Below, piece by piece: positions 1 through 64,000 of a stretch of 64,000 nt of DNA. A program made the translations under genes and the position numbers. Source of the DNA: Chiloscyllium plagiosum (Eukaryota); NCBI RefSeq assembly GCF_004010195.1, contig NC_057718.1, forward strand, positions 104,498,828 through 104,562,827. The letters are read 5' to 3'. Under the pieces are notes generated by a model, which searched no databases, had not been told where the DNA came from, and saw nothing but the letters and a program-made list of their open reading frames with translations. Numbering within the stretch: the stretch's first letter is position 1; the number at the start of each line of letters is the position of its first letter.

Positions 1-140
1 GGTGATTTTTAAATTTAAAGAGAAGAATTGCAGTTGTACAGCACATGCCACAACTGAGACTGTTTCTCTCCCAATTCAGTACTTCTAACAAGTAGTCACC
101 ATTAAAAATCAGGAAATGTGCCTATCCCTTTATCCCTAAT

Positions 141-433
141 GGGCGGCACGGTGGCTAGCACTGCTGCCTCACAGCGCCCGAGACCCGGGTTCAGTTCCCG
201 CCTCAGGCGACTGACTGTGTGGAGTTTGCACATTCTCCCCGTGTCTGCGTGGGTTTCCTCCGGGTGCTCCGGTTTCCTCCCACTGTCCAAAGATGTGCAG
301 GTAAGGTGAATTGGCCAAGCTAAATTGCCCGTAGTGTTAGGTATAGGGGTATGGATGAGTTGTGCTTCGGCGGGTCAGTGTGGACTTGTTGGGCCGAAGG
401 GCCTGTTTCCACACTGTAATGTAATCTAATCTA
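141..433 (+). mobile_element. tRNA-derived SINE, HE1-like
   Basis: GGGCGGCACGGTGGC head, GGTTCAGTTCCC B-box-like motif, (TAATC)n tail; 8-nt deletion in the head relative to the copy at 37969. Confidence 0.9.
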
Positions 434-2329
434 AACAATCCATTGCAGTTGGTGAGAGCTTGCTGTGTACAATGACTGGATAATTTGGTCTTCGTTGCTG
501 TTTGAGGGACACTTTCTACAGGATACCCTGTTCTTCTTTAATTAACATTGGGATTGTCGTGTAGTTAATGGGTCTATTCACTAGAGGGAATCATGTTCTC
601 ACTCTGATCTTTCAATCTTTCAAACTGAGGTCACCTTTCCACCTCGTCTGTTCTGGAGAGATCAGAGCAGACATTTCCAGCCTCTTGTCCCTAGTAAGCC
701 TTTTCAGGCCTTTCCTCCTCTGTTTTGTACTATGTATAAATACGATCAAATGGCACTCAACACTCAGGATGTTAATAAAGGTGAAGCTGATGTTGCCTCG
801 ATCCTCCAGACTATTAGCAATATGCTGACCAGGGAAACAAATAAAAACAGCAATATATTCATTAAAATATCAAAGACATAAGCACCGCAAACATAAACTA
901 TGGACATGTACACACCACTAACTACACGAAGGAGAAGACAGGGTCTTTCAGGAAGTAGACTTGCTGAACTTTATTCAAAATTGACCAGATGTTCAAGAAA
1001 GGCCACCTGCAGGGTTATCAGCATAGGTCTATGTTCCACCAGAAATCTGAAGTTGCAACCAAAATTTCCTAAGATTTTGTTCAATTTCATTAAACATGGA
1101 CTTGTCTTTTATAGAATGGCCTTGTTTTGTATTTTACAGTTGGATGATGATGATTCAATTTGGAGATCTCCAGGAATTTTGTTAATTGTATCCAGGAGTT
1201 GGAGAAGGTGGCCCTGAGCCTTTCCTTCAAATGAACAATTTATCGTCCTGACTACAGATTACAAAACTGCAAGTTGCAGGTCCATGATTAAGGAGGCCGC
1301 ATTGCGGTTGACACTGGAGATTCAAATACTTAAACAGCGTGTGACAACCTTGCGCAGAAGGGTCAACGTTTGGTTACCATGATTCCCCCCTAACAATGAG
1401 ATGCCTCTTCCTGATGAGTTCTGATTGTTATTGAACACTGGATCAAGCTGCAGAATGCAGTACAGAACTAAAATTCAGTAAACACACATTTCACCTTCGT
1501 GGGTAAAACCAACTTAACGACAATCCTGTCTCAATAGAAGTAGCAACTTGAATTTCTGTGAAATAGAACATTTTAAAACTAAAAATGAACATGTAAAGTT
1601 AAACCATTTCTTAATGTTCTCAACAATGAACTTGCAATCACTTCTGATAACCCAGGCTAAACATCCCCTCCAATCATTGCTAAGCTGCCTGTCCTACTTC
1701 CTACACCCCATGTCCTTGGTATTTAGAGTTGAGCAAAAAGAAATGCTTCCTCTAAACTTCAAGGTGACCCCTTCAGCCTCTTTCTGGTGCTTGGATTTTC
1801 AGATTGTTACTCTTTAAAGTTTATGACTTCCATGATGCTTTTCTTATTTCTGATTAAATGCTTTCCATTTATTTTATGAAAATTTTTCATAATCATGAAT
1901 AAATGACCCAGCAAAATTAACTTAGTGATATTTCATAATTATTTTCCATTTTAAACTAGAAGACAATTTTTAAATTTCTGAGATCAGGCAGACCGTAATA
2001 TTTTTACTTCATATATTCTAGGGGACGTTGCTAATTGCTTTCCAGTGTTAAGATAAAGAGCAAGTTGTATCACAGATGAGACTGATACAATGGGAAGGTG
2101 TTGCAGATCAAGGGCAGAGTGTAGCAATGCATTAGCTATGGAAAACTGCAGCCAGCAACGTATGCAACTTTCACAAAGAGATCCGCTCTCAAATTGCTGT
2201 AGACAAGATTCATCTGATCAATGTTATTGTAATGTTCGATATTTGAGTCCATCAAGCCTTAAGCTGTGTTTTACATAGCATTGTAGTTTAACTTCAGCAT
2301 TTCTCCAAACTCCAATCAGGTATACGTAC

Positions 2330-2402
2330 CTTGAGCATACAGTGTGAGTACAGCTTGAATAGCAATGTAGACTCCACTAAACTGGTAGGTTTCAAACATC
2401 AC
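2330..2402 (-). CDS. ACTR2: ACTR2 coding exon ([25 protein letters not shown])
   Basis: Acceptor tcag|GTGATG, donor AAG|GTACGT, 73 nt. Confidence 0.97.
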
Positions 2403-5400
2403 CTGAAACAAACAAAGTTAGAATTTAGCCAACCCTGTCTTCATCATTTTATCCGGATTCATTTTCTAATCAATTAACAAACACACTCATGCCTAGCTCC
2501 GCTCATTCTCCCCTGAACGTTAAGAATTCCTAACCTGACTGCAACCTTTCAAGGTTGATAATTGGAAATTTACATTGGTTCTTGCTTCAAAAATGGACTG
2601 GAGAGCAGAAGCAAGCCAATCCTCTTGCTTTCCCTCTTGACCCCAGTTCTTGCTTCGGATTACTTTTCCTGTCCTACAAGATTGAGCTGTATGTCCTGAA
2701 CGCTGACCAGCATTGAAGCTTACAGGAAATGAGCCGAACAGCTTTCCTCCTGGTGATCATCCAATCAAACATAACTCAAACTATTACAAGGGAAGAGTTC
2801 AGATGTTCCAATTCAGAATGTAAGTCATTAAAAAGTAGCGCCATGGCTTAGATGGTTAAAGCGCCTGTCTAGTAAACAGGAGATCCTGGGTTCAAATCTC
2901 AGTTGTGTCTGCTTGCTGTGTCACAAGTTCGCTGTTGCATCTTCTTGCCAGTGTTGTGTTGCTGGTCAAGCAACTCACCGTTCTATTGGCAGCACGGTGG
3001 CACAGTAGTTAGCACTGCTGCCTCACAGCGCCAGAGACCCCGGGTTCAATTCCAGCCTCGGGTGACTGTCTGTGTGGAGTTTGCACATTCTCCCAGTGTC
3101 TGCGTGGGTTTCCTCCGGGTGCCCCGGATTCCTACCACAATCCAAAAATGTGCAGATTAGGTGAATTGGCCATGCTAAATTGCCCATATAGGGTTAGGTG
3201 AAGGGGTGAATATAGGGGAATGGGTCTGGGTGGGTTGTGCTTCGGCAGGTCAGTGTGGACTTGTTGGGCCAAAGGGCCTGTTTCCACACTAAGTAATCTA
3301 ATCTAATCTAATAAACAAAGTACATTCAGACCAATATTCTGAATATATTCAATTAACCTGGTCCCAACCCATCATCATGGTTTTCCTGTCAAGTGATCAG
3401 AGCCAGAAAGCAATTGTGTCCCCGGGTCATGGCTGTAATAGGTGAGATGCAGAGTTTGCGGAGGTTGGTATGTTGGGTCTTGCAGTTTTCCATGTTTTCA
3501 TTTGAAAAATAGACCAACTGACAAGTCTAACACATGACAGGACTTTTTCTCACTTGTTAAAAAAGTGAATAATGTTGGCTTTCTGCATTCTTCAGTGGAT
3601 GCAATGGTTCTTAGTGAAGTACACTCTGTGCTCTGGGACTAAGTGCCAGCAATGGGTAACCATTACAACGAGCAACTGCTCGGAAAGCTTCTTTCTGCCA
3701 TCTTTGCTGGATCTGACCTCCATGGGACTTGAGCAATGCAGTTGACTCAGTTACCCTCTGAAAGACACTCAGTTCAAGAGCAGTTATCTGCCTCAGGTAT
3801 ATCCATCCCACAAACAATATATTAAAAAATTACATGAGGGCTGAAATGTTTCTATTACACATCCAACTCTTTACTCAGTCCTGACATGCAGGAGAGAACA
3901 CAGATCTTGGAACAGGGCATGCTGAATGCCCACACATTCTCAGAATGTAACTTCACCTCAATAGGAACAGAATTAACAACCCTTCAGGATTGGGCAGGAG
4001 TCTCTGGGAGTGGGAGGTCTCTAAGGTCTATAAGCAACACCACGGTAGGGGGAAAAATAACTAGAATCTTTAAAAGTGACTTTTTCTTTGAAGACTCAAT
4101 TGATCAGCTGCAAATATTCCAAACCCTGGGGCAAGGGTTGCTCCACTAACGGTGGAAATTAATCCAATGGATTATTTCCAATGGTTGTGCGATAGATCAG
4201 TGGAGGAAATGTCGGGGTGGGGGTGGCTGGAAACAGGTCAAGTGAATGCCATGAACCAGAATTAGCAACCGTTTGTCATGTCCAGCAAAGAGACAAAAGT
4301 GAATTCTGCTGTTACTGAAAGCTTGTGTTACATTGCACAGAATACACAACTGGAACACTGGGCCCATTCCAGTTATTGGTGGTGTCATAGAGATGTACAG
4401 CACAGAAACAGACCCTTTACTCCAACTCATCCAGGCTGACCAGATATCCTAAATTAATCTAGTCCCATTTGCCAGCACTTGGCCAATATCCCTCAACCGT
4501 TCCTATTCATATACCTACCAGATGCCTTTTAAATCTTCTAAATGCACCAGCCTTCATCACTTCCTCTGGCAGCACACACCACCCTTTGCATGAAGTTGCC
4601 CCTTAGGTCCCTTTTAAGTCTTTCCCCAGTCAGCCTAAGCCTATGCCCTCTAGTTTTGGACTCCCCTACGCCAGGGAATAGACCTTGTTCACTTACCCTA
4701 ACCATGGCCCTCATGATTTTCTAAGCCCTCAACCTGTGACGTTGCAGGAAAAATACCCCAACCCATTCAGCTTCTCCCCACAGTTCAAACCCTCTAAACC
4801 TGACAACATCCTTATAGATTTTTTTTTCTGCATCTTCCAAGATTCACAACATCATTGCTATAGCACAGAGACCAGAAACGAGTGCAGTATTTCAGAAGTG
4901 ACCTGACCAATGTCCTATATTGCACAACATGACCTCCCAACTCCAATAGTTAATGCAGTGGCCAATAAAGGGAAGCATTTGAAATATGATGGTACTTGGA
5001 AAATGTCCAGAGTTAAGCGACCACATTTAAGTGATTCACTCATTGTGCAGCATGTTACATAGCAAATCACACAAAAATATAATGATTAGTGCAATAATTG
5101 ACAGATGAGAATGCGTCTCAGGCATAAGCAGGCATGGAAAAAGTTCAAAGTTTTATGAAACAAGATGTTCAGCTGAGCATGACTCAGATCAGTTAAGAAC
5201 TTACAGTTAACAATAGGATGCGGGAGGCAAGGGCAATCGGTTAACAAGGTGGAAAAGCAGTCATTATGTAGAGCCATTTAACAATATTGGAAGCATTCAG
5301 GATGTAAGGTCAGCAATCAAGAGGCAAAGTATCCATTGTATGAATCCAGTCAATAAGGTTAAGAACATTCATTGTATAACAGTAAAGGGCTTGGTCACTG

Positions 5401-8400
5401 CTATTGATACTCGTTGATACTAATGGTCACCCAATTAACATATTGGTTGTCTTATCTGGATGCACCATCCTGTAAAATAACCATTTAGTTTATTGAGAAA
5501 CTCCTGTTCCAGAGAAGACCATGAACTCATGTCTCTGCGCACATGGACAATCGTTCTCTCTCCCTCCAGGGCCTGGAATAAAGGTGGAGGTAAAACTATA
5601 CCGTCACTATAACATTTTGTTTTGACTTGGCGGGGGGAGGGGGGGGGGGGGGTGAGAAGGGGGAGAGAAGACAGAGAAAGAACGGGACAAAGGTACTATG
5701 ACTGGAATGAGCAGGAAATTAATCTCCGGACCAAGCAGAAACTGCACAGGACTATTACCATCATTCATAAATGTTACTGCCAGTCACATCTGACAGCCTG
5801 ACATGGTCGCCTATCAACACTGAAGGTTTATCAAAGGATCAAAAACTATTTATCAATGAGAGCACCCCAAGGTGGCCAAACCACAGGTAAACAGACCCAG
5901 CTGATACAGGGGTGCAAGGACTAGAGATTGCCAACTGACAGGAATAACCTATTACTATCACCGAAGAGCCTAGCAATAAGCTCCAATAGAGAGAAGGGAG
6001 ATGGGGTTGGCAGAAGACAAGAAAGTGCTCAAGCGAAGCCTGAAGTAGTCACGTATCACCATCAACAGCAGGAAGCAGCTTGGAGTTGAATGCATGAGCT
6101 GGTTGGCAATAATAGATTGGAGTGGCAGGCAGTACAAGTCCCCCGTGCGTGGATCTCCTGAAGCAATGACAAAAATAGCAACATGAACAGCAGCACTCCA
6201 TTCAGACAATGCACTCCTACAATTCTGATCTTTTGCTTAAGCCAATTCTACCACTGATAGCCATGCCTTCAGTTGCCTGGAACTGAAATGCTGACAATCC
6301 CTCCCAAGACTTCACTACCTTTTTTTAATACACTTAGAGTCAGATGTACAGCATGGAAACAGACCCTTCGATCCAACCCGTCCATGCTGATGACATATCC
6401 CAACCCAATCTAGTCCCATTTTCCAGCACCCAGCCGGTATCTTTCCACACCCTTCCTATTCATATACCCATCCAACTGCCTCTTAAATGTTGTAATTGTA
6501 CCAGTCTCCACTACTTCCTCATTCCTCACACGTACCACCCCGTGTGAACAAGGTGCCCTTTAGGTCCCTTTTAAATCTTTCCCCCCTCACCCTAAACCTG
6601 TGCCCTCTAGTACTGGACTCCCTCACCAGAGGAAAAAGGCCTTGTCTATATACACTATCCATGCACCTATTATTTTATAAATCTCTAAGGTCACCCCTCA
6701 ACCTCCAGGGAAAACATCCTTGTACATCTTTTCTGAACCCTTTCAAGTTTCACAACATCCTTCCAATAAGACGACTAGAATTGCACGCAGCATTCCAACA
6801 GTGGCCTAACCACTGCAACATGACCTCCCAACTCCTGCACTCAATATTCTGACCAATAAAGGAAAGCATACCAAACGCCTTCTTCACTATCCTATCTACC
6901 TGCGACTCCACTTCCAAGGAAGTATGAACTTGCACTCCAAGGTCTCTTTGTTCAGCAACACTCCCTAGGACCTTACCATTAAGTGTACAAGTCCTGCTAA
7001 GATTTGCTTTCCCAAAATGTAGAACTTTGCATTTATTTAAATTAAACTCCATCTGCCACTCCTCAGCCCACTGGCACATCTGATCAAGATCCTGTTGTAA
7101 TCTGAGGTAACCCTCTTCGCTGTCCACTACACCTCCAATTTTGGTGTCAACTGCAAACTTACTAACTGTACCTCTTATGCTCACATCCAAATCATTTATG
7201 TAAATGACAAAAAGTAGAGGGCCCAGCACCGATCCTTGTGGCACTCCACTGGTCACAGGCCTCCAGTCTGAAAAATAACCCTCCACCACCACCCTCTGTC
7301 TTCTACCTTTGAGCCAGTTCTGTATTCAAATGGCTAGTTCTCTGTATTCCATGAGATCTAACCTTGCTAATCAGTCTCCCATGGAACCTTGTCGAATGCC
7401 TTACTGAAGTCCACATAGGTCATGTCCACCACTTTGCCCTCATCAATCCTCTTTATTACTTCTTCAAAAAATCTCAAACAAGTTTGAGACACATTATTTC
7501 CCACACACAAAGCCATATTGACGATCCCTAATCAATCCTTGCCTTTCCAAATACATGTACATCTTATCACTCAGGATTCCCTTCAACAACTTGCCCACCA
7601 CCGCGTCAGGCTCACCGTTCTATAGTTACCTGGCTTGTCCTTACCACCTTTCTTAAACAGTGGCACCACATTAGCCAACCTCCAGTCTTCCAGCACTTCA
7701 CCTGTAACTATCGATGATACAAATATCTCAGCAAGAGGCCCAGCAATCACTTCTCTAGCTTCCCGGAGTTCTGGGGTACACCTGATCAGGGGATTTATCC
7801 ACTTTTATGCATTTCAAGACATCCAGTACTTCCTCCTCTGTAATATGGACATTTTTCAAGATATCACCATCTATTGCCCTAGATTCTATACCTTTCATTA
7901 CCTTTTCCACAGTAAATACAGATGCAAAATACTCATTTAGTATTGCCCCCATTTTCTGCAGCTCCACACAAAGGCTGCCTTGCTGATCTTTGAGGTGCCC
8001 TATTCTCTCCCTAGTTACCTTTATGTCCTTTATGTATTTGTAAAAACCCTTTGGATTCTCCTTAATTCTATTTGCCAAAGCTATCTCATGTCCCCTTTTT
8101 GCCCTCCTGATTTCCCTCTTAAATATACTTCTACTTCCTTTATACTCTAAGAATTCACTCGCTCTATCCTGTCTATGCTTGATAGATACTTCCTTTTTCT
8201 TAAGCAAACCCTCAATTTTTTTAGTCATCCAGCATTCCCTCTACCTACCAGCCTTTCCTTTCAACCTAACAGGAATGTACTTTCTCTGGATTCTCGTTAT
8301 CTCATTTCTGAAGGTTTCCACTTTCCAGCCGTCCCTTTACCTGCAAACATCTGCCCCCATTCAGCTTTTGAAAGTTCTTGCCTAATACTGTCAAAATTGG

Positions 8401-11400
8401 CCTTTCCCCAATTTAGAACTTCAACTTTTAGATCTGGTCTATCCTTTTCCATCACTATTTTAAAATGAATAGAATTATGGTCGCTGGCCCCAAAGTGCTC
8501 CCCCACTGACACCTCAGTCACCAGCCCTGCCTCATTTCCCAAGAGTAGGTCAAGCTTTGCACCTTCTCTAGTAGGTACATCCACATAGTGAATCAGAAAA
8601 TTGTCTCATACACACTCAACAAATTCCTCTCCATCTAAACCCTTAACACTATGGCAGTCCCAGTCTGTGTTTGGAAAGTTAAAATCCCCTACCATAACCA
8701 CCTTATTATTCTTACAGATAAATCTGTTGTTTTCAGGGTTGTGCCAGGAATATCTGGGGATAATTCAAGAGGCAACACAGATTTATCCCGAGGAAGAAAC
8801 AACATACTATGGTGAGACTAAGGCTGACAAGGAAACTTGGGGACAACCAAAAAGCCAAACTTTAGCATGCAGGTATAGCGAGTAATTGAGAAAGCTGATA
8901 GAACATGATCATTTTCCATAAGAAGAAGTTAATACAAACAAATAGAGGTTATGTTTCAGTTACACAGGACATTAGTGAAACCAGATCTGGAGTACTGCAC
9001 ACAGTACTGGCCATCTCAAGTAAAGATACATTGGAAGCAACTGAGATGAGGTTTGGTAAACTGCTATCTGGAGGTATCCCCATAACCCTTGATCCCCTTA
9101 CTAATCATGAACCCGTCTGTTTTAAATATATTCAATGACTTGACCTCCAGAGCAAGGAGCCCCACAAGGAGATTGAACAGTTTATCAGTTTCACTAACAG
9201 CTTCCACTCTGACCTCAAGGTTCATCTGGACCATCTTTGGCATCTCTCTCCCCTTCCTGGACCTCATCAGCAACCGACTCAATGTGGACGTTGACTTCAA
9301 ACCCACCAACTCCCACAACAACCTGAACTACACCTCCACCCACCTCTCTCCTCTCTTCCCCCCCCCACCTTGAAAACGCAATTCCTTATTCCCAATTCCT
9401 CCACCACATTTACGCCCAGCAGGAGCAATTCCATCAGTGAACTTCCCTGGTGGCCTCCTTCAAAGACCACAATTTCCCTTCCCACATGATCAATACATGT
9501 CCTCCAATACATTATCTTCACTTCCTGCACGTCCACCCTTGAACCCCACCCCTCCAATTGCAACAAGGACAGAACCCTACCCTGATCCTCACCTTCCACT
9601 CCATCAACCTCCAGATACATCACATCATCCACCACCATTTCTGCCACCTACAAACAGACCACACTACCAGGGATATATTTCCCTCTCCACTCCTATCTGC
9701 ATTCTCCCTATGTGACTCCCTTGTTAGGTCCACTTCCTCCATCCCTGGCACCTTCCCTTGCCACTGCATGTAGTGTAAAAGCTGTGGATTGCTATTTTAT
9801 CAAAGTGGAAGTTCTTATCCCATAGTCAAGTCATCACTACTTTTCTTTAGCATGAAAGCTCTTCTTGATGCACAAGTTAAACATTGATAAAACAATTGCA
9901 ATCATTTGGCCAAATACAGAGACTAGACTAAATGCTCAGTATCACTTTGCTCAATACTCATGCAAATTGCAAACACTGACAGGATCTGAACCTACTTTAA
10001 TGTGCTGCTACAGACTGAGGCATTTACAAGGCGGGCATCTGGACTGAAGAGAGATGCTGATTTTATTTTGGGGTGGGAGCGAACAGAGGCAGAAAATTAT
10101 CCCAAGAGTTTAAAATCGATTCCCCCATTGATAAATGAAGGGCTTTTGCCCAAAACGTCGACACTCCTGCTCTTCAGATGTTGCCTGACCTGCTGTGCTT
10201 TTCCAACACCACACTCTTGGACTCTAATCTCCAGCATCTGCAGTCCTCACTTTCACCTCATACCATTCACTCCCAAGTTGAATACACTTCTCAAGTGTAC
10301 TGACAAACTTTCCATTCAAGTAATCTTTGGAAAAGGATTTCCATTGCAGCATCTGTAACTGTTTCCATCAAAAATGCTCTTTCCTGCAGCTTTCAGAGTC
10401 GAGGAGTAGGTATCAATGTCCACAGTTTGAAGAGTCTGACGGGGCTTCTGAGCTAGCAAGCAGCTCAAGGAGACTCTATGCTAACCTGAGGACTGTGACA
10501 ATTCAACACATACCAGGCGTGGCTCTGTCATGATAAGCACACCTATTGAAACCCCTCATTAGCTCGAACCAACCGAACAGGGAAAGTCTTGTATTGGATT
10601 CTGGTCCAGGTGGCATTGCTGCTTTGCAGCTGCCAGGCCTATTTGGGATGAGGTCCCACAGTCTGGGAATACCGACGTGACAGTTTTGTAGTAACAAAAA
10701 CATTAAATATAAAACAGAAGAGAATTAGTCATATGAAATGAGGAGATTACATGGGAAAAACACCAAAGATGCAATACTCAATACATAATACAGTGCTCTA
10801 AAGATTAAGGCATGGAACATGTAAAACGTGGACAGACTACAAAGTAAACATAAACCAAATTTCAAAGCATTGTAACTTACTTGAGCTTTGACAAATAAAG
10901 TTTGCCATGACATGACCAACAGCATTCCCAAAAGTGATGGCACCCAGCAGAATAAAATTGTTGTTACACTCCAGATTTGCTCAGATGATGGGCAGGCTCC
11001 TGAATCAATTGTCTACACAGAAACTGTCACATAATTCTCCACATCAACACATGCTCAATTGGCATTTACAGAAACTCAGAAGAGGTCAACGAGTAGAGAA
11101 TGCACTAACCAATAACCTGAATCTGCAAAGAAATCCAGATTCTTTACACAAACAAACAATTAGTCAATTGGCAGTAAATGAGCATTTCCACTGGACACAG
11201 TTCTAAAATTCTTTCAATTCAGATTCCCAAATTCAAGTGGCATGCACTGTGGGTTTTCCAGCTTAGCCACTTTTTCCACTACCCCACAGCATTGTCCTAA
11301 ATTCTGAACATTTTCCTTTTCAAACATCAGCACACAGTCAGAGCTTGGGATAAGGTTAGCCTATCTCAATGGAGCTAAACATTTGATTCCAATGGTTTAA

Positions 11401-14400
11401 ACATTAAAATTATTTTGTGCAATGACTGCAAACCCAGCTACAAAACCTGACCATCCAGTGCACCTCAAAGGGATGGTAATTGGCTGATCTAGAAAAGAAT
11501 TAAATTAGTTACATTGAGCCAGGAGTTCCCAAATTAGACAAGACCATGATTGATTGAAGAGCCACAAGAGGCGCAGAAGGAGAAGAACAGCCTCTCAACT
11601 CAGTCAACAGTCTTTCCATCTTCCTGAAGTCAGTCCCCAAAATATAAAAACAGTTTTCTCAATAAACATTCTTACCTCAATTATCTTTTCCCTATTCTTT
11701 GTGGGGTTCATTGGTGGTTCAGTTAGAAGAATCTTGCAATTCTTGGAATCGACATCTAACTTCTCTGGGCCAAAAGTGTAATCCCACAGATGTTTCATGT
11801 CGTCCCAGTTTCGAACAATGCCGTTTTCCATAGGATAGTTAACCTCTAACATAGAACGTAATTCACTGGCTTCATCACCCACCATCAGATCCTGCAAAGG
11901 GAAAAATTCAAAAGAAAGTGAAACAGCTGAATGAGGCCCGGATCAACATTGGTCAACAGTGGCAGGCGTACACAGTCCAACCTCAAAAAAATTACTCAAA
12001 TTTCAAAACAAGGAAAACAACCGGGATATTCTGAAAACAGGAATTAGTGTAAAACTCTGCACTGGGCAAGTTATTGGTTGAATTAATTTGTTTAGACAAG
12101 TGTTTATGACCATAATTTTCTCTCTTAAAACTAGAAACCAAGAAACTTCTACAAACTTTGGAGGTGATGCAGGATTAATTTGCAAGGGCAGAGGCTTGGA
12201 GAGTTTCGCTCAGGACAAGGTGAGTAGCGACTATTCAAAAAGAGAGGGGTGCATAAGGGAGATCTATCTGAAGGACATGCACAGGAGAAAGTTGAGCCAT
12301 GGGTAGGAAGTGATAGAAGATAATGACACAACACGACTCTGGGTCATGATACAGATCATGGGAGATGATGATAGGGTGTCAGAGTATATGATGGAAATGG
12401 GCAAAGGGAGAACTTCAGAAAATTAATCAGTTATGAGGGCCACCAATGAATAAACCACCATAGAAATTGTGCAACAAATCAAAATATCTCCAAAAGTATT
12501 GATCAAAAGGCACACTGGGTCAAAATGTTCTTGTGGGATACCAGAGTTCTGTTCATACCAAGTTAAGAGTTATGAAGCCCTTTTAAATTAAAAATTTTAT
12601 TTTAACAAACAGCTTATATTCTGAGTTATATCCATTTATGTTTATCTTCAAACTGAAAAGCAATAGAAAGAGAGAGATAGGGGAGACATTTTCATTGAAG
12701 AGGAAAAAATGCCTATGCAAGCAGACTAATAGCCAAAGCCAAGTTGATATTCTGATCATAACTATCCAGAAATTGTATGACTGTAACAAATAGGAGAATT
12801 GTCACTTCATACCCCCAAGTAAGGCTGAGAAATGTGAGAATCAGGCCAATCATCCCAGTGCCCCACTGATTAAAATGACACGTCTATACACAACTTCACT
12901 GGCTTGGGATGACTTGCACAATACTGTCGTGGAACATCTAGTTTAGAGGTTTCTGCAAGTTAGGACAAGTAATTCTGGTATCAAGTACCTTTGCGTAAGA
13001 AAAAGAATGCAGGCAGATGGCAATGGGTTGGTGTGTGTATTTGCGCACGTGCACGCACATTATGGGGTATATTTTGCATTCAAAGTATTACATTCTAAAC
13101 AATCAAGATCCTTCAGGTCTGGGTGAATGGTATGGGGTCAGGGGCTGCATGGATATTAAGAAAACAAAAGACTGATTACATGCAAGCCTATTGTTCAGCA
13201 GAGCTATCCCACAACAGATGATGTCAGACCAAAACAAGATTTTAAGCAATTTTCCTTCTTTTCAAAGAATCAATCATTTCTGGCACTTACATTCAGGTCA
13301 GACAAATATATTTGACAATCTACACAGCAGACTTATTGCACTGTCTGCCTGAATACTTACTCAAGGCAGTTTGAGAATGCCTGTATACCAAGATCTGTGT
13401 TTAAGCACAGTACAAGCAGCATAAATTACTAACTACTCATGTTTGGATAGTTCACTGGATGATGTTAAATGCCCAAATACTGACTAGTTCCAAGTAGAAA
13501 TCACTTCAATCGCCACAGAACAAGCACACAAACCTAGTCAGATTTCAACCTGGATCCTGATAAAATTGATGAACTAAAGCATTCATCAAATTTTGAAGCA
13601 ATCCATTCAGTACATGCAGTCAGTGTTAGGCAGACATACATTCAGTTTTGGAAATTGATATGAGGAGCTGTCCAATAAGCAATAGCATTAGACACCTCCC
13701 TAGTGCAAGACTTAAATCGTTCACATGTTTCAGAGACTTTGGACAAAATAAGACACACACCTGCTTGCCAGTCCACAATCTGCATTTACACAGGAATGCA
13801 TCAACTGCTTCACTCGAGCAATCAACATTCCATTGTCACTGAAGGAATGGAAAAAGTACTTGTATCTAGCAGGATAATGTTAATTTTAAGCCCCAACCAA
13901 ACAAACGCTAGTACCTATGCACAGAAAAATATGGATAAGTATAGTCCAAATACATGCTTCAAAGCAAAATAAAGGAATCGTGGCAAAATCATGCTGCAAG
14001 GTGAAACACTGAAAACCCCAATAGGTTTCTTGGAAAGTTTAAACACAGATTTTATAAAGTTGTTCAGAAGCCTGATCAAATTTAATGTTTTTACAATCAG
14101 CATGAAATTGTGGTGGGTTTAAGCATTCTTGTCACAAGACAAAGATTTGTTCTGCAGATGTTTATCAATCACCCACCATTTTCATCATAGAATCAACATG
14201 TTCCATAAGCTAATGCTTTTCTTGGGTTTCATTCTGGCCATTGGCAGAAGTACACAACCATAACTCAATTGAACGAGTCGTCCTGTTCTTCAAAATTGTT
14301 TGGATAAGGTCCTTAATCTCCATCAGATAAATGTCATGGAACTATGATAGGTTTGGAGGCACCAAGATAAATCTCCCATTTTGAGAATGTTATTACATCA

Positions 14401-17400
14401 ATGTACCGACATGATACCAGCACCCACTGACCTTGCAATGATTACCTACTCTTGATAAAGCTTAGCTGCAAATGCAATTCAAGTGACTTGTACAAATGCT
14501 CAAGACCTTTGAATGCAGTTAGACAGGTGATTAAGATTGTTCAACACTCAAACTTTTCACTCTCAAAGCTCCAACTACACCACTGAACTCTCACTGCAAC
14601 ATTCCATGGTTCAGTGACAATTCAAACAGCTGAATTCCAAACACTTCCCCAAGCCTTCAGCAAACAGGGGTGGCAGGAATACAATTGCAGTGCATGACCT
14701 ATCTTTGATGTTTCCAACCAATTTTATCAGCTCTATCCAACTGCTATCCCCAAATGGCCTGGGAAAGGTGAGAAATATGCTGCATCGCCCTGTGGCCTTA
14801 GTCAGGTGCAATACACCAGCCACCCCCCAACATGCCGCAATGCAAAACCCATCTCATCCGTGCTTTAAGTTTGAATTGAACAGACTTTTCAGCATAACAG
14901 AGAGCAGCTGGTTTAAGGAAAAAAAAATTGCAAAATGTTAACAAAAAGAAATTTTAACGCAGAGGTTGGATGTTTGGATTGCAATACCAAAATAAAATGA
15001 AATGAAAAGATGGAACACACCACACTCCAACAACTTACTTACCATCTTTTTGTTATTCTACTTCAACAGGTGAAGAAAGAAGAGAAAGAGAGAGAGAGAA
15101 GGTAAAAACAAAGGTCAGAAAAGGTCCGAGTGAAAACATCACTCCAGGAACTTAAAAGATCCAAGTGCTTTCCAAAATTAAAAGAAGAAAATGACAGAAC
15201 TTTGAGAAACCTCCCCATCAAGTGTGGAGTCCAGTGTTCAGCTCAAATATATAGGTCTGGTCAGCATCATAATTTTATCATTTTCTCAAAATATATTTAG
15301 AGTTCTGCAAATGTATTTCAAAAACATTATTGCTGCAATAATACAGAAAATTTGCTTATCAAAGTTGTAGGATCAACACAAAATACGTTGTTTCCAATTC
15401 TCTGAATTCACATACAATATACTGTAAAGTGATGTGGAATTAATTATATTGTGTCTGTGTTCCCCACAGGAGGTGTTAATGACCTTGTTGGCATTCTAGG
15501 GCAAAAGCAATATGTGAATTACTGTCTCAGACATTTATTATGACATTTTCTACCAGAGGAAAGCAAGCATATTTCTCACATTGTATGCACCTTATGAACA
15601 AGCTTAGCTTATCAACTTTTTGACTCCAAGTGGAGCTTACAACATTTCTTGCTTGCAAACATATCCATCATGCAGGTATGTTACAGCTGCAGGCAGATTT
15701 CAAATCCTTCCTGAGTTAAGCAGTTGTTTGATTAAACTGAGGAAATCTTTCTGAAGAGGAGAAGGGAAGGAGCAATGTAAAAGAAACCTGTTCACTCCAT
15801 CCAAACAGCAACACAAGTGAAAATTACACTGCACTCACTAGGCAAATATATGAATTTGAAGTATTATTTAAATATTAATTTCCACCATACATTTTTGTAA
15901 TGGCTTAATAGGGAAGAGCAAAAGGGCATATCACCTTAATTTGACTCTATAAACTTACATACTTAGAAAGTTTGCATATCTGTCCAGAACAATCACACAA
16001 GCTTTAATAATGTGTTATGTAAAAGATTATCTACAGCTTTTGCAAGCATTTCTAAATGTGCTGCCTGGTTTACTATTAATACTGAAATGTGTTTTTTGCT
16101 GTATTTTGTTTTACAAAAAGGAGTAATGAAAACATAGCAGATCCAACAAATACATCACCACACAGCAACTGGATGGGCAAGAGAAAATTCAGCCACATTC
16201 AGTTAGTAACAGCAAAACTCTCCATAATCTTACCTTGATCTCAATATTCCCAACTTTGGCAGTGGATCGGATAATGGGACGGCCCACCAACGCTGGAAAA
16301 ATGTGCTCTGGAAAATTGGAGCCAGCATAGCCGCACTTCACAAACTATACAAAACACAACAGAAAAAGGAAAAATCATGTCATTTCTTAAAGAAGGCATT
16401 TTGCAAGTCATTAACCAAACAGGGGGAGAAAATGAGTTGCTACAGATGGATAAAAATACATCTTGCACTGAAAGCAGATAGCTCTGCTCAGCTGTTTTAA
16501 TATAGCAATTTAAACATGTAGAAATTAATCACTTACTTTTCATGTTAAGAATATACACAATATTTGTTTAGAACCGACAAAGCTACACATAGCAAGCATC
16601 AAGTACGTATTAAATCTTTACCTGGAGAAAAAACTCACTCCAAGTCGTATTCTGAAAATTTTGGTAAATAATATCACCAAGGGAAAGACTGTCAAGCAGC
16701 ATAAACCAATGTTTTTCATTCATTTATGGGACATTGATGTAAAAGCCTGGATTAGCCTTTGACTGTCATTGAAGAGATGGTGATACCTCTGACTTGGACT
16801 GAATGGCTTCAAAACCCATTTCAGATGCAGCCAAGAATCTCTCAGATGTCAAATTTGTTTTTGTTTCATCATAAACTGGTTTTAATGAAACTGAGATCAC
16901 TGATAATTATGTTGATTTTAATAGAAGACATACCCTTTCCTCTCCTTTATTCTGTGAAACTTGCAAGGAGGAAAAAGCAATTATAGTCTTAAATCATGCA
17001 AACTACATGATTACTGAATGAAGAAACAAAACTCATACATACTGGTGAAAACTCAGTTCTTACTTACCATGCCATATTATTCCATGAACTATAAATCTAC
17101 CACATTGACCTTACTACTAAAAACAAGCATATTCAACGATACGCACCATGCAGTGAAACACTCCACAAAAGCAATTATGAAACAGAGCTACAGAAGGCAA
17201 TGTGAGGGAGTGGTGACCAAAACCTTCTAAACATTACGTTTTAAAGTGTGTCTGAATGGAGAAAATAGGCAGAAAGGGAATTCTTGGGATTGTCAACCTG
17301 TACAGCTGAAAGCTATGAAAATTGGAGCTGTGTGAAAAGCCAGAAAGCCAACAAATACAGAAGCACCTTTTTAAAGAGACAAAAGAGAGTAAATGTGATC

Positions 17401-20400
17401 AATTTACTGATGATTGAGTTTCAACTACCCTCAGTTGTACTGCATTCCATTCATTACTAACCTTTCACCTGAAAGATTCTCTGCAACAGAAGACTGTGGA
17501 GGCTAAGTCCCTGAATATATTTCAGAAACAGTTCATAGTATGCAGGAGTACAGAAGACAGCAGGAGCATGGCACTGAGACGGAGAATCAATCATGATCAT
17601 AGTGAACAATACAGCAGGCAGGATAGGCAGCATCTGTTGTTCTTATTTTCTACCTTTTCATTAGGAAACAGAAATTTCTTCGAAACAGTTAAAAGCAGCA
17701 CAAAGAGTAGAAAGACAAGACAATCTTAGTAGATTTTAAACAGGTACAATAATATAAAAAAAGTGTTCAAGTTAAGAGCCAGATCCTCTGCTCTGATTTC
17801 CGATCCAGGCCACTGAAACAAAGGAAAGTGGATTCCAAAGGTGACAGTCTACTTTCCAAAGGTCGACATTTTAGGTGTAAACACTTCTTCAGGGCTGGGG
17901 GAAGAAGAGTTGTAGACAGAGGGAGCCTCCCCTTTATCTGCAGCTCCCCCCACACGCACCCCCCGTCCTGAAGGGTTATACCTCAAAACGTCGACTTTTG
18001 CATCTCCTGATCCTGCCTGGCCTGCTGTGTTCTTCCAGCCTCCTGCCTGGCTACATTGGCTTCCAGAATCTGCAGGTTTAGCCTCTAACCAAGTCTACTT
18101 TCCAAAAGCATTCTAGTTTCAAGATTTGAGCATTTAGATTTGAAATCTGATGATGTCACTTCAATAAAAGGAGAGATTACTAGGTCTAGAGATCCAGCAA
18201 CTATTAGCTGATCACAGATAAAAGACAGTCATGTTTCTTGTTTAAGCTATTTATTTGGAGGTCACTATGTTGGCAGATAGAGAATTGCATCCACACATGC
18301 TGTCAGGGGTTGACTTCCAGGAAACATTTGATAAAGCTCTGCACCAGCAAATGCTCAAAGATCCAAGTTCGTGGGAACAGAAGGCAACCTCATGACATGG
18401 GCTGAGGTAGAGTTGGGGAAAAAGATCCCATTCTATTTCACGGAATTAGAAATGTGGCACAAACATGAACAGCAGCCTCTGCTTTGCATCATACATCAAC
18501 ATGGATCAAGCAATAAAGTTGTCAGAACAAGTTGCGATTGACAAAATTAGGAAGTTGTGAAGAGGGGACATGGAATAACTGAAGGCAAACATTTGACAAA
18601 CAGAGTGAAGTATGGAAAATCAGAGCTCAAAGACAGACTAATCAGAACGATTTTTTTTGGAAAGGTGACATTTGTAGCTGTCCAGAACCAAGCTATACAC
18701 AATCTCACAACATATGCCTGACCTTTAACCCAAGTGGACTCACATTTAAAAAGGTGACCCTACAGGCCTTCTCCCAATATTTTAACACTGCGTTAAGCTT
18801 TGGAAGGATTTACCAAACTTGGGGAGAGCATACAGAGGATTCATTAGGTTTATAATATGGCTTAAAAAGTTCACATCTCAGCTGATGTTAACCCCACTAA
18901 GGTAGTTTACAGGCTCATGTTTATGTTTAAGAAGTGACCAAATCCAAAAATGTTGAAACAGTAGAGATTCCATTGCACAGAAGCAGAGAATGACACAAAA
19001 ATGTCTCCCACCAATTCCTAATCACCCTCTTCCTTTTGCACTCAGTTCCCCAAATATAAAACTCATGGCCATTTTACAAAACTCATTCCCAGCCAAAAAA
19101 ACTCCAAATTGATAGAAGCAATTGTCAAATTACTCCAGCGTTTGCCCTTTCACCATTCAATGCAGAAGTCAGTTTCGTATATTACTCAGTGAAGGACTTC
19201 CCGTTATCGGTATAAATTTGTCTTTCACTTGTTTGAACCTACCCTCCCTTACTTCCCTATAGCTGTTTTTAGTTGTATGCTCAATTATTTTCTTACTACC
19301 CATCTATCTTCAGGATGCCCAACACCTCTAATTTCCAATCGCTCCAACTGTCACCAAAACTACAAACCATCATATGGGAACTAACTTCATAGCTCTTCCA
19401 ATTCCATAAGTTTCAGAACATCTGCGACTAGAAGTGAACTCAACAGTGCTGTTATGTGGCAGAACACAGCACAACTTAAGGGCAACTTCCCTTAACACTT
19501 TCAAATTTTTTTATATAGCATTCTTTGCTAGCTTGAATTTGAGAATAGTCATTCTTGTTTTCTATACCCTTCCCAAACTTTAAATTCACTTTTTTCAATT
19601 TTGACCTTCTCTGCATCCCTGATTTTATCAGTCCATTGGCAGCTGTGCCAGTGGTTAATGATGCCAAACTCTGGTGCGCTCTCTATATTTTTCCATTTCT
19701 CTTTCCTGCTTTAAGGCTGACTGTAGACCAGTTGCATCAAATGTTTGGGCCACTGTCCCTCATATCTCCTCCTGGGACTCAGCATCTCATGTGGTAATCT
19801 TCCTGTGAAGTCAAGGTGCTATATTGGCAGTGTGTTACACGATGAAAGCAACAATTATTGCTCATTGCAGTGGTTAAGACATTGTCCATCTGCAGTTCTC
19901 CCAAGATGGAAACCCTGTATGTGTACTTGAATGATTTCTCTCTCTGGCATATTTTTACTTGTCACTGAGCTACACCAAAAAAAACCCATCAACTCATTCC
20001 TCCAACCTGTTCCTTTGATTGGACTGGTGCAGAAGTACTTCTTAAACAGCTGCTGCACAGCACTCACTGACTCAATCAACCACCTGAACATGCCTCGGCG
20101 TGCTTTTTATCATCAGGCAGTGGGCCCCCAGTGAAAGGTTCTCTGCAAGACTCTTTCCACTGAGGAGCTGGGGTGCAAGGTGTTGCACACAGCAATCCCA
20201 TGAAAAAGCACATGCTATTGGTTGTTGGACTCCCAGCCCAACTGTTTGCTTTGCCATGCTGTGGGGTCCTCGAGTCATATCAATTTTGGGTGATTGCACC
20301 TCATTTTCAGTGATTTGAACAATCTTTAACTGTGCTTTTGGTCGCACTTCAGCCCCACAAGCCTGATCGTTGGACATCTGGTGCGGAGGGGTGTTTGGGC

Positions 20401-23400
20401 AAGTCAGAGTGCTACCTTGGGTCAGCTCCTGGATCATGCAATGTTGGCTCTTAGCTGAGGAGAAAGTGAGGTCTGCAGATGCTGGAGATCAAAGTTGAAA
20501 CTTTATTGCTGGAACAGCACAGCAGGTCAGGCAGCATCCAGGGAACAGGAGATTCAACGTTTCGGGCACAGGCTCTTAGCTGATCCAAGTGCAACATTAA
20601 AAAGATTAAATTGGAATATCTCTCTGGACATTCACATAATATTACATGTGTTCTGGTATTTCTTGGCACACTAATACAAAGTATTTCTAAAGTTACAGTG
20701 CAAGGGATGTAGCTCATGTGACTCCTGGGAAGATGAAGGGTATCTAAAAAGGGATGGGGAGGGGGAATAAATCAAAAGGGAGTTGGAGGGGCACTAGTGC
20801 ACTCTACCCATGACAGTGCATAACCCTCTCTTCAAAGATATGCAGATTATTAGACACTGTGTGCTGCCACTCCAACAGCACCTGGGCATTGAGCCACAGG
20901 TGAGGGGCAGACAGTCAACAGTTATAACCCTCTTCACTGCCCACTGCTTGCTTTAGGTTCTTTTCCTGAGGTTACACACACGAGATGCAATTCGCGCACA
21001 CCAACTACTGCAAACAGTTAAAAGTTTATTAAAGCCTGTACAACCTCGGTGACCCCCCCTTTGATCCTCTTTTCAGGTGTGTGAAGTCGAATCAAACAAA
21101 GGCCCCAAACAAAGAGAAAGTATCCCCTTTGCACAGGTCAGTTGGTAATGCTCACAGGTACTCTGGTCACTCCCCCAAAGTGCAGGTTGACAATCAGTCA
21201 CGCGAACACCCATAGCAGAAAATTAGGATCCCAAGGACATATCATCCTCAATGATGGACAACTGACAATCAATCTATTCCTCAATGGTGGTTCACTAATT
21301 CATAAATCAGTGAAACTGTGAAAACTAAAGTTTATTATTTATAGCCGGATACACTACAATACAGTCATAGTACTCAAGCTAAGATTAGTTACAAATCAAG
21401 TATCCACCTTGATTCAGATTTCGAAGTTATGTTGACCGCCAATGGAGACTTCATTCTGATATTTTCAAAGTCATTCTTGTAAAGCCAGGTACACCAGTCT
21501 GAGTAAATCTTTATTGCAAATCACAGCACAACCTGTCAAACTATAAGCTGTTTGCTGTACTTTAGCCATGAACGTCTGGGACATGCAGTTATCATCTTTC
21601 GTTATTACACCGTGCACAACTAAAACATTGCATTCAAAACAATGCAAACTACTCAAAGTTCAATTCACCAATTAATGCTTCTGTTTGAACAGCTTCAACT
21701 GGATTTAGCAAATGTCTATGACATTTATGGAACCTTAGCTAACAACTGAATGTAAACAAACTGAAGCCTTCCCATGTGCTAGTAACAAGCTTCAAAATGA
21801 AAGACTACAATGAGTAAAATAATGACTGTACTCATTGTTTAACGGGGAACCAGTTAAGGTCAAAGTCTGGATTTTTAAATTTTTGTCAATTTTACATCTT
21901 TCCATCATTAGCTGTCTTACTTTGCACAGCCCATGCCCCATAAGTGCTGGGATTTCCTTTCTAAACCGCCACATCTTTAAAGTGCTCCTCCAAACCAACC
22001 TCTTCAATCTAGCGAACTGGAGGTTACCCAATCTTGTATTTGACAATCATTCCTGTTACGCTAGGTTTGAGATACTACATAAATGCACATTGTTGATGAC
22101 TGTTAAGGGACATGAATATTTATTTGATTATTTTAACTTTGATGTAACGAACAGGCAATGAATTCACTGAATTTTGAGGGAAACTACACAAGTACAGAGA
22201 ATTCTCTCACCTTGAGCGAGTATAGATTGAGTACGTGCCTGGTCACTTCAGTGGGACATTGCAATTAATTCCAGCCCTGTTACTGTTTCCTTCTCATGCC
22301 AAGATGCACACTCTCTCCTCCAACTGTGGTCAGGCAACTGAGGGGAAATCTTTCATTTTCCAGTCTAATTTAGTAGATCAAGGTCAAAAGTAATTCTTCA
22401 ACTCCTGCTTTACTGAAGTCAATAACCTGAACCCAGACAATGGGTCAAAGAAAGCCTATACAGTTGCCTCATTCCAGGTAAGACATTCACAGAGTTTTCT
22501 TCCTTCAGAAGCACTAATCAATGAGCACTATAAACTTGCAAACAGATCGCCTCCACCCTACTGAGATACACACCTCATAGCATGTACAGACTGCAGCATC
22601 AGCTCAACCACATGAAGAATGTGGCTCGAGGCCAATGAATGCTCTTCCTGTCAGTTTGTGCTTGCACAGTATTCTCTCCAAGGGTGTTTACGCAGAGAGA
22701 CTTTAGCACAGGAAGGAGCTATTCAACCCTGTCTACTTCATTAATCCAGAGGTCATCGTTTTCATTAATTCATTGCTATTATTCTAAGAAAACATGACTA
22801 GTTACTGTGTAATCATTTCATTGCTAACATGAATCAATTAAAACAGTCAAATTCTAGTGAACTGAAGTAGTTTTCTGAATTGGAAGATCATTTTTACTCT
22901 TAAGGACCTAACCCATTTGTCAGAACACAAACCATTCACAAAAGCAAGCAGAGCAAAAGTGCCAAGTTCCACACATTGTCCAGAATAACTCATGTTGAGA
23001 AGTGAATACATTTTCAAGTTTATTCATAAATATTTGTTCAAACAGCCACAAGCCTTCTCAAGGCACACACACTGTAAAACCTGCACAGCACACACTAAAA
23101 TCTAAAGAATTTCCAAAACGTCCAGGGACAGATTGCAAACTAATAAGAGTGTAGCAAAAGAAACAAAGGTTAGTAATCAAAAGTCAAAGCCGTTAAGGGA
23201 AGGTCACCATCTTTGGGTTGTTTCACAAAAGGGAAGTGAGTGAATGTCTGATCTGAGCCTGTTCCTTTTTTGCTCGAGTCATAGATTCTTAAAGCAAAGG
23301 CGATCTTTGAGCTCAATAAGCCTGTGCTGCTTCCCTGCTCCTTCTCCATCACACTTCTTTTCACATTTAAGTATTTAACTCAGTCACTCTTGAAAATTGC

Positions 23401-25586
23401 AACTCAATCCAATTCCACCACCCTTCCAGATCCTCAGCTAGTTCAGTAAACAGACTATAATGAGAAGTGGCTCAAACCACTCCCAGCATTGCTGACTCGA
23501 GACAGACAGCTCGAGCATGACAGCATTGTCTGCTCCAGCCCTGCAAATTGTCCAACCAGACAACCTTTCAGTACATCACCAACTCTGTCCTCTTGCTCAG
23601 CTCTGGCTTTAATTTTCAAAGCGAGCTCTTCTCCAAGCTGCAGATGCTAGGAAATAGCCTACCAATCCTTTGCAGCCTCTTAATTTATCCCAGATTAAAA
23701 CTGGCCAGTTTGGGACAGGTGATCTGCGATATGGTCAATGTCACCTCTCATGACCAGCAGTACTTTTTGACCAAAGGGCAGTCTGGTGATGTACCTGAAG
23801 TTGCATCACTAATGATTAGGGGACAAACCATGGCTGCAAACTCAATTAGAGTAGGAACATAGAGGTACCACAAGTGGGAACCAGGCCAAAACCAGCCAGT
23901 TGTAACTGTCAGGGAAACATGAACAGCTTAAGACACGTTTCTCCACAAGTCTAAAGGAATAATCAGATAGCAATCTTTAAAATTACGATATGACTGGCAG
24001 ATACAAGAAAACTTGCTTCTACTTGTGGGGAGGACAAGAACCGGCAGCCATAAAGATATCACAAATAAATCCAGACAGAACCCAATTGAAATGGTTTCAC
24101 CAGAATGGTGAATGGAACTTACCTGCATAGGGAGTGTTTGAGGCTTGCAACTCAGATCCCCTTAAAGGGAAGTTAAAGAGTCTCATAACAGAAAAAGTCC
24201 AAGAAGGATATGTTGATAGAAAACTACTCAATCCTAACAATTCATTCCCACAGAGCATTGCCTCACTATAAAGCTAATGAGTACTTTTGAAGGGTAATCA
24301 ATGCATTGCAGATACTTCAGCAACCAATTTGCACACAGGAGAGGGGAGACAGAGGGGAGAGGGGAGAGGGGAGACAGAGGGGAGAGGGGAGAGGGGAGAC
24401 AGNNNNNNNNNNNNNNNNNNNNNNNNNNNNNNNNNNNNNNNNNNNNNNNNNNNNNNNNNNNNNNNNNNNNNNNNNNNNNNNNNNNNNNNNNNNNNNNNNN
24501 NNNNNNNNNNNNNNNNNNNNNNNNNNNNNNNNNNNNNNNNNNNNNNNNNNNNNNNNNNNNNNNNNNNNNNNNNNNNNNNNNNNNNNNNNNNNNNNNNNNN
24601 NNNNNNNNNNNNNNNNNNNNNNNNNNNNNNNNNNNNNNNNNNNNNNNNNNNNNNNNNNNNNNNNNNNNNNNNNNNNNNNNNNNNNNNNNNNNNNNNNNNN
24701 NNNNNNNNNNNNNNNNNNNNNNNNNNNNNNNNNNNNNNNNNNNNNNNNNNNNNNNNNNNNNNNNNNNNNNNNNNNNNNNNNNNNNNNNNNNNNNNNNNNN
24801 NNNNNNNNNNNNNNNNNNNNNNNNNNNNNNNNNNNNNNNNNNNNNNNNNNNNNNNNNNNNNNNNNNNNNNNNNNNNNNNNNNNNNNNNNNNNNNNNNNNN
24901 NNNNNNNNNNNNNNNNNNNNNNNNNNNNNNNNNNNNNNNNNNNNNNNNNNNNNNNNNNNNNNNNNNNNNNNNNNNNNNNNNNNNNNNNNNNNNNNNNNNN
25001 NNNNNNNNNNNNNNNNNNNNNNNNNNNNNNNNNNNNNNNNNNNNNNNNNNNNNNNNNNNNNNNNNNNNNNNNNNNNNNNNNNNNNNNNNNNNNNNNNNNN
25101 NNNNNNNNNNNNNNNNNNNNNNNNNNNNNNNNNNNNNNNNNNNNNNNNNNNNNNNNNNNNNNNNNNNNNNNNNNNNNNNNNNNNNNNNNNNNNNNNNNNN
25201 NNNNNNNNNNNNNNNNNNNNNNNNNNNNNNNNNNNNNNNNNNNNNNNNNNNNNNNNNNNNNNNNNNNNNNNNNNNNNNNNNNNNNNNNNNNNNNNNNNNN
25301 NNNNNNNNNNNNNNNNNNNNNNNNNNNNNNNNNNNNNNNNNNNNNNNNNNNNNNNNNNNNNNNNNNNNNNNNNNNNNNNNNNNNNNNGGGGGGGTGAGAT
25401 GGGGGAGGGGGGGGGTGAGGTGGGGGAGGGACATTACGGAAATGGGTCAGACACCACCCCCCTCCCCCACTCCCAGACAGCGCCTCACTTCCTGATCGCA
25501 GCCCCACAGGGCGGCCGGGCGGATGAGCCAGCACTTACCCCAGTGCCGTTATCGCAGACCACCACCTTCCTGCCCTGACTGTCCAT
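2330..25586 (-). CDS. ACTR2: Actin-related protein 2 (Arp2), 5' part of a spliced gene. Coding exons 25539-25586, 16234-16344, [alternative 15043-15057], 11676-11891, 2330-2402; remaining exons lie left of the window
   Basis: Joined exons read [77 protein letters not shown]...[30 protein letters not shown], the vertebrate Arp2 N-terminus. All boundaries are GT-AG and in phase; exon sizes 48/111/216/73. Confidence 0.98.
2837..2910 (+). pseudogene. tRNA-Thr(AGT) copy, probably a pseudogene
   Basis: AGCGCCATGGCTTAGATGGTTAAAGCGCCTGTCT-AGT-AAACAGGAGATCCTGGGTTCAAATCTCAGTTGTGTCT. D and anticodon arms are intact; the acceptor stem has A1:C72 and C6:T67 mismatches; no adjacent oligo-T terminator. Confidence 0.85.
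2988..3312 (+). mobile_element. tRNA-derived SINE, HE1-like
   Basis: Same family as 141-433 and 37969-38296; (TAATC)n tail. Confidence 0.9.
4385..4985 (-). mobile_element. CR1-type LINE 3' fragment
   Basis: Colinear with 6335-6870 and with the other CR1 tails in the window. Confidence 0.8.
6335..8720 (-). mobile_element. CR1-type LINE, decayed ORF2 (endonuclease end, RT, 3' UTR)
   Basis: ORFs 6750..7292 ([27 protein letters not shown]), 7755..8228 and 8297..8584 ([16 protein letters not shown]). Confidence 0.93.
9160..9775 (+). mobile_element. Penelope-like element fragment (RT C-terminal region)
   Basis: LPFLDL-type motif; colinear with 46100-46548. Confidence 0.75.
10133..10260 (+). mobile_element. 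Penelope-like 3' end fragment with a decayed hammerhead motif
   Basis: ATGAAGGGCTTTTGCCCAAAACGTCG...GCATCTGCAGTCCTCACTTTC, shared with the copies at 47834 and 55131. Confidence 0.75.
11676..11891 (-). CDS. ACTR2: ACTR2 coding exon ([13 protein letters not shown]...NREKIIE)
   Basis: Acceptor gcag|GATCTG, donor GAG|GTAAGA, 216 nt; visible in ORF 11604..11897. Confidence 0.98.
15043..15057 (-). CDS. ACTR2: ACTR2 alternative 15-nt microexon encoding NNKKM
   Basis: Minus strand reads gtag|AAT AAC AAA AAG ATG|gtaagt, with a long pyrimidine tract upstream. The peptide and position match the insert I recall from the long human Arp2 isoform. Confidence 0.9.
16234..16344 (-). CDS. ACTR2: ACTR2 coding exon 2 (FVKCGYAG...GNIEIK)
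   Basis: Acceptor tag|TTTGTG, donor AAG|GTAAGA, 111 nt, phase 0/0. Confidence 0.97.
17861..18091. mobile_element. Short Penelope-derived insertion with a 15-bp TSD and an inverted pair of decayed hammerhead motifs
   Basis: AGTCTACTTTCCAAA at 17846-17860 and 18092-18106. Confidence 0.8.
20459..20570 (-). mobile_element. 112-bp Penelope-like 3' end insertion with a 13-bp TSD
   Basis: GGCTCTTAGCTGA at 20446-20458 and 20571-20583; sequence matches 47834-47950. Confidence 0.85.
24339..25430. repeat. G/A-rich simple repeat flanking an assembly gap (N 24403-25387) in ACTR2 intron 1
   Basis: (GAGGGGA/GACA)n on the left side and G-runs on the right side. Confidence 0.85.
25539..25586 (-). CDS. ACTR2: ACTR2 coding exon 1 ([16 protein letters not shown])
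   Basis: ATG in GGACCATGG context at 25586; donor GGG|GTAAGT. Confidence 0.97.
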
Positions 25587-26091
25587 GGTCCGCTCCCGAG
25601 CCTCCGCCGCCGCTGTCTCAGCGAAACTTTCCACCCGCCTCCCGACGCCGGAAATCACCGTCCGCTCGCTCCCGCTCCACAGGGCGCGCCGTTCCCACGT
25701 GACATACCGCTTCCGATGGGCCTGCCCGGGCACCCGATGACGGATTGTGATTGACGTGCGGTGGGCGGGTCTCGTGTGATTGACGTGCGGTGGGCGGGTC
25801 TCGTGTCATTGACGTGCGGTTTCGGAATTCGTGCTCATGACGCCAGTGATTGACAGTAAGGAGGCGGGCTCCGTCATCGATCTTTGATGGACGGATAATC
25901 TGTCCAATCGGCTTTGTGCACTGCCCGTGTGGGTGGTGGGCGGTGACCGTGTCCCTGACCCTGAGGGTGGGTTCAATCTTTCGGAACAATATTGAAAGTC
26001 TTTTCTCAGTTCGACTACTTCCGGTATGATTTAAAATTCTCCGCCCCCTGTGTAATTGTTGTAATGTGATTGGTCGGTAAGCTGGGTTGCC
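25587..26091. promoter_or_regulatory. Bidirectional CpG-island promoter and 5' UTRs shared by ACTR2 and the asparaginase-like gene
   Basis: The two ATGs diverge ~505 bp apart; CpG-rich region ~25490-26345 in a CpG-poor window. Motifs: CACGTGAC 25696-25703, repeated TGACGT and GGGCGG, TGATTGACAG 25847-25856, CCAAT 25904-25908, ACTTCCGG 26017-26024, ATTGG 26069-26073. Confidence 0.85.
25746..25820. repeat. 29-bp tandem repeat (2.6 copies) in the promoter
   Basis: TGTGATTGACGTGCGGTGGGCGGGTCTCG at 25746 and 25775, partial copy at 25804. Confidence 0.95.
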
Positions 26092-26203
26092 ATGGCGGCG
26101 GCGGTGGGCACCTGGGCCTTTTCGATGCCGGCGGTGGACAAGGCCCGGCGGCTGTTAGAGGTGGGCAGCGGGGCCTCGGCCGCCGTACAGGAGGCTATAA
26201 CAG
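26092..26203 (+). CDS. Asparaginase-like gene exon 1 ([10 protein letters not shown]...QEAIT)
   Basis: GCCATGG Kozak context; in-frame TAA 30 nt upstream; donor ACAG|GTGATG is phase 1 and matches the next exon. Confidence 0.85.
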
Positions 26204-29200
26204 GTGATGTATCTCCCGTGGTGGGAGTGCGAACCTTCACATCTACTACAGCAACTCCTCACGTCTCAAAGAATGACCCTCCGACAGTGCGGCGCTCCCT
26301 CAGCACCGACCCTCCGACAGTGCGGCGCTCCCTCAGCACCGACCCTCAATGCATTTGCTTTTATAGATTCATAAGAGTTAAATAACATAGAAACAGACCT
26401 TTCGATCCAACTTGTCCATGCTAACCAGGAATCCCAAAGTAATCTGGTTTCATTTGCCTGCATTGCCCATATTCCTCTAAATCTTTACTATTCATGCATC
26501 CATCCAGATGCCTTTTAAATATTATAATTGTATCAGCCTCCACTACTTCCTTTGGCAGCTTATTTCATATGTGCATTGCCGTCTATATGAAAAGGTTGCC
26601 CCTTGGGTCCCTTTTAAAGCTTTCCCTTCTCACTTTCAACCTATGCCCTCCGGTTTTGGATTCCCTTACCCTACGGGAAGCACCTTTAATGTTTCACTTT
26701 GTATGTGTCCTCGTCATTTTATTAGCTTATATAAGGGTTTAAAAAGTTTTGTTTAATGTCACTCTTCCAAATTGTGTTCATAATCTTGTGGAAAAGAATT
26801 ACTTTTATTTTATTGTTCTGTTTGTGATTTTGGGATATATGGAAATACTTTTCAGCAATCATGTACTTTTGCAATTGCTACGGTAATGTACTGTACAGAC
26901 AGAATGCAAAGTTTAACGGCATGAGATGGATCAAGTCCAACTGTGGTTGACTCGCCTGGACATTAGGCTCTGAGTTTTGTGATGCGTTATGTTCTAGTAC
27001 AAAATAAACTTTTCAATTTTCCAGTCCCATGTGAAGGCATCAAGCTGAATCAAGTTAGCAGCAGAATTGAGAGAGGGAGAAGTTCGAAATGAAGTGTTTG
27101 TTTATAATCATGAGATTTGAGATCCATATGCAGTGTTCACAGCTCAACAGAAATGCAGGTGGTCTAAGTCACTGCTGGCAAATCTATCAATACATCCTTG
27201 GACTTGGCTGTATCTCTTGCTGCAGATAGCACTATATCCTGTGAAACATATGAACAGGGTGAGTTACATGACTGGATTGATGATTTCCAATATCAGGACT
27301 TGTCATCCTGAGACAGGATTTCAGAATCTGACCGAGACATCTGTAGATTTTAAGTTAACTTTTTATTCAAAATATGACATTTGGGGGAGGCAATGGCCTA
27401 ATGGTAATATCGCTGGACTGTTAATCCAGATAACGTTCTGAGATCCAGGTTAAAATCTCACCACAGTAAATGATGCAATTTGAATTCAACAAAGAGTAAA
27501 TCTCAAATGAGGGGTGTAATGATGACCATGAATCAATTGTCAGAAAAGCCCACCTGGTTCACAAATGTCCTTGTGGGAAGGAAATGTGCCATCCTAAACT
27601 GGTCTGCTCGATATGAGACTCCAGACCCACAGCCTATGCTGTTGACTCTTAACTGCTTTCAGGCCAAATTAGGGACAGGCAATAAATACTGTCTCGTCAA
27701 CAATACCCACAGTCCATTAATGAATGAATAAAAACAATCAGTCATGGCAATTACAAAGCTATGTTGTCATATCAAACTATTGGGTTAATCATATCCTTCA
27801 TGACAGAAATGCATCCAATTTATGGGCTTCCAATTTGAGTCTAAAGAGTGTGTGGAGATTTGGAGAAAGTAAACGCCAGGAGGTCACTGGTGGATGGTTT
27901 GGACGAATGATAGTGGCATCTCGTGATTGGAAAGTATCACTGAATCTACGGGAGTGGCCTTGTTCGGCTGTGCAGAGACCTGGGCAACATCAGGAAGAGA
28001 GAGTATCCAACAGCTGGGTATTGAGGAGATGCACAGTCTGAGGTGGATGTGTGAAGCAATCAAGATCAGGGGCTTGTAAGTCAGGGTCCGTGAAGATTGT
28101 AACAACGTCAAAGAAAGTAGAGAAGAGGAGGTTGAAATAGTGTGGTCCCCTGCTGGAGGGAGAGCGAAGGTGGGGAAATGCAGTATGTTGACTGTTGAAT
28201 TTGGGATTGCCATGATGAAGAGGAGGAAGGCCCAAGACCAGGTGGAAAGATCCTTTGTTCGAGAGACTGATATACAGCATAATTGGAAGTGGGGAGGTGT
28301 CTGAAGGGAAGACCATAAGATAAAGGAGCAGAATTAGGCCATCTCAGGAAGGATGTGCTGGCATTAGAGGGTGTCAAGAGTGATCTTGGGGCTAAAGTGC
28401 TTGTCATATGAGAGGTGGTTAAGGACTCTGGCTCTCTACTTGACGGAGTTTAGAAGTATGTGGGAGGATCTCATTGAAATTGACCAAGTATTGAGAGGCC
28501 TGGATAGAATTAAAATCCAGAAGATGTATCCACTCATCGGGGAGATTAAGACCTGACAGCAAATGCCCAGAATGAAGGGATGACCCTTTAGAACTGAGAT
28601 GAGAATTTTCTTCAGCTAGAGAGGGGTTAATCTGTGGAACTCATTGTCGAAGAAGGCTGTGGAAGCCAAGTCATTGAGTGTATTTGAGACAGAGAGAGGT
28701 TACTACGGTGTTAAAGTTCAGATTTGAGACGGTCCACGGAATCCCGAATGCACTCTACCTGTAAGTCCCTCTTGGTTCATCCTGGAGATCGTAGTCTTTG
28801 GGTAGTCTGGAGTAGAAAACATCTTGCAGACAATTTAGTATAATTTTAGTCATCCCCTTTATTTACCAATAGCATCACTGTTACAACATAACACTGATAC
28901 CTTTAAGACAGGTTAGCTAAGGTTCTAAAATCTTCAGAGAGTAGGGTAGCAGCTCTTCCTTTAAGAATCCTTGCAGGCTACTCTCTCCTGTCACACAGGT
29001 TTCCTTTCCAAAAGTTTACAAAAACACTGCATGTTTTTAATTAGACAGGTAACAGTGGAAAGGCAATAATTCATAAGGAAGATGAGTTAATTGACAGGTC
29101 TGTGTGCACTTAACTGATCACTCCTACAGGTCCTGAGCTATCCAGCAGCTGGAAAAAACAAATCCAGCCAAGTCAGGTGCTTATTGGCAAGATAAGTTCG

Positions 29201-32200
29201 TGTCATTAGAGAAGTGCCACTCTAAACTAAGTCGGAGACGTCATAAGGTAACCTTGCACAGCTCGCGTATCAGATACCATTGTTTTACAAAATGGCTTCT
29301 TAGCAAGGAGGACAAACTCTGACCATAAAATGGCTTCCTGACAGATTGTGTCGAATCTCTTCAATGTTAGGTTTAGAGTAATTTTTAAACTATGAGCAGA
29401 CTCCTGCTTTTTATCTTAAACACAGAATCATTCAAAAGTGACTGGAGTCAGGCAAAGTCCCGGATGATTGGAAGATCGCTGTTGTAACCCCATTGTTCAA
29501 GAAAGGATCAAGACAAAAGTTGGGATATTATAGGCCAATTAGCCTAACCTCGGTTGTTGGTAAAATTCTAGAATCCATCGTTAAGGATGAGGTTTCTAAA
29601 TTCTTGGAAGAGCAGGGTCGGATTAGAACAAGTCAACATGGATTTAGTAAGGGGAGGTCGTGCCTGACAAACCTGTTAGAATTCTTTGAAGAGGTGACAA
29701 GTAGGTTAGACCAGGGGAACCCAGTGGATGTGGTCTATCTAGACTTCCAAAAGGCCTTTGATAAGGTGCCGCACGGGGGGGCTGTTGAGTAAGTTGAGGG
29801 CCCATGGTGTTCGAGGTGAGCGACTGACATGGATTGAGGATTGGCTGTCTGACAGAAGACAGAGAATTGGGATAAGAGGTTCTTTTTCGGAATGGCAGCT
29901 AGTGACAAGTGATGTCCCACAGGGTTCAGTGTTGGGACCGCAGCTGTTCATGTTATATATTAATGATCTGGATGAAGGGACTGGGGTCATTCTAGCGAAG
30001 TTTGCCGATGATATGAAGATAGGTGGACAGGCAGGTAGTACTGAGGAAGTGGGGAGGCTGCAGAAGGATCGAGACAGTGTGGGAGAGTGGTCCAGGAAAT
30101 GACTGATGAAGTTCAATGTGAGCAAATGCAAGGTCTTGCACTTTGGAAAAAAGAATACAAGCATGGACTACTTTCTAAACGGTGAGAAAATTCATAAAGC
30201 CAAAGTACAAAGGGATCTGGGAGTGCTAGTCGAGGATTCTCTAAAGGTAAACATGCAGGTTGAATCCGTGATTAAGAAAGCGAATGCAATGTTGTCATTT
30301 ATCTCAAGAGAGTTGGAATATAAAAGCAGCCATGTGCTACTGAGACTTTATTAAGCTCTGGTTAGGCACCATTTGGAGTACTGTGTCCCATTTGGGCCCC
30401 ACACCTCAGGAGAGACATACTAGCACTGGAACGTGTCCAGCGGAGATTCACACGGATGATCCCTGGAATGGTAGGTCTAACATACAAGGAAGGCTGAGGA
30501 TCCTGGGATTGTACTCATTGGAGTTTAGAAGATCAAGGGGAGATCTAATAGAAACTTGGAAAGGGTGGACGCTAAGAAATTGTTTCTGTTCGGCGGGGAT
30601 ACTCGGACCCGGGGGCACAGCCTTAAAATTAGAGGGGGTCAATTCAGAACAGGAATGCAGGACATTTCTTCAGCCAGAGAGTGGTGGACCTGTGGAATTC
30701 ATTGCCACGGAGTGCAGTGGAGGCCAGGACGCTAAATGTCTTCAAGGCAGAGATTGATAAATTCTTGATGTCGTAAGGAATTAAGGGCTACGGGGAGAAT
30801 GCAGGTAAGTGGAGTTGAAATGCCCATCAGCCATGATTAAATGGCGGAGTGGACTCGATGGGCCGAATGACCTTACTTCCACTCTGTCTTATGGTCTTCT
30901 TCTGTACCTGAGGCTGAAATGTTACAATAAGATTGTATTATAAATGATTCATTTTAGTCTTGAATTAAACATGCTTTCATTTCAGAGTTGTGATTCAAAT
31001 TCAAATAAGACAGGATCTGACTGTTTAGAATTGATAGTGGGGTAGTCATGGTCTCTAAGAACAGTAAGTAAGTTAAAGCTTCATCAATATTACCTTTTAC
31101 AGAGTTTGTATTTCATATAGCCAGTAATGGCTACTCAATCATCAGAATGTCTCTGTCTGTCTCCACCTCTCTCTGTTTCCCTCTCTCAACCCCCTCCCCC
31201 TCCAAAAACAGCCATGAATGTGATATTCTGCATATCCTAGGTTCCCCCTTTTTGTGGCCTGATGCCTCCTTGCCTGTCTTGTTTATTTCCTACTTTGTAG
31301 CAAATCTGTTCTATAATTCAGTGTTACATTTAGTCTAAATGTTTAAGGACAAGTTTTAAGGCTATTGACTTTCTCAACGGGGATCAAGCTTTCGGGGGAG
31401 AAAAATATATCAGCTATGCTCAAGGGTGGCCAACCACACATTGCAGAAACTCTGAAGGAAAATGAGCAGAAAGAAAAGTAAATCTGTTCTGCTTGCCAAA
31501 CTTGGCCTAAATGTGGCTCCATATCCACCATATTGTGGTCTGTTTTGAACTGGTTTCCAACATGTCCGAGAAAGCCACTGCATTGTGTTGAAAAAGACAG
31601 TTCATCACAAACACTTTAAGGACACTTGGAGATGAGCAGTAATGCTGACCCAACCCACATTGCATGACTGAATAAAAAACACTTGTTCCTGTAGATGGCA
31701 GTGGTCAGCTAGTTTTGTGAGCAATTCTAAGAATGTTTCCTGAGCTCTGACCCCCAAAATTCAGCAGGAAAACAGGTTCATTCATCTGCTGGATCTCACA
31801 TTTCAAATCTCTGCCTTGCCCAGTATTCCAGAGGTTGCAGTGATGTAAAGCTATCTTCCAAATAACACTACATAAGAACATTATAATGAATTTGTTTTTT
31901 TTTCTTGTTCGCTTATAGGGAGGATTCCACAGAATTAGTTTGCTGAAAAGTGTTTGTCATAATTTAGTGTGGGTCGGGAGCCACATCCAGGTCAGACTGG
32001 GTAACGACAGCAGATTTCCCTCCCAAAAAATGATGAATCAACATTTGTCACAAAATGGGTGAATGATGAGTACTGATAGAAGTTAGTATCTAAACCCATA
32101 TCAATGTATGAAGTTTGAGCAGGAATGGGCTAGTTGGCTCCTCCAGCCTGTTCTGCCACTCAAAAATTATGGCTGATCCAATTCATCTACAACACCCCTA

Positions 32201-35200
32201 CTCCTGTAAGCTTTCACTCTTTGCTTTTCAAGATTCCATCCACCTCACTTTAAAAGTACTCAAAGACTGTGCTTCAACTGCTTTTTGCGGGAGAGTTCCA
32301 AAGGCACTCAACTCCCCGGGAGGAAAGAAATTCTCCTTATCTCTCTATTATGTGCATGACCCCCTTATGTCAGTGAGCCCTAGTTCTAGCTGCTTCCGCA
32401 AGAGGAAGTATCTTCCCCACTTCCACCCCCTCAAGGCTCCTAAAGATCTTGTACATTTCAGTTCAATCACCTCTGACTTCTCTAAACTCCAATGGATATG
32501 GGCCTAGCCTCTCCAACCGATTGTCATAAGACAACTGCCCATTCTATGTGTTCGTCTGGTAAACCTTATCTGAAACTCTTCTCTTGTGTTTACCTTTTGG
32601 TTTAATGTGACCAGTACTGTGCACAGTACCCAAAATGTGAGAAATGACTGATTCGAAAGAGTAAAGTGTGAGGTAAACATCAGAAACAGAAATGGTAAGA
32701 GGTCCCTTGTGGGAATAGTTTAGAGGCACTCGAACAGTAGTTATGCAGTAGGGTGGAATATATGGGTACAGATAAATAGAGAGGTAAGAAACGTCCTGCA
32801 GGAATCGTGGATAACTTTGATCTATAAGTCGATTCACTGAATGAGATTGGCCAAGCAAAACTGGAAAATGTTTGTGTATTCAAGATAGTTTCTGAAAGCA
32901 GTATATTTGAAACCCACCCACGGAGCAGGCTGTCCTTCACCTTATTACAAGCAGTGAGACAGGATCGTGCTATAAAAGCTGCCAGGTGACAGCAATCATG
33001 ACGTTCTAGAATTTCACATTCCATTTGAAAGGAAGAAGCCTGGATCTCTGACTGGTCTTACAAGCCTGAATAAATATCTCTATAGGATATGAAAGCAGAG
33101 CTAACTTAATTGAACTGGGAAACTAGGTTAAAAAGCTAGAACAGTGGAGTTGCAATGGCAGATTGTAAGGAGCTATTTAATAACTGTCAAAAATGATTAA
33201 TTCTTGTGAGAAATAAAGACTGTTTGTTTGAGAAGGTTATTCATCTAAAGCTGAATAATGAAGCTAAGAATAGTCATACAGTCACAGATGTATAGCAAGG
33301 AAACAGGCCCTTCGGTCCAACTTATCCATGCTAACTAGATATCTGAAATTAATCTAGGCCAATTTGCCAACACTTGGCCCATGTCCCTCTAAACCTTTCT
33401 TATTCATGTACCCATCCAGATGTCTTTTAAATGTTGTACTTGTACCAGCCTCTACCACTTCCTTTGGCAGCTCATTCCATGCATACAACACCCTCTCTGT
33501 GAAAAACTTGCCCCTTGGGAACCCTTTAAATCTTTCCCCTCTCACTTTAAACTTCCCACTTTCCCTACCCCAGGGAAAAGATTTTATCTGTTTACCTTAT
33601 CCATGCCCTTCATGATTGTATATGATTTGGAGATGCCGGTGTTGGATTAGGGTGTACAAAGTTAAAAATCACACAACAGGTTACAGTCCAACAGGTTTAT
33701 TTGGAAGCACCAGCTTTTGGAGTGCTGCTCAGTCATTTTATCAACCTCAATAAAGTCACCCCCTCGGCCTCTGACTTTTCAGGTAAATAGCCCCAGCCTA
33801 TTCAGCCTCTCCCTTTAGCTGAAACCATGGCAACATCCCTGTAAATCTTTTCTGAACTATTTCAGGTTTCACAACATCCTTCCTATAGCAAGGAGACTAG
33901 AATTGAATGCAGTATTCCAAAAGTGTCCTGTACAGCCACAATATGACCCCTCCACTCGTATACTTAATGCACTGACCAATAATGGCAAGCATACCAAAGT
34001 TATCTATCATATAACACCAGGTGATAGTCGAACAGGTTTATTTGGAAGCACTAGCTTTTGGAGCACTGCTCCTTCATCAGGTGGTTGTGGAGTATAAGAT
34101 CCTAAGATGCAGAATTTATAGCAAAAGTTTACAGTGTGATGTAATTGTAATTATGTATTGAAAAACACCTGGATTGTTTAAGTCTCATCTTTTAGAATGA
34201 CCATGGTGGTTTCAGTTCTTTCATAGTAAATTGCAGAACTTTTAAAAATTACATTCTCAAGTTAACTTTAGCAATGGTTGCCATGCTGGCCCAGATAATA
34301 CATTGAAGGTGTGAGGTGCCATGTGTGAGACTGTCTGTGCCCTAACATTCAGACTGATTCTAATCTTAAAAAAACGATTTACAGAATCTTACATGGATTC
34401 ATACAGTTTTTGAGCAAAATGAAAAGTAATTCTGCAAGTACAAATTCACCCCTCAAACTTGTGGGTGTGTATGTTGGGGGTGGTTATGAGTGTCTGTGAG
34501 TGTGTGTGTGTGCCCGCGCGCAAGTGTAAAGGGGTATAAGTCTGTGAGCGGGTGCGTGTGTGAGTGTATGTGTGAACGCATAAGAGAGGGTCTGAATGAG
34601 TATGGGTCTGTTGGAGTTTGTGTGTGTAGTGCAGTGTCACCTGTCGTGTGACTTGAAGCCATCCCCATGGGTACCAAACTTGGCTATTAGCCTCTGCTCA
34701 GCCACTTTACATTGGTGCCTGTCCGGAAGTCCACTTTGGAGGATGGTCACTCGTAGGTAGAGTGTCCTGGACCGCTGAAGTACTCTTCAACTGGGAGGGA
34801 ACACTTCTGTCTGTTGATTGTTGTGCAGTGTCCATTCATCTGTTGCCATAGCCTCTGCTTGGTCTCACCAATGTACCATGCCTCAGGGCATCCTTGCCTA
34901 CAGCGTATGAGATAGACAACGTTGGCTGAGTCGCATGAGTACCTGCCACGTACATGGTGGTTGGTGTGCTCACTTGTATTGGTGGTATCTGTGTCGACAC
35001 ACTGACACGTCTTGAGGGGTCTACCGTGACAGGGTTGTATGGTGTTGTCCTGAAAGCCTGGCAGTTTGCTGCGAACAATGATCTGTTTGAGATTTGGTGG
35101 TTTGTTTAATGGTGAGAAGTGGAGGTGTGGGCAAGGTCTTGGCGAGGTGCTCATCCTGCATTGATAATGTGTTGCAGTCTGCGAAGAACATGGCAGAGTT

Positions 35201-38200
35201 TTTCGGCTTCTGGGAAGTACTGAACAATGAAGGGTACCCTGTCGGTTGCAGCTAGTGTCTGTCTCTTGAGGAGGTCATTACGGTTTCTTGCTGTTGCACA
35301 TTGGAACCAGCGGCTGATGAGTTGAGCAGCATACCCTGTTTTTATGAGGGTGTCCTTGAGTACTTCCAGGTGCCCATCATGTTCCTCTTCATTGAAACAG
35401 ATCCTGTGCGTGTGTAGGGCTGGTCCATAGGAGATGGTTGTTTTAATATATTTCAGGTGGAAACTGGAGAAATGCAGCATCGTGAGGTTATCCATGGGTT
35501 TGTGGTAGAGTGAGGTGCTCAGCATACCAAATGCCGCCTTCACTATCCTATCTACCTGTGACTCTACTTTCAAAGAATTAGAAACCAAGATCTTTGTTCA
35601 GCGACACTCCCCAGGACTTTACCATTAAACGTTTCAGTCCTGCCCTGATTTGTGTTTCCAAAATGCAGCACCTCACATTTATCTAAAGTAAACTCCATTT
35701 GCCACTCCTTGGCCCATTGGCCCATCTATTCAAGGTCCCATTGTACTCTGAGGTGGCCTTCGCTGTCCACCAGCCTCCAATTTTGGTGTCATCTGCAAAT
35801 GTCGTAACCATACCTCCGAAATTCATATCCAAATCATATTATATAAATGAAAAGCAGTGGACCCAGCACCGATCCTTGTGGCACACTGCTGACCACAGGC
35901 CTCCAGTCTGAAAAGTAACCCTCCGTCACCACTCTCTGTCTTCTACCTTGGACCTAGTTCTGTATCCAAATGGCTAGTTCTCCCTGTATTCCATGAGATC
36001 TAACCTTGCTAACCTGTCTATGATGAGAAACCTTGTCAAACACCGTACTGACATCCATATAGATCATGTTAACCAGTCTGCCCTCATCAATCCTCTTTGT
36101 TAGAGAGGTGGTTGAGAGGTGACTTCATTGAGACATACAAGATGATCAGAGGGTTCAATCGGGTGGACAGTGAGAGCCTTTTTCCTCATGGTGATGGCTA
36201 GTATGAGGGGACATAGCTTTAAATTGGGGTGTGATAGATATAGGACAGATATCGGAGGTAGTTTCTTTACTCAGAGCAGTCAAGGCATGGAACGCACTGT
36301 CTGCAACAGTTACAGACTCACCAACTTTACAGGCATTTAAATAGTCATTGGATAGGGATATGGACAAGAATGGAATAGTGTAGGTTAGATGGGCTTCAGA
36401 TTGGTTCCAAGGACGGCGCAACATCGAGGGCTGAAGGGCCTGTACTGCACTGTTATGTTCTATGCTATTTCAAAAAAACTCGAGTTTGTGAGACATGCTT
36501 TCCCATGCACAAAGCCATGCTGACTATTCCTAATCATGATTTAGAGACACCGGTGTTGGACTGAGATGTGCTAAGTTAAAAATCACACAACACGAGGTTA
36601 TAGTCCAATAGGTTTATTTGGAAGCACTAGCTTTCAGAGCGCTGCTCCTTATCCACAACCACCTGATGAAGGAGCAGTGCGCTGAAAGCTAGTGCTTCCA
36701 AATAAACCTGTTCGACTATAACCTGGTGTTGTGCAATTTTTAACTTTATATCCCTAATCAGTCCTTGCTTTTCCAAATACATGTAAATCCTGTCCCTCAG
36801 GATTCCCTCCAACAATTTGCCCACCACCGATGTCAGGCTCACTGGTCTATAGTTCGTTGGTTTTTCCTGACCACCTTTCTTAAGTACTGGCACGACACTA
36901 GCCAACCTCCAGTCTTCTGGCACCTCACCTGTGGCTATCGATGATACAAGTACCTCAGCAAGGGGCCCAGCATCTCTTCCCTATCGTCTCTGAGTTCTAG
37001 GATACACCTGAGCAGGTCCCGTGAAGTTATTCATCTCTATGCATTTTAAACCGTCCATCACCACTTCCACTGTAATATGAATATTTTTCAAGATATCGCT
37101 ATTTATTTCCCCATATTCTATATCTTCCATATCCTTCTCCACAATAAATACAAGAAGCTTTCTTGGCCTCTTAATGGGGATGCACTGGTTAAAAAGGCCC
37201 AATAACGTCGTCTCTTCCTCAGGCAGCTGAGAGAATTTGGCGTAGTGGTGAATACCCTTGCCAACTTTTATAGGTGTACCATTGAGAGCATTCTGTCTGG
37301 ATGTATTACTACTTGGTATGGCATCTGTACCATTCAAGATCAGAGATGGTTACAGAGAGTGGTGAACTCAGCCCAGACAATCACAAAGGCCAACCTCCCA
37401 TCTATAGAATCCATCTACCAGGCCCGATGTCAAGGAAAGGCCGCCAGCATTCTCAAAGATCCATCCCACCCTGGCAATGTTCTTCTACAACCTCTACCAT
37501 CAGGGAGAAGATACAGAAGCCTGAACACATGCACCATGTGGTTTTGCAACAGTTTCTGCCCTACTGTTGTTAGGATACTGAATGGACTCGCAAATCTTAG
37601 CATTTGCCTCTACCTCTGTTTTTGTTTTGCTGCTGTTTACCTATTATTTACTTATCCATACTACTTAACTCTATGATCTGCCTGTATTGCTTGCAAGACA
37701 AAGCTTTTCACTGTGCCTTGGTACACGTGACAATAAATTCAATTCAATTCAATTCAACACTGTTGCAAAATAAGCATTTAGTATCTTCTCCATCTCCTGC
37801 AGTTCCACACATAGGCTGCCTTGCTGATGTTTGAGGGGTCTATCCTCTCCCTCGTTACCCTTTTGTCCTCAATGTATTTGCAGAATCCCTTTAGATGCTC
37901 CTTAACCTTATCTGCCAAATCTATCTCCTGCCTCCTTTTTGCCCTCCTGATTTCTCTCTTTAGCATTCGGGGCGGCACGGTGGCACAGTGGTTAGCACTG
38001 CTGCCTCACAGCACCAGAGACCCGGGTTCAATTCCCGCCTCAGGCGACTGACTGTGTGGAGTTTGCGCGTTCTCCCCGTGTCTGCGTGGGTTTCCTCCGG
38101 GTACTCCGGTTTCCTCCCACAGTCCAAAGATGTGCAGGTCAGGTGAATTGGCTATGCTAAATTGCCCGTAGTGTTAGGTGAAGAGGTAAATGTAGGGGAA

Positions 38201-41200
38201 TGGGTCTGGGTGGGTTGCGCTTCGGCGGGTCGGTGTGGACTTGTTGGGCCGAAGGGCCTGTTTCCACACTGTAATCTAATCTGTAATCTAATCTAAATCA
38301 TACCCCTACTGCCTTTATACTCTTCTTGGGATTCACTTGATCTCTGCTATCTATACATGACATGTTCGTTCTTGATTTTCGAGACAAAAATCTAGTTATC
38401 CAGCATTCTCTACACCTACCAGCCTTGCCCTTCACACTAACAGGAACATACTATCTCTGAACTCTCGTTAGCTAATTTTTGAAGGCTTCCCACTTTTCAG
38501 CTGATGTCTGCCCATCATCAACTTTTGAATACCATCAAAATTGGCCTTCCTCCAATTTGGAGCATAACTTTTTATCCGGTCTATCCTTTTCACTCACTAT
38601 TTTAAAACTAATAGAATTATGGCCACTAGTCCAAAGTTCTCCACTGACAGCTCAGTCATCTGCCCTGCCTTATTTCCCAAGAGTAGGTCAAGGTTTGTAC
38701 CTACTCTAGTAGGTATAGCCAGGCAGTGAATCAGGAAATTTTTTGTACACCCTTGACAAATTCCTCTCCATCCAAGCCCCGAACACTATGGCAGTCCCAA
38801 TCTATATTTGGAAATTAAAATCCGCCAACCACCGTATTATTCTTGCAGATAACTGAGATCTCCTTACAAATTTGTTTGTCAATTTCCTCCTGACTACTGG
38901 GGAGGTTGAAAGTACAATCCCAATAAGGTGATCATTCACTTGTTATTTCTCAGTTCCATCCAAATACCTTCCCTGGATGTATTCCCAGGAATATCTTCCT
39001 TAAGTACAGCCACAATGTTATCCTTATCAAAAACACCACTCCCCCTCCTCTTGTGCCCTCCCCTCCCAGCTTTCGATCCTTTGTATAGCATTTATACCCT
39101 ACAGCATTAAGCTGCCAGTCCTGTCCATCACTAAGCCACGTCTCTCTAATTGCTATGATATTCCAGTTCCATGTTCCCAACTGTGCCCTGAGTTCATCTG
39201 CCTTAGCCGTCAGGCCTCTAGCATTGAAGTAAATGCAGTTTAATTTATCTGTCTGATTTCACTCTCTGCTTTATTTCTACCCGCATTGATTATTTGACTT
39301 GATCTTTTTCCCGGCTGTACCAATCTCAGACTGATATTTCCTCACTGTCTCCCTAATTCCCAACCAGTGCCTCCACCCTCCCCAAACTAGTTCAAATCTT
39401 CCCATGCTGTGAGCTCTCCCACACGGGTTTCTCTAAGGTCATCTGTGAATTTCTCTGTTCATCATTTTTCTTAGATGAAATCAAATGTCCATACTCACTT
39501 AAAATCAAACAGCAGAACAGTTAGCTGTGCAGATTCACTGCTAGGTCAGACCGCAGTGCAGGTTTGTTTCTGTTTGATTCACTTCCCATGTGGTCACTGC
39601 CTTTGCCTGTCTTCCTTTTTAAAGTGCTGTTGTTTTGATATTTTTTTCTTGAAAGTTCCAAAACAGTGCAACAGCTTAGAAAACAGAAATTAATGCTACT
39701 AGAATTCAAGGAAATCACCCCAATGCTGACAACACATCCAAAAAAGGAGTAACTGTTTAAAGCCACATTTTTTTCCTATCCTCCATCTTGGCTAGTGTTG
39801 AATTGAAAGGAAGACTTTACTGTGTTCAGTTGTAGGGCTGAAGATTGGCCAAGTTTTAAGAACCAGGAAAGAATGGTTAAAATATGAAGAGCGGTTTAGT
39901 AGAATATGTGAGTGAGCTGGCTTGTCATGTGAAAGGTGATTTCAATTCTGGTCTCTCTGCTATTGCACAGATGATAACTTGAAAGGGTTCAGAAAAGATT
40001 TACAAGGATGTTGCCAGGGTTGGAGGATTTGAGCTATGGGGGGAGGCTGAATAGGCTGGGGCTGTTTTCCCTGGAGGGTTGGAGGCTGAGGGGTGACTTT
40101 ATAGAGGTTTATAAAATCATGAGGGGCATGGATAGGATAAATAGACATGGTCGTTTCCCCTGGAGTAGGAGAGTCCAAAACTAGAGGATAGAGGTTTAAG
40201 GTGAGAGAGGAAAGATTTAAAAGGAAGCTGAGGGGCAATGTTTTCACGCAGAGGTGGTGAAGGTAGGTATAATTACAAGATTTAAAAGGCTTTTGGAGGG
40301 ATCCATGAAAGCAAGGCTTTAAAGGGATATGGTCTAAATGTTGGCAAGTGGGATTGGATCACTCTGGGATATCAGGTTGGCGTGATATGAGTTGGAGTGA
40401 AGGCTCTGTTTCTGTCCTATATAATACTATGACTTTAAGTATTTAAATAGGACAAGTGGAACAAATGTTAGTGTCAGCTCTTGAACAAATAAGTTTGATA
40501 AATAGATAATGGTTCACAAGGAAATGGTGGTGTATGGAACAGTTACTTTGCACCTGTAAATAAGGACATGAATGACAGGGAGGAAATTAAAACAATTGCT
40601 GTCACCAGGGAAAAGATACTATTTGAAATAAAAATGGCACCCCCAAGACAGGATGACCCATATCCTCTGGACTATCTCTGATCACACAGCGGTATACTGG
40701 AGGTTAAAGCCAAGAGTGAGGGGCTAGGTTTGCGGCACTGGTGTCTAAACCCTTTTCTCCTTAAGGATTCCAAATGTGTGGAATACTTTTTCAAGGTGTT
40801 TCAGGAATTCTTGACTATCAACTCAGGCATGGCTAGTAGTCAGTCTATGCTATAGGAGACTGCGAAGGCCTTTGTGGTCATCACCAACGGGGTGAAGTCT
40901 GGGAATTTTACAATTGGTCAGGGTAGTCTACAAGGCTGTCCCCTCTCCGTTGTTGTTTACGTTGGTGATAGAACCGCTGGCAGACGCCATTCATCAGAAC
41001 GTCCACATAACCGCTCCGGAATTGGGATTAGCTACTTCATATTCAGCTGGCTGGAACGGACAGAAGGAGGAACAGCAGCGTCTACTTGAGTCGCAGTTGA
41101 AAGCCCCCAAGACAGCACATTTTTAATGGTCTTCGGGTGACTAAGCTACAGCGGATCATGGCCCTCAGGGCTACCTTGAATTCAATACTGACACAAACTG

Positions 41201-44200
41201 CAAAGAAAGAACTCGCTTTTGTTAGACAAAGGCTGTTCAAATATGGAGATAGGCCAGGGAAGTATTTAGCAACCTGACTAAGAAAATGGGTGCTCCCCAA
41301 TCCATTACTGCAATCAGAGACAGCGCCGCAGTCCTTACATATGATGCTAAAAAGATTAATGATGCTTTTCGGAGCTTTTACTCTGAATTCTATCAGTCTG
41401 AAGGTTGTGAGGACAGGAGGGCTAAAATGGAGACCTTTGTTAGGAACCTGGACCTCCCAGGGGTAACCTTGGAACAGGCCTCTCTCCTTAATGCCCCTTG
41501 ACAGTTCAGGAAATACAGGAGGCAGCTAGACAATTTCAGAGTGGGAAAGCGACTGGCCCTGATGGTCTCCCGGGTGAGTTTTATAAGGAGTTTATAGGGA
41601 TTCTGTCGGGGCAGATGTTGGAGATATACAATCACTCCTATATGCATGAATGCCTACCACCATCTTTGAGAGAAGCTAATATTTCCTTAATTCTTAAGGA
41701 GAAGCTTCCTGAGGATCTTGGCACTGACATTGGAAAAGGTGTTGCCCCATATTAAAGAGGACCAGACCGGCTTTATAAGGGGCCATAGGTCCTCTAATAA
41801 TATTAGAAGGTTGCTGAATGTCAGCAAGGGTTGGTGATTTCATTAGATGCAGAGAAAGCATTTGACCGGGTGGAATGGCTGTATCTCTTTTATGTCTAAG
41901 AACAGTTTGGGTTGGGTGGAGTCTTTGCTAGGTGGGTGGAGGTTTTATATTACTACCCTCTGGCCGCGGTCATCACCAACGGGGTGAAGTCTGAGAATTT
42001 TACAATTGGTCGGGGCAGTCGGCAAGGCTGCCCCCTCTCACCGTTGTTGTTGGTGATAGAGCCGCTGGCAGAGGCTATTCGTCAGAACGTCCACATAACC
42101 GCTCCGGAAGTGGGATTGAGGGCACACAAGATTACATTGTATGCGGATGATGTCCTTCTGTTTTCAACGAACCCTATGACCTCCATACCCCATCTGATAC
42201 AATGTATCAATTCATTTGGGGCTATTTTAGGATATAAGATCAACTTTGGCAAAATCAGAGGCTATGCCCGTGGGTAACCTCAAGGATGCGCCAAAGATTG
42301 AAGCTGGCCCGAGGTTCCCTTTTAAGTGGTCATGGGTGGGGTTCCAATACCGAGGCATTTTTATTACCCCCAAGTTTGATCTGTTATTTCGGACTAACTT
42401 TGCTCACTTGCTCGACAATATTAGGTGAGATCTCCAGAGATGGGAGGCTCTTCCAATTTCGTGGTTAGGCCGAATATCTCTGATTAAGATGAATGTTCTT
42501 CCTCGTTTGCTTTATCCTATGTGTATGCTCCCTATAATGTTTCCCGGGTCAACGCTGCAGAGACTCATGGGTTAGTTTGGTTCTTTGTCTGGCATCATGG
42601 ATGGCCCCTCATCAAACTTATTAAATTGCAGTTGCCTCAAGGAGGGGGAGGAGTTGATTTCCCAGACATCAGGAGGAATCAGTTGAGTTCCCTGCTGTCC
42701 TTTATCTGTGATGGGTGGGTAACGATCCAAACTCAATATGGCTGGATATTGAGGCCTCCCAGGCAAGGTGCCCTCTTATTAACCTGTTGTTCATGGATAA
42801 GATGAGGACAGTTATGGACCACTGCCGGAACCCCATTGTCATTAGTACAGTCAAGGCTTGGAGGGCGATGCATCAGAGTGAGGGTTGCTTCTTCAAGACT
42901 TCACCACTCACCCCCATAGTTGGTATGCCAGAGTTCCGACCAGGGATGATACACTCAGGGTTCAAACTATGGGCAGCGAGTTTGGGAGACTTGTTTGAGG
43001 GGGAGGTTAATGATGTCTTTCGAGCAACTGAGCCGCAAGTACTGGCTGCCCAGCAGAGACCTTTTCCATTTTTGTTTTCAGTTTAGGGATTTCATCCAGA
43101 AGAAGACCACGCTTCTCACTAAGCTCTATAAGCCCGAGACAGAGAGGTTGTTGCTATGTTCCACAAGCACCCTCTCAGTTCGTGCCCTCTATCACCTGGG
43201 CCTGGCAGGACATTAACCGGTTTTGTGAGGTCTGGGAGCAAGAGCTAGGAGTGGAGATCTCTTCTGAAACATGGGAGAACCCCATATGGGAGAATGTGAG
43301 AAAGTGTCGGTATTCTTACCCATTGCTTCTGGACATGCCACAGGCTCCATGTTTATTGGAGCACTGTGGCGGGAGAGATAGGGAGGGTATTGAGGACTGA
43401 AGTCAAAGTAGACCTGATATCTCTCCTCTTAGGTCTACTGAATTTACCATCTTTAGACGGGCATGGGAAGAAACTATTTAATATTCTTGCATACTGTGCA
43501 CGGAAGAATATTCTGATGAACTGGGTGTCTGAGAACCCGCCGGGCTTGCTGGGATGGCAGACATTAATTTTGGAGCACAGTCCCTTGGATTGTTTTTACA
43601 AACATGGTGCACCACACAACAGACCATTTTTATTAGATATGGCAGCTCTACTTCAGTTATTTGAATATAGATTTGTCAACTATCTTAACTAGGACATTTG
43701 GTTAACCAGGATGGTTAGGTTTGTCAAGCCTTGGGGCCCTGAAGAGGGGTCTCCTGAGTTCATGCGGGTACATATACAATGGTCACATTCTTTTGTTTGG
43801 GAGCTTTGTGCCGGTCATAGCTGTTCTGTATTCTGTGGGTTTTTTTTGTGGGTTTTCTTTTGCTTTTCTTTTTTTTGATCTATTAGTCATTTATTTATTT
43901 ATTGGTGTTGTTTTGCAGTGTTAGGGTTTGTTTTGTATTATAGGGTAGGTTAGTAGTTCGTAGACAGTAGTGGTATTGTAATTTGTGGTTTTTTTCTCTT
44001 TGTTATACAGGTTTTTTGTTATTTGTTGTATTTTTCAATAAATGTATATGTTTGGAAAGTCAATTTTTTTTGCTAATAAGTATATTTGAGTGTTTCATGA
44101 ATTTATTCGAAGTCTATGAGGAATTAATCATCAATAGGTAGGGAGATAAGGAAGATAAAAGGTAGATGAAAGGGACCTCTAGATGTTCCACACTTGAATT

Positions 44201-47200
44201 TCCAAAAGCATTTGATAAGGCTACTTCACAAGACAAGAGTTAATATATTAATATGGATAAATGCTTTGTAAGCTAACAGGAAGCATAAAGTAGAGATAAA
44301 TCAGTTTTAAGCTTGGAAATCATGGACTTGGAGAGTACCATGAAGATCCTGTTGCTCAATTCTTTTTGCAATCAATATCATTGACTTGGATAAATAGATA
44401 AAATGTAAGGTAACTAAATTTGTCAATGTCTCCAATGTGGGTCAAGAAGCATGTTATCAAGGATGGATAAACTTATATTGACAGGTTAAGTATGTGGGCA
44501 AAAGATATGGCAGATAAGAGTATAATATGAAAAATGTGACAGGGAAAAAAGAAAAGCAGCAAAAAAACAAAACCCACGAATGCTATAAATCAGAAACCAA
44601 AACAGAAATTGCTGGAGAAGCTCAGCAGGTCTGGTAGTATCTGTGGAGAGAAGTAAGAGTAATCGTTTCAGGTCGGGTGATCCTTCCTCAGCCTGCTGTT
44701 TATGTGGGCAAAGATTGTAAAACTTGGTCCAGAATGACCTAGGTACTGACCTGGTAATTGGAGCAGGAAAGGTTATGCAGTACAGCAAATAATTAGGAAG
44801 GCAGATGGAATGTTGTTTCTTCCATGGAAAATTAATTATAATGTTGGGTCAGTTTATTGCAGCTGTACAGAGCCTTTGTGAGATGACATCTGGAGTACTG
44901 TCTGCAGTTTTTATCTCGTCATTTGAGAGTAGACATAACGGCCTTAGATTTAGTTCGAAGAAATTTCATGTAACTCATTACTGAGATGGGAATGGGGGAA
45001 CTAACTTTTGAAGAAAGAGTGAGCAGGCTTGATTCACAACAATGAGTGGTTATCTTATTGAAACAGGAGACTGGATGGGGTGGATACCAGGAAAATGTTT
45101 TCCCTTTGTGGGCAAGACGAGAACCAGGGGGCACATTTTAAGCATTTCCCTTTTAAGAAAGGTGAGAAATTCTTTTCTCAGAGTTGTTAGCATCTGACAT
45201 TCTCTTTCCCTCAGAAAGCAGTGCATCATCAAATTTAGGTCAGGCTGAGTTGTAGAATTTTGATTTTCAAGGGAGTCAAGAGTCATACAGGGTGGAAACA
45301 GCAAAATGGGGTTGAGGCCATCTTGAGGTCTAATTAATTGGCTGAGAAGACCTGATAGGCCCAGAGGCCTACTCCTGCCCCTAATCTTGATTTAAGTCTA
45401 TTGTTGCCACCACGTTTTCTGTTCACCCAGGCCGTTCCAAAGTGTTACAGATTTTAGAACAGCATTGCAGTGTAATATCTCAAACTGAGGTAAAGCAAAT
45501 TGATAAATTAAAGTTTGCTTCTCCTTCAACTTCCAGAACTAGAAAATGACAAAGAGACTGGCTGCTTTGTGGTCGGCCGTGGGGGCTTCCCAAACAAAGC
45601 TGGAGTTGTTCAGTGTGATGCTGCAATCATGGAAGGGCTGCCGGGGCGTTTTGGAGCAGTCGCAGCCCTGCCTGGGTAGGTGTTGACTGTCAGCTGTAGT
45701 CCTTATCACTGTACGTGGCTGCTTCCATTTTAATCAGAACTGTTGACTTGTATATCCTATGTAATGTTATGGAATGGTGTAAGGTGGAATGAATGGCCTC
45801 TTGTGTTGTAGCTTCCAAATTCGCCGATTCTTATCATCAATTAAAACCCTGTAGGGAAAGGATCTTTGAAATTGCTCTTGAAACTTGTGTAACTGTCTGA
45901 TACTTTGTGTCCCTTAGTTGATTAATTCAATGAATTAGGAAGGAGTTCCTTTGCAGGTCTGTGAGAGTGTTGTCCTGAGCTGGGGTAGTCCTCTATATTG
46001 GGGAGACAGGTATAGTCCTGCACCTCCACACACATCATTGACTGCATCCGCTGCACCCGATGTGGCCTCCTCTATATTGGGGAGACCGGTATAGTCCCCC
46101 TGTAAAAACGCCATCCCATATTCCCAATTCCTTCGTCTCCGTCGCATCTGCTCCCAGGAGGACCAGTCCCAATACCGAACAACCCAGATGGCATCCTTCT
46201 TCAAAGACCGCAATTTCCCCCTAAGACATGATCGACGATGCTCTCCACCACATCTCCACTTCCCGCTCCTCCGCCATTGAGCCCTGCCCCTCCAATCGCA
46301 ACCAGGACAGAACCCACTGGTCCTCACCTACCACCCCATCAACCTCCATTTACATCGTATCATCCATCACTTCCAAACGGACCCCACCACCAGGTATATA
46401 TTTCCCTCCCCTCCCCTATCAGCATTCCGAAAAGACCACTCCCTCCGTGACTCCCTCGTCAGGTCCACACCCCCCACCAACCCAACCTCCACTCCCGGCA
46501 CCTTCCCCTGCAACCGCAAGAAATGCAAAACTTGCGCCCACACCTCCCNNNNNNNNNNNNNNNNNNNNNNNNNNNNNNNNNNNNNNNNNNNNNNNNNNNN
46601 NNNNNNNNNNNNNNNNNNNNNNNNNNNNNNNNNNNNNNNNNNNNNNNNNNNNNNNNNNNNNNNNNNNNNNNNNNNNNNNNNNNNNNNNNNNNNNNNNNNN
46701 NNNNNNNNNNNNNNNNNNNNNNNNNNNNNNNNNNNNNNNNNNNNNNNNNNNNNNNNNNNNNNNNNNNNNNNNNNNNNNNNNNNNNNNNNNNNNNNNNNNN
46801 NNNNNNNNNNNNNNNNNNNNNCTGCCTCAGCCCCCACCCCCACTCCGGCCTATCACCCTCACCTTAACCTCCTTCCACCTATCGCGTTTCCAACGCCCGT
46901 CCCCCAAGTCCCTCCTCCCTATCTTTTATCTTAGCCTGCTTGGTGCACACGCCTCATTCCTGAAGAAGGGCTTATGCTCGAAATGTCGATTCTCCTGTTC
47001 CTTGGATGCTGCCTGACCTGCTGCGCTTTTTCAGCAACACATTTTCAGCTAATTCAATGAATTGGTGAATACCCATTTTTGTGTATTTAAATGAGAATAT
47101 GCTATTTTCTAGATCCTTTCACAGTGTGAATCGTTTATTTTCAATTTGTCTCTACTGCTTGCTTTTTGTGTTGCTATATTTGAATTAATTTGCCCATTTC

Positions 47201-50200
47201 CCCAGATTACCCCACATATTTGACATTTCCCATAGATTTGATTCACCCAGAGGTTCAAGCCTTGATATAGTGCGAGCAAAAAAGTTCTTCAAGCCAATTA
47301 AATATGTTCAGTATTTCACATCACATCACAACACAGCACCAATTATAACTTTTCACTTCTGAAAGTTGTGCAGCTAAAGAAAAATGATGCAACAATTATG
47401 GAAAAACGTGTTAAATTTCTTTTATAACTGTATTTTACATTTCTCATTATGTTTTGTAATAGTGTTGGTACCCCATTGACAGTGGCTCAAATGGTGATGG
47501 ATAAGAGTGAACATAACATGCTTGTTGGAGAAGGAGCAGTTGCCTTTGCCAAAGAACAGGGATTCCGTATTGAAGATAACAGTGACATGATGACTGAGGC
47601 AAGCTTGGCTGCCTATGAGGTGATTAAACAACAGTCTGTATACACCTGTGACTGACACTCATGCATATAATGTTTCCACATTAGCGTTGTAGATTTAGAA
47701 CAACTAGTTTAAAAAAAAATCTAAAGTGCAAGACCAAAGTTCATTTTTGAGCCCCAGCTAGTATTTTAGCTTGCAGACAATTTATGCCAAAGAAGTTATC
47801 ATGCTGCAGCTTTCTCGCTTAATTGTTATTCTTTGAGAGAAAGTGAGGGCTGCAGATGCTGGAGATCAGAGCTGAAAATGTGTTGCTGGAAAAGCGCAGC
47901 AGGTCAGGCAGCATCCAAGGAACAGGAGAATCGACGTTTCGGGCATAAGCCCTTCTTCAGGAATGAGGCAAGTGTGTCCAGCAGGCTAAGATAAAAGGTA
48001 GGGAGGAGGGACTTGGGGGAGGGGCTTTGGAAATGCGATAGGTGGAGGGAGGTCAAGGTGAGGGTGATAGGTCAGACTGAGGTGGGGGCGGAGAGGTCAG
48101 GAAGATGATTACAGGTTAGGAAGGCGGTGCTGAGTTCGAGGGGATTTGACTGAGACAAGGTGGGGGGAGGGGAAATGAGGAAACTGGAGAAATCTGAGTT
48201 CTCCAGTTTCCTCATTTAATTTACTAAAAGGGGTGGAACCAAAGCAATTGTGAGAAAAGGGTGAGGCTGGTAGAGTAGACATGGTTGGTGATCTAATAGG
48301 TGAAAATTAGGACTGCAGATGCTAGAGATTAGAGTCAAGATTAGAGTGGTGCTGGAACTGCACAGCGGGTCAGGCAGCATCTGAAGAGCAGGAAAATGGA
48401 CGTCTCGGGCAGGAGCTCTTCATCAGGAATCAAATCGTCAAAGCAGACATAACCCTGGTAGAGAATGAGTTAAAACTGATAAATTAAACTGCATTTACTT
48501 CAATGCAAGAGGCTTGGTAGGTAAGGCAGATGAACTCAGGACATGGTTGGGAACATGGGACTGGGATAACATAGCTATTACACCAATGTGGCCCAGGGGT
48601 GTACAGGACTGGCAGCTTGTGCTCCAGGGTATAGATGCTGTTGAAAGGATAGAAAGGGAGGCCAGAGAGGAGGTGGAGTGGCAGTTTGGGCTATGGATAA
48701 CATTACAGCTGTACGTACAGAGGGTATTTCTGGGAGATCGTTCAGTGAACATATTTGGGTGGAACTGAGAAATAAGAAAGAGATAATCACTTTGTGGGGA
48801 TTGTACTATATTCACTCCAGTTGTCAGCAGGAAATTGGGAACCAAATATGTAAGGAAATCTCAATTATCTGTAAGAATAATAGGGTTGAAATGGTATGGA
48901 ATTGTAACTTTGCAGTATGGACTGGGACTGCCATAGTATTAGGAGCTTGGATGGAGAGGAATTTGTTCAGTGTTTACAAGAAAACTTTGTTATTCAATAT
49001 GTAGAACATCTACAAGAGAATGAGTAATACTTGACCTCTTGGGAAATAAAGCAGGGCAAGTGACAGATGTCAGTGGGAGAGCACTTTGGGGGAAGTGATC
49101 ATAAATGTTTTAAAGCTAGTAGAATTATGGACAAGTATAGAACTGATCAAGAAGTTCAAATTCTAAATTGGAATAAAGCCAATTTTGACAGTATCAAACA
49201 GGAACTTTCAAAAGTTGAATGGGGGAGGTTATTCACAAGCCTTTAACAATGAGATGAGGTAGTATGTTCCTGTAACGGTGAAGGGTAAGGCTGGTAGGCA
49301 TACAGAATGCTGGATTACTAGTGACATTAGGCGCTGGTTTAGAAAATGGAGGCATGTGTCAGCTATAGACCGGTCAGATTGTTATGTTTGGTTAGCCTGG
49401 AGTAGTTGGACCAAAAGATCTGCTTCCATGTTGTATGACTTGAAATCATTTAATTGATTTTGATTGTTTCCATGCTGTACATCTCTAAGACTCTGACCCT
49501 ATGACTAAATAGCCCATTTAGTTGTAAACTTCACCAAAAAAGACTTATTTGGGCCTTTCTGTGGAAAGCCAACTAGCACCAGCGAATGCAATTAACAGCT
49601 CGTTTGGATTTTCCTGTGTCGAAGATAATGCAATAGATTGTGCAGAATATAGGCATCAGTGGATTTTAACAGAATTAGTTTTGAATTTCTGCACTGCAGT
49701 GGCTTAGCTTTGTTAAAGAAAAATGAAATTTGAATTGTCAGAGTGCTAAATGTCTTTGACAGCTTGAGACCTATGTTAATGAAAATACTAATTTTCATAG
49801 CACTGAATTATGCTAAGTCATGACATCAACTAATTCAGTTTTATTCCAGCAGAATGAATGAGATTGGGGATCAACCAATTCAGCCTCTCCTTCTGGCACA
49901 AACCCTACAAACCTGGCAACATCCTTTTCATGAGAGTTGAATTCACCTCAGCAGAAATGTTTAGCTATAGAATAAGAGAACTCTGACTTTGTTGGCTCTG
50001 CAACTTTTGAATTCTATATATCCCAACGACTTAGTAGAGATTGTTATTTAAATCTTTGTGATCCATGCTGGCAAAAACATTTTTCTTTCCTAAAAAGCTG
50101 AGATTGGTTTGGTGGAGTTAACTGCCATAACAAAAGAATTTGAAAATGATTTAGAACAAATATGGAGAAAAACAAGTGTGATCAAAAGGGACCTGTCTAA

Positions 50201-53200
50201 TATAATTGTTTGGGAAGATTTTGTTTGTTTAATGTAAATGTGCAGCAACGTCCAAATAAAATCTGGACAAGTAAAACAAAAATAGATAGTAAATTATAGT
50301 GGGAAGTGAAAATGTCTTTCACCTATATCTTTTGGTTTATTTTCTGTGGGAAAGTGTTATCCAAGTTGATTATTATTTAATCATTTGGATTCAAAAGTAG
50401 AAGAAAAATGCATTTTAGTTTTCATTACTGCAAGAATCTGAGCTTTTGTCATCATCAGGAAATCATGTTGAAAAAATGGTAAATGGGGAGTGTTGCTGAA
50501 CAAAGAGACCTTGGAGTACAGGTTCATAGTTCCTTGCAAGTGGATTTGCAGGTAGATAGGATAGTGAAGAAGATGTTTGGTATGCTTTCCTTTATCGGTC
50601 AGAGTATTGAGTACAGGAGGTGGGAGTTCATGTTGCGGCTGTACAGGACATTGGTTAGACCACTTTTGGAATATTGCGTGCAATTCTGGTCTCCTTGCTA
50701 TTTGAAGGATGTTGTGAAACTTGAAAGAGTTCAGAAAAGATTTACAAGGACGTTGCCAAGTTTGTAGGGTTTGTGCTCGAAGGAGAGGCTGAATAGGCTG
50801 AGGCTGTTTTCCCTGGAGCGTCAGAGGCTGAGGGATGACCTTACAGAAATTTATAGAATCATGAGTGGCATGGATAGGATAAATAGACAAGGTCTTTTCC
50901 TTGGAGGTTGGGTAGTGCAGAACTAGAGGGCATAGGTTTAAGGTGAGAAGGGAAAGATTTAAAAAGGACCTGAGAGGTAACATTTTCACACAGAGTGGTG
51001 CATGTATGGTTTGAGCTGCCAGAGGAAGTGGTGGAGGCGAGGGCATAGGTTTAAGGTGAGAAGGGAAAGATTTAAAAAGGACCTGAGAGGTAACATTTTC
51101 ACAGAGTGGTGCATGTATGGTTTGAGCTGCCAGAGGAAGTGGTGGAGGCTGGCAGAATTATGAGTTTGAAAGGGAGAAGGCAAAATCGGATGTAATGGTG
51201 TTACAGTTGAATAAAGGTAATTATGAGGGCATAAGAGAGGAACTGACTAAAATAGACTGGAAGCAGAGGCTAACCGGGAAGACAGTAGAGCAAAAATGGC
51301 AGGAGTTTGTAGGTATAATTGAGGACACTGTACAGAGGTTCATTCCCAAGAAAAGAAAGATTAACCGGGGAGGGATTAGACAACCTTGGCTGACAAAGGA
51401 AGTCAGGAAATGTATTAAAGAAAAAGAGAGATCCTATAAAGTGGCTAAGAACAGTGGGAAATCAGAACATTGGGAAGGATACAAAAGCAAACAGAGGATA
51501 ACAAAGAGTGTAATAAGAAAGGAGAGGAACAAATATGAAGGTAGGCTAGCCAGTAATATTAGAAACAATAGTAAAAGTTTCTTTCAGTACATAAGAAACA
51601 AACAACAGGCAAAAGTAGACATTGGGCCACTTCAAACTGATGCAGGAAGCCTAGTGATGGGAGATAAGAAACTAGCAGGAGAACTTAACAAGTACTTTGC
51701 ATCAGTTTTCACAGTGGAAGACATGAATAATATCCCAAAAATTAAAGGGTGTCACGGGGCTGAGTTGAATATGGTTGCCATTACGAAAGAGATAGTGCTA
51801 GAAAAGTTAAAAAGTCTTAAAATTGATAAATCTCCTGGCCCCGATGGGAAACACCCTAGAGTTCTGAGAGAGGTGGCTGAGGAAATAGCAGAGGCATTGG
51901 TTGAGATCTTTCAAGAGTCACTGGAGTCAGGAAAGGTCCCGGATGATTGGAAGATGGCTGTTGTAACCCCCTTGCTCAAGAAAGGATCAAGGCAAAAGAT
52001 GGAAAATTATAGGCCAATCAGCTTAACCTCGGTGGTTGGTAAAATTCTAGAATCCATCATTAAGGATGAGGCTTCTAAATTCTTGGAAGAGCAGAGTCTG
52101 ATTAGAACAAGTCAACATGGATTTAGTAAAGGGACGTCGTGCCTGACAAACCTGTTGGAATTTTTTGAAGAGGTAACAAGTAGGTTAGACCAGGGAAACC
52201 CAGTGGATGTGGTATATCTAGACTTTCAAAAGGCCTTTGATAAGGTGCCACACGAGAGGCTGTTGAGCAAGGTGAGGGCCCATGGTGTTCGAGGTGAGCT
52301 GCTGGGATGGACTGAGGATTGGCTGTCTAACAGAAGGCAGAGAGTTGGAATAAAAGGTTCTTTTTCAGAATGGCAGCCGGTGACGAGCGGTGCCCCGNNN
52401 NNNNNNNNNNNNNNNNNNNNNNNNNNNNNNNNNNNNNNNNNNNNNNNNNNNNNNNNNNNNNNNNNNNNNNNNNNNNNNNNNNNNNNNNNNNNNNNNNNNN
52501 NNNNNNNNNNNNNNNNNNNNNNNNNNNNNNNNNNNNNNNNNNNNNNNNNNNNNNNNNNNNNNNNNNNNNNNNNNNNNNNNNNNNNNNNNNNNNNNNNNNN
52601 NNNNNNNNNNNNNNNNNNNNNNNNNNNNNNNNNNNNNNNNNNNNNNNNNNNNNNNNNNNNNNNNNNNNNNNNNNNNNNNNNNNNNNNNNNNNNNNNNNNN
52701 NNNNNNNNNNNNNNNNNNNNNNNNNNNNNNNNNNNNNNNNNNNNNNNNNNNNNNNNNNNNNNNNNNNNNNNNNNNNNNNNNNNNNNNNNNNNNNNNNNNN
52801 NNNNNNNNNNNNNNNNNNNNNNNNNNNNNNNNNNNNNNNNNNNNNNNNNNNNNNNNNNNNNNNNNNNNNNNNNNNNNNNNNNNNNNNNNNNNNNNNNNNN
52901 NNNNNNNNNNNNNNNNNNNNNNNNNNNNNNNNNNNNNNNNNNNNNNNNNNNNNNNNNNNNNNNNNNNNNNNNNNNNNNNNNNNNNNNNNNNNNNNNNNNN
53001 NNNNNNNNNNNNNNNNNNNNNNNNNNNNNNNNNNNNNNNNNNNNNNNNNNNNNNNNNNNNNNNNNNNNNNNNNNNNNNNNNNNNNNNNNNNNNNNNNNNN
53101 NNNNNNNNNNNNNNNNNNNNNNNNNNNNNNNNNNNNNNNNNAATAGAGATGTACAAAATAATACATGGCTTGGAAAAGGTGGATGCTAGGAAATTGTTTC

Positions 53201-56200
53201 TGTTAGACGAGGAGACTAGGACCCGTGTACACAGCCTTAGAATTAGAGGGGGTCATTTCAGAACAGAAATGCGGAGATATTTCTTCAGCCAGAGAGTGGT
53301 GGGCCTGTGGAATTCATTGCCACGGAGTGCAGTGGAAGCCGGGACGCTAAATGTCTTCAAGGCCGAGATTGATAGATTCTTGTTGTCTCGAGGAATTAAG
53401 GGCTACGGGGAGAACGCTGGTAAGTGGAGCTGAAATGCGCATCAGCCATGATTGAATGGCCTTACTTCCACTCCTATGTCTTATGGTCTTATATTTGAAA
53501 TGCATCTGGATGAGTATCTGAATAGGAAGTGTTTAGAGGGATGTGGGCCAAGTGCTGGCAAATGGGACTAGATTAGGTTGGAATATCTGGTCGGCATGGA
53601 TGAGTTGGACCAAAGGGTTTGTTTCCGTGCTGTACGTATCTGTGACTATGTAGATAACAACATAATAATAACAGTTGTGATTACTGCTAAGTGACGAGCA
53701 AGCTACCTCGGGAGGGCATTGTTGAGATGTTTGTTGATGAATTCTCTAACTGTCAGAGAGGGAGCAGGATCCAGACAAGGTTCATGCAGTGGACAGAGGC
53801 CCATAACAGCAGAGATGCTGGTCTTCACAATCTCAAAGCAGTCATGGCTGGGAATCGTCCTGAGATGCTCACAAGTCAGTGAGAAGAAAGCTCCAGAAAC
53901 AGGAGGCTGTGGGAGTGTTCCTTAAGAGTCATCCTACAAAGCTGTTGGAGACTTGGTTTTAAGGATCCCATGCTAAGTCATAGTCTGAGTCAGGAGTTTG
54001 TTTTCACAGTCAGAGGGAGAAACATTCTTTCAAGAAGATAGCATTGAGTGTATGTGCAGCAATTTTCCAAAAGGAAGTAATTGCAGCTGAGCCAGAAACC
54101 TTTGCCAGGAGATAGGAATGGATCTTTACTGAAATTTGAATGTCAGTAAGATTATTGCTGAGATGAAAAAGACAAATTTTTTTTCTGATGTCGTGCTGAA
54201 ATTGTTTCAATCGTTATTTTCTAATGGGATACAGTTTTTTATTGTGCAATAAACATCTTTTTTTTTTCTTGAAAGTACACTCAGAGCCTCATAAGAACAG
54301 GTTTAAACTCTGTTATCCTTCAAACCAAATAGGGACCTGAAAAAGGGAGCAAAAGGAGAGAATGCGAGAAGGGAAAACAGTTGAATGAGTGGACCCGAGA
54401 ATGAAGCATATTTCCTTTTCACTGCTGGACAGCAAAGGTCCATGGGCAAAATTCTTGTCTTGTCAGCAATTCAAGTCCTTAAGTGATCAATTGATAGACA
54501 CTTAAGAACCTCAACTCACCTCTTTCTCCAACCACCTACCTTGCTGGTTGATGGCAAAGATTTGATTGGATTTATTGATTTATTCCTCGCTTGGGAAGCC
54601 ATGGCTATGAACCTACTGTGTTGAGGGGTCCTCCAATTGACCCAACCTGGAGGCAGTTGGAAGAATACTTGGTGATTAAGAGGCTCTGAAAATCACTTTT
54701 GCTCTTGCCTCTGACCCTCACCCTGCCCGGGGCGGAAGATAAGGCGTTCTTCGGGTGGTGAAGGAGTGACCACCTTGATGCCTTGGGGTTGAAGGCACAT
54801 TGATGACCTGGGGTTGAACTGGAAGCCTTCTTCCAGAGTGCTTTAGAGAACATCTTCAGGACACCCGCACCAATCAATCTCACTGTACCGTGGCCGAACG
54901 TTTCAACTCTCCCTCCCACTCTGCTGAGGACATGAAGGTCCTGGGCCTCCTCCACCACCACTCCCTCACCACCCGGTGCCTGGAGGAAGTACACCTCATC
55001 TTCCACCTCAGGACCCTTCAACCCCAGGGCATCAATGTGAACTTCACCAGTTTTCTCATTTCCCCTCCCCCACCTCACCCCAGTTCCAACCCCCCTCCCA
55101 TTTATCTCTCAACCCCGAGGCTCCCAGCCTCATTCCTGATGAAGGGGTCCAGCCCGAAACGTCGATTCTCCTGCTCCTTGGATGCTGCCTGACCTGCTGT
55201 GCTTTTCCAGCACCACACTCTCAACAATCATAAGGCAAGCTACTATTTCAATCAAGAGACACTCCCAAAAAAATACAGTGCAAATAGATCTTGGAGTTCT
55301 TATACATGAAACACAAACAGCTAGCATGCAGGTGCTGCAAGTGATTAAGAAGGCAAATGGAATTTTGGCCTTCATTGCAAGGGGTTGGAATTCCAAAGTA
55401 GCAATGTCCTGTCACCGCAATGCAGGATGATGGTGAGACTGCACTTGGAGTACTGGGTGCAGTTTTGATCCCTGTATTTAAGAACAGATCTGTAGGCACT
55501 GGAGGCAGTTCAAGAGTTTCACTGGGTTGATTCCTAGATTGGAGGGCTTGGTTTATCAAGAATAGTTAAACTATTTAGCTCTTTAATCATTTGAGTTTAG
55601 AGAATGAGGAGCAATCATTCTTTTAGTAAAATACCCGATTCTGATAGAATTTAACAAGATAGTGTGGGGAAGATGTTTCCAGCAGTGGGGAAATCTCAAA
55701 CTAGAGGAATTAGTTACAGAACATGGCAACACTCATTTAAAGCTGTGATACAGAGGAATTTCTTCTGAGGGCAGTGAATGTCTGGAATTCTCTACCCCAG
55801 CAAGTTGTGGAAGCTGGATGGCAGTAAGTATTTAAAGTGGAGGTAGATAGCCCTCAAGTCCACAATACTTTAAAAAGCTTTGATGAGCTGGCATGAAAGA
55901 GGAAGTGAGACCTGTGGCACATCAAGGTGATCTTATTGACTGGCATAGCTGGCTTGAGGGGCTGAATAGACTACTTCTGGTCCTATTTCTTGTTCTTATG
56001 TAAAGGATTATCGTCTTATATTTATAGGTTTGGAGACTTATTAAAATTTATGGCATATTCTGGATTCACACATCACTAAATTATGATGCCGCTTCATTTA
56101 TAGGTTATAAATGTATGAAATTATATATGCTTGTCAAATGTTTTACTTTAATAGCATTGCAAGGTGGGTTCAGAAGGGAAATGAGAAAACACATAGGCTT

Positions 56201-59200
56201 CCAGGAATTTTTCCAAGTACATAATTTTCACATGAAGTCCTTAGTTGTGCAAATACTTTGCTTAAGATTTTTCTCTTTGTTTCATTTTTGATGAATTTTT
56301 TTAAAAAATAGTTTCAATTTGTTCAGGAATTTTTGCAGAGTCGCAAGAGCCCTCCCAAAAATCATGACACTTTAGGTAAGAAATGTCTTGCGTACTGTTG
56401 CGAAGTTAGATCGAGTAATTGTAAATTGGGAAGAAGGCAGTTAAAATTTGGTGTTTATAAAATGCTAGGGGAGGGGAGCATTGCATGGTCCTTTTTAAAG
56501 ATGGTGCTTTTTCAGGACTTGGAGATTTAAAATGGACATCTATGACAAACCACTGCAAAGTTTATGAGTAAGGAGAGGACCTGAATTGAAACATTTGTAT
56601 TGAAAGGCCGTACAGTTATCAGGCCAATCTTTTTTTTTAACAAAGACAACAGCCTTTTGAATTTAACCAAACAATTTGAACCAGGCCCTTAGATACCAAA
56701 ACCCTATTAAATCTTATGATTTTGGCAACATAGAACCGATCCTATTCTAAGAAATATTAATATGTCATCAAGGGTATAAAAGAAGGGGGTAGTTGAAAAA
56801 AGACAGAGAGCTAACAGCCATCCGCTAGAGCTAACAGCCCTCAGCTCTCAGAGAAAATCGCTGGCTCTCAGTCATCTATGTATTAGAGAAAGCACCATCT
56901 AAATAACAACAGTACCAATGAGAGAGAAGACATTCCTGACAGATGAATCGACAGAGAAGGCGCATAACATTCTGGAAGGCACGTGACCTGGCTATAATTT
57001 TGAGGGACTAAATTCGGCTTCTGTTTTTGTGATATGAGTGGGTCTTGTATTTATTGGAACAGCATACCATTAAAATCTTGTTTTACTCAGGAATAGTTGG
57101 AAGGGATTTATTTGGTTTGTTAATAGTTTAGTTAATTTGCTCACTGTTAGAGCTAGATAAATAAATTGGTACTTGTTGATTTTAAAGTGAGTGTCAGGGA
57201 TGTACTTCATTTAACAACTAGAATTTGGTGAGTAGCAGGTTAAGCATTTTTCACTCTCTCTACAGATTATAGCGTAGGGGACTCCTCTTTGAGTGTATTG
57301 GTTTTCGGTTCTCAGAGGGGGGAGGTCAGCCTCTGCTTTATAACAATACCAAAATGGAAGCTATTTCCTTATTACATTATATAATTCTAGAGTATCATTA
57401 CAACCTGCAGTCAATCTTGCTAGTTAAATCAATGTAATCAAATAGGTATTGTTCATTTTGCTAGAGCCATGTTTTAAACTTTCTCATTCTGATTAAAACT
57501 TAAAGCATTACAACTAAACCAAAAGCTATCTGGAGCAGAAGGGATTCTTCAATAAACCTTCAATAGTGCAACTAGTCAAAATGTCTTCATGTTGCCATAA
57601 ACTGCAATTGATCCCAAATATCCACAATAATGGTTCTGACAGATAGACAATGCAAGCAGTTATATACCTTTTGGTAGAGTTAGTACGATCATTGAAAGAT
57701 GATGAATAATCTGGAATCCAAGCCAATTTGGCTGAGTTGAAATTAAGTACCAGTATAACAAGCCTGGATAGTTGGTTCAGTTATAATGAAATGTGAAAAT
57801 ACGTTAATTTGGCAAGTTGAGCCTCAGACTGATTGTGTGAAGCCATGCAGATCTCACTTCCTGACCTGGTAGAGATGGCAATATAGTGGCAATTGTACTG
57901 GTGTTCATAATCCTCAAGACTAGGATAATTATCTGAGGAAATGGGTTCAAATCCCACAACAAGCTGGTGGAATTCTGATTCATTTTTTGGAATACTTTGC
58001 TAATTAATAAAAACAACATTGTAGTTGAAATCTCATTTCATTCATGGTAACTGTGGAATTGTCATTGATTGTTCTAAAGTCTCATTTGAGAAGTTATCTT
58101 CCCCAGAAGCAGTGGCAGCTAGGTAATTGAATTTCTTCAAGGTTGCGTTCAATTTTATGACCAGAAAGGAAACCAAGGGTATTGGACTGGGAAGTGGAAT
58201 TGGGACAAGAACCCAATGTTGCAGCAAGTTCAAAAGGCCAAATGACCTACTCCTGCTCTTAAGTCCTGTGACAATTACAGACCCCGTCCTTTTCCAGATA
58301 GTGGGAAAAATAAATGGGGATGAATTTGAGGAATATCTATATGAAATTAACCTAGTACATTAAGTCCACACTTTAACTTCCTGAAAATTGCAATTTAAAG
58401 TGGAACAGCTCTAAATGAGCACATTTTCCCATTAAATCAAATGTAAAAGCTATGGTTGGGTTCTGAAGGACTTCACACATTCAAGAAACCAGAAATTCTA
58501 ATGTTCTACCTTTAAAAATTGAAGGGCTTTTTATTGTAAACTTTTCACTTTGGTAAATGAAATAGCTTGAAAACAATTTAATGTTTGTTCACCTTTTAAT
58601 TTTGTATAGTATTTCCTTCGAACAGCTGAGTCTCTTCACCTGCATCCCAGTCTTTGACCTTCCTGGTCACTGTGGGCCTTTCTTCTTTCCAACCCACTGG
58701 TTCAAATACTCCCCCACTTCCAAAAGCATCTTCCTGCTGTTGATACTCTGTTTTGCAGCCTCTCTACCTTTTAGACTAAGCACTCCTTCTGAATCCGCAT
58801 TGGTGACCCAGGGCACATATTACATAGCTGTGAATCTTAAGTTGTGGAGGAGGATGCAGGACCATTTAAACAAAAAACACATGGGTTATGCCAAACCCAG
58901 CTTGGCATTTTCACAAACCCCAGAGTTCCAGTGTGAGTCATTATCCGTATTTTGAATGGGAATGCAGTTCCAGACAAGTACAACAATCCGAGTCAGGCAG
59001 CACCAGTGTCAGCATGCCAGTGTGTTGGTGAGGGGCAAGTCCATGAGTCAAGCTCTGAAAGCAGCCACAAGTCATAAGGTCACCATTGGGATCAAGGGTC
59101 AAGGAGCAGTTTAAGCCACTGAAGAATAGCATGGAATCCCAACATTACGTTGACTAAAAATGACATTAAAACACGGCGTGATGCTAAGCTTCCAACAACT

Positions 59201-62200
59201 GACCAATGTTAAAGCAAAGTTACACTAGACTGGTCAATGTTTTGAAGGTTGCAGATCCTGCCTTCCCAACTTTGATTTATTTCAAGAATATACTAAAGTG
59301 GGATATTGAAAACCAACTTCTCCTAGGCAATCCCTTGGGACTAAGAATGACTTTCATTGTGGATCCTTATTTGACTAAACAGTACCCTGTTGCTACTGTT
59401 GCAGGAGGGGCAAGTTGGGTTTGAGGAGGGTGTGGAATGCTTTGGTTTTTAACATTCATCTGCTGTCTGGTCTTGACCTCTATGTGGACCTGTTGATGGT
59501 GCTTATCTAATTGTGATGACGCATTGGTCTCATTGGTGCCCATGTTGTAGCTGTACAGGACATTGGTTAGGCCACTTTTGGAATATTGTGTGCAGTTCTG
59601 GTCTCCCTGCTACAGGAAGGATGTTGTGAAACTTGCAAGGGTTCAAAAAAGATTTACAAGGATGTTGTCAGGTTTGGAGGATTTGTGCTATAGGAGGAGG
59701 TTGAATAGGCTGGGGCTGTTTTCCCTGGAGCGTTGGAAGCTGAGGGGTGACCTTATCGAGGTTTAAAACTCAAGAAGGTCATGGATCGGATAAATAGACA
59801 AGGTATTTTCTCTGGGGTGGGAGGGCCCAGATCTAGAGGGCGCAGGTTTAAGATGAGAGAGGAAAGATTTAAAAGAGACCCAAGGGGGAACATTCCCCCC
59901 AGAGGGTGGTGCATGTATGGAATGAACTGCCAGAGGAAGTGGTGGAGGCTGGTACAATTACAACATTTAAAAGGCATCTGTATGGGTCATGAATAGGAAG
60001 GGTTTAGAACGATATGTGCCAAGTGCTGGCAGGTGGGACTAGATCAGTTGAGGATATCTGGTTGGCGTGATCGAGGTGGACCAAACTGCCTGTTTCCATG
60101 CTGTACATCTCTTTGGCTCAATGACAAGGGTATCTGAGGCAACTGGAGACCAAGCGCTGCTGCACAGGTAGGGTTAAGATGTTGAAGCCTGCAAGCTTGT
60201 TGGCATGTGTTGGCTTTAACAGTCCCTGAAAGATCAGAAAAGATATGTTGCTGCCGCAGCATTGGGCACAGAGCCAATGATCCCACCCTGGTGCTGACAC
60301 CAGTATCATTAGAAAGACCACTCATCTAGTATATACAGAGTTTTGGAAGCTCCTCGATGAACTTCTACTTGAAAAGACGTTTGCAGCCTCATGGTCTGGA
60401 TGCTACAAACTAAACATGGAAGTGGGTGAGGAATTGGCTGTATGAGAGCGAATAGTGGAATTATTTAGGAAGATGTGGTCAGGCTAGTTGTATATGTTAT
60501 ATGGACTGTCCCAGGGATTGATGTTGGTCCATCTGAATGGCACAGATTCAGTAACTCTCACATGTCAACTGCCAAATTCTTAGGTCACACGAAAAAAAAA
60601 AGAGTAAGGGTGTATGTCATTGGGTGCCTGTCCAAAAATGGAGGCTGATGAACCTCTGAGCAGGAACTGGGAGTAGACCAATCTCTTCTGCATCACCACT
60701 CCATTAGATCTCAGCTAACTATTTTCCTGTGCTATCTCTCTATTCCATTACATCTTCACAGATTGTCATAGTGCCAAAGGAGGCCATTCATGTCTGCACT
60801 GCCTGTCTGAATGTTTTAAACTAGTGTCACTCTCCTGCCTTTGCCCCATAACCCTCAACATTTGTTTCTGTTTAAATAATCATTCAATGTCCTCTTGAAT
60901 ACCTGAATTGAACCTTCCTGGGCACTACATTTCATATCCTAGCTACTCACTGTTTCTTTCTCCCAACACATTTGTTTCTTCTGCAAAGCACTTTTAGACT
61001 GTGCCCTCTGGATCTCGGTCCATTTACAAGTGGGAGTAGATTCTCCCCATCTACTCTGTCCAGGTCCCTCGTGATTTTGAAAATTTGTATTAAGTCTCCC
61101 CTTAGCCTTCTCCAAGGAAATATAGTCCCAACCCCTCCAATCTTACCTCACCACTGAACTATCTCATCCCTGGAGTCATTCTCATTACCTCTTATTCACA
61201 CGAATGCATTCACATCCTTTATACAGTGTTGCATTCAGGACTGTACACACCACTGCAGCCAAAGTCTAACCGCTGTCTTTTAAATGCTCCACGCTACTTG
61301 TTCTTATACTCTATGTCCTGATGTATGAAGCAGAAAGTCTTGTCGTTATTTTTAATGAACCTGTTTAGCCATCTTATGGCGCACTTTTGGACCAGTTGGG
61401 AACCCCGGTTTCTTTGCTTCTGCACACCCTTTACATCAATTAATTGAATTTAAAATCCATCAACTGCTGTGGGATTTGAGTCAATGTTCACAGAGCAATA
61501 TTCTGGTATTAATATCTGGCATTATTCATTAGATTACTCATTGTACCACTGCTGCTATCTTCTCCAAAAAGCCACCAAGAGTCAATATTTAAAATGAATC
61601 AAGTTGTGGCACATGAAATTCAATATGGGGAAAAGCAGATCTCTCAAACTAGGAGAATACCATCTTTAACAATTTAATGTATGTTTAAAAGAAATGTTAC
61701 AATTGCAGGAATTAGTTCGAATATAATGGACTCCAAGACTAATATGTCTCAAAGCCATTTGTTCGGTATAATGTTTGCTTATGTTTGTTATTAGGTCTGA
61801 TTGTCTTGGATGAGATGGAGAATATAACTGTAGGTATGTATGATTCTGAAATAGCAAGAAATTATGGTCTATCTTTAGTCTGATCCAGAAATTACTTTTA
61901 ATTTACAAACCTGCTTTCAATGGTTTTGCTTTGAACTGTTAAGGTGTATCAACATCTGGAGCTCCATTCAAAGACCCTGGGCGTGTTGGTGATTCACCTT
62001 TGCCTGGATGTGGTCTATATGCAGACAATCGGGCAAGTACCTTCCATGATTTGAATGTGCCAAGTGAGAAAAGTCTTTTCATTTATGTTAATGTTGATAA
62101 GTTGACAATGTCATCCTAACTGAATTTGAAAGCAACAGTGCCATAATCCTTTTCTGATGCAGTGTTGCCAAATGCTATCAAAACAGAAAATGCTGGATAC

Positions 62201-63295
62201 ACTGAGCAGTTCAGGCAACATCTTGGGGAGAAAAACCAAGTTGAGACTTCAGGACTCTGACCTTCTGTAACCACACACGTTACTAAACCTGCACAGCCTT
62301 CCCAGCACTTGGTATTTCTTTACTGATTTCCAGTGTCCACGGTATTTGGCTTTTTGTTCTCATGATCTAGCATCATAGTATTCAAACAGGTACCTGGTCA
62401 CACTTCCCAAATCAATAGATTAAAACCAAGCCAGCATAAATTTGATACAGTTGTATTGACCTTTTTTTTTAAGACTCGTTCATAGGATGTGGGCATTGTT
62501 GGTAAGACTAGTATTGTTTGTCCATCTCCAATGTTGATCTGCTGCCTGAAGCACTGTAGTCTAAGTGGTGTCAGTGCAGCTGCACCATCAAATGGAGGGA
62601 GTTACAGGAATTTGACCCATCAAAACTGGTGATATATTACTTTTACATGTCCAACTGAACAAGGTGTGCCATTATACTAGACAGTGCCTAGGTTATTACT
62701 GCATGCTTTGTCCAGCTAATCCATTTGACTTGTCCAGAGCAATTTTTGATGCAGCCATTCAGAGCAGTTAAGTCAACATAGTTGCTGTGGGTCTAGAGTC
62801 ACATATTGACAAGACTGGGTAAAGAAAGCAGGTTTCCCTCCTGAGAAGAACTTAGAGGCTTCATGACCGTCTCTTTAATCCCAAGTGTTTGGTTGAAAGT
62901 AAATTTCTCTGACTCCTCGTGGTGTGATTTGACCTTGCATGTCCAGACCGCTAATCGGGGCCTGTAACAATATCATATGGTTCATTCCCTTGGGCAATTA
63001 AGGCTCTCTGTGAGAGATGACAAGTTGGACATTTTATGAGCATCCTTTAGTGACTATTAACATGACGTTTGCAGAGCAAGCCTTAATCTAGAACGACAGT
63101 ACTCGCTTCCCATTTTGACTGGGGAAAAACTGGTTGAAGGATCATAAATAGAATCAAAATTAAATTGGGAACCTATAAATTACAAAATTTCTGAAATGAT
63201 TGTTTTCTTTTCCTGGTTTGCTTTTATTTTTAAGATAATTGAACCACAATCAGCCTGTGACAACTGTTACTGTCTCTAGGCAGGAGCTGCTGCAG
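26092..63295 (+). CDS. Glycosylasparaginase-like (N4-(beta-N-acetylglucosaminyl)-L-asparaginase-like) type-2 asparaginase / Ntn-hydrolase, 5' part. Exons 26092-26203, 45537-45675, 47463-47619, 56327-56375, 61795-61833, 61944-62032, 63280-63295; continues beyond the window
   Basis: Spliced frame: [200 protein letters not shown]. Family motifs TW, VGxGGxP, DAxIM, LVGEGA, HDT, STSG and GRVGDSP occur in the correct order; phases are consistent and there are no stops. Confidence 0.93.
26275..26347. repeat. 33-bp tandem repeat (2.2 copies)
   Basis: GACCCTCCGACAGTGCGGCGCTCCCTCAGCACC twice, then GACCCTC. Confidence 0.95.
26383..26740 (-). mobile_element. CR1-type LINE 3' fragment
   Basis: Similar to 6335-6690. 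Confidence 0.75.
27384..27735 (+). mobile_element. Second tRNA-derived SINE family (related partial copies at ~57870-58060 and ~63640-63865)
   Basis: tRNA-like head GGGGAGGCAATGGCCTAATGG, body shared with the other copies, AATGAATAAAAA tail. Confidence 0.65.
28330..28700 (+). mobile_element. CR1-type LINE 3' ORF2 fragment
   Basis: [26 protein letters not shown] matches the CR1 C-terminal motif. Confidence 0.75.
28709..29422 (-). mobile_element. Possible solo LTR
   Basis: TGTTAAAG...CTTAAACA termini; minus-strand AATAAA near 28860; no clear TSD. Confidence 0.4.
29430..30898 (+). mobile_element. CR1-type LINE, 5'-truncated (RT and 3' UTR)
   Basis: [41 protein letters not shown] and KFADD motifs with frameshifts; CTTATGGTCTT tail. 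Confidence 0.95.
33999..35520 (-). mobile_element. Penelope-like element (RT C-terminus, GIY-YIG endonuclease, 3' hammerhead motif) with an 11-bp TSD
   Basis: ORF 34747..35154 contains [29 protein letters not shown]...H; TSD AGCATACCAAA at 33988-33998 and 35521-35531; TG-rich tract 34460-34630. Confidence 0.92.
36102..36464 (+). mobile_element. CR1 3' fragment of a different subfamily, inserted antisense into the host CR1
   Basis: [18 protein letters not shown] end and TTATGTTCTATG tail; host sequence resumes at ~36465. Confidence 0.75.
36537..36748. mobile_element. Penelope-derived foldback insertion (~78-bp inverted arms)
   Basis: Arms 36573-36650 and 36669-36746; TSD TAT(T/C)CCTAATCA at 36525-36536 and 36749-36760. 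Confidence 0.85.
37152..37757 (+). mobile_element. Rex1/Babar-type LINE 3' fragment
   Basis: [19 protein letters not shown]...LQRVV...DPSHP...[15 protein letters not shown] followed by a (TTCAA)n tail. Confidence 0.8.
37969..38296 (+). mobile_element. tRNA-derived SINE, HE1-like, full length, inserted in a CR1
   Basis: Intact A/B boxes (TGGCACAGTGG, GGTTCAATTCC), CpGs retained, (TAATC)n tail; host CR1 sequence resumes after it. Confidence 0.92.
39968..40435 (+). mobile_element. CR1-type LINE 3' fragment
   Basis: Colinear with 50720-51150 and 59630-60125. Confidence 0.8.
40660..44090 (+). mobile_element. L1-clade LINE, 5'-truncated, decayed ORF2 with a T-rich 3' UTR
   Basis: [42 protein letters not shown] and LYADDVLLF motifs, with stops and frameshifts. 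Confidence 0.92.
44100..45380 (+). mobile_element. Old, highly diverged CR1 RT/3' remnant with a small Penelope-like insert (~44570-44692)
   Basis: TTCCAAAAGCATTTGATAAGG (FQKAFDK-like) and CTGGAGTACTGT (LEYC) remnants. Confidence 0.6.
45537..45675 (+). CDS. Asparaginase-like gene exon 2 (ELENDKETG...VAALPG)
   Basis: ttccag|AACTAGAA...CCTGG|gtaggt; VGRGGFP and DAAIMEG motifs. Confidence 0.92.
45937..47049 (+). mobile_element. Penelope-like element with a 14-bp TSD (contains a gap at 46549-46821)
   Basis: TAATTCAATGAATT at 45923-45936 and 47050-47063; [15 protein letters not shown] motif; GIY-YIG snippet; hammerhead-like motif at 46956-46991. Confidence 0.88.
47463..47619 (+). CDS. Asparaginase-like gene exon 3 ([12 protein letters not shown]...LAAYE)
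   Basis: aatag|TGTTGG...TATGAG|gtgatt; [13 protein letters not shown] motif (ORF 47449..47655). Confidence 0.93.
47834..48217 (-). mobile_element. Penelope-like 3' fragment with an intact minimal hammerhead; a second tail fragment lies at ~48300-48430
   Basis: Reverse complement of 46825-47050. Confidence 0.85.
47929..47964 (-). ncRNA. Minimal type-I hammerhead ribozyme motif (Penelope-associated)
   Basis: ATTC-CTGAAGA-A-GGGC-TTAT-GCCC-GAAA-CG-TC-GATT: CUGANGA and GAAA cores, 4-bp stem II, palindromic ACGT stem III, GUC cleavage triplet. Confidence 0.7.
48450..49440 (+). mobile_element. CR1 ORF2 endonuclease-region fragment
   Basis: [19 protein letters not shown]...IAIT.W and [10 protein letters not shown] motifs. 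Confidence 0.85.
50476..53650 (+). mobile_element. CR1 3' fragment, host of a younger CR1 and of a 113-bp tandem duplication
   Basis: RDLGVQV...[19 protein letters not shown]; tail resumes after ~53491. Confidence 0.85.
51162..53490 (+). mobile_element. Young CR1 LINE, 5'-truncated, with an uninterrupted ORF2 segment (RT) up to the gap at 52398-53140
   Basis: About 400 stop-free codons ([29 protein letters not shown]); C-terminus also open after the gap; CTTATGGTCTTAT tail; same subfamily as 29430-30898. Confidence 0.95.
54734..55222 (+). mobile_element. Penelope-like 3' fragment with inverted snippets at its 5' junction
   Basis: [18 protein letters not shown] is a GIY-YIG C-terminal motif; hammerhead at 55132. 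Confidence 0.82.
55132..55167 (+). ncRNA. Minimal type-I hammerhead ribozyme motif (Penelope-associated)
   Basis: ATTC-CTGATGA-A-GGG-GTCCAG-CCC-GAAA-CG-TC-GATT. Confidence 0.65.
55270..56000 (+). mobile_element. Old CR1 3' fragment
   Basis: DLGVLIH...[15 protein letters not shown]. Confidence 0.75.
56327..56375 (+). CDS. Asparaginase-like gene exon 4 ([17 protein letters not shown]), containing the autocleavage site and Thr nucleophile
   Basis: ttcag|GAATTT...TTAG|gtaaga, 49 nt; HDTLG motif. Confidence 0.92.
56396..57345 (+). mobile_element. Probable solo LTR (950 bp)
   Basis: TGTTGCGAAG...CTTTATAACA imperfect inverted termini; flanks GTAC/ATAC form a near 4-bp TSD; TATAAAA 56775-56781; AATAAA 57160-57165. 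Confidence 0.6.
59540..60125 (+). mobile_element. CR1 3' fragment
   Basis: [24 protein letters not shown]...LRGDLIEV plus 3' UTR. Confidence 0.88.
60760..61430 (-). mobile_element. Old CR1 3' remnant (a similar remnant lies at ~32100-32640)
   Basis: Diverged similarity to the other CR1 tails. Confidence 0.55.
61795..61833 (+). CDS. Asparaginase-like gene exon 5 ([13 protein letters not shown])
   Basis: ttag|GTCTG...GTAG|gtatgt, 39 nt; supplies the 12 residues expected between HDTxG and GxST. Confidence 0.88.
61944..62032 (+). CDS. Asparaginase-like gene exon 6 ([29 protein letters not shown])
   Basis: ttaag|GTGTATC...AATCGG|gcaagt (GC donor); GRVGDSP motif. Confidence 0.92.
63280..63295 (+). 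CDS. Asparaginase-like gene exon 7, 16-nt microexon (AGAAA-)
   Basis: tctctag|GCAGGAGCTGCTGCAG|gtacgt; continues YADNR into the family GAAAATG motif. Confidence 0.82.
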
Positions 63296-64000
63296 GTACG
63301 TGCTCGAAAATAAGTGGCATGCTTCATCTTTGGTCATTGACAATGCATCAAAAATCATCCCTTTTAAGCAATACTTAGATAAACATAGAAAACATTCACA
63401 ATACAATGTATAATAGACAAGAATAAACTGCTGACTTTGGGGCAGCAGAAAGAAGCTGTTATCTTATAGAAAAAATTGAAATGGTTAAGTTTTTCTTAAT
63501 AACAAAACACTAACATGCAACAGGTTTGTGTTACAAGAGAGAAAATGTAATTATGCAATGTAGGCTGCTGTCGTTCACATTAGCTTCTTGATTGGTCAAG
63601 AGAGTTATACAGTTCCACTGTTCTAACTAATAAAATCAATGATGGTGACCACAAAACTAACAAGTCGTCATAAAACCCACTTGGTTCACTCATGTCTATT
63701 ATAGAAGGAAATCTCTTGTCCTTACTTGGTCTGGCCTACATGTAAAGCGAGACCCACAGCAATGTGGTCAAATATCCTCACAAGATACACAGCTCAAGGG
63801 CAATTAGGGATAGGCAACCAAAGTTGGTCTCGGCAGTGATGCGTACATCTCATGGAAGAATAAAGTTGCAAAACCTGAGCAGACACCTCGTTAATGGTTT
63901 ATATTTTAGTTTGGCTTTATTATACTGTAATATTTAATTAAGTGGTTGAATATGTAGCACTTGATAGAAGAAATATTTGTTGGTAGTTTTGATAATTATG

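What the first reader, a model, noticed from the sequence alone, without database searches (positions are those of the whole stretch)
26092..63295. Signal-peptide-less glycosylasparaginase-like enzyme gene, apparently distinct from AGA, ASRGL1 and TASP1
Seen: seven small exons scattered over 37 kb splice into a stop-free 200-aa Ntn-hydrolase. It has W8, H149-D150-T151, T169, R179 and D182; the last three lie +18/+28/+31 from the Thr nucleophile. Known: the same spacing and the HDT site characterise glycosylasparaginases (human AGA T206/T224/R234/D237; Elizabethkingia enzyme T152/T170/R180/D183), whereas ASRGL1 cleaves at G-T. Lysosomal AGA has a signal peptide and a Cys-containing linker before HDT. 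Here the family core starts right after Met1, an in-frame TAA lies 30 nt upstream, and the linker is short and Cys-free. Inference: a cytosolic, self-activating glycosylasparaginase/isoaspartyl-type paralogue. I recall no such gene next to mammalian ACTR2, so it may be an ancient gene lost in mammals, possibly acting in non-lysosomal Asn-glycan or isoAsp catabolism.
Basis: partly seen in the sequence, partly recalled or inferred. Interest (0 to 1): 0.8.

Follow-up and report, generated by a model that had tools for sequence, protein, structure and literature searches.

The report
Second animal glycosylasparaginase lacking signal peptide
This shark gene is a real, spliced, ancient cousin of the lysosomal enzyme AGA that has no signal peptide, so it likely works in the cytosol, where it would split the sugar-asparagine remnant GlcNAc-Asn; marsupials keep the gene and placental mammals appear to have lost it.

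Summary
Seven exons (26092-63295) plus three beyond the window splice to a 293-aa protein identical to bamboo-shark RefSeq XP_043552616.1, the orthologue of zebrafish zgc:153169. It lies head-to-head with ACTR2 and upstream of RAB1A. Contigs from three public runs join exon 1 to exon 2 and show no upstream exon.

It is not AGA, ASRGL1 or TASP1, which lie elsewhere in this genome. It forms its own clade (100/99) from a choanoflagellate and sponges to marsupials, inside the Trp/HDT glycosylasparaginase radiation. A hydrophobic N-terminal extension occurs in 1 of 131 members, against 87 of 91 AGAs.

Catalytic and Asp-binding residues are kept, but the Ser50/Ser72 position is not. "Lost in mammals" is wrong: four marsupials have it. 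Placentals, frogs, snakes, rays and percomorph fish are absent from the listed hits.

Best reading: a cytosolic, self-cleaving GlcNAc-Asn amidase downstream of ENGase (0.5). Activity and location are untested. It is annotated in databases; ten literature searches found no study of it.

The parts
26092..26203 (+). Exon 1 coding part (M1-T37; Trp8 and Phe10; no signal peptide)
   Evidence: spliced to 45537 in contigs of 3 runs
25815..26091 (+). Colinear 5' leader, at least 277 nt, with an in-frame stop at 26062-26064
   Evidence: run X1 contig 25815-26203 without a loose 5' end; stop codon
45537..45675 (+). Exon 2 (clade signature TG-x-x-[IV]-VGRGG: two-residue insertion, Ser50 position replaced)
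47463..47619 (+). Exon 3
56327..56375 (+). Exon 4: short linker and H149-D150|T151, the predicted cleavage site and nucleophile
   Evidence: intron position after HDT[IL]G shared with shark AGA
61795..61833 (+). Exon 5
61944..62032 (+). Exon 6 (T169, G171, R179, D182); followed by a GC-AG intron
63280..63295 (+). Exon 7, a 16-nt micro-exon
63296..64000 (+). Start of intron 7. The gene runs on beyond the window: exon 8 (window numbering continued: 65499-65566; T202, G203, G205), exon 9 (67030-67134) and exon 10 with the TAA stop (72492-72599)
25587..26091 (.). 505 bp between the two ATGs: CpG-rich, likely bidirectional promoter shared with ACTR2
   Evidence: CpG observed/expected 0.97-1.2 in 200-bp bins from 25600 to 26200; divergent spliced contigs; motifs
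25539..25586 (-).

Best explanation
The gene encodes a 293-residue glycosylasparaginase-type enzyme without a signal peptide, which likely stays in the cytosol, is predicted to cut itself at Asp150-Thr151, and would then split free GlcNAc-Asn. Shown: gene structure, exon 1-2 splicing, absence of an N-terminal extension across the clade, a separate clade, and the conserved residues. Inferred from AGA-family chemistry: two precursors pair and self-cleave into alpha (about 15.6 kDa) and beta (about 15.1 kDa) chains, (alpha-beta)2. Thr151 attacks the beta-amide, Arg179 and Asp182 hold the free alpha-carboxyl and alpha-amino groups, and Thr202 with the neighbouring glycines forms the oxyanion hole. 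Trp8 lines the sugar side. [quoted passage not shown] Inferred role: clearing the GlcNAc-Asn left when cytosolic ENGase and peptidases degrade retrotranslocated glycoproteins, a pool that lysosomal AGA does not readily reach. Side activity on L-Asn is likely, as in other glycosylasparaginases.
For: Best solved relative by sequence (E 5e-49, against 5e-26 for human ASRGL1) and by fold (TM 0.91, rmsd 1.9 A, against 0.82-0.84 for ASRGL1; model pLDDT 89.9) is Elizabethkingia glycosylasparaginase. Of the 8 residues that PMC13204146 predicts by docking to bind substrate (passages), 7 align identically; the eighth, Q254, is E249 and is called variable there. Trp8 is present in 131 of 131 and Phe10 in 130 of 130 clade rows covering the column. 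All 12 key residues are intact in 89 of 107 near-full-length rows; most exceptions are gaps or local misalignments. The tree places the clade inside the Trp/HDT radiation, 100/100 apart from ASRGL1/IaaA. 112 of 131 members have 10 or fewer residues before the Trp and 1 of 131 has a hydrophobic extension, against 87 of 91 AGAs. The linker has a median of 14 residues against 48, with two or more Cys in 2 of 135 against 94 of 94. Precedent: L. casei AsnA2 lacks a signal peptide, self-processes and hydrolyses GlcNAc-Asn (PMC6960285, passages). 5 of 12 bacterial Trp-type loci have a glycoside hydrolase nearby, against 0 of 8 HGG-type loci (only part of the ORFs scanned). ENGase (GH85) exons exist in this genome. 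GlcNAc-Asn is proposed to arise and accumulate in the cytosol (PMC8863169, passages). Homodimer model: score 0.92, best of 3 controls 0.00, runs agree in at least 97% of contacts, pLDDT at least 91; this mark was reached by 21 of 30 solved homo-pairs and 0 of 23 single chains (eukaryotes 17 of 29). Like complexes are solved, so the pass may be from memory.
Against: No activity, processing or location data. The Ser/Thr that human AGA uses to hydrogen-bond the nucleophile (position 72; PMC5524358, passages) is S or T in 95 of 96 AGAs, but I, V, F, L or H in 106 of 107 clade rows (one row unmatched). It comes with a two-residue insertion and Tyr-to-Arg next to it, so the loop at the pocket mouth differs and the substrate may differ. 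The same paper shows wasp AGAs with Lys or Glu there are still active. The enzyme seems dispensable: no listed hit from placentals, birds, frogs, snakes, turtles, rays or percomorph fish, groups that presumably keep ENGase (recalled). Glycosylasparaginases also hydrolyse Asn, so sequence cannot fix the physiological substrate. The signal-peptide test was a hydrophobicity proxy, not SignalP; internal targeting signals were not tested. The bacterial neighbourhood signal concerns other clades at 35-39% identity.
Confidence: 0.5

Rival explanations
1. It is a cytosolic beta-aspartyl amidase whose natural substrates are isoaspartyl dipeptides or L-asparagine. It would overlap with ASRGL1, and that redundancy would explain the repeated losses.
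For: Same Asp-binding pocket as ASRGL1 (R, D, T, G). No signal peptide. The pocket-mouth loop differs from all AGAs. Apparent losses in several vertebrate groups. Glycosylasparaginases hydrolyse Asn as well.
Against: It lacks the HGG motif and G|T site of ASRGL1/IaaA and keeps Trp8 and Phe10 in every row that covers them. The tree and the fold put it with glycosylasparaginases. The shark keeps an intact 310-aa ASRGL1.
Confidence: 0.28
2. It acts on another beta-aspartyl-amide metabolite or a larger glycoasparagine, or it processes only with an activator, because its remodelled loop (insertion, loss of Ser50, GRGG) changes the leaving-group site or the activation step.
For: The loop signature is conserved across the clade: R52 in 131 of 138 rows, insertion columns filled in 137 rows. 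Position 72 is tied to catalysis in human AGA.
Against: No candidate substrate. Wasp AGAs tolerate a change at this position. All other activation residues (H, D, T, T169, W8) are kept.
Confidence: 0.15
3. It is a divergent lysosomal AGA copy, with a signal peptide supplied by an unrecognised upstream exon or with non-classical import into lysosomes.
For: RefSeq gives it AGA's name. It shares the MxFxPS[FY] motif and one intron position with AGA. A sister relationship to AGA is not rejected (p-AU 0.45). One marsupial model (P0060) has a hydrophobic upstream extension.
Against: In-frame upstream stop; colinear leader without a loose end; 112 of 131 members start within 10 residues of the Trp. 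It forms its own 100/99 clade outside AGA, and the sponge Sycon has both (P0269 and P0193). The shark has two true AGA copies on another contig. No linker disulfide cysteines.
Confidence: 0.05

Closest known systems
Elizabethkingia (Flavobacterium) meningoseptica glycosylasparaginase (PDB 1P4K, 9GAA)
   Same: 35% identity, TM 0.91. W11, F13, HDT, T170, G172, R180, D183, T203, G204 and G206 align identically; short Cys-free linker.
   Different: It has a 36-residue signal peptide (PMC13204146). It has Ser50 where the shark protein has Val after a two-residue insertion.
Human and vertebrate lysosomal AGA (EC 3.5.1.26)
   Same: Trp, HDT, Arg/Asp pocket, TGDGD and MxFxPS[FY] motifs; one intron at the same position and phase; 38-40% identity to shark and shrew AGA.
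   Different: No signal peptide, linker 14 versus 48 residues, no linker Cys pair, Ser72 position replaced, STSG versus STNG, separate clade and locus, 8 of 9 introns elsewhere.
Lacticaseibacillus casei AsnA2 (intracellular glycosylasparaginase)
   Same: No signal peptide, self-processing, hydrolyses GlcNAc-Asn inside the cell (PMC6960285). This is the working precedent.
   Different: Bacterial. The Firmicute/Bifidobacterium relatives I retrieved are 35-39% identical, form another clade and keep Ser before VG. AsnA2 itself was not in my set.
ASRGL1 / E. coli IaaA (isoaspartyl peptidase/L-asparaginase)
   Same: No signal peptide (ASRGL1's cytosolic location is recalled), same fold and Asp pocket, 34% identity to shark ASRGL1.
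   Different: HGG motif, G|T site, no TW-x-F motif; separated from the clade by a 100/100 branch.
Zebrafish zgc:153169 (LOC767799)
   Same: Orthologue: 62-64% identity. Two teleost gene models fused to Rab1a point to the same downstream neighbour.
   Different: None of kind. It is listed as uncharacterised.

Membership tests
Class 2 asparaginase / Ntn-hydrolase (Pfam PF01112) | Profile match over the domain | tested here: met
   221 bits, E 2e-65, cut-off 27
Class 2 asparaginase / Ntn-hydrolase (Pfam PF01112) | Four-layer alpha-beta-beta-alpha fold | tested here: met
   AlphaFold2 model, pLDDT 89.9; TM 0.91 to 1P4K. A prediction, not a structure.
Class 2 asparaginase / Ntn-hydrolase (Pfam PF01112) | Autoproteolysis exposing an N-terminal Thr | not testable with these tools
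   T151 aligns with Elizabethkingia T152; cleavage itself not observable here
Class 2 asparaginase / Ntn-hydrolase (Pfam PF01112) | Dimer of precursors, (alpha-beta)2 | tested here: inconclusive
   Model score 0.92 versus 0.00 for the best control, but solved look-alikes exist
Glycosylasparaginase type (EC 3.5.1.26) | N-terminal Trp (W11 / human W34) | tested here: met
   131 of 131 rows covering the column
Glycosylasparaginase type (EC 3.5.1.26) | His-Asp|Thr cleavage site | tested here: met
   H149-D150-T151; H 134 of 142, D 135 of 141, T 134 of 138
Glycosylasparaginase type (EC 3.5.1.26) | Asp-binding and oxyanion residues T170, G172, R180, D183, T203, G204, G206 | tested here: met
   T169, G171, R179, D182, T202, G203, G205
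Glycosylasparaginase type (EC 3.5.1.26) | Ser/Thr at position 50 (human 72) bonding the nucleophile | tested here: not met
   I, V, F, L or H in 106 of 107 rows, versus S/T in 95 of 96 AGAs. Not universal among active AGAs.
Glycosylasparaginase type (EC 3.5.1.26) | Hydrolysis of GlcNAc-Asn | not testable with these tools
   Needs an assay
Lysosomal AGA orthologues | N-terminal signal peptide | tested here: not met
   1 of 131 versus 87 of 91 by a hydrophobicity proxy; upstream stop and colinear leader
Lysosomal AGA orthologues | Long linker with a cysteine pair | tested here: not met
   Median 14 versus 48 residues; two or more Cys in 2 of 135 versus 94 of 94
Lysosomal AGA orthologues | Nests in the AGA clade | tested here: not met
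   Separate clades, 100/99 and 100/100; sister relation unresolved, p-AU 0.45
ASRGL1 / IaaA | HGG motif and Gly|Thr site | tested here: not met
   GTWAF and HDT instead; shark ASRGL1 is on contig C21
TASP1 | Orthology to taspase 1 (KHPGRVGQ motif as seen) | tested here: not met
   Query has KDPGRVGD; 23% structural identity; separate TASP1-like exons at C9:100.58-100.62 Mb. TASP1 was not included in the trees.

The most novel reading that the evidence does not exclude
Animals inherited from their single-celled ancestors a cytosolic glycosylasparaginase that is the missing last step of the ENGase branch of cytosolic N-glycoprotein breakdown. Placental mammals lost it, which is why GlcNAc-Asn piles up in human NGLY1 deficiency; zebrafish and marsupials still have it, and the enzyme could clear that metabolite in patient cells.
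Probability: 0.3. Interest if true: 0.8.

Novelty: new variant of a known kind. Interest (0 to 1): 0.55.

Why it matters
Human class 2 asparaginases are listed as three: AGA, ASRGL1 and TASP1 (PMC9140057, passages). This is a further, older-than-animals lineage that databases label with AGA's name. [quoted passage not shown] A cytosolic GlcNAc-Asn amidase in fish would make the fate of that metabolite directly testable in zebrafish. It would caution against reading fish NGLY1 or AGU models as human-like for this metabolite. It would also offer a small enzyme without the linker disulfides or signal peptide as a tool to ask whether GlcNAc-Asn itself is harmful. If it is only a redundant isoaspartyl amidase, it is a tidy case of repeated gene loss and an annotation fix.

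Tried and rejected
- Laying four contig sets on 44001-64000 at 85% likeness was swamped by repeats; no exon junction was readable.
- The run search listed no holder on record as RNA. About 2% of raw run X19 put 5 reads on the ACTR2 exon and none on exon 1. Neither is evidence on expression.
- A scan of prokaryote genomes with the clade profile (80 of 464 loci kept) gave nothing above 43% identity and no bacterial member of the clade, so no recent transfer is indicated.
- The quick tree grouped the clade with algal signal-less relatives (SH-aLRT 86-89); the careful tree dissolved this. I make no claim on its sister group.
- The ESM Atlas returned only generic glycosylasparaginase/asparaginase clusters. 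NCBIfam gave only a below-cut-off beta-aspartyl-peptidase hit.
- Earlier findings: none, by sequence or by words.
- Peroxisomal C-terminal signal: 3 of 129 proteins, all crocodilian; rejected.
- A second genomic hit on C19 is an orphan exon-3 fragment, not a paralogue.
- One shared intron with AGA is within what chance could give (my rough estimate is about 0.1) and is not used as proof of common origin.
- The PMC2997002 hit for '153169' was a spurious digit match.
- The enzyme-substrate structure papers (PMC1865511, PMC5504686, PMC4271792, PMC450236) were not held, so sugar contacts of Trp and Ser50 are recalled, not read.
- The VIA-align second look was not obtained.
Full report
OBSERVATION. 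The window is G000:C9:104498828-104562827. A search with exon 3 returned RefSeq proteins of Chiloscyllium plagiosum on a contig of the same length as C9, at 100% identity. Mapping isoform X2 (P0016, XP_043552616.1, 293 aa) on the window and the next 100 kb gave ten coding exons, whose splice is identical to P0016 and ends in TAA. Exons 8-10 lie beyond it (window numbering continued: 65499-65566, 67030-67134, 72492-72599). Intron 6 is GC-AG and exon 7 is 16 nt.

TRANSCRIPTS. On 25390-26265, contigs of runs X1 and X2 (one study) and X5 (another) stop matching at 26203 and continue with the first 30 bases of exon 2, across a 19.3-kb intron. The X1 contig is colinear back to 25815 with no loose 5' end. 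These runs are only guessed to be RNA, but a spliced junction cannot come from this locus as DNA, and the genome search showed no processed copy. Raw run X19 (about 2% read) gave no read on exon 1. The lay on exons 2-7 failed through repeats, so those junctions rest on the RefSeq model and on colinearity with 26 orthologues.

NEIGHBOURS. An actin-related gene (ACTR2, name recalled) starts at 25586 on the minus strand, 505 bp from this ATG, across a CpG-rich stretch. Rab1 exons follow on the plus strand at extended positions 84565-112127. Two teleost gene models fuse this protein to Rab1a (P0099, P0116), which points to the same downstream neighbour in fish. RAB1A and ACTR2 are adjacent in human (recalled), so that interval is where remnants should be sought.

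IT IS NOT AGA, ASRGL1 OR TASP1. The Pfam search of the genome found other family loci. There are two tandem AGA genes on C2; one is P0226, with a hydrophobic N-terminus. An intact 310-aa ASRGL1 lies on C21, and TASP1-like exons at C9:100.6 Mb. P0016 is 38% identical to shark AGA and 34% to shark ASRGL1, but 62% to zebrafish zgc:153169 and 65% to an opossum protein. A 178-row FastTree and a 60-row IQ-TREE LG+C20 tree (rows chosen from it) give one clade, support 100/99, beside an AGA clade at 100/100. Both lie inside the Trp/HDT radiation, separated from ASRGL1/IaaA at 100/100. TASP1 was not in the trees. Whether the clade is sister to AGA is open (p-AU 0.45). One of nine introns matches an AGA intron in position and phase, which is weak evidence.

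RANGE. Named members include the choanoflagellate Didymoeca costata, the sponges Oopsacas and Sycon and three molluscs. One search adds corals, Nematostella, Lingula, amphioxus, sharks, coelacanth, bichirs, sturgeon, gar, bowfin, many teleosts, salamanders, lizards and crocodilians. Sycon has both this gene and AGA, so the split predates animals or lies at their base. One search listed 120 of 1439 hits, 113 with a species name, down to 50%-identical corals. By my hand count 5 rows are marsupials (4 species) and none is a placental, monotreme, bird, turtle, snake, frog, ray or percomorph fish. As a control, the 120 listed rows (of 1194) of the AGA search held about 44 percomorphs, 8 frogs, 4 snakes, 4 rays, 1 turtle, 1 placental and no bird (hand count). 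Repeated loss is therefore likely, but it is inferred from annotated proteins clustered at 90% with 8000 candidates scored, not from genomes. No bacterial member was found. Other signal-less eukaryotic relatives (Cyanophora, Cyanidium) form separate branches.

NO SIGNAL PEPTIDE. Of 143 clade rows, 131 start with Met and cover the Trp column. Of these, 112 have ten or fewer residues before it and one has a hydrophobic extension. Of 96 full-length AGAs, 91 qualify and 87 have one. The linker before the cleavage site has a median of 14 residues against 48, with two or more Cys in 2 of 135 against 94 of 94. This is a proxy, not SignalP. Cytosolic location is an inference.

ACTIVE SITE. The closest solved protein is Elizabethkingia glycosylasparaginase, by sequence and by fold (TM 0.91). 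W11, F13, H150-D151-T152, T170, G172, R180, D183, T203, G204 and G206 correspond to W8, F10, H149-D150-T151, T169, G171, R179, D182, T202, G203 and G205. All 12 tested positions are intact in 89 of 107 near-full-length rows. Mutating W11, T152, G172, R180, D183 or G204 leaves about 3-4% activity in the bacterial enzyme (PMC13204146, passages and table). The clear difference is the loop before VG. AGAs have Ser/Thr there in 95 of 96; this clade has a hydrophobic residue or His in 106 of 107, after a two-residue insertion, and GRGG for GYGG. Human Ser72 at this position bonds the nucleophile, yet wasp AGAs with Lys or Glu are active (PMC5524358, passages). A homodimer model scored 0.92 against 0.00 for the best of three controls (contact agreement at least 97%, pLDDT at least 91; mark reached by 21 of 30 solved pairs and 0 of 23 single chains). 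It may reflect memory of solved homologues.

MECHANISM. I commit, at 0.5, to a cytosolic glycosylasparaginase. The precursor dimer would cleave at D150|T151 into chains of about 15.6 and 15.1 kDa and hydrolyse free GlcNAc-Asn to Asp and amino-GlcNAc. The substrate would come from ENGase (GH85 exons on C24) and peptidases acting on retrotranslocated glycoproteins, the route proposed for GlcNAc-Asn accumulation in NGLY1 deficiency (PMC8863169, passages; PMC8997433, passages). L. casei AsnA2 is the precedent for a signal-less enzyme doing this inside a cell (PMC6960285, passages). Among bacterial loci, 5 of 12 Trp-type and 0 of 8 HGG-type had a glycoside hydrolase among the scanned neighbours (82 of 134 ORFs scanned; two HGG-type loci left out). 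Rivals are an isoaspartyl/Asn amidase redundant with ASRGL1 (0.28), another substrate or activator-dependent processing (0.15) and a lysosomal AGA copy (0.05).

NOVELTY. The gene is annotated: zgc:153169, and AGA or AGA-like names in RefSeq. Ten searches of the held literature found no study of it, and six phrasings of 'cytosolic glycosylasparaginase' found no paper. Subscription journals are mostly not held. A review lists three human members (PMC9140057, passages). The 2026 Asparaginase Database classifies UniRef sequences into 40 families (PMC13425635, parts 1-2 of 3 read) and may already give this clade a number; its pages and supplements could not be seen. The supplement of a screen for genes lost in eutherians (PMC3296468; main text searched) was also unreadable, but that screen started from chicken genes. 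PMC8256714 and PMC12525304 were seen as passages.

VERDICT. A real, conserved, apparently unstudied paralogue: a new variant of a known kind. Interest 0.55.

Noticed in passing
L021:1496-1499 (just beyond the window; window numbering continued 65496-65499): RefSeq isoform X1 is reproduced exactly by a TG acceptor three bases upstream of the AG acceptor of exon 8, adding one Gly just before the T-G-D-G motif. The same extra Gly appears in Hemiscyllium and Carcharodon models. A conserved non-canonical TG acceptor or a shared annotation artefact.
   Followed up: partly
window 62033-63295: A GC-AG intron followed by a 16-nt micro-exon. Models lacking the exon 7-8 segment in frame exist in two sharks, a lizard and axolotl (P0008, P0011, P0093, P0103); they would lose T202-G205 and should be inactive.
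   Followed up: partly
window 25746-25820: Three 29-bp-spaced copies of ATTGACGT (two followed by GGGCGG), plus CCAAT, CCGGAA and TTCCGG motifs, between the divergent ATGs. CRE-, Sp1- and ETS-like by recall, typical of bidirectional promoters. An in-frame ATG-ATT-TAA minimal uORF also lies in the leader.
   Followed up: no
G000:C2:18,666,000-18,732,000 (L111-L120): AGA is tandemly duplicated in this shark, with an extra isolated copy of exon 2 at about 18,694,500.
   Followed up: partly
G000:C19:2,753,477-2,753,802 (L123): A 345-bp orphan copy of part of exon 3 and the start of intron 3, 79% identical, with no other exon within about 25-35 kb.
   Followed up: yes
G000:C3:44,426,097 (L010), C44:11,111,821 (L009), C78236 (L020): Further ASRGL1-like exons. 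C44 and C78236 resemble copies of C21 exons (C78236 has two stops); C3 is more divergent and may be another paralogue.
   Followed up: no
P0313, P0312, P0291 and relatives: Two more eukaryotic glycosylasparaginase-type branches outside AGA (Cyanophora, Cyanidium, Mallomonas). One mostly lacks N-terminal extensions (8 of 11), so signal-less forms may be widespread in algae and protists.
   Followed up: partly
window 26270-26345, 44001-60700 (scattered), and N runs at 24403-25387, 46549-46821, 52398-53141: The introns are dense in high-copy interspersed repeats and hold assembly gaps; the largest gap lies in the first ACTR2 intron.
   Followed up: no
P0372: A protein with a twin-arginine-like N-terminus, suggesting a bacterial origin, falls inside the eukaryotic AGA clade in both trees. 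Unnamed; not examined.
   Followed up: no
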